Shown: positions 1 to 64,000, counted from the stretch's first letter. The stretch is 64,000 nt of DNA from a virus (IMGVR_UViG_3300045135_002242:31790-95789); one strand, 5' to 3'. Numbers and translations: made by a program. Notes: generated by a model not told the origin, from the sequence alone.

Positions 1-738
1 TTAGGCATTCCTTACAAGCTTGCTTCAGACTTATTAAAAGATATCCCTGTTATTGACAAGAAAACTGCTCCTAGAGAAGGATTGCATTCATACCCTTTTA
101 CTGGGGTTACAGCAGAAAGAGTTGAAAAATTTTCTGAACAACAGAGTAAAGCTAAAACATATCTTTACTTGAAGTTGAATAAAACCACCCCGGTACTGAA
201 CGATAAAGTTAATTCCTTTTCTAGCTATCAGCAAGTATATAAAATTTTGCAAAATATTGTTTATATGCCTCCTGTGCGAGGTGTGCCTAAGAAATATCAA
301 GAATATGTAGAAAACCTAGATAACTGGGTAGATTACGAAACATTTATTAAAGACAAGGTAAAATCTCATACATTTAAAGCTTCAGTAGATGTTCGCTTTC
401 CCTTTATACCTAGGGAGGTACTAAATCACAATAATATCCTTCTTTACCCGCAAAAAGTTCAAAACTTTTACAGGAGTTACGAAAAATTTTCTGAGTATAC
501 AAAAGATAAAAAGTATATTGCTGATCCGGATGTAGAGCTATTTCTTAAAGCACTAGGGGGAACTTTTGAGTCTTTACCTATGGATGTTCAAAAAATTACA
601 GACGCCTTTAAGAAAGATTTTCCACTAACAAGTAAACTCCTTTTCAATTTAAGGTATAAATATAATGATGATTTAAACTTTTGTATAGATCTGGCTAAAC
701 TGGAAGACTATCATGCAACACATTCAACTGGACAATAA
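1..738 (+). CDS. 5'-truncated phage protein, possibly rIIA-like C-terminal part
   Basis: Frame is open from base 1 (LGIPYKLASDLL...), so the gene starts before the window. It precedes an rIIB-like N-terminus and N4-like phages usually carry rIIA/rIIB; the assignment is positional. Confidence 0.35.
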   Translation, partial: LGIPYKLASDLLKDIPVIDKKTAPREGLHSYPFTGVTAERVEKFSEQQSKAKTYLYLKLNKTTPVLNDKVNSFSSYQQVYKILQNIVYMPPVRGVPKKYQEYVENLDNWVDYETFIKDKVKSHTFKASVDVRFPFIPREVLNHNNILLYPQKVQNFYRSYEKFSEYTKDKKYIADPDVELFLKALGGTFESLPMDVQKITDAFKKDFPLTSKLLFNLRYKYNDDLNFCIDLAKLEDYHATHSTGQ

Positions 739-1087
739 TAGTTTTATTTTAAATATTAATGGGACTTTAACTACAATAACCCGTAAATCTTTTAACTTTA
801 ATAAAATTAGTAAGCTACTAAAAGAAGAAGCTCCAGAAGAAAATATTGTCCCCCTACTAAAAACTCCAGATCTTTCAAATGGTGTTTATGAAATCTATAT
901 TTTTCCGTCCACTGATGCCATTTTTTATAAACATTTCACTAAGGGCTCAACTACTCCCACAACTCTAACAGTTTTAGGAAACACAAAACAACATAGTTCT
1001 ATCCCTAAAGACTGGGAAAACTACTTTGTGGGTGTATATGCTTCTGAAGCAGATATTAAAGCAGATTGGCCTGAATACTTTTTATAA
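713..1087 (+). CDS. Small protein resembling the rIIB N-terminus, with C-terminal PE tag (WPEYFL)
   Basis: SFILNINGTLTTITRKSFNFNKISKLL resembles rIIB N-termini; only 124 aa; GGAAG RBS-like sequence upstream. Confidence 0.4.
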   Translation: MQHIQLDNNSFILNINGTLTTITRKSFNFNKISKLLKEEAPEENIVPLLKTPDLSNGVYEIYIFPSTDAIFYKHFTKGSTTPTTLTVLGNTKQHSSIPKDWENYFVGVYASEADIKADWPEYFL

Positions 1088-1098
1088 GGAGAAAAAAA

Positions 1099-1905
1099 AT
1101 ATACGATTACTTTAAATATAACAATGGTGAAGATATCACCAAGGGGGCTTTTCGTATTAGTGCTTCCCAAGTAAGCAAGTTTTTTGATACTACTGCACAG
1201 TGGTACCGAGAACATTTAATGGGAGAAACTGGTTTTACGGGAAGTACGGCTACCCATTTAGGGTCTGCTGTACATACAGGGATTGAAATGTATGTACGAG
1301 AAGGAACAGTAAATTATAAAGTTATTAATGACCATGTAAATGCTATTACAGATGTAGAGATTGATAAAACTCACATTTTAAAGCAATATGGTCCTATGCT
1401 AGAAGCTGTTCTTCCTTTTGTGGAAGCAAATAAGCCTACTGAGGTAGAAAAATTTGTCTTTCATGAAATCCTGCCAGGAATCGGGGCCGGTGGCAGCATT
1501 GATGCCTTAAGAAACGATACTATTATTGACTGGAAAACTACGGGAAGTAAATCGCCACCCACAAAATTTTCTAGAAACTATTGGTTTCAGCAGATGACTT
1601 ATGCTTGGGTGTTAAAACAACAAGGAATTAATATTAATTTCCTTAAGCTAGTTTTTATCACTCAAGAGGAAGTAAATAGAGTAAGCGAAAAAACAGGCAA
1701 GCCCCTAAAAGACTACCCCTCTGTTTACTCCGTAGTTACAGAAGAAGTTACAGAGGATAAGCTGGAACTAATTGGGTCCTGTTTAAAATTAATTGCAGAA
1801 TCAGTCCAGGCTTGGAACAATAACCCTGATCTGAGGTATTTACTCGCTCAAGATTACCGTCTTAAGCCAAAACCTAAACCAATTATATTTAATACAAGGA
1901 GGTAG
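1099..1905 (+). CDS. PD-(D/E)XK (Cas4/RecB-like) exonuclease, probably starting at ATA 1099
   Basis: GSAVH, GSIDAL...IIDWKT and QQMTYAW motifs. The typical N-terminal RISASQ motif lies upstream of ATG 1219; AAGGAG RBS at 1086-1091 precedes ATA 1099. Confidence 0.75.
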   Translation: MYDYFKYNNGEDITKGAFRISASQVSKFFDTTAQWYREHLMGETGFTGSTATHLGSAVHTGIEMYVREGTVNYKVINDHVNAITDVEIDKTHILKQYGPMLEAVLPFVEANKPTEVEKFVFHEILPGIGAGGSIDALRNDTIIDWKTTGSKSPPTKFSRNYWFQQMTYAWVLKQQGININFLKLVFITQEEVNRVSEKTGKPLKDYPSVYSVVTEEVTEDKLELIGSCLKLIAESVQAWNNNPDLRYLLAQDYRLKPKPKPIIFNTRR

Positions 1906-1907
1906 TA

Positions 1908-2309
1908 TTGTCTATTACTAAAGTAGCATTTGAAGACTTTGCCAAAAACCCTAAAAGCTATTACAAATCTAAAGTAGCTTTTCCTGAATATCCTATATTT
2001 GTTAACAGTAACGGAATGTTTACAAACTATTATATAAAAGTAGGCAAGCAAGGAAAACTTAACCTGTGCTATGGGCAAAATAAATCTTTTTACCTGTCTG
2101 GAGAGCTAGTCTTTTCTGCTGACCGTGGATTACTAAACAGACAAAAGGTTATTTTACCTACATTATCGTACTTAGGGAGACTACTCCCAAAAACTATAAA
2201 AATATACCAGGATAACTTAGAAACCTACAAAAAAACTTATGAAAACGCAAAAGCCAAACTGGCTACCATAGATAAGTTAAAAAATGACTACCCTGAGCTG
2301 ATACTTTAA
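1908..2309 (+). CDS. Hypothetical protein with C-terminal PE tag (YPELIL)
   Basis: AGGAGG RBS, TTG start, tightly packed in the operon. Confidence 0.7.
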   Translation: MSITKVAFEDFAKNPKSYYKSKVAFPEYPIFVNSNGMFTNYYIKVGKQGKLNLCYGQNKSFYLSGELVFSADRGLLNRQKVILPTLSYLGRLLPKTIKIYQDNLETYKKTYENAKAKLATIDKLKNDYPELIL

Positions 2310-2319
2310 AGGAGTATAG

Positions 2320-2982
2320 ATGTCAGTAAAACTACTAATTTCTGCCGAAGCAAATTCCGGCAAAACTACATTAACCCGCAACCTAAAAAACTCATTGGTT
2401 GTAAGCCATGACGGTAAACGATACCCATTTAAGGTTCCTCATGTTATGGTGCCCTCTTTTGACAATGTAGAAGAGCTTATTGCAACAGTAGTAGATAAAA
2501 TTGAAACTTATAAAAATAAGTTTAAGACCTACCCTGAAACAGTTGTGTTTGATTCAGTATCTAAAATTTTTGACACTATCCATTCTAACTGCAACGAAAA
2601 GTTCAAAGGCTTTACTATTTATAGCGAACTAGATAAGGAAATTACCAAACTAACCGGTTTTATCGAAAACTCTCTTATCGCTAGTGGAATGAATGTCGTA
2701 CTTATTTCTCATGCTCTGTATGACTCAGAAACTGCTAAGTATAGCCTTGTAGGAAAAGGTTCATTTAGCAAAAGAGGTGGGTTCCTTGCCGAGGTAGACG
2801 AATCAATCTTTATTGAGGTAAAGAGCAACAAACGTATTTTGCATTTCCGTTCTACTAAACTACCGGCAAGGACTCTTCAAGAAGACCTAGCAGACAGTAT
2901 GCCTATTGAGGATTTTAACCTCCAAGAGCATATTGAAGTTCTAGCAGCAACCACAAATGAAGTAGACGAATACGCACTTTAA
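2320..2982 (+). CDS. Sak4-like / AAA_24 P-loop ATPase (single-strand annealing)
   Basis: Walker A AEANSGKTT, Walker B VVFDS, VVLISH; adjacent to SSB and exonuclease. Confidence 0.8.
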   Translation: MSVKLLISAEANSGKTTLTRNLKNSLVVSHDGKRYPFKVPHVMVPSFDNVEELIATVVDKIETYKNKFKTYPETVVFDSVSKIFDTIHSNCNEKFKGFTIYSELDKEITKLTGFIENSLIASGMNVVLISHALYDSETAKYSLVGKGSFSKRGGFLAEVDESIFIEVKSNKRILHFRSTKLPARTLQEDLADSMPIEDFNLQEHIEVLAATTNEVDEYAL

Positions 2983-3010
2983 TCTATAAATTATAATATA
3001 AGGAAATCTT

Positions 3011-3685
3011 ATGAAACTAACCGTATCTAAAAAACCAGAAAACATTAAAGACACCGGCGGTGGTGGTTATATCAACAAGTCTGGTATTTATGACGTAGTA
3101 CTAAACTATGTTCAAGTAGCAGAAACCAAAAATGGTGCCTACCAGCTTAACTTTAACGTAACTAATGGGGGTATGAGCCAAACGCTGTATGGTCCTATCC
3201 TTATCAACAAAGACGGCAAGGCCAACGAAATTACTCAAAACCTTCTTAACCGTCTTTGTATTATTGCCGGTATGGACGACGGGCAAGAAATTGAAACCGA
3301 CACTGTAGAAATGCCTGTAGGTAAAGACCAAAAGCTTATGGAAATGGAAATTATCCCTGAACTTACTGAGCTTGCTGTTAAAATGCGTGTACAGATGGAG
3401 TACAGCCTTTGGCTTAACGAAATCCAAGAACGGAAAAGCATTAAGTCCTTTTATCGTGAGGATGGGGCTACGGCAGCAGAAGCAGAATCAGGAGAGAATA
3501 TCGGCAAACGTCTTGCTCTCGATGAAGAAAAGTATGCTTCTAATGTAACATACCGTGACGGGCTTACGGAAGAAGACGTTACAGCTTGGATCCAGCAACG
3601 GGCTAACGGCTCTAGTGGTAACACAAAGCCTGCTGCAGCAAACCCCACTAAAACTAATACCAAACGCCCTCTTTTTGGCAAATAA
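3011..3685 (+). CDS. Single-stranded DNA-binding protein (phage type)
   Basis: GGGYINKSGIYDV N-terminus, flexible C-terminal tail ending RPLFGK, position after the Sak4-like gene as in N4-like phages. Confidence 0.7.
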   Translation: MKLTVSKKPENIKDTGGGGYINKSGIYDVVLNYVQVAETKNGAYQLNFNVTNGGMSQTLYGPILINKDGKANEITQNLLNRLCIIAGMDDGQEIETDTVEMPVGKDQKLMEMEIIPELTELAVKMRVQMEYSLWLNEIQERKSIKSFYREDGATAAEAESGENIGKRLALDEEKYASNVTYRDGLTEEDVTAWIQQRANGSSGNTKPAAANPTKTNTKRPLFGK

Positions 3686-3696
3686 GGTAGGGTATC

Positions 3697-4851
3697 ATGG
3701 CTGTAAAAGTAACTGATGAAGCGCTAGCACAGCTGTGTGTTGATCATAATTATGACATTCCTTTGATTGTAGAGTCCCTTAAAGTAGCTTATCCAAATTA
3801 TAGCGTAAGACCTAATAGAGTCGTAGAACGTATTAACAAGATGCGGAAAAAAGGAGTTCTTCCTTTAGACTCAGGTAACTATGTTAGTAGTGGAGAAGTG
3901 CTTAAAGGGTCCTCTACTCTTTATGATGAACAAGGGAACGTCAAACTCCAATGGGTAAAAACTGACGTAGAAAAAAAGAATCAGCTTAATGTTTTAAAAG
4001 AACTAGTTGACTCTTATGTAGAAGAACTGCCACAGTTTGAGAAGAAGCCGTATACTCTTACATATGCTTCAAAAGACTTAATGGCAGTCTACCCTTTGGG
4101 GGATCCTCATATCGGCATGAAAGCATACAAAGACGAAGCAGGCAGTAATTGGGACCTAAAGGCCTCCCAAGAAGTGTTTTGCGGGGTTTTTGACAGACTA
4201 GTAAATACTGCACCAGCATGTGAACAAGCAGTAATTGTAAATCTAGGGGACTATTTCCATAGAGATAACGTCCAAGGCGTCACAGAAAGACATAGACATG
4301 CTCTAGACACTGATGGTAACTACATGATGATGGTAGATACCGGCCTTAAGATTATGATTCAAATGATTAACTCTGCACTACAACGACACAATAGCGTAAA
4401 AGTTATTAACATGCTAGGTAACCATGATGATACAGGGGCTATGTTTTTGCAAGCTGCTCTGAAGCACATGTATGAAAAAGAGCCAAGACTGCAAGTAGAG
4501 TGCACTAGCTCTGTTTACCAGTATTTTCAACATGGATCTTCTTTTTTTGGGGTACACCACGGACACACCTGTAAACCCGACAAACTCCCGCTAGTTATGG
4601 CTACTGATAAGCCTAAGGAGTGGGGAACTTCAAAGCATCGTTATTGGATTACTGGACATATTCACCATGATACTCGTAAAGAGTACTCAGGGTGTACAGT
4701 AGAGTCTTTTAGGACCTTAGCAGGTAAAGATGCTTATGCCTACTCCGGTGGCTACAGGGCAGGACAAGATAGTAAAGCACTAGTTATCCATAAAGATTTT
4801 GGAGAGGTGGAGCGGCATACTATTAACATTTCTCAAGTATTAAAACAATAA
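3697..4851 (+). CDS. Calcineurin-like metallophosphoesterase with N-terminal extension
   Basis: GDPHIG, NLGDYFH, GNHD, HHGH and GHIHH motifs. Confidence 0.85.
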   Translation: MAVKVTDEALAQLCVDHNYDIPLIVESLKVAYPNYSVRPNRVVERINKMRKKGVLPLDSGNYVSSGEVLKGSSTLYDEQGNVKLQWVKTDVEKKNQLNVLKELVDSYVEELPQFEKKPYTLTYASKDLMAVYPLGDPHIGMKAYKDEAGSNWDLKASQEVFCGVFDRLVNTAPACEQAVIVNLGDYFHRDNVQGVTERHRHALDTDGNYMMMVDTGLKIMIQMINSALQRHNSVKVINMLGNHDDTGAMFLQAALKHMYEKEPRLQVECTSSVYQYFQHGSSFFGVHHGHTCKPDKLPLVMATDKPKEWGTSKHRYWITGHIHHDTRKEYSGCTVESFRTLAGKDAYAYSGGYRAGQDSKALVIHKDFGEVERHTINISQVLKQ

Positions 4852-4873
4852 GCACTTTTATAAGTGCTTATTA
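4848..4873. repeat. 11-bp inverted repeat (hairpin or operator)
   Basis: AATAAGCACTT-TTAT-AAGTGCTTATT at the gene junction. Confidence 0.55.
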
Positions 4874-4888
4874 CTTACAGAGGGTCTT

Positions 4889-5536
4889 ATGAATTACTTT
4901 AAAAAAAGAAATATTAATACTGTTATAGATACTCTTCTTGATCACTTAGGGTTTTCAGATTGGTTTATTTCAGGGAGTTTTGCAAACAATCGTATGCGTA
5001 ACCCCTCTGACATTGATATTTATTTTTATACAAAAAAAGGTTACCAAAACGCCACTAGAAATTTGCAGAATAGTACTATTAGCGTATATATGGTAACCCC
5101 CAACGCTAGCAGCTTTATACTTAAAGGTTTAAAGCTACCGGTACAACTTGTTGCTAAGCATTTTGGTACTCCACAAGAAATTTTTAATACTATGGATATC
5201 AATGTATGCAAACAGGCTATTTTATCTGATAAAACTCTAGTACAAGATCCTTCAAGCCACTTTCCTGTAACTTTAAACAAGCCTTCCTACGGCTCTTTTT
5301 CTAGGTATTTTTACTACTTAGATAATTACTACTCCCCCGTAGAGCATTATAAAAAGTCAAAAATTCTTATTTCTAAATATATTACAGATAGTACCCTACT
5401 TTCCCACTATTACAAGGGAGAAGTTAACCACAAACCTACTAACCAATGTCTGTACGAAGCTGCTTTAAAACGGCCTGAGTTATGCTCTTTAATCAAACAA
5501 CAAACTTTATTACATGCTCCAGAGCTATTACTATGA
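4889..5536 (+). CDS. Nucleotidyltransferase-fold protein with C-terminal PE tag (APELLL)
   Basis: ISGSFA...SDIDIYF (GS...DxD) pol-beta signature, followed by VQLV...MDINVC. Confidence 0.65.
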   Translation: MNYFKKRNINTVIDTLLDHLGFSDWFISGSFANNRMRNPSDIDIYFYTKKGYQNATRNLQNSTISVYMVTPNASSFILKGLKLPVQLVAKHFGTPQEIFNTMDINVCKQAILSDKTLVQDPSSHFPVTLNKPSYGSFSRYFYYLDNYYSPVEHYKKSKILISKYITDSTLLSHYYKGEVNHKPTNQCLYEAALKRPELCSLIKQQTLLHAPELLL

Positions 5537-5592
5537 ATTTAACTGAAGAACAACAATGTTGTTATTGTTCTTCTTTTAAATTTGTAGTATAA
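5533..5592 (+). pseudogene. Orphaned original 5' end of the helicase gene (MNLTEEQQ...)
   Basis: Matches helicase start SLNLTKEQQ at 6364; ATG is coupled to the upstream stop; frame closes after 19 codons. Confidence 0.7.
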
Positions 5593-5593
5593 T
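5565..5593 (+). promoter_or_regulatory. sigma70-type promoter of the homing endonuclease
   Basis: TTGTTC-17 nt-TATAAT. Confidence 0.6.
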
Positions 5594-5615
5594 TACAATA
5601 AATTACAGGAACTAC

Positions 5616-6383
5616 ATGAAAAAATTAACACAATCAGAATTTATTGTAAATGCAACAAGTAAACACGGAAGCCTGTACGATTATACAAAAACTAGATATA
5701 TCACTAGCCGTGACTTTATAACCATTACTTGTAATACTTGTTTTAAAGATTTTAATATTAAAGCTAATAACCATTTAAACGGCCAAGGATGTAAATACTG
5801 TGCCGCAGCTAGAACAGCAAGCAAACTTGCGCGAACTTTCGAAGATTTTAAAAAAGAAGCCAGTAAAGTACACAATAGTAAGTATAGCTATGTTGATACT
5901 ACATTAAAAAATAATAAGCAAAAAGTAATAGTAATATGCCCAAAACATGGAAAATTCCAACAAACAGTAAATCATCATTTACGTGGAAGAGGTTGTCCAT
6001 CTTGTGCTATAGATATAACAAAAGAAAAAAATCGTAATAAACAAAATGTATGGAGCTACTCTGGATGGGAAGCCCAAGGAGTATCTTCGAAATACTTTAA
6101 TGGTTTTACCCTTTATATCATAGAATGCTGGAAAGATAACGAGCGTTTTATAAAAATTGGTAAAACATTCATTAATATATCCAAACGATTTCAAGGTCAA
6201 TTACCATATGACTGGAAAGTAATCAAAACTATTACAGGCTCTGCCAGATATATAAGTGAGCTAGAATATGCGTTACATTCCTTAAACATTAACTATAAAT
6301 ATTCACCTAAAATAGCGTTTAAAGGCGATAGTGAATGTTTTTTACTAACTGAAAATTTACACTATGAGCCTAAACCTAACTAA
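5616..6383 (+). mobile_element. Free-standing homing endonuclease: two DUF723/Hef-like Zn-finger repeats plus a T5orf172/GIY-YIG-like nuclease domain
   Basis: Two repeats of H.S.Y.Y...I.C..(H)..F....NHL.G.GC..C; C-terminal LYII...KIGKT...RF...ELEYALH...GDSECF. Confidence 0.75.
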
Positions 6384-7794
6384 AGAACAACAAAACGTAG
6401 TTGATTTCATTACCAGCAACGACGAAAATAAGCTAATTTTAATTGACTCTGTAGCAGGCAGCGGTAAAACTACCCTACTTAGAGCTATTGCTAACACTAT
6501 TGATAACAAATCTGGTTTGTACTTAGCATACAATAAAGCTATTGCTACGGAGTCAGCTAAAAAATTCCCAAAAAACATTGAGTGTAGAACTACCCACTCT
6601 TTAGCTTATAGGGCTACTGTAAACTCCCTAGGGCTAAATGTAGGGTTTTTTGGTCCCAAACAAATTACAGACAAGATGTCTTATACTAATAAAACAGCTT
6701 TAGTAGAGGATATTAAAGAATACTGCCTATCTAGTTACCTTACTTATAAAAGCTTTGCAGATAATACAGGCAGGGCTAACACAAAACTAGTGAATAAGTA
6801 TCTGGGTAAAATGTTGAGTGGTGATATTGATTGTACTCATGACTTTTACCTCAAACAATATCATATCGGCCTAGCAACGGGGACAATTTCAATTCCTGAT
6901 TACCATCTGGCTATGCTTGATGAGGCGGGAGATTTAAACGAAGTCACACTAGAAATTTTTAAGCTTATTTCTGCAAAGTTAAAAGTTGTTGTGGGGGACC
7001 CCCACCAAAATATTTATACCTTTAACCATACAATTAACTGTTTTGAAAAATTAAAAGGGCAGGGTACTACTTTTAAGCTTTCTAAGTCTTTCAGGGTTCC
7101 GCAAGTTATTGCAAAATCTGTTGAAAAGTTTTGTAAAGCTTATCTAAACCCTGAAATGGAATTTGAAGGTATTGACAATTGTCCTACTGTTATCACTACT
7201 AGAGGTTATATTTCTCGCACTAACAGTGGCCTCATCAATAAACTAGTGGAGCTTAATAGGGATGGAACTCCTTATGGATTAGTACGTAAAGCGCAAGAAA
7301 TATTTAAAGTCCCTCTTATGGTGGCTGGTTTAAAGTATGAAGGTAAAATTTATGACCCAGCTTATAGGCATATCCAAGAAGACGTAGATGGCTGGTTTGA
7401 AAATACTAACAGCATCAAATCTCAACATCCTACTTTATTTGGGTACCTTAAAAGCAAATACCCTGATGACCTATCTTTAATTCAAGCAATTAACCTTATC
7501 TCAAAACATTCTAAATCTGGTATTTTTAATGCATATGCAGAAGCAAAGAAGCATGAAAACACTACTCAAGATTTTATGTTGTTGACAGCACACTCATCAA
7601 AAGGCTTAGAGTTTGATGAGGTAATTTTAGCTCCAGACATGAATATGTCAGTAGGAGAACTAATCGGTGAGCTACAACAAAACCCCGATAAGAAGTTAAA
7701 CACGTTTGAAAAAGAATCTTTAAACCTATACTATGTAGCCTGTACTAGGGCCCTAGTTCGTTTAAGAAATGCAACTCATTTGGTAGGTTTGTAA
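6364..7794 (+). CDS. Superfamily 1 (UvrD/Rep-like) DNA helicase
   Basis: AGSGKTT, LAYNK, DEAGD, VGDPHQNIY, SFR, TAHSSKGLEFD, YYVACTRA. Confidence 0.9.
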   Translation: MSLNLTKEQQNVVDFITSNDENKLILIDSVAGSGKTTLLRAIANTIDNKSGLYLAYNKAIATESAKKFPKNIECRTTHSLAYRATVNSLGLNVGFFGPKQITDKMSYTNKTALVEDIKEYCLSSYLTYKSFADNTGRANTKLVNKYLGKMLSGDIDCTHDFYLKQYHIGLATGTISIPDYHLAMLDEAGDLNEVTLEIFKLISAKLKVVVGDPHQNIYTFNHTINCFEKLKGQGTTFKLSKSFRVPQVIAKSVEKFCKAYLNPEMEFEGIDNCPTVITTRGYISRTNSGLINKLVELNRDGTPYGLVRKAQEIFKVPLMVAGLKYEGKIYDPAYRHIQEDVDGWFENTNSIKSQHPTLFGYLKSKYPDDLSLIQAINLISKHSKSGIFNAYAEAKKHENTTQDFMLLTAHSSKGLEFDEVILAPDMNMSVGELIGELQQNPDKKLNTFEKESLNLYYVACTRALVRLRNATHLVGL

Positions 7795-8456
7795 TGAAAA
7801 TACCCCGCAGTATAGACGTCAAATATGAATATACTAACGATCCGTGTAAAGCTAGTTGTTGGTTACAAGATATTCCTGATACTTTTGCTGCAGACTTAGA
7901 AACAGCTATTAGGTATTCCCAAGAGGAGGTAAAAGAAGCTAAGCTTAAAGCTGCTGATACTTCTTTACCTAAAAAAGAGCAAATCTATAACCAATCTATT
8001 GCTAATGCTACCGCCTTAGGGCATCCATATCACTGTACTATTACCCATTGCAGTATTGCTAGTGAGGAGGACTTTGGCAGAGTTTTTATTATTGATAGTC
8101 AAGATATTGCTGATGTAGTATTAGATTTTTTAACTACTACAGACAAAACCCAAGTATGGCATAGATACGCCTATGATGGCAGGTTTATTAAATACTATGG
8201 TGGACAGCAGCCAAAAAATGTACAAGATACTCAAATATTTGCTAAAACATTAGTTAATCACGTAGAAGTTTTTAAAGCTTCTACCGGTCTTAAAGACTTA
8301 GCAGGAGCTTGGTACGGAGACTGGGGCATATCCTCTGAGCACTTTACTTTAGAGCAGCAGTATGAGCCTAAAGTAATTAAGTATGCGGCTATCGATGCTT
8401 GCGCAACTTTTAAGCTATGGAGATACCTTAATGAATTCATCGGAAAAACCTCTTGA
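7794..8456 (+). CDS. 3'-5' exonuclease subunit of a split family-A DNA polymerase
   Basis: ExoI DLET, ExoII H..AYD, DTQI, ExoIII YAAID. Confidence 0.8.
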   Translation: MKIPRSIDVKYEYTNDPCKASCWLQDIPDTFAADLETAIRYSQEEVKEAKLKAADTSLPKKEQIYNQSIANATALGHPYHCTITHCSIASEEDFGRVFIIDSQDIADVVLDFLTTTDKTQVWHRYAYDGRFIKYYGGQQPKNVQDTQIFAKTLVNHVEVFKASTGLKDLAGAWYGDWGISSEHFTLEQQYEPKVIKYAAIDACATFKLWRYLNEFIGKTS

Positions 8457-8682
8457 GATTTTTGATCAAACTCACTACGATAACACTTTTTATTTTTGTG
8501 AAAAAGATCACCCTTTTATCGCATTTACTACGGTTTTTTGCCCTTGTTGTCTACTTCATCAATCCAATGCTACTGCTACAGCTGAGCTAGAAGAGGCAGA
8601 ACAGATGTACGAAGATACTTTAGAACGGTTAGAAGAGTTAACTATCAAAGCAAAAAACACAGCACCTGAGATATTAGTATAA
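8431..8682 (+). CDS. Small Cys/His plus coiled-coil protein with C-terminal PE tag (APEILV)
   Basis: GGAG RBS before ATG 8431; CEKDH...CPCC motif; acidic helix. Confidence 0.6.
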   Translation: MNSSEKPLEIFDQTHYDNTFYFCEKDHPFIAFTTVFCPCCLLHQSNATATAELEEAEQMYEDTLERLEELTIKAKNTAPEILV

Positions 8683-8690
8683 GGAAAAAT

Positions 8691-10502
8691 ATGTATAGCC
8701 CTTGGGATCAACTACCTGCCCCAGAACCTAGCTCTATTGAGTATCCTTTGGGGCATTTTTACCAAAACACTGCTAAGTATCTTATCAAGGATACTGTCCG
8801 TATTATGGATAATGGTCTTAATATAGACTTTGACAAAGTTATTGAACTTGAAGCTGTTCTTAAAGAGCAGCTTGAAGAAGTAGGCAAAGAACTAAGCCAA
8901 AATCCTTTAATAAAAAACTACTTGGAACAAAGATATTCGTCTCAAGTTAAAGAGTACATTAAAGATAGAAAATCTAAAATGAGAGACGTTTCCTACTACC
9001 TCAAACCTTTTAAATTTAAAGATATGACTCATCGTAGCTACTTTATGGATGAGTATGCTAAATTACAAGGATGGGGCAGTCCTGAGGAAAAACTTCCAAC
9101 AGGTGTTCCTAAATGGTCTGTAAAACTAGTTAAGCAATACGCAAAAACTAACAGATTATTAAGGATGATGTTGGAAGGTAAGAGTCCTGGCCCTACAAAT
9201 ATTATCAATAAAGCTATGAACAGACTAGCCCAAGATAAGGCAACAATCTACAACGAAAAGTATGTTAGCCAAGTAAAAAAGCCAGAAGTACCTTTTCCTA
9301 AGTTTAATCCTAGTTCTCCCCAGCAGAAACAAGAGTTGTTTAAAATGCTTGGTATAGAATCAGAAGAAACTTCAAAAGACACAGGACTGCCCAAGTGGGA
9401 TAGAGCACAAGTAGAACGAGTTAATGCTGAAACAGACAATCCAGATGTAAAACATTTTACTCAATGTTTTATTGATCATTCTTTTGCAGCTATTATTAAA
9501 AATAACTTCATCGAAGCTTTCTATAACTATACGGTAGAAGGTCGTTTATATGGCCAATATAACCTCCTAGGAGCTAAATCAGGCAGGTATACTAGCTCTA
9601 ACCCTAACATGCTTAATGCCCCCTCTACAGGCTCTAGATTTGCTAAGCCAGTTAAAAAGTGCTTTACTGCCCCTTCTGGTAAAGTAATTATGGCTGCAGA
9701 TTACAACGCCCTAGAAGATAGGGTTATCGCCTCGCTTTCAAGAGATACTAACAAATGTGATATCTTTCTTAAAAACTTAGATGGGCACTCCTTGAACGCT
9801 CTAGGTTATTTTCCAGACCGCATTAAAAATCTTATTACTTTGACTGGAGATGTGCCTACCGATGTTAAAGCGTTTAAAGAACTAGTGGATAATGGAAACT
9901 CAGAGGCTAAAGATATCAGGCAAGAGTCTAAAGGGCCTACCTTTGGCCTAGCTTATGGCGCTTTCCCTCCTAAAATTGCAGCTACTTTAAAAATTACTTT
10001 GGAGCAAGCTACGGAAATTTTTAATAATTACCATAAAGTTTTGTATCCAGGTATTACAGAGTACCGTGAAAACTACGTACTGCCTATTGCAAGAGAGAAT
10101 GGTGAGATCCACCTAGGTTTAGGGTTTACCTTAAAAACGGATGATGCAGATAGGGATATTAGAACTTTGTCTAACGCTACTTGCCAGTTTTGGTCTATCT
10201 TAACAGCTTTGACTATTAATAAAATGCATAACCTTATTGACCAAGCAGGCTACGAAGAAGATGTAAAAGTTATATCTACAATCTATGATTCTATTTACTT
10301 TGAAGTGACTAGTGACCCTAAAATTATTAAATGGGTAAATGATAACCTTATTAAAGTCATGGTAGTAGACTTTATGGAAAATCAAACAATCAGTAATGAA
10401 GCAGAGTGTGAGATTGGGTATAACTGGGCAGATATGGAAACCCTACCTATCAATGCTTCTGTACTACAAATCAAACAAGTAATTAAAAAGTTACCTAAAT
10501 AA
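8691..10502 (+). CDS. DNA polymerase family A, polymerase subunit
   Basis: SGRYTSSNPNMLN, motif A ADYNALEDR, motif B RQESKGPTFGLAYG, motif C IYDSI. Confidence 0.9.
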   Translation: MYSPWDQLPAPEPSSIEYPLGHFYQNTAKYLIKDTVRIMDNGLNIDFDKVIELEAVLKEQLEEVGKELSQNPLIKNYLEQRYSSQVKEYIKDRKSKMRDVSYYLKPFKFKDMTHRSYFMDEYAKLQGWGSPEEKLPTGVPKWSVKLVKQYAKTNRLLRMMLEGKSPGPTNIINKAMNRLAQDKATIYNEKYVSQVKKPEVPFPKFNPSSPQQKQELFKMLGIESEETSKDTGLPKWDRAQVERVNAETDNPDVKHFTQCFIDHSFAAIIKNNFIEAFYNYTVEGRLYGQYNLLGAKSGRYTSSNPNMLNAPSTGSRFAKPVKKCFTAPSGKVIMAADYNALEDRVIASLSRDTNKCDIFLKNLDGHSLNALGYFPDRIKNLITLTGDVPTDVKAFKELVDNGNSEAKDIRQESKGPTFGLAYGAFPPKIAATLKITLEQATEIFNNYHKVLYPGITEYRENYVLPIARENGEIHLGLGFTLKTDDADRDIRTLSNATCQFWSILTALTINKMHNLIDQAGYEEDVKVISTIYDSIYFEVTSDPKIIKWVNDNLIKVMVVDFMENQTISNEAECEIGYNWADMETLPINASVLQIKQVIKKLPK

Positions 10503-10506
10503 AATC

Positions 10507-10567
10507 GAGCAAGGTGTTCCTTTCCACCTGTGAGCCTTTTCGGTGGGGTGCTCAATAATCACCGAAA
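10507..10567 (+). ncRNA. Candidate pseudoknotted structured RNA
   Basis: GAGCA/TGCTC, AGGTG/CACCT and crossing TTTCGGTG/CACCGAAA stems in a GC-rich intergenic island. Confidence 0.4.
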
Positions 10568-10575
10568 CTAGACTC

Positions 10576-10604
10576 TTGTTATTTACTAACTTCATTGCTA
10601 TACT
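10576..10604 (+). promoter_or_regulatory. sigma70-type promoter (extended -10)
   Basis: TTGTTA-17 nt-TATACT with TG at the extended -10 position. Confidence 0.6.
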
Positions 10605-10632
10605 TTGATTTTTGCTGTGAAGGATTTTCTCT

Positions 10633-11061
10633 ATGAAAAAATCAATGTCTGTTGAAAATATGCTTGGCGGCTGTATTACAGATATGCTATTTTATATTAA
10701 TCAACTGCATCTCACTCATTGGCTTACTCTTAAAAACCATCATCATGTAGTAGTTGGTACTCTTTACTCTGAACTAGAAGAAGAACTAGACAGCTTAGCT
10801 GAGCAGTTTTTAGGGGCCTCTTTGCCCGAAATGAAACCAGAAGAAGCGTTGCATTTATCATATGGCGTAAAAGAGCCTCGTTACTACAAGGTAATAAAGA
10901 GTGAGGCTGATATTATTGCTCTTGTTGATGAAATTACAAGACGTGCCCAAAAAGGATTAAAATTGGTAGAAGATAATCCTAAATTTTCTTTTATGAGAGA
11001 TTCTATTATGGATATGATCGCCGTGCTTCATAGCGCTAAATACCAAATCACCCAAGAGTAA
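10633..11061 (+). CDS. Ferritin/Dps-like four-helix protein (moron)
   Basis: HLTHW...HHHVVVGTLYSELEEELDSLAEQ Dps-like motif; has its own promoter and terminator. Confidence 0.7.
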   Translation: MKKSMSVENMLGGCITDMLFYINQLHLTHWLTLKNHHHVVVGTLYSELEEELDSLAEQFLGASLPEMKPEEALHLSYGVKEPRYYKVIKSEADIIALVDEITRRAQKGLKLVEDNPKFSFMRDSIMDMIAVLHSAKYQITQE

Positions 11062-11081
11062 TTACAAATACATTTTTAACT

Positions 11082-11106
11082 AAAAACCTCCTACGGGAGG
11101 TTTTTT
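11082..11106 (+). terminator. Rho-independent terminator (possibly bidirectional)
   Basis: AAAAA CCTCC TACG GGAGG TTTTTT. Confidence 0.85.
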
Positions 11107-11125
11107 GCCCTAAAGGATTACCTAT

Positions 11126-11536
11126 TTGTTAACATTTAACCTACCAATTTACTGGACTCAGCACTATAAAACAAAACCTGATAAGACTGTTTTAGCTTCT
11201 ATGAATTGGTACCGTAATGCAAATTACTATGCTCAAAATAACATGAAAAAAGATTTCCACGCATTAGTAGATTCACAGCTTTCAGGTGAGGCTATTAAAA
11301 ACGCTTATACTTTGAATATGGAAATTTATTATAAGAACCCTTCCTGTGACGGAGCTAATATAGCACCTTTGGTAGAAAAATTTGTTTTAGACGCTCTTCA
11401 AGCTGCTAATGTCGTAGTAAATGATAACGTAAACTACCACAAAGGAAGTACTTGGAAAATAGTAGAACAGGACAAAAATAACCCACGATGCCTCGTTACA
11501 GTTGTACCAATTAAACTTAATTCAGGAGACCAATAG
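11126..11536 (+). CDS. RusA-like Holliday junction resolvase
   Basis: SMNWYRN, DGANI...KFVLDALQ...VNDN, DKNNPR motifs. Confidence 0.75.
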   Translation: MLTFNLPIYWTQHYKTKPDKTVLASMNWYRNANYYAQNNMKKDFHALVDSQLSGEAIKNAYTLNMEIYYKNPSCDGANIAPLVEKFVLDALQAANVVVNDNVNYHKGSTWKIVEQDKNNPRCLVTVVPIKLNSGDQ

Positions 11537-13263
11537 TGCTTGATTTTGCTAAAAAACTATTAAAAAAACATTATTGTAGACCTAACGAGTCTATTAAAGA
11601 AGCCTTTAAACGTGCTAGCGATTGTTTTGCTTCTAACGATTTACATAGCCAGCGACTGCAAAGCTACCTAGAAAAAGAATGGTTTATGTATAGTTCTCCC
11701 GTTTTAAGTAACGCAGTGCTGCCAGGAGAAAAAGTTAAAGGACTACCTATTAGCTGTTTTTTAACTTTTGTACCAGACAGTATTGAGGGCCTGTGTGCTC
11801 ACACCACAGAAGAACGTTGGTTGTCTGTTAAAGGGGGTGGTGTAGGAGGCCACTGGAGTGGTGTTAGAAGCATTTCAGATAAGACCCCAGGGGTCAACGG
11901 CTTCCTGCACACTGTTGACGCCGATATGGTGGCTTATAGGCAAGGCAAAACCAGACGAGGCAGTTACGCAGCGTACCTAGATGTAAGCCACCCAGAAATC
12001 GTAGAATTTATTAAAATGCGAACACCTACGGGGGACTTAAACCGTAAAAATCTAAATCTACACCATGGTGTTAATATTACAGACGCTTTTATTGAGGCAG
12101 TCAACGAAGACTTAGATTGGTCATTAATTGATCCTCATAACCAAAAAGTAGTTGAAGTTGTTAAAGCTAGGGCTATTTGGGAAGAAATTCTTGTAGCTAG
12201 GTTCCGTACTGGTGAACCTTACATTAACTACCTTGACGAAGCTAACAGAAAAATGCACCCAGCTTTAAAGGCTGCAGGGCTAAAGATTAATGGCAGTAAC
12301 TTATGTAACGAGATTCATTTACCTACTTCTGAAGACCGTTCAGCAGTTTGCTGCTTATCTTCTGTTAATTTAGCTAAATTTGATCAGTGGAAAGATAATC
12401 CTTACTTCATTGGGGATCTTATTGAAATGCTTGACAATGTCTTGCAATTCTTTATTGATAATGCCCCTGATGAACTCAGCAAAACTAAATACTCAGCAGA
12501 AAGGGAACGTTCCTTGGGGTTAGGTGCTATGGGCTTTCACGACTACCTAATGGCTCACGGTATTCCTTTTGAAAGTAGCTTAGCTATTGCTGTTAATAAG
12601 AAAATGTTTTCTACTATTAAAAATAATGCCTTAGCAAAAACTACTCAGCTGGCTTTGGTTAGAGGTCAGGCCCCAGACGCTATTGGGTATGGTGTTAGAA
12701 ACACCCATCTTTTAGCTATCGCTCCTAATGCTAATAGCTCTATTATTTTGGGGGTATCTCCTTCTATTGAGCCAAGGTCCTCCAACTGTTATACCCATAA
12801 AACCCGTATTGGAAGCCACTTAGTTAAAAACCCTGCACTAATGGATGTATTGACTAGTTATAATAAAAACTCTAAAGAAGTATGGGACTCTATCATGGAA
12901 AATGATGGTTCTGTGCAGCACCTAGATTTTCTTTCTAAGGACGAAAAAGATGTGTTTAAAACAGCTTTTGAGATTGACCAGCACTGGGTAGTAGAAATGG
13001 CAAGAAGTAGGCAAGAGTACCTGTGTCAGGGGCAGTCAGTTAACTTGTTCTTCCCAGCAGGAGCAAATAAAAGTTATGTAAATGCAGTACACAGAAGAGC
13101 GTTTAAGCCTGCTGATAATGTAGGACATCCTCTCAAAGGCGTATACTACTTACGTACTGAGTCTAGTAAAAAGACAGAAAAAGTGAATATTAAGATTGAA
13201 CGTCAAGCACTACAAGATGGAGTGCAAGGCTCACTTGATACGTGTTTGGCCTGTGAAGGTTGA
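11536..13263 (+). CDS. nrdA: Class I ribonucleotide reductase alpha subunit (short, no ATP cone)
   Basis: PISCF, GGGVG, SNLCNEI, VCCLSS, APNANSS, CQGQSVN, YYLR, C-terminal CLACEG. Confidence 0.95.
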   Translation: MLDFAKKLLKKHYCRPNESIKEAFKRASDCFASNDLHSQRLQSYLEKEWFMYSSPVLSNAVLPGEKVKGLPISCFLTFVPDSIEGLCAHTTEERWLSVKGGGVGGHWSGVRSISDKTPGVNGFLHTVDADMVAYRQGKTRRGSYAAYLDVSHPEIVEFIKMRTPTGDLNRKNLNLHHGVNITDAFIEAVNEDLDWSLIDPHNQKVVEVVKARAIWEEILVARFRTGEPYINYLDEANRKMHPALKAAGLKINGSNLCNEIHLPTSEDRSAVCCLSSVNLAKFDQWKDNPYFIGDLIEMLDNVLQFFIDNAPDELSKTKYSAERERSLGLGAMGFHDYLMAHGIPFESSLAIAVNKKMFSTIKNNALAKTTQLALVRGQAPDAIGYGVRNTHLLAIAPNANSSIILGVSPSIEPRSSNCYTHKTRIGSHLVKNPALMDVLTSYNKNSKEVWDSIMENDGSVQHLDFLSKDEKDVFKTAFEIDQHWVVEMARSRQEYLCQGQSVNLFFPAGANKSYVNAVHRRAFKPADNVGHPLKGVYYLRTESSKKTEKVNIKIERQALQDGVQGSLDTCLACEG

Positions 13264-13277
13264 TAAAGGAGTAAACT

Positions 13278-13373
13278 ATGAATACTTATATTGGGACAAA
13301 ACTAGTTAATGTTGTTCCTTGGCTGGCTTCCCAGACTGATGTACTTTCTGAAGATTGGAGTATTGTTGACTAA
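13278..13373 (+). CDS. 31-aa mini-protein or internally deleted DUF2829 (Tad2-like) remnant
   Basis: AAGGAG RBS; MNTYIGTKLVNVVPWLASQTDVLSEDWSIVD; TAATG coupling to nrdB. Confidence 0.6.
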   Translation: MNTYIGTKLVNVVPWLASQTDVLSEDWSIVD

Positions 13374-14302
13374 TGCTGAATGAATCTAGTAAAACATACA
13401 AACCTCTAAGGTACCCTCAAGCAGAAGAGTTTAGACTCCAATCAGAGGACATCCACTGGATTGTAAAAGAAGTAGAAATGACAAAAGACCTTGAGGACTT
13501 TAAGGCAGCTTCTTATGAAGAAAAAGAATTCATCAAAAATATTTTGTCTATTTTTACGCAATCCGACTTTAACGTTGCTGCAGGGTATTTGCCTCTAATC
13601 AATAAGATTAAAAATAATGAGGTAAGGGGTATGCTCACAAGTTTTATGGCTCGTGAGTTTATTCACCAAGAAGGTTATGCCCACTTAAATGAGTCATTAG
13701 GATTCCCCGATAGCTATTATACAGACTTTTTAGAACACCAAGAAACCTTGGAAAAAGATTCTTATATGTCTAATACCTTGTTTGAGAGTTTTGGTCTAAA
13801 ACTTGCTAAAGGGATTCTACTGGAGGGTATTAGCCTTTTTGGTAGCTTTATTATGCTTAAGAACTTTGAGCGTGTAGGTAAGTATCTAGGTATGTGTACT
13901 ATTAATGAGTGGTCTCTAAGAGATGAATCCCTACATGTAGAAGGTAATGCTTGGCTATTTAGGACTTGGTGCCAAGAAAACCCTGAAGAGGTGAATGATA
14001 CTTTTAAACGTCATATCTATACTATGGCTAGAGAAATCGTAGACCTAGAAACTAGCTTTATTGATTTCGCTTTTGGTACTTATTCCCCTCCTAACTTAGA
14101 AAAAGATGATGTAAAAGAGTACATTAGGTACATCGCAGATCGCCGCTTAGTTCAGTTGGGTCTTAAACCTAATTTTGATAGAAGCACAAATCCGTTACCT
14201 TGGATGGATGAACTTAATAATGGCAGCTCATTTGCTAACTTTTTTGAAAAACGGGTAACAGATTATAGCGTTGCAGGAATGCAAGGCGAATTTACCTATT
14301 AA
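13373..14302 (+). CDS. nrdB: Class I ribonucleotide reductase beta subunit
   Basis: FTQSD, EFIHQEGY, LEGISLFGSF, DESLH, NFFEKRVTDY. Confidence 0.95.
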   Translation: MLNESSKTYKPLRYPQAEEFRLQSEDIHWIVKEVEMTKDLEDFKAASYEEKEFIKNILSIFTQSDFNVAAGYLPLINKIKNNEVRGMLTSFMAREFIHQEGYAHLNESLGFPDSYYTDFLEHQETLEKDSYMSNTLFESFGLKLAKGILLEGISLFGSFIMLKNFERVGKYLGMCTINEWSLRDESLHVEGNAWLFRTWCQENPEEVNDTFKRHIYTMAREIVDLETSFIDFAFGTYSPPNLEKDDVKEYIRYIADRRLVQLGLKPNFDRSTNPLPWMDELNNGSSFANFFEKRVTDYSVAGMQGEFTY

Positions 14303-14304
14303 TA

Positions 14305-14324
14305 GGTAAGGGGTAACCCTTACC
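14305..14324 (+). other. GNRA-capped 8-bp hairpin after nrdB
   Basis: GGTAAGGG GTAA CCCTTACC; no clear U-tract. Confidence 0.5.
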
Positions 14325-14349
14325 AATTAACTTAATATAAGGAACATTA

Positions 14350-14679
14350 ATGACTGACGACCTTTTAAAAACCAGAAGCAAAGACTATGGTAATTTTCAC
14401 ACTTTAGCTAATCTATCTCAAACACTAAATTCAATTATTGCACAACATTATAATAACGTACAGCAACAAGAATTTACTCCTATGCCTCATTTCATGGCAG
14501 AAGCCCTTCAAATGATTTGTCATAAGATTTCTAGAATTGTTAATGGTAATATTTATTATGACGATAGTTGGAAAGATATCGCAGGTTACGCTCAATTAGT
14601 AGTAGATATTTTAGAAAAAGCTCAGACGGCTGAAAAAACTAATGAACTAAATAACACAGAAAAAGCCGAGGAAACTTGA
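14350..14679 (+). CDS. DUF6378-like phage protein
   Basis: RSKDYGNF...HKISRIVNG...DSWKDIAGYAQLV pattern. Confidence 0.7.
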   Translation: MTDDLLKTRSKDYGNFHTLANLSQTLNSIIAQHYNNVQQQEFTPMPHFMAEALQMICHKISRIVNGNIYYDDSWKDIAGYAQLVVDILEKAQTAEKTNELNNTEKAEET

Positions 14680-14680
14680 T

Positions 14681-16114
14681 ATGGCAGAAATTTCTTTTGA
14701 ACTCCCCCGAGACGTTACTCGTATTTGGGATTTACCGGTACCCATTATTGTAAATAATGATACTAAAACTATTAAAGCATACCTCACAGGGGCTATTGAC
14801 GAGCCTTCTCTTTACAACGAGCTATGCTACTTGCTGGATGAAGCATCTTCGGATACTACCGTAGATATTTTTATTAATACCCCTGGAGGAGTTGTAGACT
14901 CCGCTTTTATGATTGCTAACGCCATTAAATCCTCTAAAGCTAAAGTGGTAGGTTATCTCTCAGGGACCGTCGCTTCAGCAGGTACTATTATTTCCATGGT
15001 GTGTGATGAGTTGAAAGTTACTCCCCACCTTTCATTTATGATCCATAATTATTCTGGTGGTATGGCAGGTTGACTAATAGCCTTTTGTAGAAGTGATTCT
15101 ACATCAAAACTCACTTAAACGGGGAAACTCTGACCGTGTAATGACGAAGACAATCCCGTACTAAATTAATTTTTCCACATTGGTAAATCAATGTAAGTAT
15201 GGTATAATAAGGGACATAAAAGCTTAAAACATAGGAGTATTTATGTTAACCCAAACCTTATTAAAAGAAAAACTAAACTATGATCCAATAACAGGTATAT
15301 TTACTTGGAAGCAGGGTAAATATAAAAACAAACCTGCAGGAACAATAGCAGGTAAGTTACCTGACCAAGGTTATGTGCGTATTAATATTGACAAAAAAGA
15401 ATATAAAGCACATAGATTAGCTTGGTTATATATGTATGGTGTATTTCCTCCTAAACATTTGGATCATATAAATAGGAATCGTGAAGATAATTCTATTGCA
15501 AATCTTCGTATAGCTGATGATTCTATAAATAGCAAAAATAAGACTATTTATAAAAACAATTCAACCGGATTCCATGGCGTTACTGCGCATGGTAGCCGTT
15601 GGAGAGCAAGAATTAATGTCAAAGGTAAAAAAATACATTTAGGCATATTTGACACAGCAGAGGAAGCTGCAGCTTGTAGAAAACAAGCAGAGCAAAAATA
15701 CGGATTTCACAAAAACCATGGAAAAATTATAAATGTCTAACGACTATCCCGTAAGCCAATAAAGGGAGTACACTACAAGCAAACGGTAGTGGAAATAGTG
15801 AGAATCCTTATAGGATTTTGATATAGTCTAGACTGCATAGAAATATGCAGAAGTTCATGGAAGCTTTCCCCTGAGAACTGGCGTAGAGGTTGCGTTCTAC
15901 GTTGAATATACCGAAAGGTCATGAAATGAAAGCGCGCCAAAAATTTACTGATGACCATCTTAACGAGGCCTTTAAAACTTACTATACAGGATTTCTGACA
16001 GAAGAAGAAATGGATAAAGTAATTGAAGGCACAGACCTATGGATGGGCACTGATGAGGTGGTAGAGCGCTGGAATAATCGCACTAGCTACACTAAAGGAG
16101 AAACTAATGACTGA
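14681..16114 (+). CDS. ClpP-like (S14) protease, spliced: exon 1 14681-15070, exon 2 15914-16114 (196 aa)
   Basis: INTPGG, VASAG (Ser), FMIH (His) in exon 1; TDLWM (Asp) in exon 2; in-frame join HNYSGGMAG|KGHEMKA. Confidence 0.85.
15180..15208 (+). promoter_or_regulatory. Internal promoter of the intron endonuclease
   Basis: TTGGTA-17 nt-TATAAT with extended -10 TG; AGGAG RBS before 15243. Confidence 0.55.
15243..15740 (+). CDS. Intron-encoded HNH-AP2 homing endonuclease
   Basis: YKAHRLAWLY...DHINRNREDNSIANLR HNH core; GFHGV...WRARI...HLGIFDTAEEAA AP2 domain; lies in the P6 loop with its stop overlapping J6/7. Confidence 0.9.
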   Translation: MLTQTLLKEKLNYDPITGIFTWKQGKYKNKPAGTIAGKLPDQGYVRINIDKKEYKAHRLAWLYMYGVFPPKHLDHINRNREDNSIANLRIADDSINSKNKTIYKNNSTGFHGVTAHGSRWRARINVKGKKIHLGIFDTAEEAAACRKQAEQKYGFHKNHGKIINV

Positions 16115-16328
16115 TCCCAATTCTTTTGAGGATATGATGTCCTCTTTTACAAATGTTTTACAGCCTGGGGGCGCTTCGCTCCCTCGCTGCTCTGAAGGCA
16201 AACAACTAAGTATTGATGAAGAGGTAAGAAAAGTAACCCTTGGCCTTTTAAAAGAAGAAGTGCTTTCTGACGCTCAAGTAAAACTACTAAGCACTTGTTT
16301 AAACTACATTACCGCTATTAGGTACTAA
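16107..16328 (+). CDS. Hypothetical protein
   Basis: AAGGAG RBS, operon packing. Confidence 0.6.
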   Translation: MTDPNSFEDMMSSFTNVLQPGGASLPRCSEGKQLSIDEEVRKVTLGLLKEEVLSDAQVKLLSTCLNYITAIRY

Positions 16329-16329
16329 T

Positions 16330-16674
16330 ATGGACCCAATTAAAGGAATTATCCAGTTTAATAAGGATCGTAATCTTACCAAGTTTGACCCTGTTGCAGA
16401 GTATGCTATGCTGGAAGAGGAGCTCTTAGAGTTCTATGCAGCGTACTCTGCACAAGATACCTATGAAATGGTAGATGCCCTCTGTGACCTCATTGTGATC
16501 GCTACAGGGGGCATCCATAAACTAGGGTATGATCCTACAGAAGCTCTGTCTGAAACAGTAAAAGAGATTACTAGCAGGCAAGGCAGCTTAAACCCCGACA
16601 CAGGTAAGTGGGAGAAAGATCGTAATCAAGATCCCAAAACTCTGTATAAAGCCCATTATTGTCCTTTGAGGTAG
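16330..16674 (+). CDS. MazG-like / PRA-PH NTP pyrophosphohydrolase
   Basis: LEEELLEF...EMVDALCDLIV all-alpha NTP-PPase motif. Confidence 0.8.
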   Translation: MDPIKGIIQFNKDRNLTKFDPVAEYAMLEEELLEFYAAYSAQDTYEMVDALCDLIVIATGGIHKLGYDPTEALSETVKEITSRQGSLNPDTGKWEKDRNQDPKTLYKAHYCPLR

Positions 16675-16676
16675 TT

Positions 16677-16955
16677 ATGGAATTTTTGGTATTAGGCCTT
16701 GTAGTAGCTGTAAACTTTATTATTATAAAGATGAAGTTAGACCGTAAACGTTGGGAAGATGCTGTTTTTGATCTTCTTACTATGCTTACGGTTATGGCTC
16801 TTTTTAGCGGGTCATATGCGGGCCTTATTGTCGGATCCGTAGCGTCACTATTTATTAGTCTTTACTTTTTTGCGAGCCCCCCTAAGTTTTTTAGCGGTAA
16901 AGAGGGGCTCTTACATACCTTTATTAAACGAGCTAAAAGGTCTGATAAGCTATGA
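16677..16955 (+). CDS. Small membrane protein
   Basis: Two to three hydrophobic segments; GAGG RBS before ATG 16677. Confidence 0.65.
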   Translation: MEFLVLGLVVAVNFIIIKMKLDRKRWEDAVFDLLTMLTVMALFSGSYAGLIVGSVASLFISLYFFASPPKFFSGKEGLLHTFIKRAKRSDKL

Positions 16956-17122
16956 TTGCTAACTTACTTCAATCTATTGGTATAGTATTTACATTATTAA
17001 TTATTGCATTTGTTGTAGTGATTTCTATGTATTTATCTTACATCATAGGAGTAAGCATAGTAATTATAGCTTTAATATTTATTACTTATCATATTACCTC
17101 TGCACTTAAAAAGAATAAGTAG
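16952..17122 (+). CDS. 56-aa membrane protein (not in ORF track)
   Basis: MIANLLQSIGIVFTLLIIAFVVVISMYLSYIIGVSIVIIALIFITYHITSALKKNK; ATGA coupling to the upstream gene. Confidence 0.6.
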   Translation: MIANLLQSIGIVFTLLIIAFVVVISMYLSYIIGVSIVIIALIFITYHITSALKKNK

Positions 17123-20100
17123 ACTCTTTTAGCAGCGCTGGTGTAATAAAGTTCATAAAGTTTTCTGCTGGGCTGTATATTGGAAATACATTTCCTGGCC
17201 CCAGAGAATCTCCATACCAGTCTTTTACTAGGAAAGATTGTTCATGGATACTAGGAAAACCTCCCAAGAAGCCAAACGCAGCAGCGCCAAAAGCGGCTTT
17301 GAGGGGGGCCCTACTACCGCTCTTTATAATAATTCTTTGAATACGCTTAACATATTTTGTGAACATCAAAATACCTACCCGGTTTAGGTACTCTTCTATT
17401 CTGCTGGACGGCTTTGCATAGTTAATAAAATCCTCAACTAGTTCGTACTCTCGTTGTGTTTTAGCCTCCTCAAGAAACTGCTTTCGCTCTGTTCCGGTTA
17501 GGCGTTGTTTAGGCTTATAGTCTTTGCGTTGTTTTTCCAACCACCAAGCCGGTAGCATACGGTGACCATCAGCCTGTTTCTGAGTAATTTTTTTCTCTAA
17601 TTGATTTTGCACATCCCTTGCCATTAAATCATTAGTTTCTAGAAACTCATTTGCAACTCTATAAAACATGGTACGTCTGGTAATAAACAAAATGTCTAAA
17701 CCATCACGTACAAGCTCAGGAGCTTTTTGCAGCTGCTCATCAATAGCACTGGTAATACGGTTAGTATCACGAGCACCCTCATTAGTAACGTCTTCTACGT
17801 TTTGGTCAAGACCCAGTTGAACTAGTTCGTCAATGGGGCTATCTTTCATTCTACGTTTCGTAGCGCCCAGCTCCCCCTGGACCTTAACTAATTCCTGCTC
17901 TACCGCGCTTCTACGCTGGGCCGATAGTACGTCTCTACGCTTAGCCGCATTCAATTCCCTTTCTCTATTTTCCAGTTCCTGTACTCTTTTAACATCTTTG
18001 TCATAAGCCTTAATGTTACGGTAACTTTCTACGTACATTTTTATAACTGTGATTGGGTCATACCCTCTCATTGCGGCGTACACAAGATTAGCAAAAATAT
18101 TACTTAACAAGATAGTTGGCATTTTCAAAAGAATGTTAGTTTTAACAATCTTAATCATTTCCACCCACATCATTTCTGCAAATTTGATAACTTTCATCAA
18201 TACAGGTGGAGTGATTTTTGCCAAGCCAGGGAAATTTGCAATACTGATATGGCTGTAGCCAAAGAATAAGTGGTGCAAGTCTGCTCTTACAGCTAAAGTC
18301 TCATCTGCCCTATTTTGAATAAACTGTTGAAACTCTCTTGGCAGCATGTAGTACAGTTTACGCATTTCTGGGTCAGGAGCTTTAGGCCCAATAATTGTGT
18401 AATCAGTTATCCCATCCTTACCTTTCGATCCTGCATTCCAGTTTTCGTACATATCTTTTTTTAAGATATCTAGTGCTCTGTTGTTGTGCTGAGCACTCAT
18501 ATCCTTATCAAGGAGTGTACCAAAAGATCTAGCCATTACTTCAGATATTCTAGTATCTTGTTTTAACAACTCTTTTTTGGTAGCTTTATCCATCATGTAA
18601 CGGTAATCTACTACTTTCCCGTCTTCATTAATGACAGGCACAACACCAAATACTGTGTCAGTAAAATCGTATTCACCTTCTTCCATTTTCTTTGCACGAG
18701 CCGTAGCTTCTCTTTGGATATTAGCGATATCTCTTTTAGCTCTTTCCTGAATAATTCTACTACCAATATTTCCTGCGTCTTTGTAAGACAAATCAGTAAC
18801 AGTCGTACCTTTAGATTTAATCTGGTTCAGACGTACACCGCCACGTAAACGATCTGGTCTACTAGCTGTGTCAGTAACGTACAGCGCCATAGGTTTGTTT
18901 CTTGAGTCACCTGCCCTAGGAGCTAGCTTAGCCCTAAACACAAAGCCTTGAGCTTCCATAACTGCTCTCTCTTCAAGAGGAGCTACTTCCATCATAATAC
19001 TGTCATCAAAGACTTCACGAGTATAGCCTTTTATCTTGTTAGTCTTTTTACCCTTAAATACAGTCTCGTCAGAGTTTTTCTTAAACCCTTCTACTACATC
19101 AGCAACATGCTGAACACCTTTCCAATCCTTTTCCATAAGATCAGCAACCATCATACGCTGGTCTTTGTCAGTATTCTTAAGTGCAACTAATGTCGCTAGT
19201 TCGTCAATAGCTTTAACAACGTCAGCATTAGGTTTTTTACGATGAGAGCTGTGGATACCACGTGCAATATTAAACGCATTAAGGTTTTGCTCTGGCGTAC
19301 CTCTATGAGTAGCCATGTAAATACCTAAGCCTACTGCCTGGTTAGAGTGCCAGTTATAGTGTTCACCATCAATGTCTTTGAGAGCGCGTTTAGTGTCTTT
19401 AATAAAACGATCCAACGTCTCATCATCAACTAGGAGCTTACGTAGCGTAGCGTTATCATAGATAGTCTTACGAATATCCATATATTTTGCTACTGAATCT
19501 TTACCAAACAAAGCCGCTAAGTCTGTATCTGCAATTACTGCAGTCAGAGCTTCTTCATCTAGTTTAGTAACTTCTGTAGTTTCACCAAACTCGCTAAGAG
19601 TATTCTTACGAACTAGGTCAATCTGGTTGTTACGCAGTTTATCAATGTAACCTGACTGCAGTGCCAAGAACTCAACTACTTTTTGTGTGCTGTCTGTAGC
19701 AAACATACCACCAATAATTTCACGCAACGCACTATCAGGTTTCATACCCCACGCAGTAGCAACCCCACCCATAGCTCTAGTGTATGCTGGGTTAACAATA
19801 GACAACCCAATAAACTTAGCCACCCATGTAACTTTACCGTATAAAGTATCTGGAATAGGTTCTAGCTGTTTACTTACAGCATCGCCTAAAATCTTATTTT
19901 TACCTTTATCTAAAGCTCTAGCAGCCTTATCCTCTAGGCCGTTAACTACGTCAAATACAGCTGTTAAGAAGTTACCTTTTTCTGACAGGTCACGATTAGC
20001 TTTAGTATTAATTTCTCCTAACCTGAAAGCTAGGTTGACTAAAGCGTCATGTACATTGTCGTGTTTTTGTTTTAGCGTAAAACCTTTTAGAATCTCTAAT

Positions 20101-21278
20101 ACTGTGCTAAAGAAATCGTTAATTCTTTCTAGTATACGACGGGTATCTTTGCCTTCTTTAATCTTTACGTATTTAAGAGCATTAGCTACTTCTGGTACTG
20201 CTAGTGCTTTAGCAATAAACTCGTAGTCTGCGTTTTTACCTGTAAAAATGTAGTTATATAACCACTTTGCCTGGGCTTCTTCAGCTACCTTATCGATAGA
20301 CTCCTTAGGCATAAAATTTTTCCAAGTAACTTGTTTACGCGCAGTCTCAATAAAATTTGATAATTGGCGTTTAAGTTTAATGGCTTCAGGTACGTTAGAA
20401 TGCATAGCGGACGCAGTCATGGAGTGAATAACTTCTTCCATGTATATAGATGCTTCTGACTGTTGGTTGCCTTTAGCACGGGGGGCGCTGTTAACAGCCA
20501 TATCAATACGTCTAGCTCTAGCAACACCTTCAGAACGATCTGCATCCTCCTTAACGTATAGCTCTAGAGAGCTAAAGAACTCTGGGGACATACGGTCAAT
20601 TAGGTCTAAGTAAACGTCTAGCTCTTCTTGGCTAGCTTTCTTACCACCTAGCAAGTGCAGTTTCTTAAGCATATTCTTCATATGCTCTTGGCTGCCGTGT
20701 ATGTAGTCTTTATTACGGTATTCTTCTTTCAGCTTCAGCTTTGTGTCACTACTGCCAAACACCACTTCAAGCTGTTTTGCCTGCTCTTGGTTATAGTTGT
20801 AATTATCTAGAAACTTACGCAACCCTGGTATATTAATGTAGGAACCAGGCTTTTTACCCTCAAGGCTTTTGCCATCTGAAGATAAAAGAAAAGTATAAGC
20901 TTCAGGTAACCCATCCCGTAAAAACTCAATACGAATACTGCCGTTGGCAACAAGTTTTGCGCCAAGTAAGGTGCCTTCTTTTACTTTTTTAGACGTACCA
21001 TAAGTAAACTTAAAGGTAGCGCCAAATACTTCTCTAAAAGTACTTTCTAGCAACTCTTGTTTAGCAGTATTCTGTTTTTTTACAGCCCCTTGGGCCTCAA
21101 TATAAGAAATGTTATTCTCTTCGGTAGCTTTCTTGAAAGCGTACAATTCCTCTAGAACTTCTTGAGCCTCAACTGTCTCAATCTCAGCTAAAGTTTTATC
21201 TTTAAGAATTTCTTCGTAGTGTTTGATAAAGTCTTCAACAAGGTTACCAAACATATTTAAACTAGTACAAGAAGACAT
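17106..21278 (-). CDS. Large virion protein, probably the separated C-terminal part of the N4-type vRNAP
   Basis: Zincin-like MEEVIH...YEFIAKAL motif; TAATG-coupled directly behind the vRNAP; combined length 3821 aa. Confidence 0.65.
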   Translation of the reverse strand: MSSCTSLNMFGNLVEDFIKHYEEILKDKTLAEIETVEAQEVLEELYAFKKATEENNISYIEAQGAVKKQNTAKQELLESTFREVFGATFKFTYGTSKKVKEGTLLGAKLVANGSIRIEFLRDGLPEAYTFLLSSDGKSLEGKKPGSYINIPGLRKFLDNYNYNQEQAKQLEVVFGSSDTKLKLKEEYRNKDYIHGSQEHMKNMLKKLHLLGGKKASQEELDVYLDLIDRMSPEFFSSLELYVKEDADRSEGVARARRIDMAVNSAPRAKGNQQSEASIYMEEVIHSMTASAMHSNVPEAIKLKRQLSNFIETARKQVTWKNFMPKESIDKVAEEAQAKWLYNYIFTGKNADYEFIAKALAVPEVANALKYVKIKEGKDTRRILERINDFFSTVLEILKGFTLKQKHDNVHDALVNLAFRLGEINTKANRDLSEKGNFLTAVFDVVNGLEDKAARALDKGKNKILGDAVSKQLEPIPDTLYGKVTWVAKFIGLSIVNPAYTRAMGGVATAWGMKPDSALREIIGGMFATDSTQKVVEFLALQSGYIDKLRNNQIDLVRKNTLSEFGETTEVTKLDEEALTAVIADTDLAALFGKDSVAKYMDIRKTIYDNATLRKLLVDDETLDRFIKDTKRALKDIDGEHYNWHSNQAVGLGIYMATHRGTPEQNLNAFNIARGIHSSHRKKPNADVVKAIDELATLVALKNTDKDQRMMVADLMEKDWKGVQHVADVVEGFKKNSDETVFKGKKTNKIKGYTREVFDDSIMMEVAPLEERAVMEAQGFVFRAKLAPRAGDSRNKPMALYVTDTASRPDRLRGGVRLNQIKSKGTTVTDLSYKDAGNIGSRIIQERAKRDIANIQREATARAKKMEEGEYDFTDTVFGVVPVINEDGKVVDYRYMMDKATKKELLKQDTRISEVMARSFGTLLDKDMSAQHNNRALDILKKDMYENWNAGSKGKDGITDYTIIGPKAPDPEMRKLYYMLPREFQQFIQNRADETLAVRADLHHLFFGYSHISIANFPGLAKITPPVLMKVIKFAEMMWVEMIKIVKTNILLKMPTILLSNIFANLVYAAMRGYDPITVIKMYVESYRNIKAYDKDVKRVQELENRERELNAAKRRDVLSAQRRSAVEQELVKVQGELGATKRRMKDSPIDELVQLGLDQNVEDVTNEGARDTNRITSAIDEQLQKAPELVRDGLDILFITRRTMFYRVANEFLETNDLMARDVQNQLEKKITQKQADGHRMLPAWWLEKQRKDYKPKQRLTGTERKQFLEEAKTQREYELVEDFINYAKPSSRIEEYLNRVGILMFTKYVKRIQRIIIKSGSRAPLKAAFGAAAFGFLGGFPSIHEQSFLVKDWYGDSLGPGNVFPIYSPAENFMNFITPALLKESTYSF

Positions 21279-24200
21279 TATTTACCTTTACATAAATTCT
21301 GAGTAAGATCTGTTAACTGAGGGTAAGTTACGCCGCTAACTTCCATTTCCTTATCAATATTATACCCTTTAGGTTCTAGTTTCTCAACTGGTTTGTGGTT
21401 AATCGTGCCAGCTTCAACCGAGTAAACGCCTTCTGCTGTGCCTGCCATATGCATGATTTTAGCGCCCTTATTAAGGTCACCGTAAAGCTCTTCACGTTTA
21501 GAAGCTACTTCATTAGCCAGCACAGCAAAGCTATTATAGTTACCAATTACAAAGTTCTTAAGAGAAACTTTAATAGGCTTACCCTCTTCATTTTTATCAT
21601 CAATTAAAATCTTACTATATTTGCTTTCACCTGTCGGGATCATATCAGCAAATCTACCGAGGGATTTACCAATTTCATAAATAAAACTATAGTTATTGTT
21701 AACCTCTAGTACTTGCTTATTATACTCTTTTTGCGCTTCTGCCATATGTACTAATGGAGGCATAATCGCATCATGAATTAAAGTAATACCTCGAATATTT
21801 GCTTGGGCCAACCCATTAATAGTTTGTGCCATAATAGCGCCATCAATATAGTGAATAGGTACTACAGAGCCTGCTGCTACTGCTGCAGTCATCTGTTTAA
21901 TCATATGACTAACACGAATATCTTTCTGCCCAAGCTTTTCCTGGAGAGCTTTAGAGAGGTTTGCACGAACGGGTTTACGACCGCCGTAAGAACCGTATGG
22001 AGAACTGGTTTGTACCGCATACACGCCTATGCCATCCCCTTCCATAAACTCTTGTTCCATGTTACTTAGTGGACCTTTAATCATTGGCCACTGCTGCTTC
22101 AGGTCTTCGTAAATCTTGTTTTCCATATCAATGGTGACAGGACCTTTCTTACGAGCTTCTTTCAGCTTCTCTTCAAAGGATACTGAAAACATTTCAAACA
22201 TAGCACGGAACGCAGAGTTTACTTTGTCTTGGGCATTTACAAAGGGCCCAAATTGCTCCATCAAAATCTTTTCAACTTTAGCGCCGTATGACCCTTCAAT
22301 CATCTGAGACAAATATCTATCCATAGAGTACTTAGCCCCAGGCACTCTTATCTGGTGCATAGGTTTATTACGAATAGTATCCTGCAACTCTTCCAAACTC
22401 ATTTTGTCATTAGCGTAAACTTTCATCAAGTTTAGGATAGGCTGGTCTTTTTCTTTAGTACTCTTCAAATCAACTTTAGCCATCTCTTTAGCTAAGCCTG
22501 TCATCATGTCACCAGTAAGAAGATTCTTACGAATAGACTTGATAGACGCAGAATAATTAAATGTCATAAATGGGTATTTGAACAAGTTACGCAACGCTTT
22601 ATCGACATTACCTGCAGTGTCTACTTTAGGTAACGCACCCAGCAAAGCTTCCCATAAGTTTTTATTATAAGGACTATCATTAATGATATTACCTTTTTGT
22701 TCTTTGGTTTCAGCTAATAAGTCTGCAAAAGATTCATCAATATTATCAGAAAACTTAACGTCTTTAGCTAGGGTTTGGTAACTATCTCGCACATTACCTG
22801 AGTCAAGAATATCATTCATACTCTTATCCGTGACAGCTTTTAAAACTTCATCAATATCAAACACCACACCAACTTTCTGCAGCCATTTTTCCCTGTCTGC
22901 AATAATCGGCATTTGCATATTCTTCAAACCAAAACCACTAGTTACTGCGTCAAATTCAGCAGTAATAGCGCTAGTAACTTTACCTTTAAGAGAACCTTCT
23001 ACAAACTTAAACGCCTGAAGTGCATGGCCTAGGTGCTCAATCTCAATACCTAGGGGCTTAAACTTCCCAGTTTTTAGTAGTGCTCGCCTAGCCGCTTTAA
23101 TCCTGGCAGGAGTCTTAAGACGAGTAAGGATTTTCTCCGCAAACTTGTTAATTTTTGCTGTGTCTTTTTTGTCAGTAGCAAAACCAAAAGCTTGCGCTAA
23201 TGCAAAATTAACTTCCTTAGTGACATCTTTTCTGCCAACTTTAAACTTATTACCTTTACGAATATACGTAGCAATATGGGATGCAGGTTGTACTGCAAAA
23301 CGATGTAGGTGCTTATCGGTCTGTGGATTGATAGTGTTGCTATCTACAAAGAAACGACCGTTTTTAGAGAAAAAGTAGTTAAACCACATAGATATAGAGC
23401 TGCCCTTAGACTTAGTCAGCCATTCCATCTCTTCAAATGACTTTTCAATGCCTCGGTTGATAGACTCTTGCACTTCTTTTTCCTCAAAAGAAAGTTCTTC
23501 GTATTCCGAGCTACCAATCTCTATGTACCCTAGACGTATCTTAATCAACTCTTTATTGTCAATCATTTCACGCATTAAATCTAAATCTGCAGTCCACTCA
23601 GTATCCATCGCTTCTTTGATAGCGTCTTGAGAAGGGCCTGGAATATTAAGACCTAGGCGCTCTTTACGAATCTTAGCAACCGCTTTGTTTTTAACCTTAT
23701 CTTTTGGAGGATGAAAACTAGGTTCTTTACGATTAACATCGATGTCAGGAATTACTTCCGCAATTTCTTTAGCGGCTGCAGCAATTTTAGTAAGACGTTG
23801 TTCAGTTTTTTCCTTAGCTTGAATAAAGATAACTTTGGCACCAGCGCCTCTATCTAAACCTTTACCCGTTTTTTTGAGCACTGTCTTTGCAAACTCTGCA
23901 GCGGTTAACGAGTTATCAAGTTCAAGCAATCCATCAGCTACGCCCATAAGCAGCGCAGTCTGGCCAAGATCCGCAACTAATGCATCATAGGATTGGGCAT
24001 CAGATTCACTATCTGATTTACGTGCCAAGCCCAACATGCTAGCAACGTCTTTACCAATGCTATTGGCAATAGTTTTATATAACAGCCCTTTATCACTAAG
24101 CATTTCTACTGCTTCACGACTAATCTGAGTTTCATCAATACCAAGAATCTCAGCAAGATCCGCTTTAGTTTTCTTGCCTTTTTTGAGTAGATAGCCACTG

Positions 24201-27200
24201 TTTTTGATAAAGTTGTTAAGCCCAAGTTGAGCCGCAATAGCAACGTTTTCGTTAACCTTCATGTCTTGGTCAAAAATCAAACTGGACGCTGGGCTATTTG
24301 TAAATGACAAAATACTATTTTTAGTACCGTTAAAATCTAGGTTTGGCTTATCAATAGCAGCCTCAAGAAGCTTAACTGCCTGATTAACCATACTGTTAAA
24401 CTTTACCCCTTGTTTGCCAGCAATACGCATCTCTTTAGCAGGTAAGGTATTAAATGGTGTAGCCTTATTTACTGTTACATAGTTATTAGGATCAAGATCA
24501 AGTACTTGGTAGGATACTTTTACGTTACCATTTTCGTCTTTTGGTAAGTTATAAAGGTTAGTTGTAGGCCTAACAAAATCACCGGTCTTTTCATTAAAAT
24601 AGGTGTAAGCTTTCTTTTTATCTTTACCAATAGCATTATACAGCATATCTTTAGCAATCTGCATAGGCTTGATTCCCAAGGCTTTAGCTGTTTCTTTTAA
24701 CCATTGATTAAAGTCTAGTTCACCACGCTTAGCCTCTTCCTGAGCGCTTTTCCAATCAACTAGGAAATCTTCCCCGTCCATCAATTCTTTAATCTTAGTT
24801 TCTACTTGCTTAGTGCCTTCAATTGCCGCAGCCATGGTTATTTTACCGGCTTTAGCTCTTTCTATTACACTACCCATTGCTTCGCTAAGATCTAAGGATT
24901 CTAGCCCATGTTCTAAAGCAACTTCCAGCAGCTCTTCGTAAACCTCATTAGACTGTTTTGCAGTTTGTGATTTATAGTAATCCCGCATTGCACTAACACC
25001 TTTAGGGAATAAGGCTTTAGCTTCTTCAACAGTCTTATTATATCTATCTGCCTGAGCCTCAGTAACTTCCCCTGCTTCTAGCGCAGATACTATTGTGTCA
25101 CTACTAATAGAGGCTTCTAACTCCATAGCTTTAAGCACACGACGACGTAAACGTACCTTTGCTATTTCAGCTTTCTTAGCTTTAGCTTGTTTGCTTCGAA
25201 TAGGTTCGGCTTTTGCTTTAGGTAAGTACTTAGTGACACCATCTTCTTTAACTTTCTTAAAGTGGTAGTTAGAAAGTAAACGGTGTAAGTAATTATTTTT
25301 ACGAGAACCTGCATCAACAACAATAGTAGCACCGGCTTTGTAGGCTTTTTCAAGTTCTTTACGAACCTTGGAATCTTTACTAAAAGATTTAGCGTTAGTA
25401 TTAATAACTACCACATCATTTTCAGTATACTCACCCGTATTAATCTTAGAGCCATTATCCTGAGCATAGTCACCTTTACTGCCCCACTGAGGACTTGGTG
25501 ATTCTCCTATAATAGCCTTTGTAACACCAACTTTTTCGTAGAATTTGCGGTCTGCGTCACGACTATTTTGTTTGCTTGGGTTAGGACGTACAGTAATACC
25601 TGCAAGAGAACTAGGGTTATCTTTTCCTAAAATTGCGTCTACTTGTTTACCATAGAGCTCTTTGGTACGTGTCAGGTAGTCAATGTTATCTTGAATAGTA
25701 TCGCTTAACGCTTGAGAAGACGGATGTACACTATACACACCATCATTAACAGATACAGATACAAAGTTGTCTTTATAACCAGGAATACGGTAAGTTTTTT
25801 TAGGTTTGACAAAAATAGTTTTACCAGCAGCGGTCTGCTCATTGTAGTTATTTACATCCGCTTTTACCTGATTTAGTACAGAATCGTAGGCTTCTTTACG
25901 AGTTTCCTGAGAAACTAAGAAACGATCCACCTTGTCCACTAACCTAGCGACTGCTTTACGGCTAGGGTTAGGGGTGTTAACAAGAGTGCGGAGCTGATTG
26001 CGATAAGAGCTAGCGCTACGCTCACCAGTGCCCAAGGCCTCTTCGTGTACTGTGTAGGCATCTTTACCTTTAATACGTGCTTTACGGATTGTCTCAAAAC
26101 GTAGCGCAGGAACTTCATTAGCTTCCATGTAGGCTTTAACAGCCTTTTCTTCCTCAGCAGTAATATCTAGTTGCCCGTCTTTAACATCCATAGTGTTAAC
26201 AAACTCAGTAACTACGTCTTCAGGAGTAAAGCCTGACCCAAGAGTAGGTTGGTCTTCATCAGTTAAAAAGTTACGGAAAATTTCACGTTTAGATTTACGG
26301 AGCAGCTTAAGAGCTTCTTCGTCAGTATCTTTAGCATTCTCCTGTCCCCTACGAGACTCGAGAACTGCTTCTGCTTTTTCGATTTCATCGTAAGCAGCGC
26401 GATATCCTGTAGAATCTTTTTTCAGCTCTTCAACTAGGTTAGGTGTCGGTACTACGGATTCATCCGCATCTGCAAACATGGTAGCTGCAGCTTCTGTATC
26501 ACTAAACATAGAACTGTATTTAGCAACAGTTTTGTCCGCAAAAGTATCAGCAGCTTCACGTCTAGCTGTAATCTCTTCCTCAGATGGCTCTTCTTCAGCT
26601 ACCTGAGTGTCATATACAGAAGGTTCTGGTGCAGTAGCAGATTCAGACTTTTTAATTTTTTCCCCAAGTGCTCCGCCTGCTTTGCTAATCCCACCCACAA
26701 CTTCTGCTGTAGCAGGTAGTACTGCACCAATAGCCTCAAACTGTGGGGCACCTCCGGCACCTGCTAGCGCTGCTATACCAGCTTCTGTAGTATTACGCTC
26801 GTCCTGCAAAAAAGCCGTAAATTCTTCCACATCGCTAAACTTCTCTGACCCGTACCTAGAGTTGAACAACTCCATCATAGTTTGCGAGTATTCTTGTGCT
26901 GCCTCTTTACCCATATTTATTGCCGTAGCAGCACTACCTGCAGCCATTGCTTTAGCTACTTGAGCGAACTCACGGTTGGTCATTGCTTTTACTGCAGGAA
27001 TTGCAGATGCAATCATCCCAGGATTTTTAATAATACTAAAATCAACCAGTTTATCTAGGTTCTGGTTTACCATTTGAACAGCAAAACGCCCAGCAAACCA
27101 CTTAGCCTTCTCAGCACCCTCTAGCTCTACACCATTGTTGTTTTTAACAAATTCATTATATTGACTATTCACCTGCCCCATAGCAGAAACCATAAAACCA

Positions 27201-28573
27201 GACTGTGCGGTAAGGGCAGCTTTAGCCCCATCTATCGACAAGAAAGCTGCAGCCTTCTGCGCTCTAGCAGCAGCTTTAGTAATCTCTCCGGCTTCTACTG
27301 CAGTATCAATTGCTTTAGCCGTCTTTGCGAATTTAGAGCCAACACCAATAGCTTTAAGGACTGCTCCTGGGGTAACCCAGGAAGCTAGCATACCCATGCT
27401 GGTGCCCCACATCTCTGGGGTAATAAATGCTTCTAGGGCACCATTACCAGCAGCCCTCATACGCTCCGCTACAGTAGCATCAGAGTCAGCAACAACCTCC
27501 CACTGCTTACCAATCTCTTCCATAGCACGTTCGGCTTGTACCGGGTTATAACCAAAAAAGTCCTGTACTGCTCTAGTATTGTCTTCAGTTTCCCCAATAT
27601 CATAAAGCCCTGTTAGATCTCCTACAGCATCTACAGGGCTTACAATAAGAGAATCTACAAAACTAGAGCCTAAACCTGCAAGAGTATTACCTACTCTATT
27701 AAGAAAACCCCCTCTATCGGCTTCACGCTCTTGCATCTCGCGCACAATATTGGATAAGGCTGCCCCCTTACCTACAGTGCCTTCAGAAGAGCGTAGTTGC
27801 TGTACATCCGTAAGATAGCGCGTAAACAACTCTTGTCCGAGAGTTTGATCAATTTCGGCAGGAGCACCTAATAACCCTTCACGACTAGAGTAATACTCAC
27901 TAGCACCACTACCATAGGCGTCAGATAATTCAGGATCCCCATAACGATCTTGTACAATTCTATCTTTTAAAGCCGCTTCACGTCCATGGCCAAGGCCTTC
28001 TAGCATAGTAGCTACATCATAAGGTAAGAGGACATCTAAACGCTTGTCTTCTACGTCTACACCATACTCTCCTGGAGCCCACCCATAGTCTCCTGGAAAC
28101 CCGGTATCTTGGTAACGAGCTTCAGAACCTTCAATACTTCCCTTTGCCACCCCAAACTTTACTTCCCTACCTCTATTCTTGGTACCAAACATGTACAAAC
28201 GTCTAGTAGGTCCGGTGTAAGATTCACCAGTATCGTAAACTACATTACCTGCCTCATCTTTAGTTAAGGTATAGTTATCTAGTCCGTACTGAAGTAAGCT
28301 TTGATATTCTTGGTCACTAAGATCATTCCAGATCTTATTTCTGTTACTTTCTAGCCTGCCGCCACCCAAATCAGTATAAGAGTTATCTAAAGACGCTCTC
28401 TGATTTACCTGAGACATCCGCTCCAGTTTATCTTCTTTAGCTTGAGCTAGTCGCTGACTACGTTCTACGGCTTCATTGCTTGTACCAAAGTTCTCAAAAG
28501 ACACATAACTTTCAGTAGGAGTTACGTCTGCTAGAGTTTCTTGAGGAGTGTCCCAGTTGTTTAGATCGGCCAT
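21278..28573 (-). CDS. Virion-encapsidated RNA polymerase (N4 vRNAP-like)
   Basis: KNGRFFVDSNTINPQTDK, motif A EFDAVTSG, motif B RNLFKYPFMTFNY, motif C IHDAI in a 2431-aa protein of the late region. Confidence 0.9.
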   Translation of the reverse strand: MADLNNWDTPQETLADVTPTESYVSFENFGTSNEAVERSQRLAQAKEDKLERMSQVNQRASLDNSYTDLGGGRLESNRNKIWNDLSDQEYQSLLQYGLDNYTLTKDEAGNVVYDTGESYTGPTRRLYMFGTKNRGREVKFGVAKGSIEGSEARYQDTGFPGDYGWAPGEYGVDVEDKRLDVLLPYDVATMLEGLGHGREAALKDRIVQDRYGDPELSDAYGSGASEYYSSREGLLGAPAEIDQTLGQELFTRYLTDVQQLRSSEGTVGKGAALSNIVREMQEREADRGGFLNRVGNTLAGLGSSFVDSLIVSPVDAVGDLTGLYDIGETEDNTRAVQDFFGYNPVQAERAMEEIGKQWEVVADSDATVAERMRAAGNGALEAFITPEMWGTSMGMLASWVTPGAVLKAIGVGSKFAKTAKAIDTAVEAGEITKAAARAQKAAAFLSIDGAKAALTAQSGFMVSAMGQVNSQYNEFVKNNNGVELEGAEKAKWFAGRFAVQMVNQNLDKLVDFSIIKNPGMIASAIPAVKAMTNREFAQVAKAMAAGSAATAINMGKEAAQEYSQTMMELFNSRYGSEKFSDVEEFTAFLQDERNTTEAGIAALAGAGGAPQFEAIGAVLPATAEVVGGISKAGGALGEKIKKSESATAPEPSVYDTQVAEEEPSEEEITARREAADTFADKTVAKYSSMFSDTEAAATMFADADESVVPTPNLVEELKKDSTGYRAAYDEIEKAEAVLESRRGQENAKDTDEEALKLLRKSKREIFRNFLTDEDQPTLGSGFTPEDVVTEFVNTMDVKDGQLDITAEEEKAVKAYMEANEVPALRFETIRKARIKGKDAYTVHEEALGTGERSASSYRNQLRTLVNTPNPSRKAVARLVDKVDRFLVSQETRKEAYDSVLNQVKADVNNYNEQTAAGKTIFVKPKKTYRIPGYKDNFVSVSVNDGVYSVHPSSQALSDTIQDNIDYLTRTKELYGKQVDAILGKDNPSSLAGITVRPNPSKQNSRDADRKFYEKVGVTKAIIGESPSPQWGSKGDYAQDNGSKINTGEYTENDVVVINTNAKSFSKDSKVRKELEKAYKAGATIVVDAGSRKNNYLHRLLSNYHFKKVKEDGVTKYLPKAKAEPIRSKQAKAKKAEIAKVRLRRRVLKAMELEASISSDTIVSALEAGEVTEAQADRYNKTVEEAKALFPKGVSAMRDYYKSQTAKQSNEVYEELLEVALEHGLESLDLSEAMGSVIERAKAGKITMAAAIEGTKQVETKIKELMDGEDFLVDWKSAQEEAKRGELDFNQWLKETAKALGIKPMQIAKDMLYNAIGKDKKKAYTYFNEKTGDFVRPTTNLYNLPKDENGNVKVSYQVLDLDPNNYVTVNKATPFNTLPAKEMRIAGKQGVKFNSMVNQAVKLLEAAIDKPNLDFNGTKNSILSFTNSPASSLIFDQDMKVNENVAIAAQLGLNNFIKNSGYLLKKGKKTKADLAEILGIDETQISREAVEMLSDKGLLYKTIANSIGKDVASMLGLARKSDSESDAQSYDALVADLGQTALLMGVADGLLELDNSLTAAEFAKTVLKKTGKGLDRGAGAKVIFIQAKEKTEQRLTKIAAAAKEIAEVIPDIDVNRKEPSFHPPKDKVKNKAVAKIRKERLGLNIPGPSQDAIKEAMDTEWTADLDLMREMIDNKELIKIRLGYIEIGSSEYEELSFEEKEVQESINRGIEKSFEEMEWLTKSKGSSISMWFNYFFSKNGRFFVDSNTINPQTDKHLHRFAVQPASHIATYIRKGNKFKVGRKDVTKEVNFALAQAFGFATDKKDTAKINKFAEKILTRLKTPARIKAARRALLKTGKFKPLGIEIEHLGHALQAFKFVEGSLKGKVTSAITAEFDAVTSGFGLKNMQMPIIADREKWLQKVGVVFDIDEVLKAVTDKSMNDILDSGNVRDSYQTLAKDVKFSDNIDESFADLLAETKEQKGNIINDSPYNKNLWEALLGALPKVDTAGNVDKALRNLFKYPFMTFNYSASIKSIRKNLLTGDMMTGLAKEMAKVDLKSTKEKDQPILNLMKVYANDKMSLEELQDTIRNKPMHQIRVPGAKYSMDRYLSQMIEGSYGAKVEKILMEQFGPFVNAQDKVNSAFRAMFEMFSVSFEEKLKEARKKGPVTIDMENKIYEDLKQQWPMIKGPLSNMEQEFMEGDGIGVYAVQTSSPYGSYGGRKPVRANLSKALQEKLGQKDIRVSHMIKQMTAAVAAGSVVPIHYIDGAIMAQTINGLAQANIRGITLIHDAIMPPLVHMAEAQKEYNKQVLEVNNNYSFIYEIGKSLGRFADMIPTGESKYSKILIDDKNEEGKPIKVSLKNFVIGNYNSFAVLANEVASKREELYGDLNKGAKIMHMAGTAEGVYSVEAGTINHKPVEKLEPKGYNIDKEMEVSGVTYPQLTDLTQNLCKGK

Positions 28574-28849
28574 TAACTAAAACCTTTATAAATAAAAATG
28601 CTACGAATAGTATAACCTACCCGTAGCAAATAGTACAGTAAATATAGAATAGTCGTTAAGGCTTTACTGCGCCTTTAGTGACCTTAATTTAGATAGTGCT
28701 CTTTGTAAATCAAATCTTACATTATCGACTGCAGTACGATTATCATTAGGATTGTACTGTTGCAAAATACTTCTAAGATTATTTACTGCATTTTCCTGAG
28801 CTAGGGCCCTTCTATCCACTAAGTCTTGGTTGCGAAGACTAGCAGTACT

Positions 28850-30613
28850 CTACGGAGGAGTAGTCCTAGCTGGTGAAGCTACAGAAGGACTGCCTACACC
28901 TGGGTGAAAGTCTCTGGGAGGAGTAGGGTAAGAAGCATTAGTTCTTTTAAGAAGCTCTTCTTTTAGCTGTTTTAGTTTAACCTTTTTTTGCTCAAAGTTT
29001 TCTAAAGCTCGCCTAGACATCTTTGCAGGATCGTAAGTACCTTCTCTTACCATTCCGGCTATACGCTTCTCCACTTCCGCTATAGCATTTTCAGTATCTA
29101 GAATTTCTAGACTGATTCTTTCATTTCGATTAGGCTTCCCATCCTCTCTCACATTTACATCAAAAGCAGGTCCAAGTTCAGCAGCCAAGGTCCTAGCAAT
29201 AGGGTTTCCTAAGTTACTCTCCCCCAGCTGTCTTTCTAGAGTGTTTACTGAAGGTTTAGTCCCTCTCTGCAATACAAACGTATCTGGATCTGGAGTGCCA
29301 TCAGGGTTATTCATCTGATTATCCCTACTGGGGATTAAACGGTCAAATTCAGGATTTAATGGCAGTCTAGTGCCCCTTGGAGTAAAGCCAACAAGGCTTT
29401 TTTGCAGTTCTTCTAAGCTACGTCCTTGAATAGGTGTGTATTTGTATTCATCTCTGTCAACATACTTACTACCAGAAGAATTTGTACGCATACCTCTTTG
29501 CAAGGCCTCTGCTTGTTGTACTACTTCTCCAAACTCATCACTTGTTGTGGAAGGAAATCTCTTACCTCCTACAAGAGAAGTCTTAATGCCATACTTAATT
29601 GCAGCTGCAGCTACATCAGGAGAAATGCCTTTATCTAATAGGATATCAAACCCTTCTTTGGCGTCGTCAGTATCCCACCAACCAATATCAATATCAGCTA
29701 TGTCTGACATAGCCTTTAAAGCGTCTTTTATGCCTGCCCTATCATTAGAGTATCTTTTACCTCCTGCGTTAGCTCTGCTAATATAATCATCATAAAGATC
29801 AATATTTTTAAGAACTGTGTCATTAATGGCCTGCACCCTAGCATCTTCACCAGCTCTAAGTTCTTGTTTAGTAATACCTCCAACAATATCGCCTAGGTAC
29901 TCTTTAGTCTTAGCAGGGTCCATACCAGCTTTTACAGCAGGATCCATACGACCTAGTAAGGCAGTTACACGCTCTCCCTTCGTCAAACCTTCGCCAGTAC
30001 TGATACGATTTTGAATTTCTTCTAGCCTGTTACCATAACGCTCTTCTACAAAGTTATTAATAGCAGCCTGAGTCTCCTTAGGGGTAAGGTCAGAAAACTC
30101 TAATTGATCCTTAAGGTTAATAAGGTCTAACTCACGTTGGGCTACCGCTCTATCTAGATCTCCTGGAGTAAGGCCAGAGGACTCCATACTTTTTCGAAAA
30201 GCCTGCGTAGCCGCCTGGACATCTTTACTACTACCACGAAGAAAAGCTTCGGTAGCTTTCATTTCTTTATTAGTTTCATCAATAACTTGGTTATAAGCGT
30301 CTTGGAGACCTTCAGAATAGTCTCCTAGAATGTACTTATCAGGAGACTCGGTTAGTGTCCACAGAGCTTCTCTGGCTCCTTCTGCTTCAGCAATTTTAGC
30401 AAGACGTTCTTTTTCAGTCGCAGCTGCTCTGGCGTTGTGTATATCCCAACGCCTTTTGTTTTCCGCATCAGCTGCTGCTTGACGAACAGCTTCTGCCTCA
30501 TTAGCTGCCTGGTCTAGGTAGCTTCCCGAAAGGTTAGCCAAGGACGTACTAATATCTTGCGTCCAGTTAGTACCACCTCCCGGTACTGTTACATAAGTGC
30601 CTTGTCTAGCCAT
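28850..30613 (-). CDS. Putative internal virion/ejection protein (possible read-through to 28664)
   Basis: Helical, Ala-rich; located directly upstream of vRNAP like N4 gp51. Confidence 0.6.
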   Translation of the reverse strand: MARQGTYVTVPGGGTNWTQDISTSLANLSGSYLDQAANEAEAVRQAAADAENKRRWDIHNARAAATEKERLAKIAEAEGAREALWTLTESPDKYILGDYSEGLQDAYNQVIDETNKEMKATEAFLRGSSKDVQAATQAFRKSMESSGLTPGDLDRAVAQRELDLINLKDQLEFSDLTPKETQAAINNFVEERYGNRLEEIQNRISTGEGLTKGERVTALLGRMDPAVKAGMDPAKTKEYLGDIVGGITKQELRAGEDARVQAINDTVLKNIDLYDDYISRANAGGKRYSNDRAGIKDALKAMSDIADIDIGWWDTDDAKEGFDILLDKGISPDVAAAAIKYGIKTSLVGGKRFPSTTSDEFGEVVQQAEALQRGMRTNSSGSKYVDRDEYKYTPIQGRSLEELQKSLVGFTPRGTRLPLNPEFDRLIPSRDNQMNNPDGTPDPDTFVLQRGTKPSVNTLERQLGESNLGNPIARTLAAELGPAFDVNVREDGKPNRNERISLEILDTENAIAEVEKRIAGMVREGTYDPAKMSRRALENFEQKKVKLKQLKEELLKRTNASYPTPPRDFHPGVGSPSVASPARTTPP

Positions 30614-30627
30614 AGTATTTATTATCC

Positions 30628-30993
30628 TTAAAGAGCGTTAAACGAGCTAATATTTCTATTACGTCGGGCTTGTTCATCTCTAGCTGTATCTAGGTTGAAT
30701 TGCAAAGCTTGGTTCTGCAGCTTAGCATTTTTTAGCAAAACAGGTAAAGAAGCTGCCTGTAATAAGGTGGAGGCTAAACCTGTGACCCCCGCCATTTTAT
30801 CAGGGTTACTGAGCCAACCCCCTGAAACGCCTCCAGAAAGGCTGTCTCTTAACGTACTATCCATACTAGTTTTGGCAAGAACATCTTCTGGAGACATAGT
30901 ACCTGCCATAAGTTCCTTCCTAAAATCTGCGTTTCGGTTAGCGAAGTAACTGTCTAGTTCAGAGTCCTTTTTACCAAAGAGGGAAAAACCCAT
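30628..30993 (-). CDS. Small virion/ejection protein (N4 gp52-like position)
   Basis: Gly/Ala hydrophobic stretch followed by QFNL; AAGGAG RBS. Confidence 0.55.
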   Translation of the reverse strand: MGFSLFGKKDSELDSYFANRNADFRKELMAGTMSPEDVLAKTSMDSTLRDSLSGGVSGGWLSNPDKMAGVTGLASTLLQAASLPVLLKNAKLQNQALQFNLDTARDEQARRNRNISSFNAL

Positions 30994-31037
30994 ACTTATA
31001 CTCCTTATTAATAAGTGTAATTTTGCGCAATTAATTT

Positions 31038-31066
31038 ATTATACTATATAATTAATATATTATCAA
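31038..31066 (-). promoter_or_regulatory. sigma70-type late promoter
   Basis: TTGATA-17 nt-TATAAT on - strand; TTGCGCAA palindrome at about +1. Confidence 0.7.
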
Positions 31067-32924
31067 ACGCTGAATCGCTGTAGTCAGCTTTGCGTAATGC
31101 CTGTTTAGTGGTCCTCTGAATATTCCCCATAGCCAGTGTTCCTCCCCCTCTTTCATAAGGCAGATCGAATTGCTCAGTATATATAGACCAATCAGCAGTA
31201 GCAGGTCTTGCATATACTCTAGCAAAATGCATAAGAATATCGTTTTCTCTAGATAACTCCTGAGAAAGCTGTTCCCATTCGGCCTTTAAATCTCTGTTCC
31301 TATCATTTAAAGACTCAAGCTTTAGCTGCTGAGGTAGCATAAATAGGTTAACCATTTTATCTAAAAATGATAGACTGCTTTCAGTAAGGTTACCACTAAC
31401 TAGGTCTAAAGCACCTTCTATAATTTTTTCTACAAAGTCCGTAACCCGTTCTTTTACTGCCTCTTGCAGACCTTGCTCTAAACTTTTTTGCAGGGCCTTT
31501 GATAAACTATTTACAAGTAAAAATAAGCTAGCAATCATAACTAGGGGCTCAATAGTCTTATTTACTTCCATAAAAGCTGCTGCCATGCCTTCCATACCAA
31601 GAGCAGAAAAAGCCAAAGAAAACAAAACCAGTACTAAACTAGCTGTAACAATAGCAGTGGCTAAGGCTTGCGCAGTAAGAGCTGCATTCCCTAAACTTAC
31701 TACTACCGCCACTACGAAAACAATAACGGCTAAAGCTTTTTTCCACCACTTAACCTTCTTTTTTGTGTAGCCTGTATCAATAAGCCTAACAATATAGGAA
31801 TTAAGCTCCTTAAAGGTTAAGTTGTAGGCTCTTGGGTTACTAAATACATCTGCTTTTAAATAGTAAAAACCTAAATAATAGTACCATAAATTACTATAGT
31901 CAGTATTCAGTTCCTCTGCCTCATCCTCAAAAAGGCGATAAGTACGGGTAACTAGGTCTGGATCCGTCTCTAGGTCACTAGCGTCCATAGCACGTATGGC
32001 TTGGCTAGTATAGTAAGAATTAGGAAATGAAAACTTTGGGGTATTGGCACTATAAGTAAGAGCAGAATGGTCTTTTAAAAGATCATCTACAATACTTTGG
32101 ACAATACTGGAACTACTGGCAAATTGGGTGTAAGGAAGCTCTAAAGTAACCACATAAGTATGATAGACCCTACCTTCTGTTGTAGTACCTATGCCTATTT
32201 CAACATCTTTAATATTAGTAGCTATAGTACCATCTTTCAAGGCATAACGCGCTATGGTAGCCAACCAAGGATCATTAGGTGTTAAGTCGTCTTCATCAGG
32301 AGTAGTAATTTTGGTAACAGGGTCAGTAATACTTCCTTTATTGATAACACCAACACCTTGTTGGGATATTAAACTAGTGTCCCACAAAGTTTCGTAATTA
32401 TTTTGAATAGCTGAAATTAAAGTTGGTAAAGACCAGTAAGGATTTAGTACAGTAGTAGTAGTAGGAATAAAGTCTCTGCCTGCACCTGTACCTGCATTTA
32501 TATCAGCCTCAATAACTATTGAAGTAGTGAGCGTCAGCCCTTCTGGTAAAGGGCCATCAGCGTAGTCCCACCACATAGTATTAAGGTTACTAGCAACAAA
32601 GTCCTTGTAGTTACTCTCTAGCTCAGCAGCATCCGCAGCAGGAAGTTCGCTACCTTTATTTTTATTTAAGTATACAAAAGCGTTTGTTACACCTTCTGGA
32701 TCAGAAGAGTTTTCAATATCATTATAAATACCTAAGTATTTAAACAGCTTTTCATAATTAGAAGGACGTGATGTATCAGGGTAGTAGTACCTTCTAATAG
32801 GTAGTACTTCTACTTCCCCAACAGTAGTGGTTCCCCATAAGCGTTTAAACTTACGGGCACCTCCGACATTTTGAATAAAGTCAGCTCTAAGAAGTTCACC
32901 AAGATCAGGCTGAGGACGTTTCAT
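31044..32924 (-). CDS. Structural protein with C-terminal hydrophobic helices (N4 gp53-like)
   Basis: KKKVKWWKK followed by a long hydrophobic segment; syntenic position. Confidence 0.6.
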   Translation of the reverse strand: MKRPQPDLGELLRADFIQNVGGARKFKRLWGTTTVGEVEVLPIRRYYYPDTSRPSNYEKLFKYLGIYNDIENSSDPEGVTNAFVYLNKNKGSELPAADAAELESNYKDFVASNLNTMWWDYADGPLPEGLTLTTSIVIEADINAGTGAGRDFIPTTTTVLNPYWSLPTLISAIQNNYETLWDTSLISQQGVGVINKGSITDPVTKITTPDEDDLTPNDPWLATIARYALKDGTIATNIKDVEIGIGTTTEGRVYHTYVVTLELPYTQFASSSSIVQSIVDDLLKDHSALTYSANTPKFSFPNSYYTSQAIRAMDASDLETDPDLVTRTYRLFEDEAEELNTDYSNLWYYYLGFYYLKADVFSNPRAYNLTFKELNSYIVRLIDTGYTKKKVKWWKKALAVIVFVVAVVVSLGNAALTAQALATAIVTASLVLVLFSLAFSALGMEGMAAAFMEVNKTIEPLVMIASLFLLVNSLSKALQKSLEQGLQEAVKERVTDFVEKIIEGALDLVSGNLTESSLSFLDKMVNLFMLPQQLKLESLNDRNRDLKAEWEQLSQELSRENDILMHFARVYARPATADWSIYTEQFDLPYERGGGTLAMGNIQRTTKQALRKADYSDSAFDNILII

Positions 32925-33802
32925 TAGACATACGTGGGAATAGCGTCATCGGTAGTAGTAGTAGCCGCTCTAAGGTTTTTAGCAGTATCTAATACAGTAT
33001 TTAAAAGTACTTCGCCAGGCTGACCTGGCCCAAACTCTGCATATTCAGCCGCAATAGCACTACCTAACATAGCTGCAGAACCTGTTAATGCGTTTGCCCA
33101 AGCATTATAAGTATACCCTTTGGCCTGTTCTTTCGCAATTTCACGTTGATTATCGCTAAGAGGGGTATAAGTACCGTGATTAGCGGTAACGGTAGCAATA
33201 CCTGATTCAGTAAGGCCAGTGTAAGAGTAATTACCATAGTTTACATAAGTATCAGCAACAATTTTATGAACAGCTGCTTGAGACTCTGCTACCTTTTGTG
33301 TAACTAAAGTGCTTTCTTGGTTAACTTTCGCAATTTGCGAATCTGTAAGCAGCATATCCTTATAAACTTTACCGTCATTACCCAGAGATGTAATCTCATC
33401 TCCAGTAAATACTGCAGTACCGTACATACGTTTAGACTCTACTTTAGCTAAGCGTGTAGTATTATTAATTTGGTCTATTTGAGCGGTTTTGGTTAGCACT
33501 TCTTGATCAAGAATATCAAGCTGTTTCGCTAGTTCTAGCTTCTTTAATGCAACATCTTTTTCCGCACTAGCCCAAGCCATTGCAGTACTTAGGCTGGAGC
33601 TATTAATGTTGTTAACCACCCCTCCTACGATATTAGCAATAATTTCTGCTTTTTGTGATTCGTCAATAGAGCCATTATCCACCAGTTCCTGGATAGTTTC
33701 TTTAGCCCTGATGTAAGCAGAATTGCTGGATAAAGCCTGCTTAACTAGGGTCTCAAACTTTTCTGCTACATCTAATTCGTTAGTAATTGTGATAGTAGCC
33801 AT
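32924..33802 (-). CDS. Structural protein (N4 gp54-like paralog)
   Basis: Helical, Q/K-rich; syntenic position. Confidence 0.5.
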   Translation of the reverse strand: MATITITNELDVAEKFETLVKQALSSNSAYIRAKETIQELVDNGSIDESQKAEIIANIVGGVVNNINSSSLSTAMAWASAEKDVALKKLELAKQLDILDQEVLTKTAQIDQINNTTRLAKVESKRMYGTAVFTGDEITSLGNDGKVYKDMLLTDSQIAKVNQESTLVTQKVAESQAAVHKIVADTYVNYGNYSYTGLTESGIATVTANHGTYTPLSDNQREIAKEQAKGYTYNAWANALTGSAAMLGSAIAAEYAEFGPGQPGEVLLNTVLDTAKNLRAATTTTDDAIPTYV

Positions 33803-33803
33803 A

Positions 33804-34340
33804 TTACACTACCTCGTATTTAGGGGAATAAACAGCATTAGGATCTGCTACCTTGTCTGCTTCCGCATTTTTCATTACATTGTCTAAACCAAGCTTAGCA
33901 GCCTGTTTATCCTTAAGAACTTGTTCCGTATACTGTAAAGCTCGTCTAGATACACCATCAAGCAGTGCTTCAGAATCCTGAGTTTGAAGAAGATCTATCT
34001 CTTCCTGTAACTTAATAAGCTGTTCTGGGAGGATGTTATCTACCTCATACTGCTTAGCTAGTCTTTCCACTTCAGCAATTTCTGCCTGTTTAGCTTTTAA
34101 AGCAGTACCTGCTACAACATCGTCAATTTGAGCTTCTGTAAGCTGTTCCTGCAGTACAAATTGAATACTTTGTTGCAGCACTGACTGAATGCTACCTAAA
34201 TAGACTGTAGCGTAGTCGCTGCCCGTAATTCTGTTGTTAAGATATTGAGTTTCAATCTGGTTATTAACTGCTGTCATCAGCTTGTCAAATATACCCGTAC
34301 CTGAACTATTTGTAACACTATCTAGTTGGAGGTCTGCCAT
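33804..34340 (-). CDS. Structural protein (N4 gp54-like)
   Basis: GTGIFDKLM...NRITGSDYATVYLG motif. Confidence 0.65.
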   Translation of the reverse strand: MADLQLDSVTNSSGTGIFDKLMTAVNNQIETQYLNNRITGSDYATVYLGSIQSVLQQSIQFVLQEQLTEAQIDDVVAGTALKAKQAEIAEVERLAKQYEVDNILPEQLIKLQEEIDLLQTQDSEALLDGVSRRALQYTEQVLKDKQAAKLGLDNVMKNAEADKVADPNAVYSPKYEVV

Positions 34341-34433
34341 AGTAATTCCTATAGGTTAATTTCATTAGTTATTATATCAGCTTTTAAAATAATTGCACTT
34401 TATTATTTAGAAGGTACGAGATGGGTGTAATTA

Positions 34434-34817
34434 TTAGCTAGGGGGCACAGGCCAGCTTACATTGTTAGGATCGTTAGTTATACTAGGGAGATCTCGAAGA
34501 GCTTGACGGTAAGCGGCCCAAGCATCTTTGTCTGCAGTTGCATCTGAGAGCTGAGTCCAATCTGTAGCCGCAAGTTTCCGGTTTCTCTCAGCCCTGAAAT
34601 GGCGCCAGAGTTTCTGCTCGTCGACTGGAGGGACATAAGGCAACAGCTCATTATTCTCTCCAATCTTGTATTTATCCGGATCTATAATAAGCCCTTCCGG
34701 AACTTCAATAAAGGTTTCACCCTCTTGCGTGTTCAGCTCTCGCATAGCCTCAGGCATATTTACTACTTGGCGAATAATACCTGTTTGGCTATCAAAAAAA
34801 GCATACGTCTTATTCAC
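34434..34817 (-). CDS. Tail fibre assembly chaperone
   Basis: RAERNRKLAATDWTQ...WAAYRQALRDLP...WPVPP. Confidence 0.85.
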   Translation of the reverse strand: MNKTYAFFDSQTGIIRQVVNMPEAMRELNTQEGETFIEVPEGLIIDPDKYKIGENNELLPYVPPVDEQKLWRHFRAERNRKLAATDWTQLSDATADKDAWAAYRQALRDLPSITNDPNNVSWPVPPS

Positions 34818-34822
34818 TTTAC

Positions 34823-37600
34823 TTACCTCGCAGTTTGGAAGACGATTAGGTCCAGCTGCAATGTTGTATCACCTACACCAACAGCACGGTAGTACCTCGT
34901 TACACCATTGTTTTGACCAGTCACTGCGATAGCAGACCCAGAAAAATTAATTGTGTTGACGTTTGGTGAAGTATCAGGACCCAACTCCGTCATATCCAAC
35001 AATAGGTTGTTCGTAGTACCAGAAGAAGTCTCTTTGTAGATACGAACACCTGTCAGTGGTTGAGGGTCAGTATCCTGTGTCTTATATACAGCCATGACCA
35101 AAAGATCAACCCGAACACCCTGATTATTAGTGATAGCAATCTCTTTATCGTTTGTCCCACCGATAGAGGAGTATGTGATAGAGACAGCTTGATCAGCAAT
35201 CTTAAGAGTATTTACCGACAAATCTTGTATTTTTGCACTATCTACAGCCAGGTCTTTTATTTTTCCGGTATCTACCGACAAGTCTTCTATTTTAGCTGTG
35301 GTAATAGCAGCATTTCTAATTTGTACAGTATCAATAGCCCCATTTGCAATGTAAGTAGTAGCATTCCCTTGAGTTACCTGATCTAAGGCAGCAAACGCCC
35401 CAACACCTGTAATCCCTCCTACGCCAGTAAGATCGCTTAGAGAAGAACCTGCAGCTAAGATAATATTACCATTGGCATCCTTAATAGACAAACCTCTTGA
35501 GTCTATTTTATCTGCAGTAACAGTTTCAGAAGCGATATGGGTGCCTTTAATAGTTCCATCAACAACCATATTACCATTAACAGTAAGCGCTGTATCAGAA
35601 ACCCAGCTGGATCCGTTATAAGTATAAATATGAGTCCACCCAGCAGTACTACTAGTATTTGTTAGAATTAGGGTGTCGCCGTTTATCTCATTGTCATACG
35701 CAGAAGGGGCTGTAGCATTCCAGTAAGTTGCTAAAGAAGAAGAACTGACTCCTGTAGGAACTGTGGTGCCAAGATTTAAAGCATAATTAAATACTGCTGT
35801 ACCCCTTGCACCAGTAGCTCCATCTGCCCCTGTAGGACCGGTAGGGCCAGTAGGGCCGGGGTCTCCCTGATCGCCTTTAACAGCTAGCAATTGCCAATTA
35901 TCGCCGTCTACAGGGATAACTCCTGTTTGCGTAGTTAAGGAGGTATAGCTAGAACCATTATACGTTACAGTATCCCCAAATACGTATTGAGTATCTGCTG
36001 AATAAGCGCCCTTAGGCTCATTACGAGTAGCTTCAGTGTGTTCCACACCAAGGTACAAACCAAAAGGAGTTACAGTAAAGGAAGCCTCTACACCAGGGTA
36101 TGAAGGGCTTTTAAGGACAAAGCGTTCAGCGTTTACCCAAAATTCACTATCAAAAGGATTACCTTCTGTACCATCACCTCCAGTAGCTAGGGTGTTAAGC
36201 CCAAAACCGGATTGGTAGTAGGAACTATTAATACTAACTGTACTGTTATAGGAAAATTTACTTTCTACCCCAAGACCTACGGCATCAGCATAAGCGTTAT
36301 TAGAAACTTCTAATTCTCCCAAAGCTGTTGCTACGGAGCCACTGGGATCACGGACGTCATTTTCTAGGTCTACAAAAAAAGTACTATTGGAAATAATACC
36401 ATTAGGCCCGTTTTGTTGCCAACTAACCCCATTAAACGCATAATATGTATAATCTTTAGCAATGGGATCATAAACAGCAAGCAAATCACCATCTGCCACG
36501 TAAGTAGTCCCTGACGAGACTGTTGGCACAGCAACCCAAGTAGTGGAAGGTTTATAGTATAATACCCCATCAGTTTTGTACCAGTATTTAAAGCCTGGGT
36601 CAGGAGTAGTAGTACCACTCCACGCAAAAAACTGAGACACTTTTCCATCAGCAGCTTCTTGTGCTTGAGCAGCATCACTTAACGCTTGAAGAGCATCTTT
36701 ATCTGTAATGGCATTCCAGCTGTCAGTAGAACTAATGTAGTAATAGCTTTCATTAGTATCTGTCTGGTACCAGATATCACCATCTCTTGTTAACTTTTCC
36801 TCTGCAGTCCACAAACTCTTTGGATCATTGGTACTTAAGTTAAACCAGTACTCAATTTTTCCATCAATTTGATTTTCTAAAGTAGTGAGCCTAGATAACA
36901 TACCAGTACCGTCTGGGTCATTGGAAGAGTCTACCCCAACGTAGGTCTGAAGACCACTAACAGCGTCTGCCGTGCCTTGAAGGTTAGCTTCTTGGCTAGT
37001 AAAACTAGCGGTAAGGGCATCCACATCACTAGCGATAGCGCTATCGGCATTAGCAAAAGCAGTTTCTACGCTTGTGATACGAGAATCAATAGTATTGTTA
37101 AATGATACAGATAAGTCTGTAATATCCTGAATAATAGAGTTCTCACTTGTAGCAACTGCAGAAGTAAGTTCTACTTTGGTAGCATAAGTATTTTCGTAAG
37201 TAGCGTTTAAAGTCTCTAGCTGTGTAGCAATCAAACCGTTAACTAAAGCATCAAAGTTAATTTGTTCTACATAACTATTAGCTGCAGTATCTAAAGCGTC
37301 AATAGCATTACGAACATCTTGAACTAGGGAATCGTAATCTGTAAGACCGTTAGCAACCGCACTGGCTACAACATCATCAATAATACCTGTTAACCAAGAA
37401 GGGGCTTCTTCAGTACTAATAGAAGCGTATAAACCATCTCCTACAATAGAGTACTCTTTTTTGTGGGCTTCTACAATCGACTCTTGTTCTTGAGTATCAA
37501 CAGAATGCAAGTTAGAGGCCACTAAACTAGTGGTGTCGTTAAGATCAATTTCAGTAGAATCTACACCTACTTCTACGCCACTAGTTACTTCAGTCGACAT
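34823..37600 (-). CDS. Tail fibre / host-specificity protein
   Basis: Coiled-coil N-terminus, GDIWY and SEFWVNAERF motifs, collagen GPTGPTGPTG, ITTAKIEDLSVDTGKI repeats. Confidence 0.8.
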   Translation of the reverse strand: MSTEVTSGVEVGVDSTEIDLNDTTSLVASNLHSVDTQEQESIVEAHKKEYSIVGDGLYASISTEEAPSWLTGIIDDVVASAVANGLTDYDSLVQDVRNAIDALDTAANSYVEQINFDALVNGLIATQLETLNATYENTYATKVELTSAVATSENSIIQDITDLSVSFNNTIDSRITSVETAFANADSAIASDVDALTASFTSQEANLQGTADAVSGLQTYVGVDSSNDPDGTGMLSRLTTLENQIDGKIEYWFNLSTNDPKSLWTAEEKLTRDGDIWYQTDTNESYYYISSTDSWNAITDKDALQALSDAAQAQEAADGKVSQFFAWSGTTTPDPGFKYWYKTDGVLYYKPSTTWVAVPTVSSGTTYVADGDLLAVYDPIAKDYTYYAFNGVSWQQNGPNGIISNSTFFVDLENDVRDPSGSVATALGELEVSNNAYADAVGLGVESKFSYNSTVSINSSYYQSGFGLNTLATGGDGTEGNPFDSEFWVNAERFVLKSPSYPGVEASFTVTPFGLYLGVEHTEATRNEPKGAYSADTQYVFGDTVTYNGSSYTSLTTQTGVIPVDGDNWQLLAVKGDQGDPGPTGPTGPTGADGATGARGTAVFNYALNLGTTVPTGVSSSSLATYWNATAPSAYDNEINGDTLILTNTSSTAGWTHIYTYNGSSWVSDTALTVNGNMVVDGTIKGTHIASETVTADKIDSRGLSIKDANGNIILAAGSSLSDLTGVGGITGVGAFAALDQVTQGNATTYIANGAIDTVQIRNAAITTAKIEDLSVDTGKIKDLAVDSAKIQDLSVNTLKIADQAVSITYSSIGGTNDKEIAITNNQGVRVDLLVMAVYKTQDTDPQPLTGVRIYKETSSGTTNNLLLDMTELGPDTSPNVNTINFSGSAIAVTGQNNGVTRYYRAVGVGDTTLQLDLIVFQTAR

Positions 37601-37952
37601 ATACTTCTGGAACCTTTGCTATAAAATCACCATTGTTGACGGTAGAACATTCAATAAGCAGTTTATAAACAGGCTTTAGGTAATAACGGTCAACCTTACC
37701 ACCTTTATCTCCGGTTAAAGTAGCAGTTTCAGCTGCCGTAACTACAAGAGAGGTTTTACCATTAGTCGCATCAACTACTGTTAAGTTTTTAGTTAAAACT
37801 GTAGTGTCATTACTTAAGTCAACTAGGTGTGCTTGGAACGTATCACTTACCTCAATTGTCATTGGAAGGGTAGAACCATCAGCTTTGATGGTAAAGATAA
37901 AGTTGTTATCTAAACCTTTAGTAATTACAAACTTTGAAATATCACAACTCAT
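37590..37952 (-). CDS. Structural beta-sandwich protein (fibre adaptor-like)
   Basis: Beta-rich; located upstream of the fibre gene. Confidence 0.5.
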   Translation of the reverse strand: MSCDISKFVITKGLDNNFIFTIKADGSTLPMTIEVSDTFQAHLVDLSNDTTVLTKNLTVVDATNGKTSLVVTAAETATLTGDKGGKVDRYYLKPVYKLLIECSTVNNGDFIAKVPEVYVD

Positions 37953-37967
37953 GGTCTATCCTTTTAG

Positions 37968-37993
37968 TAAAAGAAAGGGCCTTAGGCCCCTCC
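37968..37993 (-). terminator. Rho-independent terminator
   Basis: - strand AGGGGCC TAA GGCCCTT followed by TCTTTT. Confidence 0.6.
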
Positions 37994-37994
37994 C

Positions 37995-38495
37995 TTAAAT
38001 ATTTTCGTAAGAAATAGTATATCTTGGACGAAGTTTAACAGAAGCTAGACCAGTTTTATTATCCCGCATGTGCAGAGGAATCTGAACTTGTTCTAGTGTC
38101 TTGAGGTGACCTTGAGCTACTTCAATCTTCTCGTTCAATGGGAGAATGATGGTACCTAGGTCAAAAAACTCATTAGAGCAATTAACCGTACAAGTAGTAG
38201 TTTGGTTATTTACTCGTTGGTCATTGTCGATAATAGTAACAACTCTGGTTTTTCTAGCAGCTTTTTCGCGCGCTTGTCGTTTAGCCGCTTTAGCGTCTAC
38301 TACGGCAGAATCGGTAACTACGTCTTTTTTCGCTTTTTCTTTTTCGGCTACAACTGCTTCTAGAGCCGGTCCAGAGGTTTCTTGCTCTTCATAAGCTTGT
38401 TCAATTTTTTCTTGAAGCTGTCCTGCAGAAATATTCTTATGGTATTTTACGTTCAGGTCGTCTGCTTCTTTTTTAAGTTCTTGTAAAGTTGACAA
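37995..38495 (-). CDS. N4 gp55-like structural protein
   Basis: LKKEADDLNVKYHKNISAGQLQEKI N-terminus; directly downstream of MCP. Confidence 0.7.
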   Translation of the reverse strand: MSTLQELKKEADDLNVKYHKNISAGQLQEKIEQAYEEQETSGPALEAVVAEKEKAKKDVVTDSAVVDAKAAKRQAREKAARKTRVVTIIDNDQRVNNQTTTCTVNCSNEFFDLGTIILPLNEKIEVAQGHLKTLEQVQIPLHMRDNKTGLASVKLRPRYTISYENI

Positions 38496-38539
38496 AATCT
38501 AAGTCCTTATAGGTTGTTTAGAGGGTTAATACAGGCATT

Positions 38540-38568
38540 ATTATATAAAACTGCCAAAATGTTGTAAA
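38540..38568 (-). promoter_or_regulatory. sigma70-type late promoter
   Basis: TTTACA-17 nt-TATAAT. Confidence 0.65.
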
Positions 38569-38580
38569 GATAATTCTAAT

Positions 38581-38611
38581 AAAAAACCCCCCCTGGGAAG
38601 GGAGGGTTCTT
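38581..38611 (-). terminator. Terminator after the major capsid gene
   Basis: - strand AACCCTCCC...GGGGGGGTTTTTT. Confidence 0.8.
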
Positions 38612-38629
38612 AGCAAAAAGTGTTAAAGC

Positions 38630-39814
38630 TTAGGCAGAAGCCGAAACCAGAACTTTAAGCAGTTTTTCTTCTTCCAGGATAATACCTGCGTAGAAGAAGT
38701 TATAGGAGAAGAAGCCATTGGTACCATATGGGTTGGCGTTCTCAACAACTTCAGGCGACTTCGAGTTAAACTTGATCTTACCTTGGCCTTTCAGACCAAC
38801 AGTAGCAAACGCACCTTGAGTCGGGAAGAGGATTGGGAAGACATCAAAGTTACCGCGATCTGCCTCAGTTGCAGAAGTCAGGTCCGTAGCACCAGTAATT
38901 GCCAGAGTACCAGCGTAGTTCTGCGGAGGCACTGCACCTTGACCAGCATACACAACAGCAGCTTCCGACTCGATAAAGCGAACTTCGTGCATTGCACCAA
39001 CTTCACCTTCAGCCATGGAGCCTGCAGAAGCGTATTTGTGGACAGGGATATAGACAAACTCGGTCATGCCGTTATCCGAAACAGTACCACGAGTCAGAGT
39101 TTCAAGGTCACCTTTAACGTTGGCCCCGATAACTGCATAGTAGGCTTTAGCCACTGTACGCGTATCGATTTTGGTGGAACCAGTCACCATCGAAGTGTTT
39201 TTCTTGGCGCGGTTGCGTACCAGTTTACGAACAGCCTTACGGATCAGGTCGTAGGAGACAGTGGAGTCCTCATCAACTTCACCAATAGAGGTAGCCGAAC
39301 CAGCATACATAACAGTACCAGTACCCAGCATATCTAGCTGCATCAGGTCTTCCATACGCGAGTTAGCTAGCTCACCAAGCTCTTCACGATAACGAACCTG
39401 GATAGCGTCTTCCGAAAACAGATCAACTTCGTCGGTGTAGTCAATCATTTCACCATAACGGGCAAGGCTCGTTTCCATGGTAATTTTCTGCAGCGAGCGC
39501 TTATTGACAGCACCAGCACCTTCAGCAAGGCTAGCGTTAGTCAGGGCAGTGTTGACATCGGTAATCGAACGAGCCGAAAGGAAACCCTTTGCAGCAAACT
39601 CTGCATCATCAGGTGCACGATCATACATGTGCAGGAATTTGGAGATCTTAAAGGTCTTACCCATTTTCTTGGGCATCGACTTGCGATCTGCAAACTGACC
39701 GTAAACATTAACGCGGTTAGCCGCTTTAATACCTGCTCGGTCGTAGAAGTGTACAATAGTATTTGCACCAGCCGTTGCGGTGGAAGTACCATTACCATAA
39801 ACGTTAGTAGCCAT
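38630..39814 (-). CDS. Major capsid protein, N4-gp56 family
   Basis: MPKKMGKTFK, NRAKKNTSMVTGSTKIDT, EGEVG, NPYGTNGFFS motifs. Confidence 0.9.
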   Translation of the reverse strand: MATNVYGNGTSTATAGANTIVHFYDRAGIKAANRVNVYGQFADRKSMPKKMGKTFKISKFLHMYDRAPDDAEFAAKGFLSARSITDVNTALTNASLAEGAGAVNKRSLQKITMETSLARYGEMIDYTDEVDLFSEDAIQVRYREELGELANSRMEDLMQLDMLGTGTVMYAGSATSIGEVDEDSTVSYDLIRKAVRKLVRNRAKKNTSMVTGSTKIDTRTVAKAYYAVIGANVKGDLETLTRGTVSDNGMTEFVYIPVHKYASAGSMAEGEVGAMHEVRFIESEAAVVYAGQGAVPPQNYAGTLAITGATDLTSATEADRGNFDVFPILFPTQGAFATVGLKGQGKIKFNSKSPEVVENANPYGTNGFFSYNFFYAGIILEEEKLLKVLVSASA

Positions 39815-39862
39815 TTTTTAGTCCTCTATAATAGCTAGGGCGTATTGCCCACAAAGATAAAT

Positions 39863-41077
39863 TTACATGTCATCCTGTAACTTCTTATACCATTCATCAA
39901 ACGCCTCATCTGAGTCATCTAAATAGTCAATTACAGCACGACTTGCCGCAGCAGTTTTAGTTGGGGCTGCAGCTTTACGCTTTGCAGAGGCTTGTTTTGT
40001 TGCGGTTCGCTTTTCCGTTTTAGCTTTAACTTCTGCTAAACGAGCCTTTTCTTTCTCGTCCGCTTCCATTTTAACTTTACGTGCAGCTTGCCGCTCCTCA
40101 TAAGCTTCCTGCTCGGCAACTTGGTTAAAGTGCTGTTGAGCAGCTTCCTTATAGTAATCTAAGTCGGACTTTTTAGCTCCATCATATACCTTAAGCTTTT
40201 CAGCTAGGGGCTGTAATGTACCGTACATACCGCTTTTAACGTCTGTATGTAGCAGCCTAATCATCTCTGGGTTTTCTGCCATGATTGACCATGACTTATC
40301 ATCCCATTCCTTAGACAAAATACTATGAGTAGTCGCATACTCTACATCTCGACTGATATCTTCAACGATATCTTTAATAGCCAAGGCACTATCGTCTCGA
40401 CCATAATCCTTAGCAACATAAGAACTATCTGCTTCTGTATCTAATTCGAGGGTATCGGTACCTGTTCGCTTTAGTACTTCAGTAATAGCAGCTTTGTCAC
40501 CCTTCAGCACGTCAATCATAAGACTTACATCTTTATGATCTAGTTTAGCCTCTTCAATTGCATCAATGGTTTTACGCCAAGGTTTGATAACTTGCATCTT
40601 TTTGGTGTAGTCCATTGCTTGGCCAAAGATACGAGGAAACTGGTCTACAATCTCTTTACTAGAAAATTCGTAATCTTTGCCGTTTGCACGGAATTTATAA
40701 GACTCTGCTGGTCGCTCATCCCCATCATCTTCATCAGCATCTTCGGAACTAGGTTCTTCATCTGTTTCAGAGCCCTCGTCAGTAACCTCTTCATCAGTTT
40801 CAGAATCGTCTTCGTCTAATACGTCATCAGTTTCAGATTCTTCGCTAGCATCATGGTCAGATTCCTCAAGCTCCTCTTCAGGTTGATCAGGACCATCGTT
40901 AATTTCTTCTTCATTCGAACCAAGATCTTCTTCAAGATTTTCTGGTTCTACAAATTCTTCTGTCTCAGAAGCATCAGCCTCTAAATCAGTATCCGGGGAA
41001 AGTTCGGTAGCTTGGGCCTCTTTAAAAGCTGCCTCAAGCTCCTCATCTGACATATCCCACAAATCATCTTCTCTCAT
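39863..41077 (-). CDS. N4 gp57-like scaffold ('tape measure'-annotated) protein
   Basis: Acidic N-terminus, FRANGKDY, MDYTKKMQ, KRKAAAPTK, SDEAFD. Confidence 0.75.
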   Translation of the reverse strand: MREDDLWDMSDEELEAAFKEAQATELSPDTDLEADASETEEFVEPENLEEDLGSNEEEINDGPDQPEEELEESDHDASEESETDDVLDEDDSETDEEVTDEGSETDEEPSSEDADEDDGDERPAESYKFRANGKDYEFSSKEIVDQFPRIFGQAMDYTKKMQVIKPWRKTIDAIEEAKLDHKDVSLMIDVLKGDKAAITEVLKRTGTDTLELDTEADSSYVAKDYGRDDSALAIKDIVEDISRDVEYATTHSILSKEWDDKSWSIMAENPEMIRLLHTDVKSGMYGTLQPLAEKLKVYDGAKKSDLDYYKEAAQQHFNQVAEQEAYEERQAARKVKMEADEKEKARLAEVKAKTEKRTATKQASAKRKAAAPTKTAAASRAVIDYLDDSDEAFDEWYKKLQDDM

Positions 41078-41088
41078 GGTAATCCCCC

Positions 41089-41388
41089 TTACTCAGACTC
41101 GTCGTCTTCTTCAGCAGGAATAGTACCTAGGTTTTCAATCGTCACAAAGAAGTCCTCAAGGCTAGAAATAGCAATAAGATCTTCCATCACAGCGGTTCTA
41201 TGACCACCAGCTACAATAGCATCTTGGGCTAATAGACTAACACCATTAACAGCTTTATCTTTAAAGTAACCCTCAAGGATTACACGCTGAAAATCTTTAT
41301 TTTGTTTTAGTCTTTCAAGGGAAGCCCACATGCCTACCCAGTATTGATTTTCGACTTCAAGAATTTGTTGGTCACTAAGGTTGTTCAT
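41089..41388 (-). CDS. N4 gp58-like protein
   Basis: LERLKQNKDFQRVILEGYF motif. Confidence 0.7.
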   Translation of the reverse strand: MNNLSDQQILEVENQYWVGMWASLERLKQNKDFQRVILEGYFKDKAVNGVSLLAQDAIVAGGHRTAVMEDLIAISSLEDFFVTIENLGTIPAEEDDESE

Positions 41389-41484
41389 TAAGAATCCTTC
41401 GTATGTTGGTTAAAGTGTAAAGTAAGGAAATAATTTATATTATCTCTAAAAGTTATTATATACTAGTTAAATTATTAGTTACAA

Positions 41485-41622
41485 CTACTTTTTTACTTTT
41501 TTCTTGTATTTTTTCTTTTTTCTTGTTTTCTTCTTGTTATTTATAGCGCCAGCATAGTAGTGTTTAGTGTTTTGTCCTTCTCCGGAACCATAAACCATTT
41601 GCTGAGCTAAACCTTGTTCCAT
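41485..41622 (-). CDS. 45-aa highly basic protein (not in ORF track)
   Basis: MEQGLAQQMVYGSGEGQNTKHYYAGAINNKKKTRKKKKYKKKVKK. Confidence 0.55.
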   Translation of the reverse strand: MEQGLAQQMVYGSGEGQNTKHYYAGAINNKKKTRKKKKYKKKVKK

Positions 41623-41625
41623 AGC

Positions 41626-42249
41626 TTATTTACTTCCAAGGCCTCTTAAAGCTCTTTGTAAATCAATCATAGGGTAATTAGTATAAATTTCAGGAAGCCC
41701 ATCTGATACCATAGCATCATTGCTCAGAAAGGAAGATGTAGGAGGACCAACTACCCCGGGAAGAGCAAAAGCACTAACCTGAGGTTTACTAGCTTGACTA
41801 GGTAGCTGTTGAATAAGGGCAGCTACATCGGTAACTAGTGGGGCTTTAGGGGCATTAGTTCTGCTAGCTTTACGATCATCCTTATAAACAGCAGTACTAT
41901 AAGGACCTTTAGTTCTTTGCGCCTTAGCGTCATCCATGTAGGTAGTTCTATTAGGACCCCTAGTCCTCTCGGTTTTAGCGTCATCAGCGTAAACAGAGAG
42001 AGTATTACCGTAAGGTCCTTTAGTTCTTAAACCTTTCTCATCATCTCTATATTCAGGGGTAACCTTAGACTCATTAACTACAGCAGTAGTTGTGGCAGGA
42101 GCGCTTACTTTAGAGTTAGCTGTTCGTTGCTTTTTTTCTGCTTTAGTAAAAAACCTGCGAGTCAGAACAGGATTGCCTTTTCCGTCAGTTACAACAGACC
42201 CATCACCACTTTTTACAGGAACCCACTCAAAGTCTACATTTTCTTGCAT
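41626..42249 (-). CDS. Hypothetical protein with four YxDDxKxxRTx[GA]P repeats
   Basis: Internal peptide repeats visible in the translation. Confidence 0.6.
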   Translation of the reverse strand: MQENVDFEWVPVKSGDGSVVTDGKGNPVLTRRFFTKAEKKQRTANSKVSAPATTTAVVNESKVTPEYRDDEKGLRTKGPYGNTLSVYADDAKTERTRGPNRTTYMDDAKAQRTKGPYSTAVYKDDRKASRTNAPKAPLVTDVAALIQQLPSQASKPQVSAFALPGVVGPPTSSFLSNDAMVSDGLPEIYTNYPMIDLQRALRGLGSK

Positions 42250-42297
42250 TTACTTATTCCACTTTCTTGCATTTACTTATTCCACTTTCTTGCATTT
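42240..42297. repeat. 23-bp tandem repeat, 2.5 copies
   Basis: TTTCTTGCATTTACTTATTCCAC x2 plus TTTCTTGCATTT. Confidence 0.95.
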
Positions 42298-42455
42298 TTA
42301 GCAAATTGCGCTTGTTTTCATACTGAAGCTAGTCTAGAAGCTAATCCCTCTTCAATAGCAGCTTTGGTAACACCTTTGTGCCCATGACGTTTAGCCCAAG
42401 CTGTAAACTTACCACGGTTCTCAGGTTTAATTTCTATTTTGTACTTTTTAATCAT
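42273..42455 (-). pseudogene. Small basic protein (IKPENRGKFTAWAKRHG...FAKNARKW) with an internal TGA
   Basis: In-frame TGA at 42318-42320 interrupts SV*KQAQFAKNARKWNK; GAGGA RBS. Confidence 0.65.
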
Positions 42456-42630
42456 TGCAGTTCCTCAGAAAAATACAGCGTAGTAGAAAAGTTTACATTA
42501 GCATACCTATTATTAAAACTTACCCCACTACCGGCTGCCTCATAGTGCTATACCCCTTAGCTGGACTGGTAAGTTATTTACGGGGTTAAGCGTTTGCTCG
42601 CCTACTAGCTATTTTATCGATTAGCTCCCC

Positions 42631-43305
42631 CTAGTTACCATACCCAAAAATGTGGTTACCTAGGGTTTGCCAGTCGCCACCAGCTTCTTTTCCCCATTTA
42701 GGTGTAGAAACTTTTGGGTTATAGTAATGAGTAGCTTTACCAACTGGACTTTCATAGTTTCCAGATAGTATAGCATCAGCAACAGCGTAAGCAGTATCAG
42801 AAGGCTTAATTAGGCCCATATGCTGTCCCTGTTCGCCGCCTGCGTACCCTGTTACAGAATTCCAAGCAGAAAATTGTCCAGGCTGTAAAATAACGTCCCT
42901 AAGACTATTTCCATAATTCTTGGAGTTAACTCTATTAGCAATTACAGAACCAACTGCAAGCATACCATCATAACCTTCTTTGCCGGCTTCTGCGGCAAGG
43001 GTTTTCGCAAGTATATCTCTTACGGGTGTGTCAGCAGGAAGAGGGGCATTGCGCCTAGGTACAGGTCTTAGAGGCCCTGTAGTAGCGTTTTCTGCAGGAG
43101 CTTTTACACGTTTTGCATTTTTAGGTCGAGCTTTAGGGCGCAGACTTTCTGCAAGACCAAGGCCTTGTACTTCAACCTGCCTAGGCTTATACCTAGACTT
43201 GGCAGGAGCATCGGCGGAAATGTTTTTAATTATACTTGTAATATCATCATCTAGTCTTTTCCTATCACCTAAAAAAGGGGAAGAATCACCATAGTATCCC
43301 GACAT
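42631..43305 (-). CDS. SleB-like cell wall hydrolase (Hydrolase_2)
   Basis: LAKTLAAEAGKEG...AVGSVIANRV...QPGQFS...ATHYY...GNHIF; start re-called at ATG 43305 after GAGG. Confidence 0.85.
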   Translation of the reverse strand: MSGYYGDSSPFLGDRKRLDDDITSIIKNISADAPAKSRYKPRQVEVQGLGLAESLRPKARPKNAKRVKAPAENATTGPLRPVPRRNAPLPADTPVRDILAKTLAAEAGKEGYDGMLAVGSVIANRVNSKNYGNSLRDVILQPGQFSAWNSVTGYAGGEQGQHMGLIKPSDTAYAVADAILSGNYESPVGKATHYYNPKVSTPKWGKEAGGDWQTLGNHIFGYGN

Positions 43306-43321
43306 AAAATTTACCTCTAAT

Positions 43322-43807
43322 CTACCATTTAACCTTGTTAGCAATTTGTTTACACATATTAATAAACTCGTCTTGGGTGTAACCTTGTTTGCACATATTA
43401 ACCATAGAAGTAACCCACTGTAGATTTCCTTCTACGTATCCCTCACTACTATCAATGCGATCTAAAGAACAATTATTTGATACTTCCATCGCATCTAAGT
43501 CTTCACCAGATAAGGCACATTGAAAGTCTTGGTCAATTAGTAACTGAGCTAAGTAATCGAATGATACATTCCATTCTATGCCCCTAGTCTCAGCACCTGT
43601 CTTGTATTTATGCACAAATGAAGCACGTAATACACCTTTGTAATAACCTTTATGTGCATTGTTTTCAGGATTACGATTGCTACACTTCTTGCATAGCTTT
43701 CCTAATTTCTCAGACTCTACAGCATAGTTTTTACGCAGGTAACTCTGCTCTTCATTACATGAAGGACAAGGCTTATACCAACGCCCATCTTCTCCAAGCC
43801 TCACCAT
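43322..43807 (-). mobile_element. Free-standing HNH-type homing endonuclease
   Basis: CPSC...CKKC Zn knuckle; QDFQCALSG...SLDRIDSSEGYVEGNLQWV...NMCK. Confidence 0.8.
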
Positions 43808-44067
43808 TTTTCACGATTCGACCAATATGCCGCAGACATTTTACCTTTAGCGATATTTTTAGCGTGTCTTGCTTTAAACGACTTACGACGAGCTGCATAA
43901 GCCTTAGACTCACCTTTTTTCTTAGGAGAGCCTTTTACGCCTTGCTGTCCAAAACGAATAGTTTTTTCTTTACCATTTTCACATGCTTTAACAACATGAG
44001 ACTTAGTTTTGTGCTTAGGGGTACGCCTAGGCTTATTACAAGCTAGCTTTTCCGCTAATCCAGACAT
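43801..44067 (-). CDS. Small basic phage protein (IRFGQQG...RRKSFKARH...SAAYW family)
   Basis: Motif pattern recognised from marine phage head-region proteins. Confidence 0.65.
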   Translation of the reverse strand: MSGLAEKLACNKPRRTPKHKTKSHVVKACENGKEKTIRFGQQGVKGSPKKKGESKAYAARRKSFKARHAKNIAKGKMSAAYWSNREKW

Positions 44068-44345
44068 TACTGCATACCACCAGCACTTACAGCCGCTAAA
44101 CCTTGGTTAGGTTGGCTTTGTGCGGCCATTTGCTGTTCTAGCATAGCAATAGCTTCCATGACTAGCTGTTCTGGTACTCCAGCGTCTACAAGCTCTTGAG
44201 GGTCAACGCCTTGCATCAACAAAGCCATAATCTCTTCAATAGTAGGCATTTGCTGCCCTTGAGCCATCATGTTTTGCCCTTGTGGTGCCATAGTTTGTTC
44301 TTGGGAAGCAGCAGGAGCTGCCATTGTTTGTGCTAAACCAGCCAT
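44067..44345 (-). CDS. Q/M/A-rich small protein
   Basis: AAGGA RBS; starts MAGLAQ. Confidence 0.65.
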   Translation of the reverse strand: MAGLAQTMAAPAASQEQTMAPQGQNMMAQGQQMPTIEEIMALLMQGVDPQELVDAGVPEQLVMEAIAMLEQQMAAQSQPNQGLAAVSAGGMQ

Positions 44346-44371
44346 TATATTTTCCTTTAAAAATGCTAAAT

Positions 44372-44731
44372 TTAAGTGTACCCTGGGTCCATATTGTTAT
44401 TTCTGGCAGTTGCGGCCCCTAAATAATCGTTTACTGCATCATATACACCAGAGTCTTGCGTAGGCATCCAGTTTCTAGCGGCTACTGCGTAGTCACTTTC
44501 AGAAGGTTGTCTACCTGTCATAGTGTCCAGTTCATCAAGTGTGCGTTGTCTATCATAATCAAACTTTGTAGGAGAAAACTCAGAAACAAGTTTATTAATC
44601 CTATTTTGCTCTTTTATAGAAAGGGCTTGTTGTACTGCTTGCTCCGTAAGCATGTCCCGTTCCATAGCATCCAGTATTTGTGCTTTTTGGGCATTGATTT
44701 GATTCTGTTTGGCTTTTTCGATATAGCTCAT
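44372..44731 (-). CDS. Hypothetical protein downstream of portal
   Basis: ATGA coupling with portal. Confidence 0.6.
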   Translation of the reverse strand: MSYIEKAKQNQINAQKAQILDAMERDMLTEQAVQQALSIKEQNRINKLVSEFSPTKFDYDRQRTLDELDTMTGRQPSESDYAVAARNWMPTQDSGVYDAVNDYLGAATARNNNMDPGYT

Positions 44732-46725
44732 TCTACTACCCCAATGTTTTTATCTCCAGCATTTTGCTGTACTAGCATTTGCTCAAGGTTGGCTTTATGT
44801 TTAGCAAAGTCAGCTTCCATTCTTTGCGCATGTTTGCGATCTTCTCTTTCAACTTGCTCCAAATGAAGGAAACCCTCATCCTCTTTAATGAACTTAAGAT
44901 CGGTCATGTCTGCTTCGCTAATAAGTTTACGGGCTTTGGCTGCTTCCACAGCTGCCTTATTTTTCTTAAGCTCTGCGTCAATAGTGTTTTCGTTGGCCCT
45001 TGCCATTTTGTCAGAAATATCAGCCTTAAGCTTTTCATTTTCCAGAACTAGTCTCTCTAGCTCTAGACGTTTTAGTTCTTCTTGTACTGGGTCAGGTTGA
45101 GGTTCATATTCACGGATACGCTTAGCTTGTTCAGGCATCCGCATTAGTTCCATAATATCCGCCATAATGCTACGACGAATACTAGGATCTTCATTAGGCC
45201 CTAAAGTCTGCAGAAGGAAAGAAAGCTCTTGCGACTTAGCTGCATTATCTTCAGCGGTGGATATGCTAATATCTAGGTCGATGCGCCCCTCAAGATCGTC
45301 TTTTCTTACTGGTACGTACTCTTCGTTAGTAACACGCACAATTTCTTCGTCTTCTAAAAACTCTGCATTGTAGCTCATCCACTTTCGGATAAGAGGTTTA
45401 ACCAGATTTTCTGCAATGTTACGCACAATATTCATACGGCGAGTTGCAGTAGCATCTAAAGCGCCCCTAGCACCAGTGGCGGTGCTCCCTAAGCTGCCAG
45501 CGTTAATGCCACCACTAAAAGACTTAGTACCGGTAATAGACTCAATTTCATTGTTCATTAGCCCAATCATATCAAAAGCGGAGCCAGGGATGCTGTTATA
45601 GCTACCTTGCCAAAAGTCATTGGGTGTACCATTAAACTCAAAGTTATTACCGGCAATAAACTTTTTACGGTTAACTTGATCTAGGGCACCTTTACGTACA
45701 GCTACTTGTCCGTTATTGGACTGGGCCATGTTATCAATAATACCGCGAATAATGGCTGTTTTAACTTTCTGATTGTCACCAATCAACTCAGCGTTTGCTT
45801 CGCCATGAATCTTAAAGGGGATGCTATTAAAGGGTACTACAATAAAAGGGGGCTTACCATCAGGATAAGGGTTTGACTGCAAGCGGATAATAGTATCATC
45901 AATCCAAGAACACACGATAGGTTCAGCAATACCATCACCATTAATATCGTAGTTACCCCAGTACTCGTAAACAACCATTTTTTTACGAGGCTCATCTTCA
46001 AACTTAAAATAAGTAGGGTCAGTAGGGATATTGTAGTAATCGTAGTCGTTAGAACGGCCTGGTACAACTTTATCTAGGTTTTTGTACCTGCCATCTTTTT
46101 TCAGGGTAGATAAATCTGTTTCGTAACGGTAGATAACAAATTGAGCACTATCTAGGTCATCTTGGCAAGTTGGGTCTAAGTATACATCATGATTACGGCA
46201 CACTTTAGCAGTTGGTTGGTTTTTAACTACTACAGTTTCAGTTACCTCTTGCTCTACAATAACTTCCCTACCTTGATCATCTACTGCAATAGCTTCCGCT
46301 ACTGTAGTAACTTCTTTGTCTTCATAGTCCCAACCTGTTTGAATAACTAGGGTGCCTTCTTGGTCAAGTACCTTGACGGCTTTAGACATAAAGTTATAAC
46401 GATCGAATTTGCGACAAAACTGAGCATTAAGCAGTAATTCGTTTTGTCTAGCGGACAGCTCATCTTCAAAAGTAATAGGAGTACATTTAATAACGTCTGA
46501 TGTACTAACAAAGGGGTCTACAATAGTAGCGTGCTGCCACTCAGATTGTTTTTTAATATCCCTAGATACAATGGCGGACTTACCTTTTTGTTCGTTACCA
46601 TAAGGTTCGCCATTATACTCGGCACGCCACTTATAAATAGCCGTGTCCTGCTCCCTTTTAAGGATGTCTGCTGCTTTTAAATCAGCCTTTAGGGCGCTGA
46701 GTAAGGTAGATTTATTAATTTTCAT
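44728..46725 (-). CDS. Portal protein (N4 gp59-like)
   Basis: DIKKQSEWQ...DPF, VYEYWG.YDINGDG, ITGTKSFSGGI, ISTAEDN...ELSFLLQTLGPN. Confidence 0.9.
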   Translation of the reverse strand: MKINKSTLLSALKADLKAADILKREQDTAIYKWRAEYNGEPYGNEQKGKSAIVSRDIKKQSEWQHATIVDPFVSTSDVIKCTPITFEDELSARQNELLLNAQFCRKFDRYNFMSKAVKVLDQEGTLVIQTGWDYEDKEVTTVAEAIAVDDQGREVIVEQEVTETVVVKNQPTAKVCRNHDVYLDPTCQDDLDSAQFVIYRYETDLSTLKKDGRYKNLDKVVPGRSNDYDYYNIPTDPTYFKFEDEPRKKMVVYEYWGNYDINGDGIAEPIVCSWIDDTIIRLQSNPYPDGKPPFIVVPFNSIPFKIHGEANAELIGDNQKVKTAIIRGIIDNMAQSNNGQVAVRKGALDQVNRKKFIAGNNFEFNGTPNDFWQGSYNSIPGSAFDMIGLMNNEIESITGTKSFSGGINAGSLGSTATGARGALDATATRRMNIVRNIAENLVKPLIRKWMSYNAEFLEDEEIVRVTNEEYVPVRKDDLEGRIDLDISISTAEDNAAKSQELSFLLQTLGPNEDPSIRRSIMADIMELMRMPEQAKRIREYEPQPDPVQEELKRLELERLVLENEKLKADISDKMARANENTIDAELKKNKAAVEAAKARKLISEADMTDLKFIKEDEGFLHLEQVEREDRKHAQRMEADFAKHKANLEQMLVQQNAGDKNIGVVE

Positions 46726-46756
46726 AAGCTTATAGTACTCTTAAATTTGCGCTTTC

Positions 46757-46785
46757 ATTATAACAACTGATGTCTTTAGTGTCAA
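46757..46785 (-). promoter_or_regulatory. Consensus sigma70 promoter for the portal operon
   Basis: TTGACA-17 nt-TATAAT with extended -10 TG. Confidence 0.85.
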
Positions 46786-46816
46786 TTTAGTTAGTAATAA
46801 GGCCTAATACGTAAAC

Positions 46817-47143
46817 CTAGGTTTTTAGTAACCACCACAAAAACCCTGCAGCACCTGTAATTAAGGCTGTCCAAAAAACCTCAATTTTACTAATTACGTT
46901 AGTATTCTTATCTTGGACTTTTTCAATTTGCCTATTACGTTCTAGAAGATCTCCAATATTTTCTTCTTGCTTGTCTGCCCTAGATTCTAGAACCGCAATG
47001 TCTTTTTTAACACTAACAATTTCAAATTTTAAATCAGCCAGTTTTGCTACAGAGTCCGCCATAGATACCATAGAAGTAGTCATTACTTCCATTTTAGCCT
47101 CAAGTTTAATTACAGCATCTCTAATTTGTGTATCGTTACTCAT
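46817..47143 (-). CDS. Coiled-coil protein with C-terminal TM helix (lysis accessory/holin-like)
   Basis: Heptad pattern plus terminal hydrophobic helix; lies in the lysis cassette. Confidence 0.5.
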   Translation of the reverse strand: MSNDTQIRDAVIKLEAKMEVMTTSMVSMADSVAKLADLKFEIVSVKKDIAVLESRADKQEENIGDLLERNRQIEKVQDKNTNVISKIEVFWTALITGAAGFLWWLLKT

Positions 47144-47289
47144 GACACTTTCCCATTAAACTTAAAACTAGTGGAAATAACATAGTAAACCCTTAAATAT
47201 TTAATAAAGTAAATATAGGTATTATCCACTATCTACCCGAGGTAGATCAAGCTATTTCTATTAAAAGAGCTAAATATTTATTACATATG

Positions 47290-47670
47290 TCACGATTTAA
47301 AAGTACCTAATAAACCCCTAACAATTTCTGCAGGGGAGGGTATTAAAAACCCACACAGAAGGCCAAAAACTAGTATTAACCAAGTAGGTACCTCGTTAAC
47401 TACGACTGTATCTGCCCTTTCCGTAAGCACCTGTGAAGAATTATTAGACTGGTCTATAGTATTTACTTTTGCATCAGGTTTAACACTTACCGAAGAGGCT
47501 GTATTATTTGTAGTACCAAGAGTTTGGGAGTTTGTTTTTCCTGCTTGCACATTAGCTGCAACATTAGGACCTCCTCCGGCCAAAAAGCTTGGCAACTTAC
47601 TGCAACTAGGTGAGCTAACCAAAACTAGTAAAAGTAAAGGTAAGTAATGGTTATATGAAAATTTAAACAA
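47290..47670 (-). CDS. Putative lipoprotein, possible unimolecular spanin
   Basis: Signal peptide with Cys (SSPSCS), beta-rich middle, C-terminal TM helix. Confidence 0.5.
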   Translation of the reverse strand: MFKFSYNHYLPLLLLVLVSSPSCSKLPSFLAGGGPNVAANVQAGKTNSQTLGTTNNTASSVSVKPDAKVNTIDQSNNSSQVLTERADTVVVNEVPTWLILVFGLLCGFLIPSPAEIVRGLLGTFKS

Positions 47671-47717
47671 AACTAATTCCTTACTTCCTTTTCCTAAAGA
47701 CTGCGCACAGCAAAGTA

Positions 47718-47927
47718 TTACTCTGTTGTTTTCTTTTCTTTTGCCGTAGCGCTAAGGACAAGAGAAAGCACTGCTACACCTATCCCAGAATACATAATCC
47801 AGTCATTTTCTGCTATAAAACCTTTAGTAGTAAGGACACCACCGACAGTACTAAGAAGATGCCGAAACTGTCCAAAAACTACGGGGTTGCGAAGACGATT
47901 AATCACGTGTTTTACTTTATCAAGCAT
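47718..47927 (-). CDS. Putative holin (2 TM)
   Basis: RHLLSTVGGVL..KG pattern, basic tail, adjacent to the endolysin. Confidence 0.65.
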   Translation of the reverse strand: MLDKVKHVINRLRNPVVFGQFRHLLSTVGGVLTTKGFIAENDWIMYSGIGVAVLSLVLSATAKEKKTTE

Positions 47928-47928
47928 A

Positions 47929-48615
47929 TTATGCCTCATTGTATGAGATTTTAGTGTTGTTATGTTTCATATAAACTTTTTTTATGGGGCCTGAATAATT
48001 TAGTGACATACGGGCTGCAATAAGGCGAGATTTGGCTATACGAGTTACAGTAACCGCGTTACTTTGGTTGCCGCCTAAAACATAAAAATGTGTCTCATCT
48101 TCACCATAATAGAAACCGACATGCCCTTTCCAAGAACTGGGAGAGCCTCGCCAAAATACTAGGGTGGCTCCATAGCAAGGTGTAACTTCTTTACCCCACA
48201 GCTTCCAATTCTGCGCCCCAAGAGGGTTTTTAGGGAGTACGACAGAAGAGTCAGTAATACGGTGGCAGGTTGCAACAAAAGCGCCACACCAAGGAATTTC
48301 GCGAGGATCAATCCAACTAACGGACTTGTCGAACCAATCCACAAGCCGCGACGTGTCGCGCCCCTCGTGCAAACCCAGTACAGATAGGGCAGCATCCATG
48401 ACCTCACTGGATGATTCTCTGGAAGGCTCGGCGGCCCTACGGAGCGCCGCGTAAGTCAGTGGCCCCACGTACGGACGCGCACGGAAGCCTATAGATCGTT
48501 TGAACTCTACCACGGCGGCATCCGTGTTAGGGCCTCGCAGGCCGTCCAGCTTGCCGGGACTAAACCCAAGGCGTTTCAGCGTTTTTTGTACGAATAGCCA
48601 ATCAACTTTAGTCAA
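47929..48615 (-). CDS. Endolysin: PG-binding domain plus TIGR02594/CHAP-like amidase
   Basis: LGFSPGKLDGLRGPNT..AV..F; PWCGAFV, GHVGFY, LGGNQSNAV; start re-called at TTG 48615 after AAGGAG. Confidence 0.85.
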   Translation of the reverse strand: MTKVDWLFVQKTLKRLGFSPGKLDGLRGPNTDAAVVEFKRSIGFRARPYVGPLTYAALRRAAEPSRESSSEVMDAALSVLGLHEGRDTSRLVDWFDKSVSWIDPREIPWCGAFVATCHRITDSSVVLPKNPLGAQNWKLWGKEVTPCYGATLVFWRGSPSSWKGHVGFYYGEDETHFYVLGGNQSNAVTVTRIAKSRLIAARMSLNYSGPIKKVYMKHNNTKISYNEA

Positions 48616-48907
48616 GGGGTTTCTCCTTATGTAGGACGAAGAACAGAGTTTCTGTCCTGTCGTATATGACTTTGCCTGCACAGTTATAGTGCAAAACGAT
48701 ATGGATTCCAATTCTCCCAGGCCGCAGATTATCGGGCATGTCCAGAGACAGCCATATTGATCCAGGGACACTACCAACCTGAGAAATTGGGGCGATTTTG
48801 GGCCCACTTAACTTAAGACCGTCCCCACCTTCAAAGACGCTAGAACCCTCCACAAATACGCAGTTAAGGCCCCAAGGTGTTTGCCATAGGTGCCGTACCA
48901 AACCCAC
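48608..48907 (-). pseudogene. Probable 5'-truncated remnant of a pre-lysin gene
   Basis: Protein-like C-terminus overlapping the lysin start, no convincing RBS or start, upstream sequence scrambled. Confidence 0.4.
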
Positions 48908-48960
48908 AGATCTACCTATGTACCCATTGGGCTGCCAATATGAAAGATTTTACGGGTTTC

Positions 48961-49315
48961 GGCATGCTCAGTGCCCCTAATGTTAGCGTGTGGCGGAACA
49001 GGCACATCTTTCATCTTAACCCAGTTCGGATTTGACTGTTCCTTTTTGCATACCCTAAGTTTACCAAGAATTCCCAGCAAACCCTACTCTTTTCTTTCTT
49101 CACGTGGTGTGTACTCAAGCTCTTCATCGAAGTCAGGATTAAGCACTTTGTGCTCTTGCACAGTTCTATCGGCGTCTTCAGGCACGGTAATGTATCCGTT
49201 GTCCACATCAATCCGGTCTTCGACCCGTGCATCGGAAACGTTAATCTGCAGCACATCCCCCTAGTTTTCTCAGGCAATATACTTTAAATTCCGCTCGTAT
49301 TGTTGGTTGAGCCAT
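48961..49315 (-). pseudogene. Chimeric relic: T4-like neck protein gp13 N-terminus fused to a Peptidase_G2-like fibre chaperone tail
   Basis: MAQPTIRAEFKVYCLRKLG /frameshift/ DVLQINVSDARVEDRID..DNGYITVP, then LNPDFDEELEYTPREERKE*GLLGILGKLRV...NWVKMKDV. Confidence 0.65.
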
Positions 49316-49330
49316 TACTTTCTCCTATTA

Positions 49331-51727
49331 TCAGCATGCCATCAAAACACAAGGCACACAATATGATCCGTCATCATATTTAGCAGTCACATGAGTTGAG
49401 GTCACTTTTGCAATTGTGCAAGATCGGATAAGGTCATCGTCCTGTGGCATCGCCGTACCATCACCCGCGCTCATCAGAAGGTCGCCGCGCTGAACAGTTG
49501 TTCCTTCGGCAATACGGATGATAAAGTCGCCGGTCATGGCAATATTCATATCAGGATCATAGTTTCCGTCCTCATCTTGGTCCCAATTGACGAAAACACC
49601 TGCCACATTTTTGTCTCCAACAACGGAAGAAATTTCCATTTTGTTCAACTGTTCATTTTCTTCTGGTGTACCGTCTTCACCTATCCATTCACACATTTCA
49701 TCCAAGTTCGTCAGAACAGTTCCTTTTAGCAAGTTGTTGTTTGTCTGGCTTGAATCTGGCAATTGTGAAAATCTCGCCAAGTGTCCACCGTTATATGAAA
49801 CGGTTGTACCGGAAACAGAAATAGATCCTTCAATACTGCCTGCCGAACGGAAACGCATTAGTTGACCATCACTTGTCACGTTAATGTTACAGGTATAGTT
49901 TGCAGAGGAAATATTCAAGTTGCCGTTGGCAAGAATAGTTGCTCCGGTTACGTTGTTGGTTGCTGGATTGTTGTTTGTGGTATCAAAATATGCATCACCC
50001 TTCACGTCTACGCCATAGTCTCTGACGGCAAACGTTTCTGTCAGGGACGTTGCCACGCCCGAGGTGACATTCGCTTTAACTTGAAACCCAATTCTCGCGT
50101 CTGTGGTAGCATCCGTGTTAACTGTAATTCTACCAGCATTACCAGTTTGGTCTGGTACCCCGTGGTTGTGGTTGAATGCGATATTTGAGTTACCTTTGCC
50201 ATCGTTCAACGTAATTGCAACACTACCGCCAGAACCGACAACAAGATCGCCAGACATTGTGTCACCAGTGACGTTCACAAAACGGCTATCGGCTTCGGAT
50301 TCGGTATAATACCTTCCATCGTGGGTGTGGCTGTCATTTGCAACAGTTGCTGTAATAGTAATATTACCTAAGTTAGTCATAGTAGCTGAACCAGAAACAT
50401 CGCCTGAAAGCGTAACTACAGGGTCTGGTTTATTAGTTACATTTGCCCAGTCTAAGTAGTAGCTACCATGCTGACCGTCTAGTAGATCTGCGTCGAGTCC
50501 ACTACCAGAGCCATCTACAGTTTTAACTTCGGTTAAAATCTCAGCAGCGGTCTGATCAGCAGTAGCGCCTGCTTCAATACCATCAAGCTTAGCACCATCG
50601 ACTGAAACATCCCTACCATCTACTGTCCCTGTAGTAATTAGGTTAGGAACAGTGAGATCACCAGTCATGCTATCACCCGTGTTCTTCACGAAAGCATCAG
50701 CATTCTTCCAGTAGCTGTTAGCAGCATCCCAAATAATGGTTTCGCCATCAGAGACAGAAGTAATTAGAACATTATGGAGTTCTTCGAGTTCATACCCATT
50801 ACTAATCCTGACAAGGATAATACCCTCTGTGGCATGAGTTCGTACCACCCACCCAATATGAACTAGGTGGGCAGGAGAGTCGGGTTTAGTTGCTGTAAAA
50901 GTACCAGAGCTGCCTAACCAGATAGCCGCACCTTCAGTGAGCGATGAGGTATCAAGGCCATGCACTAAACCATTAGTAGTAACACGCCCTGTAGAGTTAT
51001 TAACAAAGGTTTCAGTAGCAATAGCAAAAGTAGTAGAAGAATCATTCTCATTACTGTTATCAGCAAGGTCAACAGTAGGTTTATCCCCTGAAGCCCCTGT
51101 TACCTTAACTACTGCACCATTATTAATGGTAGCTCCCGAAATGTTGCGTACGGGGTTACCAAGTTCTTGTCCAAACTGATAAGATACTCCATTACCAACA
51201 TCAAGAGAAATGGTTTGATTATCCACATTCCATGTTAGAGTGCCTTCTGTACCAGCACCCCCAGTAACTTTAATACTATCAGTAGTAAGGGAGGCATGAG
51301 TTACATTATCAGTATCACCGACACCCAAATTAGTTCTGGCTGTAGGGGCATCAGATGCTCCTGTACCACCATTAGCAACAGATAAAGCTGTACCTGACCA
51401 ATTACTATTATTAACTAGTGTCTGATTTTCAAGTAGGTATTCTAACAATCCAGCAGTAAGTCTAGAAGAAATCTTAGATCCTGCTGCCCAAGCTACTGCA
51501 GTAGTATTATCGTATCCACGAATAACAGTTAGAGTAGTTCCGGTAATATCTGTACATAAAACAATTTCATGCGCGGTATTAGTAGGATTAGACAAAGTTA
51601 AGTATACAGAATCACCTGCAGACAATACAGGAAACTCACTAACATCATTAACCTCGATAATGGTGCTTGCATTAGAAATTGCAGATACAATTGTAGTATC
51701 TGCATTATTTGCGTACTTAACTGCCAT
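49331..51727 (-). CDS. Tail fibre protein (mosaic) with C-terminal chaperone-like domain
   Basis: VANGGTGA, DGAKLDGIEAGATADQTA, DGSGSGLDADLLDG, HTHDGRYY; ends GDLLMSAGDG...YCVPCVLMAC. Confidence 0.85.
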   Translation of the reverse strand: MAVKYANNADTTIVSAISNASTIIEVNDVSEFPVLSAGDSVYLTLSNPTNTAHEIVLCTDITGTTLTVIRGYDNTTAVAWAAGSKISSRLTAGLLEYLLENQTLVNNSNWSGTALSVANGGTGASDAPTARTNLGVGDTDNVTHASLTTDSIKVTGGAGTEGTLTWNVDNQTISLDVGNGVSYQFGQELGNPVRNISGATINNGAVVKVTGASGDKPTVDLADNSNENDSSTTFAIATETFVNNSTGRVTTNGLVHGLDTSSLTEGAAIWLGSSGTFTATKPDSPAHLVHIGWVVRTHATEGIILVRISNGYELEELHNVLITSVSDGETIIWDAANSYWKNADAFVKNTGDSMTGDLTVPNLITTGTVDGRDVSVDGAKLDGIEAGATADQTAAEILTEVKTVDGSGSGLDADLLDGQHGSYYLDWANVTNKPDPVVTLSGDVSGSATMTNLGNITITATVANDSHTHDGRYYTESEADSRFVNVTGDTMSGDLVVGSGGSVAITLNDGKGNSNIAFNHNHGVPDQTGNAGRITVNTDATTDARIGFQVKANVTSGVATSLTETFAVRDYGVDVKGDAYFDTTNNNPATNNVTGATILANGNLNISSANYTCNINVTSDGQLMRFRSAGSIEGSISVSGTTVSYNGGHLARFSQLPDSSQTNNNLLKGTVLTNLDEMCEWIGEDGTPEENEQLNKMEISSVVGDKNVAGVFVNWDQDEDGNYDPDMNIAMTGDFIIRIAEGTTVQRGDLLMSAGDGTAMPQDDDLIRSCTIAKVTSTHVTAKYDDGSYCVPCVLMAC

Positions 51728-51737
51728 CAGTTATACC

Positions 51738-52169
51738 TTAAGAAATAGTTACAGTCCAGGCAATAGTAATAGTGTCATCGGCACCCTTGTTCACGACAGG
51801 GAACACTGTACGAGCCAGCATAGTGCCACCTGTATCAGCAGTAAACAGACCTGCTTCGGTAATAGCACCAGTACCATCACCGGCAAGCCAAGTACATTCA
51901 TAAGATACCTGAGCTCCTGAGTGGGTACCCCCAGAAGTAGTAAGAGCGTTACGGTCTAGTTCAGCTTCAAGAGCAGCATCGCCTACAGCCGCCGCAGTTG
52001 AACCAGTACCAACACCCATATGAGTGACAGGAACTACAGATCCACCCTGCAAGTTCTGTGCAACAAGTTCTTTACCAGAGGTAACAACTAAGTTTTTGAT
52101 ATCACGCACGACTTCACCGTTTACGGAGATAGTCAGTGCACCTGTTAGAGATAGCTTATCATTAAGCAT
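51738..52169 (-). CDS. Structural (tail/collar) protein
   Basis: KNLVVTSGK...MGVGTG...AITEAGLF...MLARTVF.VVNKG motif common in phage fibre clusters. Confidence 0.7.
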   Translation of the reverse strand: MLNDKLSLTGALTISVNGEVVRDIKNLVVTSGKELVAQNLQGGSVVPVTHMGVGTGSTAAAVGDAALEAELDRNALTTSGGTHSGAQVSYECTWLAGDGTGAITEAGLFTADTGGTMLARTVFPVVNKGADDTITIAWTVTIS

Positions 52170-52181
52170 TGATTTTCTCCT

Positions 52182-53849
52182 TTACCCGAAGGCGCTAGTG
52201 TTAAACGCATATGCGTTGAAAGTTGATGTAAATCCAAATAGTTGTACAACAGATGCTACATCACTAACTAAAAATACATCGGAAATAGGTTTGTTCTGCA
52301 TTATAACAGATTGTTCAAGTAAAATACAACCATCTTGGAGTACTTTATGAGCTGATGTAGCAAGAGAATCTACTACATAAGATACATTGAGTTTAGAGGC
52401 GTCAATAGCCCTAGCAGCAATTATAAAATCGTCTAATGCTACTGCGTCGTTAAAGCGTCTAATATACGACACTGTATAAGATGAGCTATCAGTAACTAGG
52501 GTGCTATCTGCTTTATGTAGCAACGAAGAAGTAATAGGTTGGTCATCAATAGTAGCAGCGTCAAAAGTAGTCTTATTAATAGATGTAACTAATTTATCAC
52601 CCGTAATAACCACATCATTATAAACAGCATGAAGAATTAGCATAAGAAGATCAGCCGTAAATACTGCATCTGCTGCTATCTTAGTAGAGTTTATACTATT
52701 ATTGTCAGAAGCAGTCATTACATCTTCTGGCATAGAAATAAATAGGGCTAGGGATATTAGATCTAGGGTGGTTATATCTTCTAGTAAGGTTTTCGTAGTA
52801 TCGATTGTATTATAGTCTAGATTACCAACAGTATCCCGCGTAGTTTTGTTGGTATCTACCTGCAAAGCATCCTCAATAGATGAGGTATCAAATAATGTAC
52901 GAATAAACTGCACAGTAACTGCAAATGCATCAGAGGTATAAGAGGAGTCGGCAAAATGCTTTCCTAGGACACTAGTTATATACTCTAGAGTAGTTACACT
53001 GTCTGGGGTTACTGATTTACTTAAACCTAGGGCTAGATTGTCGAAAGACGCAAGTGTTTCAAATAAGTTCTTACCAATATCTGTAATATACTCGTCTGTA
53101 ATAATAGTAGCATCTACTACAGGTTTAGTAAGTAATAGGTATTTTAAATCTTCAACAATACCAATATCCTGTAGTGGTTTTATTATTCCATAATTTGCCT
53201 TATCTTCTACAGCTGCTATATTGGTTTTAACCCCAGTATAGTGCTTATCTACAGAAGAAAAATCGTCTATTACTACATAATCAGCAAAGTTACGTACAAA
53301 TGTAACAGCTCTATGAACAGAGTCATTGGTAGTTACTGCATGTAATAAAGGTTTATTAGTGGCTAAACCAACCTTATCTTTTACTGCGATATAGTCTGCA
53401 TAAGCTTTGGATAATATAAATGTTGCCATATCAATAGCAATGCTAGTATCTTTAATTACTTTATTTAATGTTACTTCATTAAACTCTAGTATATCTACAA
53501 TATTATCAGCCGCTTGTTTGCTAAAAGCAAAACTAGAGGCGTCAGAAACGTCGTATAGGTCAGAAAGGGCTTTATCCGTTGTTACAATAAACTGTTCTAC
53601 TACTTGTGCTATTTCCCTAATAATTTGGTTCTTAGGGTGGGAATCAGACACAATACCCACTGCTTCTAATGAAGCATAAGAGATATCTTCTACTTCAATA
53701 TTAGAATGTTGTAGGTCAGCAACAAGTTTTGCGTATAAAGTTTCTGCAACTTCTACTGATGTATGCGTAACATCAGTAACAAGTTTTGCGTATAAAGTTT
53801 CTGCAACTTCTACTGATATATGCGTAACATCAGTAACTTTTAAGGACAT
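52182..53849 (-). CDS. Repeat-built fibre-like structural protein (about 19-aa period)
   Basis: Recurring K-x3-D-x5-D units; Asp/Thr/Val rich. Confidence 0.6.
   Translation of the reverse strand: MSLKVTDVTHISVEVAETLYAKLVTDVTHTSVEVAETLYAKLVADLQHSNIEVEDISYASLEAVGIVSDSHPKNQIIREIAQVVEQFIVTTDKALSDLYDVSDASSFAFSKQAADNIVDILEFNEVTLNKVIKDTSIAIDMATFILSKAYADYIAVKDKVGLATNKPLLHAVTTNDSVHRAVTFVRNFADYVVIDDFSSVDKHYTGVKTNIAAVEDKANYGIIKPLQDIGIVEDLKYLLLTKPVVDATIITDEYITDIGKNLFETLASFDNLALGLSKSVTPDSVTTLEYITSVLGKHFADSSYTSDAFAVTVQFIRTLFDTSSIEDALQVDTNKTTRDTVGNLDYNTIDTTKTLLEDITTLDLISLALFISMPEDVMTASDNNSINSTKIAADAVFTADLLMLILHAVYNDVVITGDKLVTSINKTTFDAATIDDQPITSSLLHKADSTLVTDSSSYTVSYIRRFNDAVALDDFIIAARAIDASKLNVSYVVDSLATSAHKVLQDGCILLEQSVIMQNKPISDVFLVSDVASVVQLFGFTSTFNAYAFNTSAFG
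53721..53837. repeat. 57-bp in-frame tandem duplication (1 mismatch)
   Basis: Encodes VTDVTH[I/T]SVEVAETLYAKL twice. Confidence 0.95.
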
Positions 53850-54277
53850 TAGTAGTCCTCACGCACAATAAAGCGTAGTTGTTTAAATACAGTAACAATA
53901 TCCCCATTACCGTATGTAACTTCTACCTCCCCTGTAAACTCGCCAGCAGTGTCTAATGCAGTACTAGTCCAACCCATAAATACGCTACCTTCGGTAGGAT
54001 CTCCGATAATAAACATATCTAATACTTCTTTAACCACAGAAGAACCTTTTGGTCGAAGCTTTAACTTTATAGTAGCACCTGTTAAATCAATAGGCGCCCA
54101 TGTAGAAGAATCTGTAGCATCTAGTACTGCACCGGTTGCAGCAGTATTGCTGTCTCTTAATGTCATGTTAACTTGAGGCAGCGTATCCCCACGTACCAGC
54201 TTAATAGCGTCATGAAAGGTTTCATATTGCTCTAGATTTACTGATGCGGTAGTAGAGCCTGTAGATAGTAATCCCAT
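53849..54277 (-). CDS. BppU-like adaptor protein
   Basis: IKLVRGDTLP...IDLTGAT...GEVEVTY...VREDY. Confidence 0.65.
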   Translation of the reverse strand: MGLLSTGSTTASVNLEQYETFHDAIKLVRGDTLPQVNMTLRDSNTAATGAVLDATDSSTWAPIDLTGATIKLKLRPKGSSVVKEVLDMFIIGDPTEGSVFMGWTSTALDTAGEFTGEVEVTYGNGDIVTVFKQLRFIVREDY

Positions 54278-54900
54278 TAAGCAAATCCTCTGTCTTTAAG
54301 TCTATCCGGCATGTGCCAAGAGTCTAACGAATATGCTACCCCTAACTTACGAGCTTCTTGACAGGAGCGGTCAAACCTAATCCAATGAGCATTGTTTTCT
54401 GCTTGCCCATCTCCTCTGATACCTAAGTGCCCCTTATACCCAATATAATGCAATAAAGGACTCACCAACGTTTCTGGTAACTCTAGCTCAGCGTCAAGAT
54501 CATCTACAGTGTAGCTTGTCGGCTTAGCTACATAAACAATAGAAATAAACGTTCTATCCTCTAAAAAAGGTACTTGAACTTCTGTATGGTTGGGAAAAAA
54601 TATACCCATTTCAGCGGCAGTGTCATTAATAGCAATATCGACCAAAGGCGCATCTGGCTTATCTGCCGTCCTGTCACTATCATCGTATGCTTCTAAGGCA
54701 TACATATAATCACTAGGCAAACTATACCTATTTTCTGTAGTCAGTGTGATTACATGTTCTTTTGTTTTTAGGGGGAAACGTTTATACAGTTCTAACATTC
54801 CTAAGTTAAGAAATGTCACAATAGCCGCATCATTGTCTTTTACCGCTACACTATTTAGTTCACTATAACGCGCAGCATCTACTACTTCTTGTAATTTCAT
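54277..54900 (-). CDS. Head-tail adaptor (N4 gp67-like)
   Basis: FLNLGMLELYKRF...LLHYIG; located downstream of terL. Confidence 0.7.
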   Translation of the reverse strand: MKLQEVVDAARYSELNSVAVKDNDAAIVTFLNLGMLELYKRFPLKTKEHVITLTTENRYSLPSDYMYALEAYDDSDRTADKPDAPLVDIAINDTAAEMGIFFPNHTEVQVPFLEDRTFISIVYVAKPTSYTVDDLDAELELPETLVSPLLHYIGYKGHLGIRGDGQAENNAHWIRFDRSCQEARKLGVAYSLDSWHMPDRLKDRGFA

Positions 54901-54957
54901 AAAAAATTCCTAAACTGCTTAGTTACTATGGCAAAAGCGTAACGTCAATCAAAGTAA

Positions 54958-54986
54958 ATTATACTCACATAGATTAAATAAGTCAA
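54958..54986 (-). promoter_or_regulatory. sigma70-type late promoter
   Basis: TTGACT-17 nt-TATAAT. Confidence 0.75.
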
Positions 54987-54998
54987 CAATACAACCTA

Positions 54999-56561
54999 TT
55001 AAAATACCGTACTAAGCTGCTCTACCTCATCCTCTTCATCCCATATAGATTCCCATATAAGTCCGTCTGAAGTTACTTCGGTATTAGTTCTGCTATACTC
55101 ACTAGAGGGTAGATAAATATCCATCTCAGAAAGCTGATTAAGCAGGTCAACAGCATCATCATGGGCTAGAGCTTTAACACCCCCGGCCAAGGTAAACCTA
55201 CTAAGCTCATGCACTAGTTCTTCAACCAAAGTCAACAATCTAGGTGAATGCAGTTTAGCTAGTTCTGGTTTAGGCAGCCAAATTTTATTTTGTTTAAATT
55301 TAGGCTGAACGCCTGTAACAAATCTGTGCACTTTATCTTTAATAGGTCTAATCCCTACATCTTTACTTCCTGGCTTTTTAGCAAAAGTAAACCACACGTT
55401 TCTTTTCATCATAATTTCTTGCATGATAGAAATAAACCCTCCTTGCTGGCCTGAGCTTTCAATACCAACACTGATAGGGTTCCACTTTCTTACATAGCGA
55501 AATAAATCATCAATATTTTCTTGCATTGTCTGTCTAATACACTGACCATCTACTAGCAACCAATCACTATTACTGGATACCGCCCATACCCCAATTGTAG
55601 AAAAGTCAGCAGATTTTTTAGTGCTGGTAGCAAAATCCGTAGAAATATAAAAGTTGTAGCTTTCTTTATTCTTTTTAATAATATCCGGATCGTACCATTG
55701 AATATCCTCTTCATCAACTAGTAGGGTGGTTAGGTCAGTAATCTCAAGCATAAATTCTTGAAAAAAGTCTTGAGCCTTACCAGCAGCTTTATACATTTCA
55801 TACTTATCTAGTACCGCTTCATATGGAAAACGGTCTACCCAATTACCTATAAACTCATTTTTTTCGCAAGGAAACTTTTGGGCAATAGGAAATTTATGTA
55901 CTGCCCACTTTGGGTTATTGCTCAACTGATGAATAATATCTCGTTCAGAAATAGGAGTACCAATAAAGAAAATCTTAAACCTAGTGGGGTGTAAGGCCGG
56001 AATTACGGATTTATAAAAGTTATCATTAATGGTATTTTGGATTGTTTCAGAATTAATAGCATCGTTAGTAGTAATATCATCAAGAATAACAATATCAGGA
56101 CGAGCGCCCTTATAACGAACACCACGAATGTTGGTACTAGCGCCATAACCTTTTAGGTTTAGTTCTACACCATCTGCGTTAGCTAGCTCCATTTCTGAGT
56201 CAGTTTTACGTTTTACCTTGATTAACTGACGAAGCAGTTCAGATCTATCAATTTTGCCTGCAAGGTTACGAAAAAAGTTTTTAGTACCATTTTCCATGCT
56301 ATCGCCAATAAAAGCAATAAACTGCACTTTACCAAAGTTGTGTAAATTACCCATAGCAGCAATATAAAGAACAAACCACTCCATCATAGTAGACTTAGCA
56401 CTACCACGAAAAGCCTCAATTAGTACCTGCTTATCTTTACTAAAATACTTATCTGCTAACCTATAATGGATTTCTGCATTAGCATTATCTTCTACGTTAG
56501 CTGCACGAATAAAAGCAATAAACTTCATCGATTCTTCGCTAGGCACATATGAATCTGTCAT
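54999..56561 (-). CDS. terL: Terminase large subunit (N4 gp68-like)
   Basis: FRGSAKST, RPDIVILDD, IGTP, STDFATS..ADFS, HDDAVD. Confidence 0.92.
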   Translation of the reverse strand: MTDSYVPSEESMKFIAFIRAANVEDNANAEIHYRLADKYFSKDKQVLIEAFRGSAKSTMMEWFVLYIAAMGNLHNFGKVQFIAFIGDSMENGTKNFFRNLAGKIDRSELLRQLIKVKRKTDSEMELANADGVELNLKGYGASTNIRGVRYKGARPDIVILDDITTNDAINSETIQNTINDNFYKSVIPALHPTRFKIFFIGTPISERDIIHQLSNNPKWAVHKFPIAQKFPCEKNEFIGNWVDRFPYEAVLDKYEMYKAAGKAQDFFQEFMLEITDLTTLLVDEEDIQWYDPDIIKKNKESYNFYISTDFATSTKKSADFSTIGVWAVSSNSDWLLVDGQCIRQTMQENIDDLFRYVRKWNPISVGIESSGQQGGFISIMQEIMMKRNVWFTFAKKPGSKDVGIRPIKDKVHRFVTGVQPKFKQNKIWLPKPELAKLHSPRLLTLVEELVHELSRFTLAGGVKALAHDDAVDLLNQLSEMDIYLPSSEYSRTNTEVTSDGLIWESIWDEEDEVEQLSTVF

Positions 56562-56779
56562 AAAAACTCCTCGGGGTACTCGGCAATCGTCATTTTCCGC
56601 AGTATCTTAATACAAGTAGCATACTCTGAAAGAGGGATAGAGTAATTTTCTCCGATATGCACAATATTGTTAGCGTCAACCCAAATAGGGTTGGATGGTT
56701 TGGGAATTGTAACTGAATCAGCTGTTATACTACCACTAGTTATTTGCCCACCAGTAATAAGCCCATTGCTACTAATCAT
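56558..56779 (-). CDS. Small protein with C-terminal PE tag (YPEEFL)
   Basis: Overlaps both neighbours; ATGA-coupled to terL. Confidence 0.6.
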   Translation of the reverse strand: MISSNGLITGGQITSGSITADSVTIPKPSNPIWVDANNIVHIGENYSIPLSEYATCIKILRKMTIAEYPEEFL

Positions 56780-57494
56780 TTACAATTTCACCTTCGATAA
56801 TGTCATCGTTAATGACTTTCATAGCTCCCAGCTCTTTTAAACTAGTGGCCCCGGCTTCTAGGTGTTTAAGGGAGCGTCCTGCAATTTCCGCTAGCTGATC
56901 ATTAAGCTGCTGTACTGCACTAGATTCACTTACGCCAACATCCAACTCCATCTTAATGTTTTCAGGCCCTTTAGTTGCTGCAAGTAACTCTTTAGCGGCA
57001 TTAATCTTATCTCTGTCGTACTTCCCATTTTCCATAATAGTAGCTAGTACACCAATAGCCTTGTATCTATGCCCAGTAAAAATGAGATCTAGAGGTACCT
57101 GACTAGCTGTAAGAATGTCTGTTACAAGCTTAGTACGGCGATACCGTGAAGCGGCACTGGTTAGCTCTGTGTATTTGGGGCTTTCTGTAGGAAGATTTAT
57201 TCGCTCCTTTACAAAATCCCTATCCGCAAACACCTTTTTATACGCTTCAGTGTAGTTAGATTCATTGGTCATCAGATAAGCACAGAACCGAATAGCATTC
57301 AAGTATTCAGGTACAGAAGCTCTAGCATTCTTAAGAACACTCTCATAAGTAGCTGCAGTCTGGATTAGTGATTCGCCTTGAAACTCAGGGTCATCCAAAG
57401 AAGCATTAATAATGTCTACGGCTTCTTGAGTAACAAAGTTTTTCTTTTTAGGCAACGCGCGTTTAACGTCTTCAAGAGTTAAAAGCTCTCCCAT
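56772..57494 (-). CDS. N4 gp69-like protein (possible small terminase)
   Basis: YLNAIRFCAY...YTEAYKKVF...AAKELL; start re-called at ATG 57494 after AAGGA. Confidence 0.7.
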   Translation of the reverse strand: MGELLTLEDVKRALPKKKNFVTQEAVDIINASLDDPEFQGESLIQTAATYESVLKNARASVPEYLNAIRFCAYLMTNESNYTEAYKKVFADRDFVKERINLPTESPKYTELTSAASRYRRTKLVTDILTASQVPLDLIFTGHRYKAIGVLATIMENGKYDRDKINAAKELLAATKGPENIKMELDVGVSESSAVQQLNDQLAEIAGRSLKHLEAGATSLKELGAMKVINDDIIEGEIVND

Positions 57495-57542
57495 AGTGTA
57501 TTCCTTGTAAGTATTGTTATGTATATTATTTATCAGTATAAC

Positions 57543-57572
57543 AAAAAAATGACCCCTAAACAAGGGGCCATT
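57543..57572 (-). terminator. Rho-independent terminator
   Basis: - strand ATGGCCCCT...AGGGGTCAT TTTTTT. Confidence 0.65.
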
Positions 57573-57573
57573 A

Positions 57574-57813
57574 TTAGGAGGAAACATATGAAAACAGATC
57601 ACCACTGTCGTATGTAGGATTATATTCTATATACTCAGCAGAGGCAACTAGGTTTTTATATCTTTTCCATAATTTCTGTGCCCTAATGTTTGCAGCTCTT
57701 ATCACATTAGGATGTACATCTAGTGGGAGATAGTCTGGTATATTATTTATTTGTTGGAAAATAAGATCAAACTCCTCATCTGGAGTCCTTATTTTACTTT
57801 TATTGACTCGCAT
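57574..57813 (-). CDS. Hypothetical protein
   Basis: GGAG RBS, operon packing. Confidence 0.55.
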   Translation of the reverse strand: MRVNKSKIRTPDEEFDLIFQQINNIPDYLPLDVHPNVIRAANIRAQKLWKRYKNLVASAEYIEYNPTYDSGDLFSYVSS

Positions 57814-58186
57814 CGATTAAGTTTTCTCCTGCCAGTAATTTTTCATAAGCTTCTACAACTAGATTCAAATCTACCTCGAAAAATTCGGTAGACCCGCTAA
57901 ACTTCTTTGCAAACTTATAGTTATACTTCTCAAAATACTTATGAAGCTGTGCCTCTTTTTCATAAACATCTGAAGTTTTTTTAAATCTTTTAGGTCTACA
58001 ATAGGGAAACTCTCGGTACTTTTTGAATATACTAACGAGTATTTCAGAAACTCGCTCCTCAATAGTTCTACCAGTAACCCCAATTTTAACTAGTGCCTTA
58101 CCCTCCAGCTCAAAATATACTAAATATAATATACCCGGGTCTTCTCCGGCAGACACTTTTTCTTTTGTTACTTTAAACTTCACCAT
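57800..58186 (-). CDS. T5orf172/GIY-YIG-like nuclease
   Basis: LYLV...VKIGVT...EERV...EAQLH...GSTEFF. Confidence 0.75.
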   Translation of the reverse strand: MVKFKVTKEKVSAGEDPGILYLVYFELEGKALVKIGVTGRTIEERVSEILVSIFKKYREFPYCRPKRFKKTSDVYEKEAQLHKYFEKYNYKFAKKFSGSTEFFEVDLNLVVEAYEKLLAGENLIDASQ

Positions 58187-58404
58187 TACACAAAATACTC
58201 AGGAAAGTTTTGCATATCTTTTTTAGAGTGTTTGCCTTGCCTATCCCTATAAAAAGCAGGCCTAGACTCAATATAAGCTAGTATGCACTCTATAGCGTTA
58301 TCCATACCCCATTCATAGTCATTAACAAAACCTATTTTAGGGTCTACTTCCAAGTCTTGAAGCAAACCAACTAGTTGCTTATGCACATTCTCTACTGTTT
58401 TCAT
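58186..58404 (-). CDS. Small protein with C-terminal PE tag (FPEYFV)
   Basis: Translationally coupled on both sides. Confidence 0.65.
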   Translation of the reverse strand: MKTVENVHKQLVGLLQDLEVDPKIGFVNDYEWGMDNAIECILAYIESRPAFYRDRQGKHSKKDMQNFPEYFV

Positions 58405-59120
58405 TCTACTATCTGGTACTTATAATTCATAAGCTCCGCCACTAACACACTAAACATTTGTTCTTTACTGTTACTGGTACGGAACGCGCTAACTAGGTCC
58501 TTATGCTCCTCTCGTCCAAGCTCGGTAGTTATGTGACTAGCCACACTGTACTGCATAGCCTCTACCTGTTCTGGCTTAACAATCTCTACCTTACCCGCTT
58601 CTTGCTCTTTTTTAACAATACGGGCTAATGTATTTACCTTATTAGTTGTAACCTTATAACCCTTATCAGGATCTATGATAGCTACACTATCCCCATCAAA
58701 TAATGGCCGCACTAGTTCAGGTTTATGCTGTGCTATATATTTAAAGTTCTGGTAACTACGGGTGCTAACTCCCCATTCCGTCGCTACTTCCCTATTACTT
58801 TTCCCAGTACGTTTTTGATCAAAATAAGCACTAGCTAGTTTTTGGGTCTCAGTTAAATTACGTCTAGTATTAAGGCTTTTAACAACTTTAACTACTTCCT
58901 GCTCTGACAGACCCTCCCCTATCTCTCTAGTCTTAAGCTTAATACCTAGGGTATTACAGGCTAGTTGCCTGCATCTTCCATCTACAATCTTACCTTTCCA
59001 AAGTACAACAGGATCATTTTGCCCATTCTTAAGTATGTCTTGAGTTAAGGCTGTTTGCTCTCTTTCACTTGCCATAGCTACTATATTAGCTAGGGGATGC
59101 ACCTCATAGCATTCGTTCAT
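58401..59120 (-). CDS. ParB/Srx-like domain protein with HTH
   Basis: HPLAN...DILKNGQNDPVVLW..IVDGRCR..AC; SLNTRRNLT; REVATEWGVSTRS HTH. Confidence 0.8.
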   Translation of the reverse strand: MNECYEVHPLANIVAMASEREQTALTQDILKNGQNDPVVLWKGKIVDGRCRQLACNTLGIKLKTREIGEGLSEQEVVKVVKSLNTRRNLTETQKLASAYFDQKRTGKSNREVATEWGVSTRSYQNFKYIAQHKPELVRPLFDGDSVAIIDPDKGYKVTTNKVNTLARIVKKEQEAGKVEIVKPEQVEAMQYSVASHITTELGREEHKDLVSAFRTSNSKEQMFSVLVAELMNYKYQIVE

Positions 59121-59143
59121 ATATTCCTCCTATTGCCGCTGAC

Positions 59144-59245
59144 ATTATATACTTTGCGCACTTATTGCGCAACTATTACCTTGTTTTTGCTGAGTGCGCA
59201 AAAGAGTATATAAATATATTATAATTTTACTGCGCAGGTGCGCAA
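59144..59245 (-). promoter_or_regulatory. Two sigma70-like promoters overlapped by five TGCGCA palindromes
   Basis: TTGCGC-17-TATAAT and TTGCGC-16-TATAAT on - strand; TGCGCA at 59155, 59166, 59195, 59231, 59239. Confidence 0.6.
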
Positions 59246-59438
59246 TATTGCTACATCCATAAGGGGAGTACTGATCATGTTAAAGGCGAGTTATACTAAA
59301 AATTTTTAAAATTTTGTAATGGGGCATTACTCCTACTGTCGTCACTTTCGGAATAGGTACCCCCCGGGCTTTGCCCTTAGGGTCCCTTTTTCTGGTCCTT
59401 ACGTGGCGCAATGATGCACCCTAATAGGAGATGATCAC

Positions 59439-59687
59439 ATGATCAACAAGAATTCTTTCGCTAAAGCAAAAGCTTCCGCACCAGTCAAGCTGACTGCTGA
59501 TGAGTTAATCGAGCGCCTGAACGGAGCTCTAGAATCCGCTCCCCAACAGGAGCAGTACGCCGCGATCAAAGATCTCGTCAACAATGCTGCAGTAGCTACA
59601 TTGAAGGCGCACTTCGAGATCGAAGAGTACGTCTCAACGCATCGAATGCGCTGGGACCTGATCAACGCGTACAACGCGGATCAATAA
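59439..59687 (+). CDS. First early protein (hypothetical)
   Basis: AGGAG RBS, followed by a terminator. Confidence 0.7.
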   Translation: MINKNSFAKAKASAPVKLTADELIERLNGALESAPQQEQYAAIKDLVNNAAVATLKAHFEIEEYVSTHRMRWDLINAYNADQ

Positions 59688-59691
59688 ACAT

Positions 59692-59722
59692 GAGGAGGCC
59701 TTCGGGCCTCTTCAGTTTTTTT
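59692..59722 (+). terminator. Rho-independent terminator
   Basis: GAGGAGGCC TTCG GGCCTCTTC AGTTTTTTT. Confidence 0.85.
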
Positions 59723-59873
59723 CTCTACACCTAATAAGATATTACACTTTTACACTTACACCAATTAAGCTGTCCTTATGTGGTGCAATGGGGCATTCAG
59801 TTAGGATGTCCTTATGTAGTGCAATGGGGCTGGCAAGCTAGCTCTGGGAATCATTAACATAAGGGAAACAATC

Positions 59874-60107
59874 ATGGAACTGGTACTAATCATCGTAATC
59901 GCAATCGCAGTCTTGGCTTACTATGGCTTCATGCAAAGTCTCGAAGTAGGTGCAAATATGGCTAACCGTGAAGTAAAGCATCTGGATGATGTGCATATGG
60001 TAAGCATGGTCGAGCGTACAGCCAAGCTGAATGATAAGATCAACGACGAAACTATTGCTCAAGCAGCGGAAGTCAAAGCCAAGCTTGCAGCAATGCGTGG
60101 TGAATAA
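59874..60107 (+). CDS. Early membrane-anchored protein
   Basis: N-terminal TM helix followed by a helical domain. Confidence 0.65.
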   Translation: MELVLIIVIAIAVLAYYGFMQSLEVGANMANREVKHLDDVHMVSMVERTAKLNDKINDETIAQAAEVKAKLAAMRGE

Positions 60108-60193
60108 CCTAAGCCGAAGTCTAGTCTGGGGTAATCTCGGATTAGGCTTTCGGTTTGGCCATAAGATAGAATGTCGAGAAGGAAAGGGCTAAC

Positions 60194-60316
60194 ATGTTCA
60201 AATATATAGAAAAACTGGAAGATAATATCATGTCCAGCAAGATAGGAGCAGCTGTGTTGTCTCTCTCAGTAATACTTACAACAACATCAGCAATAATCAC
60301 AATCTTAGCCATGTAA
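60194..60316 (+). CDS. 40-aa membrane peptide (not in ORF track)
   Basis: MFKYIEKLEDNIMSSKIGAAVLSLSVILTTTSAIITILAM; AAGGG RBS. Confidence 0.45.
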   Translation: MFKYIEKLEDNIMSSKIGAAVLSLSVILTTTSAIITILAM

Positions 60317-60440
60317 AACAAAACAAGTACACGTAGATACACTTGTCACTGATCTTGTTAGATAACTTAGGTACAATTAAACGCAGTAAAACACTGCAAC
60401 ACCTAAGTACATAGCAGCAGAGCAGAACAAAGGGCCAACA

Positions 60441-60548
60441 ATGAGCAAAGCATCCACTATCCGCAAAGAAGTAACTCGTCAATCCGGCGGAACAGCATAT
60501 ATCTATGCCGTAGTAAACGGTGTAGTAACCATGGTAAAGAAAGGATAA
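60441..60548 (+). CDS. 35-aa early peptide (not in ORF track)
   Basis: MSKASTIRKEVTRQSGGTAYIYAVVNGVVTMVKKG; AAGGG RBS; abuts the next gene. Confidence 0.5.
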   Translation: MSKASTIRKEVTRQSGGTAYIYAVVNGVVTMVKKG

Positions 60549-60552
60549 AACC

Positions 60553-60810
60553 ATGAACCTCAAAATGCAAGCAACTACCGTACCGGGACTCTATGTAGCA
60601 CGCCATGAGTCAGCACTCCACCTAGTAATGTCTGATATTGAACATATCGGAGAAGAGGAACGTCCCGTACTGGAATGGTTGGGGCAACTCCATAAACACG
60701 GAAGGTATGCAACACTAAAGGATAAATCTTGGACAATCGACTTGCAGGTTGACTCAGATTACACCTTCACCGCAGACGAATTCCTTGTAAACATGATCGA
60801 AGAGGACTGA
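60553..60810 (+). CDS. Early hypothetical protein
   Basis: AAGGA RBS. Confidence 0.65.
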   Translation: MNLKMQATTVPGLYVARHESALHLVMSDIEHIGEEERPVLEWLGQLHKHGRYATLKDKSWTIDLQVDSDYTFTADEFLVNMIEED

Positions 60811-60813
60811 TCA

Positions 60814-61038
60814 TTGTACTACCCTAAGCCCATCATCAAACAAGCTTACTTGGCAATCCTAGCAGAAAAGGATACAGAAACTAGGCGAGAAGATATCCAA
60901 GCAATGTGGGAAGATATTGAGATGGAATGTGCCATCTATGAATCCGAAACAGGAGCCTACGGGGAAGTAGGTTTCGAATCATACTGGTACGAAGACGTAC
61001 TAGACCAAGTCGAAAAGACTTATAACATCAAAGTATAA
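60814..61038 (+). CDS. Early acidic hypothetical protein
   Basis: GAGGA RBS, TTG start. Confidence 0.6.
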   Translation: MYYPKPIIKQAYLAILAEKDTETRREDIQAMWEDIEMECAIYESETGAYGEVGFESYWYEDVLDQVEKTYNIKV

Positions 61039-61063
61039 CCCAGTTCATACGAAAGGAAACAAT

Positions 61064-61711
61064 ATGAACATCGAAGAACTCAAAGCCAAAGTAAAAGCAC
61101 TCAAAGATGCTAACGATGTCAAAATTCGTGAGGCTGCGGAAGTAGCTCGTCTTGAGGCTACTTTGAAACTAGAGAGCAGTAAAGAGCTGTTCAAAGCTCG
61201 TGTAAAGATGGCAGCTATCAGCCACCAAACCGCAAGCCTTCAAAGCCTCGTTGACGAATGTGCAGAGATCGTTGCATCTGTACCTGTGTACAACCAAAAG
61301 ACCCGCAACAACCGCGTCTGGGCAGGAACACACCGTTACAACATGGGTAATCAAATCGATCTGCTATACCAACTAGCTACCGGTATCCTCTATGCTTGTG
61401 CAGAACATAAACAGTTGCTGCTTACGCATACAGGTTTGGACATGGAGGCAATACAAACCTTTGTAGACGCCTTTGGTACACCTAGCTACTATAGCCGCAA
61501 CTACCATACCATCGTAGAAGCTAAGCCCTATCAGGTTGATGTACTACAGTCGGCTGTAGCAGTGCTGCAGTCTGAACTGGGGGTAGTGGTAAACACTTCT
61601 GCCTTGACGGAAGACAACCTAAAAGCAGAATATGATCGAGCAGAAGTGACAGCAAAGAACAACTTTGATCTAGCGGAAGAAGCTATCAACGATGCCGACC
61701 TAGTTCTGTAA
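61064..61711 (+). CDS. Early hypothetical protein
   Basis: AAGGA RBS; precedes the RNAP II genes. Confidence 0.7.
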   Translation: MNIEELKAKVKALKDANDVKIREAAEVARLEATLKLESSKELFKARVKMAAISHQTASLQSLVDECAEIVASVPVYNQKTRNNRVWAGTHRYNMGNQIDLLYQLATGILYACAEHKQLLLTHTGLDMEAIQTFVDAFGTPSYYSRNYHTIVEAKPYQVDVLQSAVAVLQSELGVVVNTSALTEDNLKAEYDRAEVTAKNNFDLAEEAINDADLVL

Positions 61712-61769
61712 AAACAAAAGTGAGGGGCGTAAAGTCCCTCATTAACCTTTAATGTAGCTGGAGATAAAC

Positions 61770-62519
61770 ATGCGAGAAGAACTACTAAACGGCAAACTTC
61801 CGTTTCCTGGAAAAGCAATTCTTGAGCTGTATGAAGAAGAAGCCAAAGAGATGGTAAGCTTCTGGGATGCCATATGGAAAAATTATCTGCGCAAGCAAGA
61901 TACTAATGGAATCTTCTGGTATGAGAAACTAGGGAGAGTCCCTTACAACGCCTTAGTTCGTGCCTTGTGCCAACATGGTTGGATTACCAGTAACTCTTTG
62001 CCTGGGCGTAAATGGGCTAGCGTAGAACTTAATACTGATAAGCTTTTGGAGTTCGTTACCGTAGACGAGCTTCAACAAATCAAAGCTAATCATCAGTACC
62101 AAAAATACCTGCTAGACTTTAAGCAACCAAGGGCAGCCACACTTGTAAGGCAGAACGGAAAAACTAAACGTACTGGATTAGTACGTACAGGCTTTCGTGA
62201 CGCAGGTGCAACCCAGTTTGGTTACGATATGGCTAAACTAAAGGAGTATGAAGATGCTGTAAAGCTAAACCTTACTAAGTCTATGGATAAGATCCGTAAC
62301 GACTATCCTGAGATGCAGTGTGATAGCGCAAGTTATGACAACGTATCATGTGGTATCTTTGACTGGCACTCAGACAATGAGCTAGAGGTATTCACTACTG
62401 GTGAGAACCTCAACGACAGCAGAGGACGGGCTATCAGCCAATGTCTGAAGAAAGTAGCTAACCCTATCAGTATGAAAGACTTCAGGGCTGCTCTTGTAAT
62501 CACATATGAAGAGGACTAA
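61770..62519 (+). CDS. RNA polymerase II small subunit (N4 gp15-like)
   Basis: DSRGR motif near the C-terminus; paired with the next gene. Confidence 0.8.
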   Translation: MREELLNGKLPFPGKAILELYEEEAKEMVSFWDAIWKNYLRKQDTNGIFWYEKLGRVPYNALVRALCQHGWITSNSLPGRKWASVELNTDKLLEFVTVDELQQIKANHQYQKYLLDFKQPRAATLVRQNGKTKRTGLVRTGFRDAGATQFGYDMAKLKEYEDAVKLNLTKSMDKIRNDYPEMQCDSASYDNVSCGIFDWHSDNELEVFTTGENLNDSRGRAISQCLKKVANPISMKDFRAALVITYEED

Positions 62520-62523
62520 ACCA

Positions 62524-63639
62524 ATGAAAACTGAATGTAATGCCGTATTCCTGTTTATCGCAGAACTCACCGGTAGCTTCAATCCGGGAACAGGTACTGT
62601 AGAAGATAAAATCCTAGATGGTCAACTTGATTACATCAAAGGAAATCTACCGGAACTGGACCTAGAGCAGGAGGAAGATCGTAAAGATCTGCATGAAATG
62701 TTGTGGCTTGAACGCCTCTACGAAGAACTAGATAGGTACTTTGAACTAGATTCTTCAGATATCATGACTCGTTTCGAAGCAATCGAGAACAATAAGTACC
62801 GAACTGAAACTTATCGTTGGACAGTGCCTATTGAACTAGATGCAAGTGCGTCAATGCTTCAATACGAAGGTATCCTTCTAGGGGATAAGAGGCTAATGGA
62901 AATGACTAATGTCATCGGAAAGACTCTACAAGACCCCTGGAAGCTTGATGGTATGTCACGTACTATGCTGAAGAAAGCAGCAACACCTATGCTCTACGGG
63001 TCTGCTAGAGCTTGTCATGAGCTGTGGCAAAGCAACAATATCAGCTATACAGCAAAAGACATTGAGCTGTACTCTAAAGAACTAGCGGATGGTCCTTTCG
63101 GGCTAGCAAACTTGCTAAAAGAGTTCATCATTAATAACGCAGATCCAAAAACAGAAATGAAAGTAAAGATCTGGAATGAGGAGTTCAAAATCAGCTGCAA
63201 CCGCTACCGAAATGTGGGAGAAAAGACTAAAGCATACAAGATCTGGGATAGCGTTGATGAACAATACAATATCGTATTGCATACTGATACAAAGAAAGTA
63301 CCTGATCTAAAGCAATTTAAACGTTACTTCATGACCCTACTTGTCCATAATTTAGACAGCCAAGTAGCAAATACTGTTATCGGTAAAGTAATGGAAAAGT
63401 ATGATTGGGGTATTCCAATTCATGATGCGTTTATTGTCTCCCCTGCTGCTGCAGAAGACGTACGTCGTTGGTATGCTGAAGAACTAGAGAAGATCTACGA
63501 GAATCGTAAACAGATTCTAGCAGATTTCTTCAAAAGCATTGGCATTACCTCTGCCGCAACAAAGCAATGGGAAGACCTTAAAACTAAGGTTGTACCGTTT
63601 GAAGGTGAATTCAAAGCTAGCCCAATGGCTCTTAAATAA
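62524..63639 (+). CDS. RNA polymerase II large subunit (N4 gp16-like)
   Basis: Motif A ELDASAS, motif B RTMLKKAATPMLYG, motif C IHDAF; start re-called at ATG 62524. Confidence 0.88.
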   Translation: MKTECNAVFLFIAELTGSFNPGTGTVEDKILDGQLDYIKGNLPELDLEQEEDRKDLHEMLWLERLYEELDRYFELDSSDIMTRFEAIENNKYRTETYRWTVPIELDASASMLQYEGILLGDKRLMEMTNVIGKTLQDPWKLDGMSRTMLKKAATPMLYGSARACHELWQSNNISYTAKDIELYSKELADGPFGLANLLKEFIINNADPKTEMKVKIWNEEFKISCNRYRNVGEKTKAYKIWDSVDEQYNIVLHTDTKKVPDLKQFKRYFMTLLVHNLDSQVANTVIGKVMEKYDWGIPIHDAFIVSPAAAEDVRRWYAEELEKIYENRKQILADFFKSIGITSAATKQWEDLKTKVVPFEGEFKASPMALK

Positions 63640-63646
63640 CTAATAA

Positions 63647-63681
63647 GGTCGATACCCGAAAGGGTGTCGGCTTTATTTTTT
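63647..63681 (+). terminator. Rho-independent terminator
   Basis: GGTCGATACCC GAAA GGGTGTCGGCT TTATTTTTT. Confidence 0.85.
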
Positions 63682-63849
63682 GGCTAAAGCAGCTTCAAGG
63701 CCGTAAACCTTATTATAGATCTCAGCTCTACTAACTCCAATATCCTTAAGCTCTTTATCGCTCATATGGTGTAGCTGCCAATAAGCGGCTCTACGTTCTT
63801 GCACTTCCATCAAACTAGCCATTAAGGTCTTAAAAAATCTCTTAATCAT
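63673..63849 (-). CDS. DUF1127 (YjiS-like) small protein
   Basis: RRAAYWQLHHMSDKELKDIGVSRAEI matches the L..LSD..L.DIG..R.DI signature. Confidence 0.85.
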   Translation of the reverse strand: MIKRFFKTLMASLMEVQERRAAYWQLHHMSDKELKDIGVSRAEIYNKVYGLEAALAKK

Positions 63850-63950
63850 AGCATTACCTACCAATATAATTAAACTAGAGTAATACTAGCATCTAACAAG
63901 GCAAGGCTGCTCTAGCTTTTTTTGCATGCTTGCTATGATATAAAGGAATA

Positions 63951-63981
<31 letters not shown>

Positions 63982-64000
63982 GATTTATTATATATGAAAT

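Follow-up and report, generated by a model that had tools for sequence, protein, structure and literature searches.

ClpX and Tsp recognize apolar C termini with a free carboxylate, and the MIDAS site of MoxR/vWA pairs and of Rea1/MDN1 holds on to an acidic side chain in the client protein. Acidic ligand residues complete the MIDAS metal site in integrin I-domains, CMG2 and Rea1/MDN1. In vWA–MoxR ternary systems, a zincin metallopeptidase occurs together with small, fast-diverging proteins in which nothing but a C-terminal peptide is conserved (Kaur et al. 2020, PMC7159879). Four types of such peptides were described there (FxSxx-COOH, RxD, an acidic run and an FtsH-associated type), and the same paper cites Haft and Basu 2011 for peptide-processing systems. 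For the MoxR/vWA pair of jumbo phages, a role in virion assembly and processing has been proposed by Iyer et al. 2021 (PMC7824862), who cite a MoxR/vWA system required for tail growth in Acidianus two-tailed virus.

A first-pass annotation of the window (the whole 64,000-nucleotide stretch analysed here, part of the 95.8-kb genome of an N4-like marine phage) had pointed to six open reading frames (ORFs) with Pro at position −5, Glu at −4 and a hydrophobic end. All six translate in this way, ending WPEYFL, YPELIL, APELLL, APEILV, YPEEFL and FPEYFV, and the consensus is a six-residue C-terminal tail, [Y/H/F]-P-E-x-[F/Y/L]-[L/I/V]-stop. Three further tagged genes, all upstream of the window (10410–10640, 25328–25588 and 25588–25818 in genome coordinates), bring the count to 9 of about 136 called genes. 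Given 85 PE dipeptides in 29,289 residues genome-wide, 0.39 such genes are expected (Poisson P ~4 × 10−10), and P-E is not enriched at other distances from the C terminus among the called genes of the genome. When the 30 C-terminal residues of every protein were shuffled and the maximum was taken over any dipeptide in any of seven registers, a count of 9 was reached in 1 of 2,000 trials for the genome and a count of 6 in 6 of 2,000 for the window, so the suspected excess over chance holds against shuffled C termini.

Across 137 tails from nine genomes, the Pro codon ends in any of the four bases (G, 55; A, 50; T, 24; C, 8), CTN and TTR codons for Leu are similarly frequent and there is no conservation 3′ of the stop codon. 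Because the wobble bases are free and nothing is kept past the stop, the constraint is on the peptide, as had been proposed from the first six genes: the tail is selected at the peptide level and is anchored at the terminus. The bodies, noted as unrelated among the first six genes, form 124 BLAST clusters across the 137 proteins. Carriers of the tail range from a nucleotidyltransferase (NTase) fold and a P-loop kinase-like protein to many ORFans unrelated to one another. They are mostly small early ORFans, together with one conserved NTase-like enzyme. As first noted for core enzymes and capsid proteins, none of the polymerase, RNR, helicase, terminase, portal, capsid protein and vRNAP of the annotated genome has the tail. 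An HbYX-type motif, as found in proteasome activators, needs hydrophobic-Tyr-X as the last three residues; we rejected it because the next-to-last position is Phe in 69 of the 137 tails and Tyr in just 29. Literature searches returned no published description of the tail, in agreement with the first-pass annotation.

The tagged genes in the window differ in how widely they can be traced. The ORF at 713–1087 (plus strand, 124 amino acids), which ends D-W-P-E-Y-F-L, matches PHROG 31418, a family of unknown function, over its full length and has homologues with the tail kept in Alteromonas phage AD45-P1 (WPEYCL) and in one fetched locus (L055; DYPEYFI); tails that start D-W-P-E-Y in four further loci (L181, L184, L186 and L187) probably belong to the same family. 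The ORF at 58186–58404 (minus strand, 72 amino acids, ending N-F-P-E-Y-F-V) adjoins a ParB-like gene and has a match to PHROG 23395 that extends to the end of the profile; its AD45-P1 orthologue also adjoins ParB and ends H-P-E-Y-F-L. The other three small ORFs, at 1908–2309 (plus strand, 133 amino acids from a TTG start, ending D-Y-P-E-L-I-L), 8431–8682 (plus strand, 83 amino acids, or 99 from an ATG at 8383, with a Cys-rich N-terminal part followed by an acidic helix and the end T-A-P-E-I-L-V) and 56558–56779 (minus strand, 73 amino acids, ending E-Y-P-E-E-F-L), match no Pfam or PHROG family and have no homologue among the fetched loci, so that only the reading frame and its tail mark them as genes. 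The last of these lies directly upstream of the large terminase gene, with an ATGA overlap, and is the least certain member of the set because its P-E-E codons (CCC GAG GAG) double as a Shine–Dalgarno-like site for the terminase start. Three of the nine tagged proteins of this genome resemble one another, being small and β-rich.

The remaining member is the NTase-like protein (4889–5536, plus strand, 215 amino acids, ending H-A-P-E-L-L-L), which has weak matches to Polbeta and DUF6932 and is the sole tailed family common to several phage lineages. In its alignments, P211 and E212 of the tail are invariant, as are G29, D41, D43 and D103. An unbiased search recovered 10 homologues at about 35% identity, every one of which ends x-P-E-L-L-[LI], and the tail is likewise kept by 13 of 13 homologues of tagged proteins in the fetched loci; all homologues identified in PE-bearing phages, which is the case for three of the six ORFs, thus conserve it. 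Distant NTase homologues in three tail-free contigs lack the tail, and the vWA-peptidase discussed below was not found in these contigs, of which only one (G049) is complete. In a structure model of the NTase, the tail forms one helical turn that follows a long helix.

The enrichment is also large in related genomes. The tail closes 5–45% of genes in other IMG/VR phages, T4-like phages included (52 of 201, 16 of 66, 18 of 40, 17 of 180, 8 of 62 and 7 of 44 genes in individual records), and 76 of 336 genes in the cultured T4-like Vibrio phage phiKT1024. Phages that bear the tail infect Alteromonas or Vibrio, or else are uncultured phages whose GC content ranges from 20 to 43%. AD45-P1 has just three PE tails, none of them near its MoxR/vWA-peptidase pair, and the N4-like Alteromonas phage PT11-V19, which lacks homologues of the pair, shows another kind of tail and no PE tail at all. 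Most tagged genes are encoded on the early-gene strand, within regions of early or replication genes; two in the genome studied here are in the late arm, adjoining the terminase and ParB-like genes. Within any one genome the last residue is largely uniform, but it differs from genome to genome, even between related phages: it is Leu in 51 of 52 tails of one IMG/VR record (G004) and 16 of 16 of another (G009), and Ile in 64 of 74 tails of phiKT1024 and 10 of 10 in locus L064. Such a change in concert, genome by genome, implies a single reader.

When the 136 proteins of the genome were compared with six other tail-rich records, only two found homologues in two or more of them: a zincin-peptidase/vWA fusion (five of six; genome coordinates 9120–10409) and a MoxR-like AAA+ ATPase (four of six; 10674–11993), both encoded upstream of the window. 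They are also the best matches to phiKT1024 (E = 2.6 × 10−104 and 5.4 × 10−75, with the next at 7 × 10−23), and between their genes sits a tagged gene of 76 amino acids. PF13203 is present in five of seven tail-rich records and in none of 11 chance-hit records; among records at least 60% complete, it occurs in 6 of 6 tail-rich and 3 of 13 others (Fisher P = 0.003). The two tail-rich records without the pair are just 6% and 45% complete. Across 80 vWA-peptidase loci, in most of which MoxR lies within the 10-kb flanks, 116 of 2,313 genes have PE tails, almost all of them next to the ~22 closest relatives, and the tag-bearing loci all fall within one vWA-peptidase clade of 27 (SH-aLRT 99). The tag goes with this clade in phages whose backbones are unrelated. 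Four loci of this clade (L053, L059, L066 and L072) have no tail within 10 kb. Another clade has L-E-V-I-S-E-S-R tails, and sub-clades have P-Q-Y-F-I or L-x-E-W-x-I tails. Tagged genes immediately adjoin the vWA-peptidase gene in seven of eight genomes, and the tagged NTase gene adjoins MoxR in five loci (L055, L056, L062, G004 and phiKT1024).

Both proteins retain the residues expected of their families. The MoxR protein matches Pfam AAA_5 at 27.5 bits (cut-off, 22) and, weakly, PDB 2r44 in a profile search (E = 0.0018); at least 90% of 12 homologues keep its Walker A motif, G-x-H-G-x-G-K-S, the Walker B D-E is invariant and the AD45-P1 orthologue is annotated as COG0714. The vWA-peptidase has a DUF2201 vWA-like match, and in 53 sequences its HExxH and MIDAS (D-x-S-x-S...G-G...D) motifs are invariant (D301, S303, S305, G357, G358 and D383, with T359 in at least 90%). 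Its model (pLDDT 89) has a fold that matches the MIDAS vWA domains of CMG2, integrin αM and MDN1. One alignment column in the zinc-binding helix (105) tracks the last-residue dialect, an association that is not significant with 3–4 independent contrasts.

On balance, the comparative evidence makes it somewhat probable that the tail is a C-terminal docking tag for the MoxR/vWA-peptidase module. The tail would mark unrelated phage proteins as clients of one phage-encoded machine, composed of the MoxR-like ATPase and the HExxH peptidase/vWA fusion with its complete MIDAS, and the module would bind the tail directly. In one plausible mode, the invariant Glu would complete the MIDAS metal site and the hydrophobic end would reach the peptidase cleft or its vicinity. 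Once bound, the tagged protein, or whatever partner it carries, may be remodelled at the expense of ATP or processed proteolytically. The portable signal on accessory proteins proposed in the first-pass annotation is thus upheld, whereas the readers named there are not, and the module outside the window is the better candidate. Several points weigh against this module as the reader: the co-occurrence could stem from co-transfer of one early-gene block rather than from function, the four loci of the peptidase clade named above have no tail nearby, the three tails of AD45-P1 are not near its pair, and the published proposal for the pair in jumbo phages is virion assembly.

A host reader, with the pair merely co-inherited, seems unlikely by comparison. 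The tail could act as a degron read by ClpXP, ClpAP, Lon or Tsp, or could dock on the sliding clamp, RNA polymerase, SSB or another host hub, and both its apolar end with a free carboxylate, of the type that ClpX and Tsp recognize, and its strict terminal register fit this. However, the tail tracks one phage vWA-peptidase clade rather than the host; AD45-P1 and PT11-V19, which share a host genus, differ in PE tails, which argues against the conserved host hub suggested earlier; and a block switch of the last residue between related phages is unexpected if the pocket is a conserved one of the host. A ClpP-like protease of the phage (14681–16114 in the window, its gene split by an intron) had also been put forward as a reader; at the thresholds used, none of the other tail-rich genomes encodes a homologue of it, which weakens a Clp route. 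Less probable still is a virion-assembly or packaging signal, in which the pair, acting as a chaperone of assembly, would load tagged proteins into particles or trim them. The proposal of Iyer et al. 2021 and the two late-arm genes beside terminase and ParB-like genes would suit such a role, but most tagged genes are early, the tag is absent from structural proteins and a quarter of the genes of a genome would be an unusual virion cargo.

It is about equally improbable that the tails have no common partner and are self-contained structural elements (a helix cap, an oligomerization or membrane-touching end) inherited within a single, highly divergent small-protein family. P-E is common at helix starts, the modelled NTase tail is a helical turn, the three small β-rich proteins look related and BLAST is weak for proteins of 60–100 amino acids; against this, the tail occurs on the NTase fold, the P-loop kinase-like protein and many unrelated ORFans, distant NTases from phages without the tag system lack it, and both the link to a vWA-peptidase clade and the genome-wide switch of the last residue would be left unexplained. 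Chance is rejected by the shuffle and Poisson tests, and a DNA- or RNA-level signal at gene ends (ribosome-binding site, terminator or promoter), to which the Shine–Dalgarno-like codons before the terminase gene would conform, is contradicted by free wobble bases, the lack of conservation past the stop and a variable distance to the next gene start; we consider either extremely improbable.

The docking reading can be widened, with appreciably less confidence and short of calling it probable, to a horizontally mobile phage system in which MoxR and the vWA-peptidase read a genome-specific C-terminal tag on 2–45% of genes, with different tags in different clades. If so, the reader clades would use P-E-x-F-L/I, P-Q-Y-F-I, L-x-E-W-x-I and L-E-V-I-S-E-S-R, and a single machine would accept the tagged ORFans as interchangeable heads. 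These ORFans could serve as adaptors, bringing in host proteins to be remodelled or cleaved, or could alternatively be early proteins that are switched off on schedule.

The systems of Kaur et al. 2020 resemble this one in combining a zincin peptidase, a vWA protein and MoxR with small, C-terminally conserved proteins. They are bacterial, mostly actinobacterial, conflict systems with one small precursor gene and radical-SAM or AP-ATPase partners, whereas the present system belongs to phages, joins peptidase and vWA domain in one protein and has dozens of carriers per genome, including an enzyme. The tail fits none of the four peptide types of that study. General gene annotation turned up no radical-SAM/SPASM, AP-ATPase or VMAP/FtsH context. 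An AAA_5-type ATPase beside a MIDAS vWA protein is also seen in CbbQ–CbbO, NorQ–NorD, RavA–ViaA, Rea1/MDN1 and the phage pair of Iyer et al. 2021; for the phage pair, a client tag was hitherto undescribed, and the link to the tail made here is comparative. The tails of T4 gp43, gp55 and gp33 on the gp45 clamp, the acidic tails of T7 gp2.5 and gp4 and the SSB tip are likewise short, extreme C-terminal peptides on unrelated proteins, but the tail here has P-E and an apolar end, being neither acidic nor of the clamp type; its carriers are far more numerous (in some phages a quarter of all genes or more) and mostly ORFans rather than replication proteins, and its partner is a candidate. Degrons of the ssrA type, read by ClpXP and Tsp, share the apolar end and the need to be terminal; by contrast, the tail described here has an invariant P-E four residues upstream of its end, is encoded in the gene rather than added, and is linked to a vWA-peptidase clade rather than to Clp genes.

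Translated, the six open reading frames singled out by the first-pass annotation end as it had described, in WPEYFL (713–1087), YPELIL (1908–2309), APELLL (4889–5536), APEILV (8431–8682), YPEEFL (56558–56779) and FPEYFV (58186–58404). The window spans bases 31790–95789 of a 95.8-kb IMG/VR phage record, and calling genes across this whole record with a simple longest-ORF heuristic adds three proteins with Pro-Glu at positions −5/−4, which end in FPEFLV, YPEYIL and HPEAFI (record positions 10410–10640, 25328–25588 and 25588–25818). The dipeptide therefore occupies this position in 9 of about 136 genes, against an expectation of 0.39 at one fixed position, calculated from 85 PE dipeptides in 29,289 proteome residues (Poisson P ~4e-10). 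In a conservative shuffle test, in which the statistic was the maximum count across all dipeptides and seven registers, a count of nine was attained in 1 of 2,000 trials for the genome and a count of six in 6 of 2,000 trials for the window. We found the tail on none of the core replication or structural proteins of this phage, as the annotation had stated for core enzymes and capsid proteins.

PHROG matches to a virion RNA polymerase, an N4-type portal, a capsid protein and a terminase identify the phage as an N4-like podovirus. Among cultured phages it is closest to Alteromonas phages vB_AmaP_AD45-P1 to P4 (66% identity in the DNA polymerase), and a megablast search with the window found no match in the phage collection. 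The virion RNA polymerase is encoded by two abutting minus-strand reading frames (17106–21278 and 21278–28573; 1,390 and 2,431 amino acids). It is split likewise in another N4-like record, G018 (1,212 and 2,550 amino acids), and the AD45-P1 annotation carries the remark ‘potential frameshift’ at the split site. Stretches of ~2 kb at either end of the record (window 62214–63977 and record 1–2034) resemble each other without being exact copies (90–93% identity), which could reflect either a terminal repeat that has diverged or an assembly in which two strain variants of a terminally redundant genome were joined.

The 137 tails pooled from nine genomes have the consensus [K/E][E/K][K/E/T]-[Y/H/F]-P-E-[Y/L/E]-[F/Y/L]-[L/I/V]-stop. 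Proline codons vary freely at their third base (G, 55; A, 50; T, 24; C, 8), CTN and TTR leucine codons are about equally frequent, and no conservation was detected 3′ of the stop codon. Judged from this codon usage, the constraint acts on the peptide, which bears out the claim of protein-level conservation, and a DNA-level signal such as a Shine–Dalgarno site, promoter or terminator is ruled out; only the tail of 56558–56779 also reads as a Shine–Dalgarno-like site. The pooled tails do not conform to an HbYX motif, which we rejected as their identity. After removal of the last ten residues, BLAST sorts the 137 proteins into 124 clusters, so the carriers are indeed unrelated. Among ten larger tagged proteins, Pfam recognized one P-loop kinase-like match and weak nucleotidyltransferase matches, and assigned the remainder to no family.

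Homologues keep the tail. It is retained in three AD45-P1 orthologues and in all 13 homologues from the fetched loci, in which three of the six window reading frames have no homologue. An unbiased search with the nucleotidyltransferase-like protein (4889–5536) returned ten hits with 29–40% identity, all of which end in x-P-E-L-L-[L/I]. Because the nucleotidyltransferase alignment retains the catalytic residues G-S and D-x-D...D, this protein is probably an active enzyme to which a tail has been appended. More distant homologues without the tail occur in three contigs devoid of PE tails; we found no vWA-peptidase in these contigs, only one of which (a 218-kb genome) is complete.

Scanning IMG/VR with the pattern Y-P-E-Y-F-L-TAA yielded 23 stretches, about the number expected by chance. 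Nine of these, from seven records, are dense in tails, and one 13-kb stretch has tails on 23 of its 37 genes. The proportion of tailed genes is 45% in G006 (18 of 40; the record is 6% complete), 26% in G004 (52 of 201), 24% in G009 (16 of 66), 17% in G018 (7 of 42), 16% in G011 (7 of 44), 13% in G016 (8 of 62) and 9% in G017 (17 of 180), many IMG/VR records being fragments. The GC content of the tail-rich records ranges from 20% (G016) to 43%, and topoisomerase II, a T4-type terminase and baseplate parts mark G016 and G009 as T4-like. In the cultured T4-like Vibrio phage phiKT1024 (OM249648.1, 191 kb), Pro-Glu occurs at −5/−4 in 76 of 336 genes, against 1.3 expected. The tag is widespread among phages and enriched well beyond the genome in which it was noticed. 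Together with the unrelated carriers and the retention in homologues, this spread supports the earlier reading of the tail as a portable C-terminal signal.

Upstream of the window, the phage has a gene for a fusion of a DUF2201_N zincin peptidase with a DUF2201 vWA-like domain (vWA-peptidase; record positions 9120–10409) and another for a MoxR-like AAA_5 ATPase (10674–11993), with a tagged 76-amino-acid gene between them. When all 136 proteins of the phage were compared with six other tail-rich records, homologues in two or more of these were limited to this pair. The two also match phiKT1024 far better than any other protein does (2.6e-104 and 5.4e-75; the next, RNR, is at 7e-23); the module has therefore been exchanged among phage backbones. 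PF13203 is found in five of seven tail-rich records versus none of 11 chance-hit records. With two further scans included, and restricted to records that are at least 60% complete, it is found in 6 of 6 tail-bearing versus 3 of 13 tail-free records (Fisher P = 0.003). Tagged genes directly adjoin the vWA-peptidase gene in seven of eight genomes, and the tagged nucleotidyltransferase gene adjoins MoxR in phiKT1024, G004 and three fetched loci (L055, L056 and L062). Alteromonas phage vB_AmeP_PT11-V19, which of the N4-like Alteromonas phages not belonging to the AD45 group is the nearest, has neither a homologue of the pair nor a PE tail.

On this comparative evidence, the phage’s own MoxR/vWA-peptidase module is most likely the reader of the tag. 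The readers put forward earlier, among them the phage ClpP-like protease and host ClpXP, Lon or Tsp, gained no support. It is also possible that the tag and the pair travel as a co-transferred gene block without functional coupling. A complex prediction from the vWA-peptidase alignment, a 40-residue tail alignment, Zn and Mg scored 0.01, a value that bears on neither reading. The behaviour of the last tail residue speaks for one reader per genome. This residue is constant inside a genome and varies between genomes: tails end in L in G004 (51 of 52) and G009 (16 of 16), and in I in phiKT1024 (64 of 74), L064 (10 of 10), L055 (6 of 7) and G011 (locus L058; 6 of 7). A single co-evolving partner predicts such a concerted change across dozens of unrelated proteins. 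Only 1 of 582 vWA-peptidase alignment columns separates I-ending from L-ending genomes. This column, position 105, lies three residues past the second zinc-binding His in the H-E-x-x-H-x-x-[N/L/Y]-x-H helix, and when more genomes were added, Y and G at this position likewise accompanied I. With only three or four independent contrasts (about two concordant and none discordant), we regard it as a lead rather than a result.

In the reverse direction, 80 IMG/VR loci chosen solely for a vWA-peptidase homologue contain 116 PE tails among 2,313 genes. Nearly all lie next to the ~22 homologues most closely related to this phage’s vWA-peptidase, and the 58 more distant loci have tails at chance level. 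Every PE locus falls within one clade of 27 in the vWA-peptidase tree (SH-aLRT 99). Small genes beside other vWA-peptidases share tails of their own, of four types: [Y/F]-P-[Q/H]-Y-F-I (L075 and L077) and L-x-E-[W/Y/H]-x-[I/L] (L073), both within the same clade of 27; L-E-V-I-S-E-S-R (L089, L092, L105, L107, L110 and L112), in a distinct clade with 11 members (support 100); and x-E-L-[F/C]-x-x-x (L091), on one long branch. The 71-kb genome of PT11-V19 (OP751378.1; L179/L180) has at least five small genes that end in [D/E]-D-[D/E]-[G/E]-W-I (for example, EKDDGWI, KNDDGWI and ALNDDWI) and also encodes a NirQ-like (MoxR-family) ATPase; these tails may represent another tag system.

Among 53 vWA-peptidases there is little or no variation in the H-E-x-x-H motif, a third His or the MIDAS residues D-x-S-x-S...G-G...D, and T359 is present in at least 90%. 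In an AlphaFold model (pLDDT 89), the C-terminal domain matches the MIDAS domains of CMG2, integrin alpha-M and MDN1, families in which this site grips an acidic ligand residue. The invariant Glu of the tail would accordingly be a natural ligand of the MIDAS site, and the apolar end might rest in a groove nearby or in the peptidase cleft. Binding could lead to remodelling, trimming or degradation, to the handing over of a host protein held by the carrier, or to loading into virions. Searches with MoxR against PDB sequences (phmmer), and with MoxR, the vWA-peptidase and the nucleotidyltransferase against NCBIfam, returned no match. The vWA-peptidase of this phage has a lineage-specific insertion (residues ~64–87) with an internal, tag-like N-P-E-P-I-L; we rejected this as a meaningful mimic because it is absent from relatives, and its restriction to this genome makes coincidence probable. 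In many RefSeq phage records the fusion is labelled ‘HNH endonuclease’ (for example, NC_021532.1, 45137–46459), an incorrect label, as is evident from the Pfam matches and from conservation of the HExxH and MIDAS motifs. An HNH endonuclease reading frame (15243–15740) lies inside an insert of ~840 bp that splits the plus-strand ClpP-like protease gene (14681–16114); relative to the AD45-P1 orthologue, the break falls exactly between residues 131 and 132. The same insert has a sub-threshold match to an Rfam group I intron (15562–15850, E = 7.9e-6).

Full-text literature searches, for the tails themselves and for C-terminal motifs common to phage early proteins, returned nothing relevant, in line with the first-pass annotation, which knew of no description. 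A tag on phage proteins is mentioned in neither PMC7159879 nor PMC7824862, and neither the tag nor its link to the module appears to have been described in the literature. No category of unexplained phage genes is larger than that of small early ORFans; a common tag would place up to a quarter or more of the genes of a phage in one functional set and indicate which machine handles it, and the widespread, uncharacterized MoxR/vWA-peptidase pair would gain a concrete set of clients. The system is experimentally accessible in cultured phages (phiKT1024 and its relatives, and AD45-P1) and, if reader–tag pairs are dialect-specific, would be a source of orthogonal peptide tags. The MoxR/vWA-fused-peptidase pair has been noted in jumbo phages, with a proposed role in virion assembly (Iyer et al. 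2021, PMC7824862), and in bacterial peptide-processing systems a zincin peptidase is associated with small ‘FxSxx-COOH’-type proteins and coupled to vWA–MoxR systems (Kaur et al. 2020, PMC7159879).
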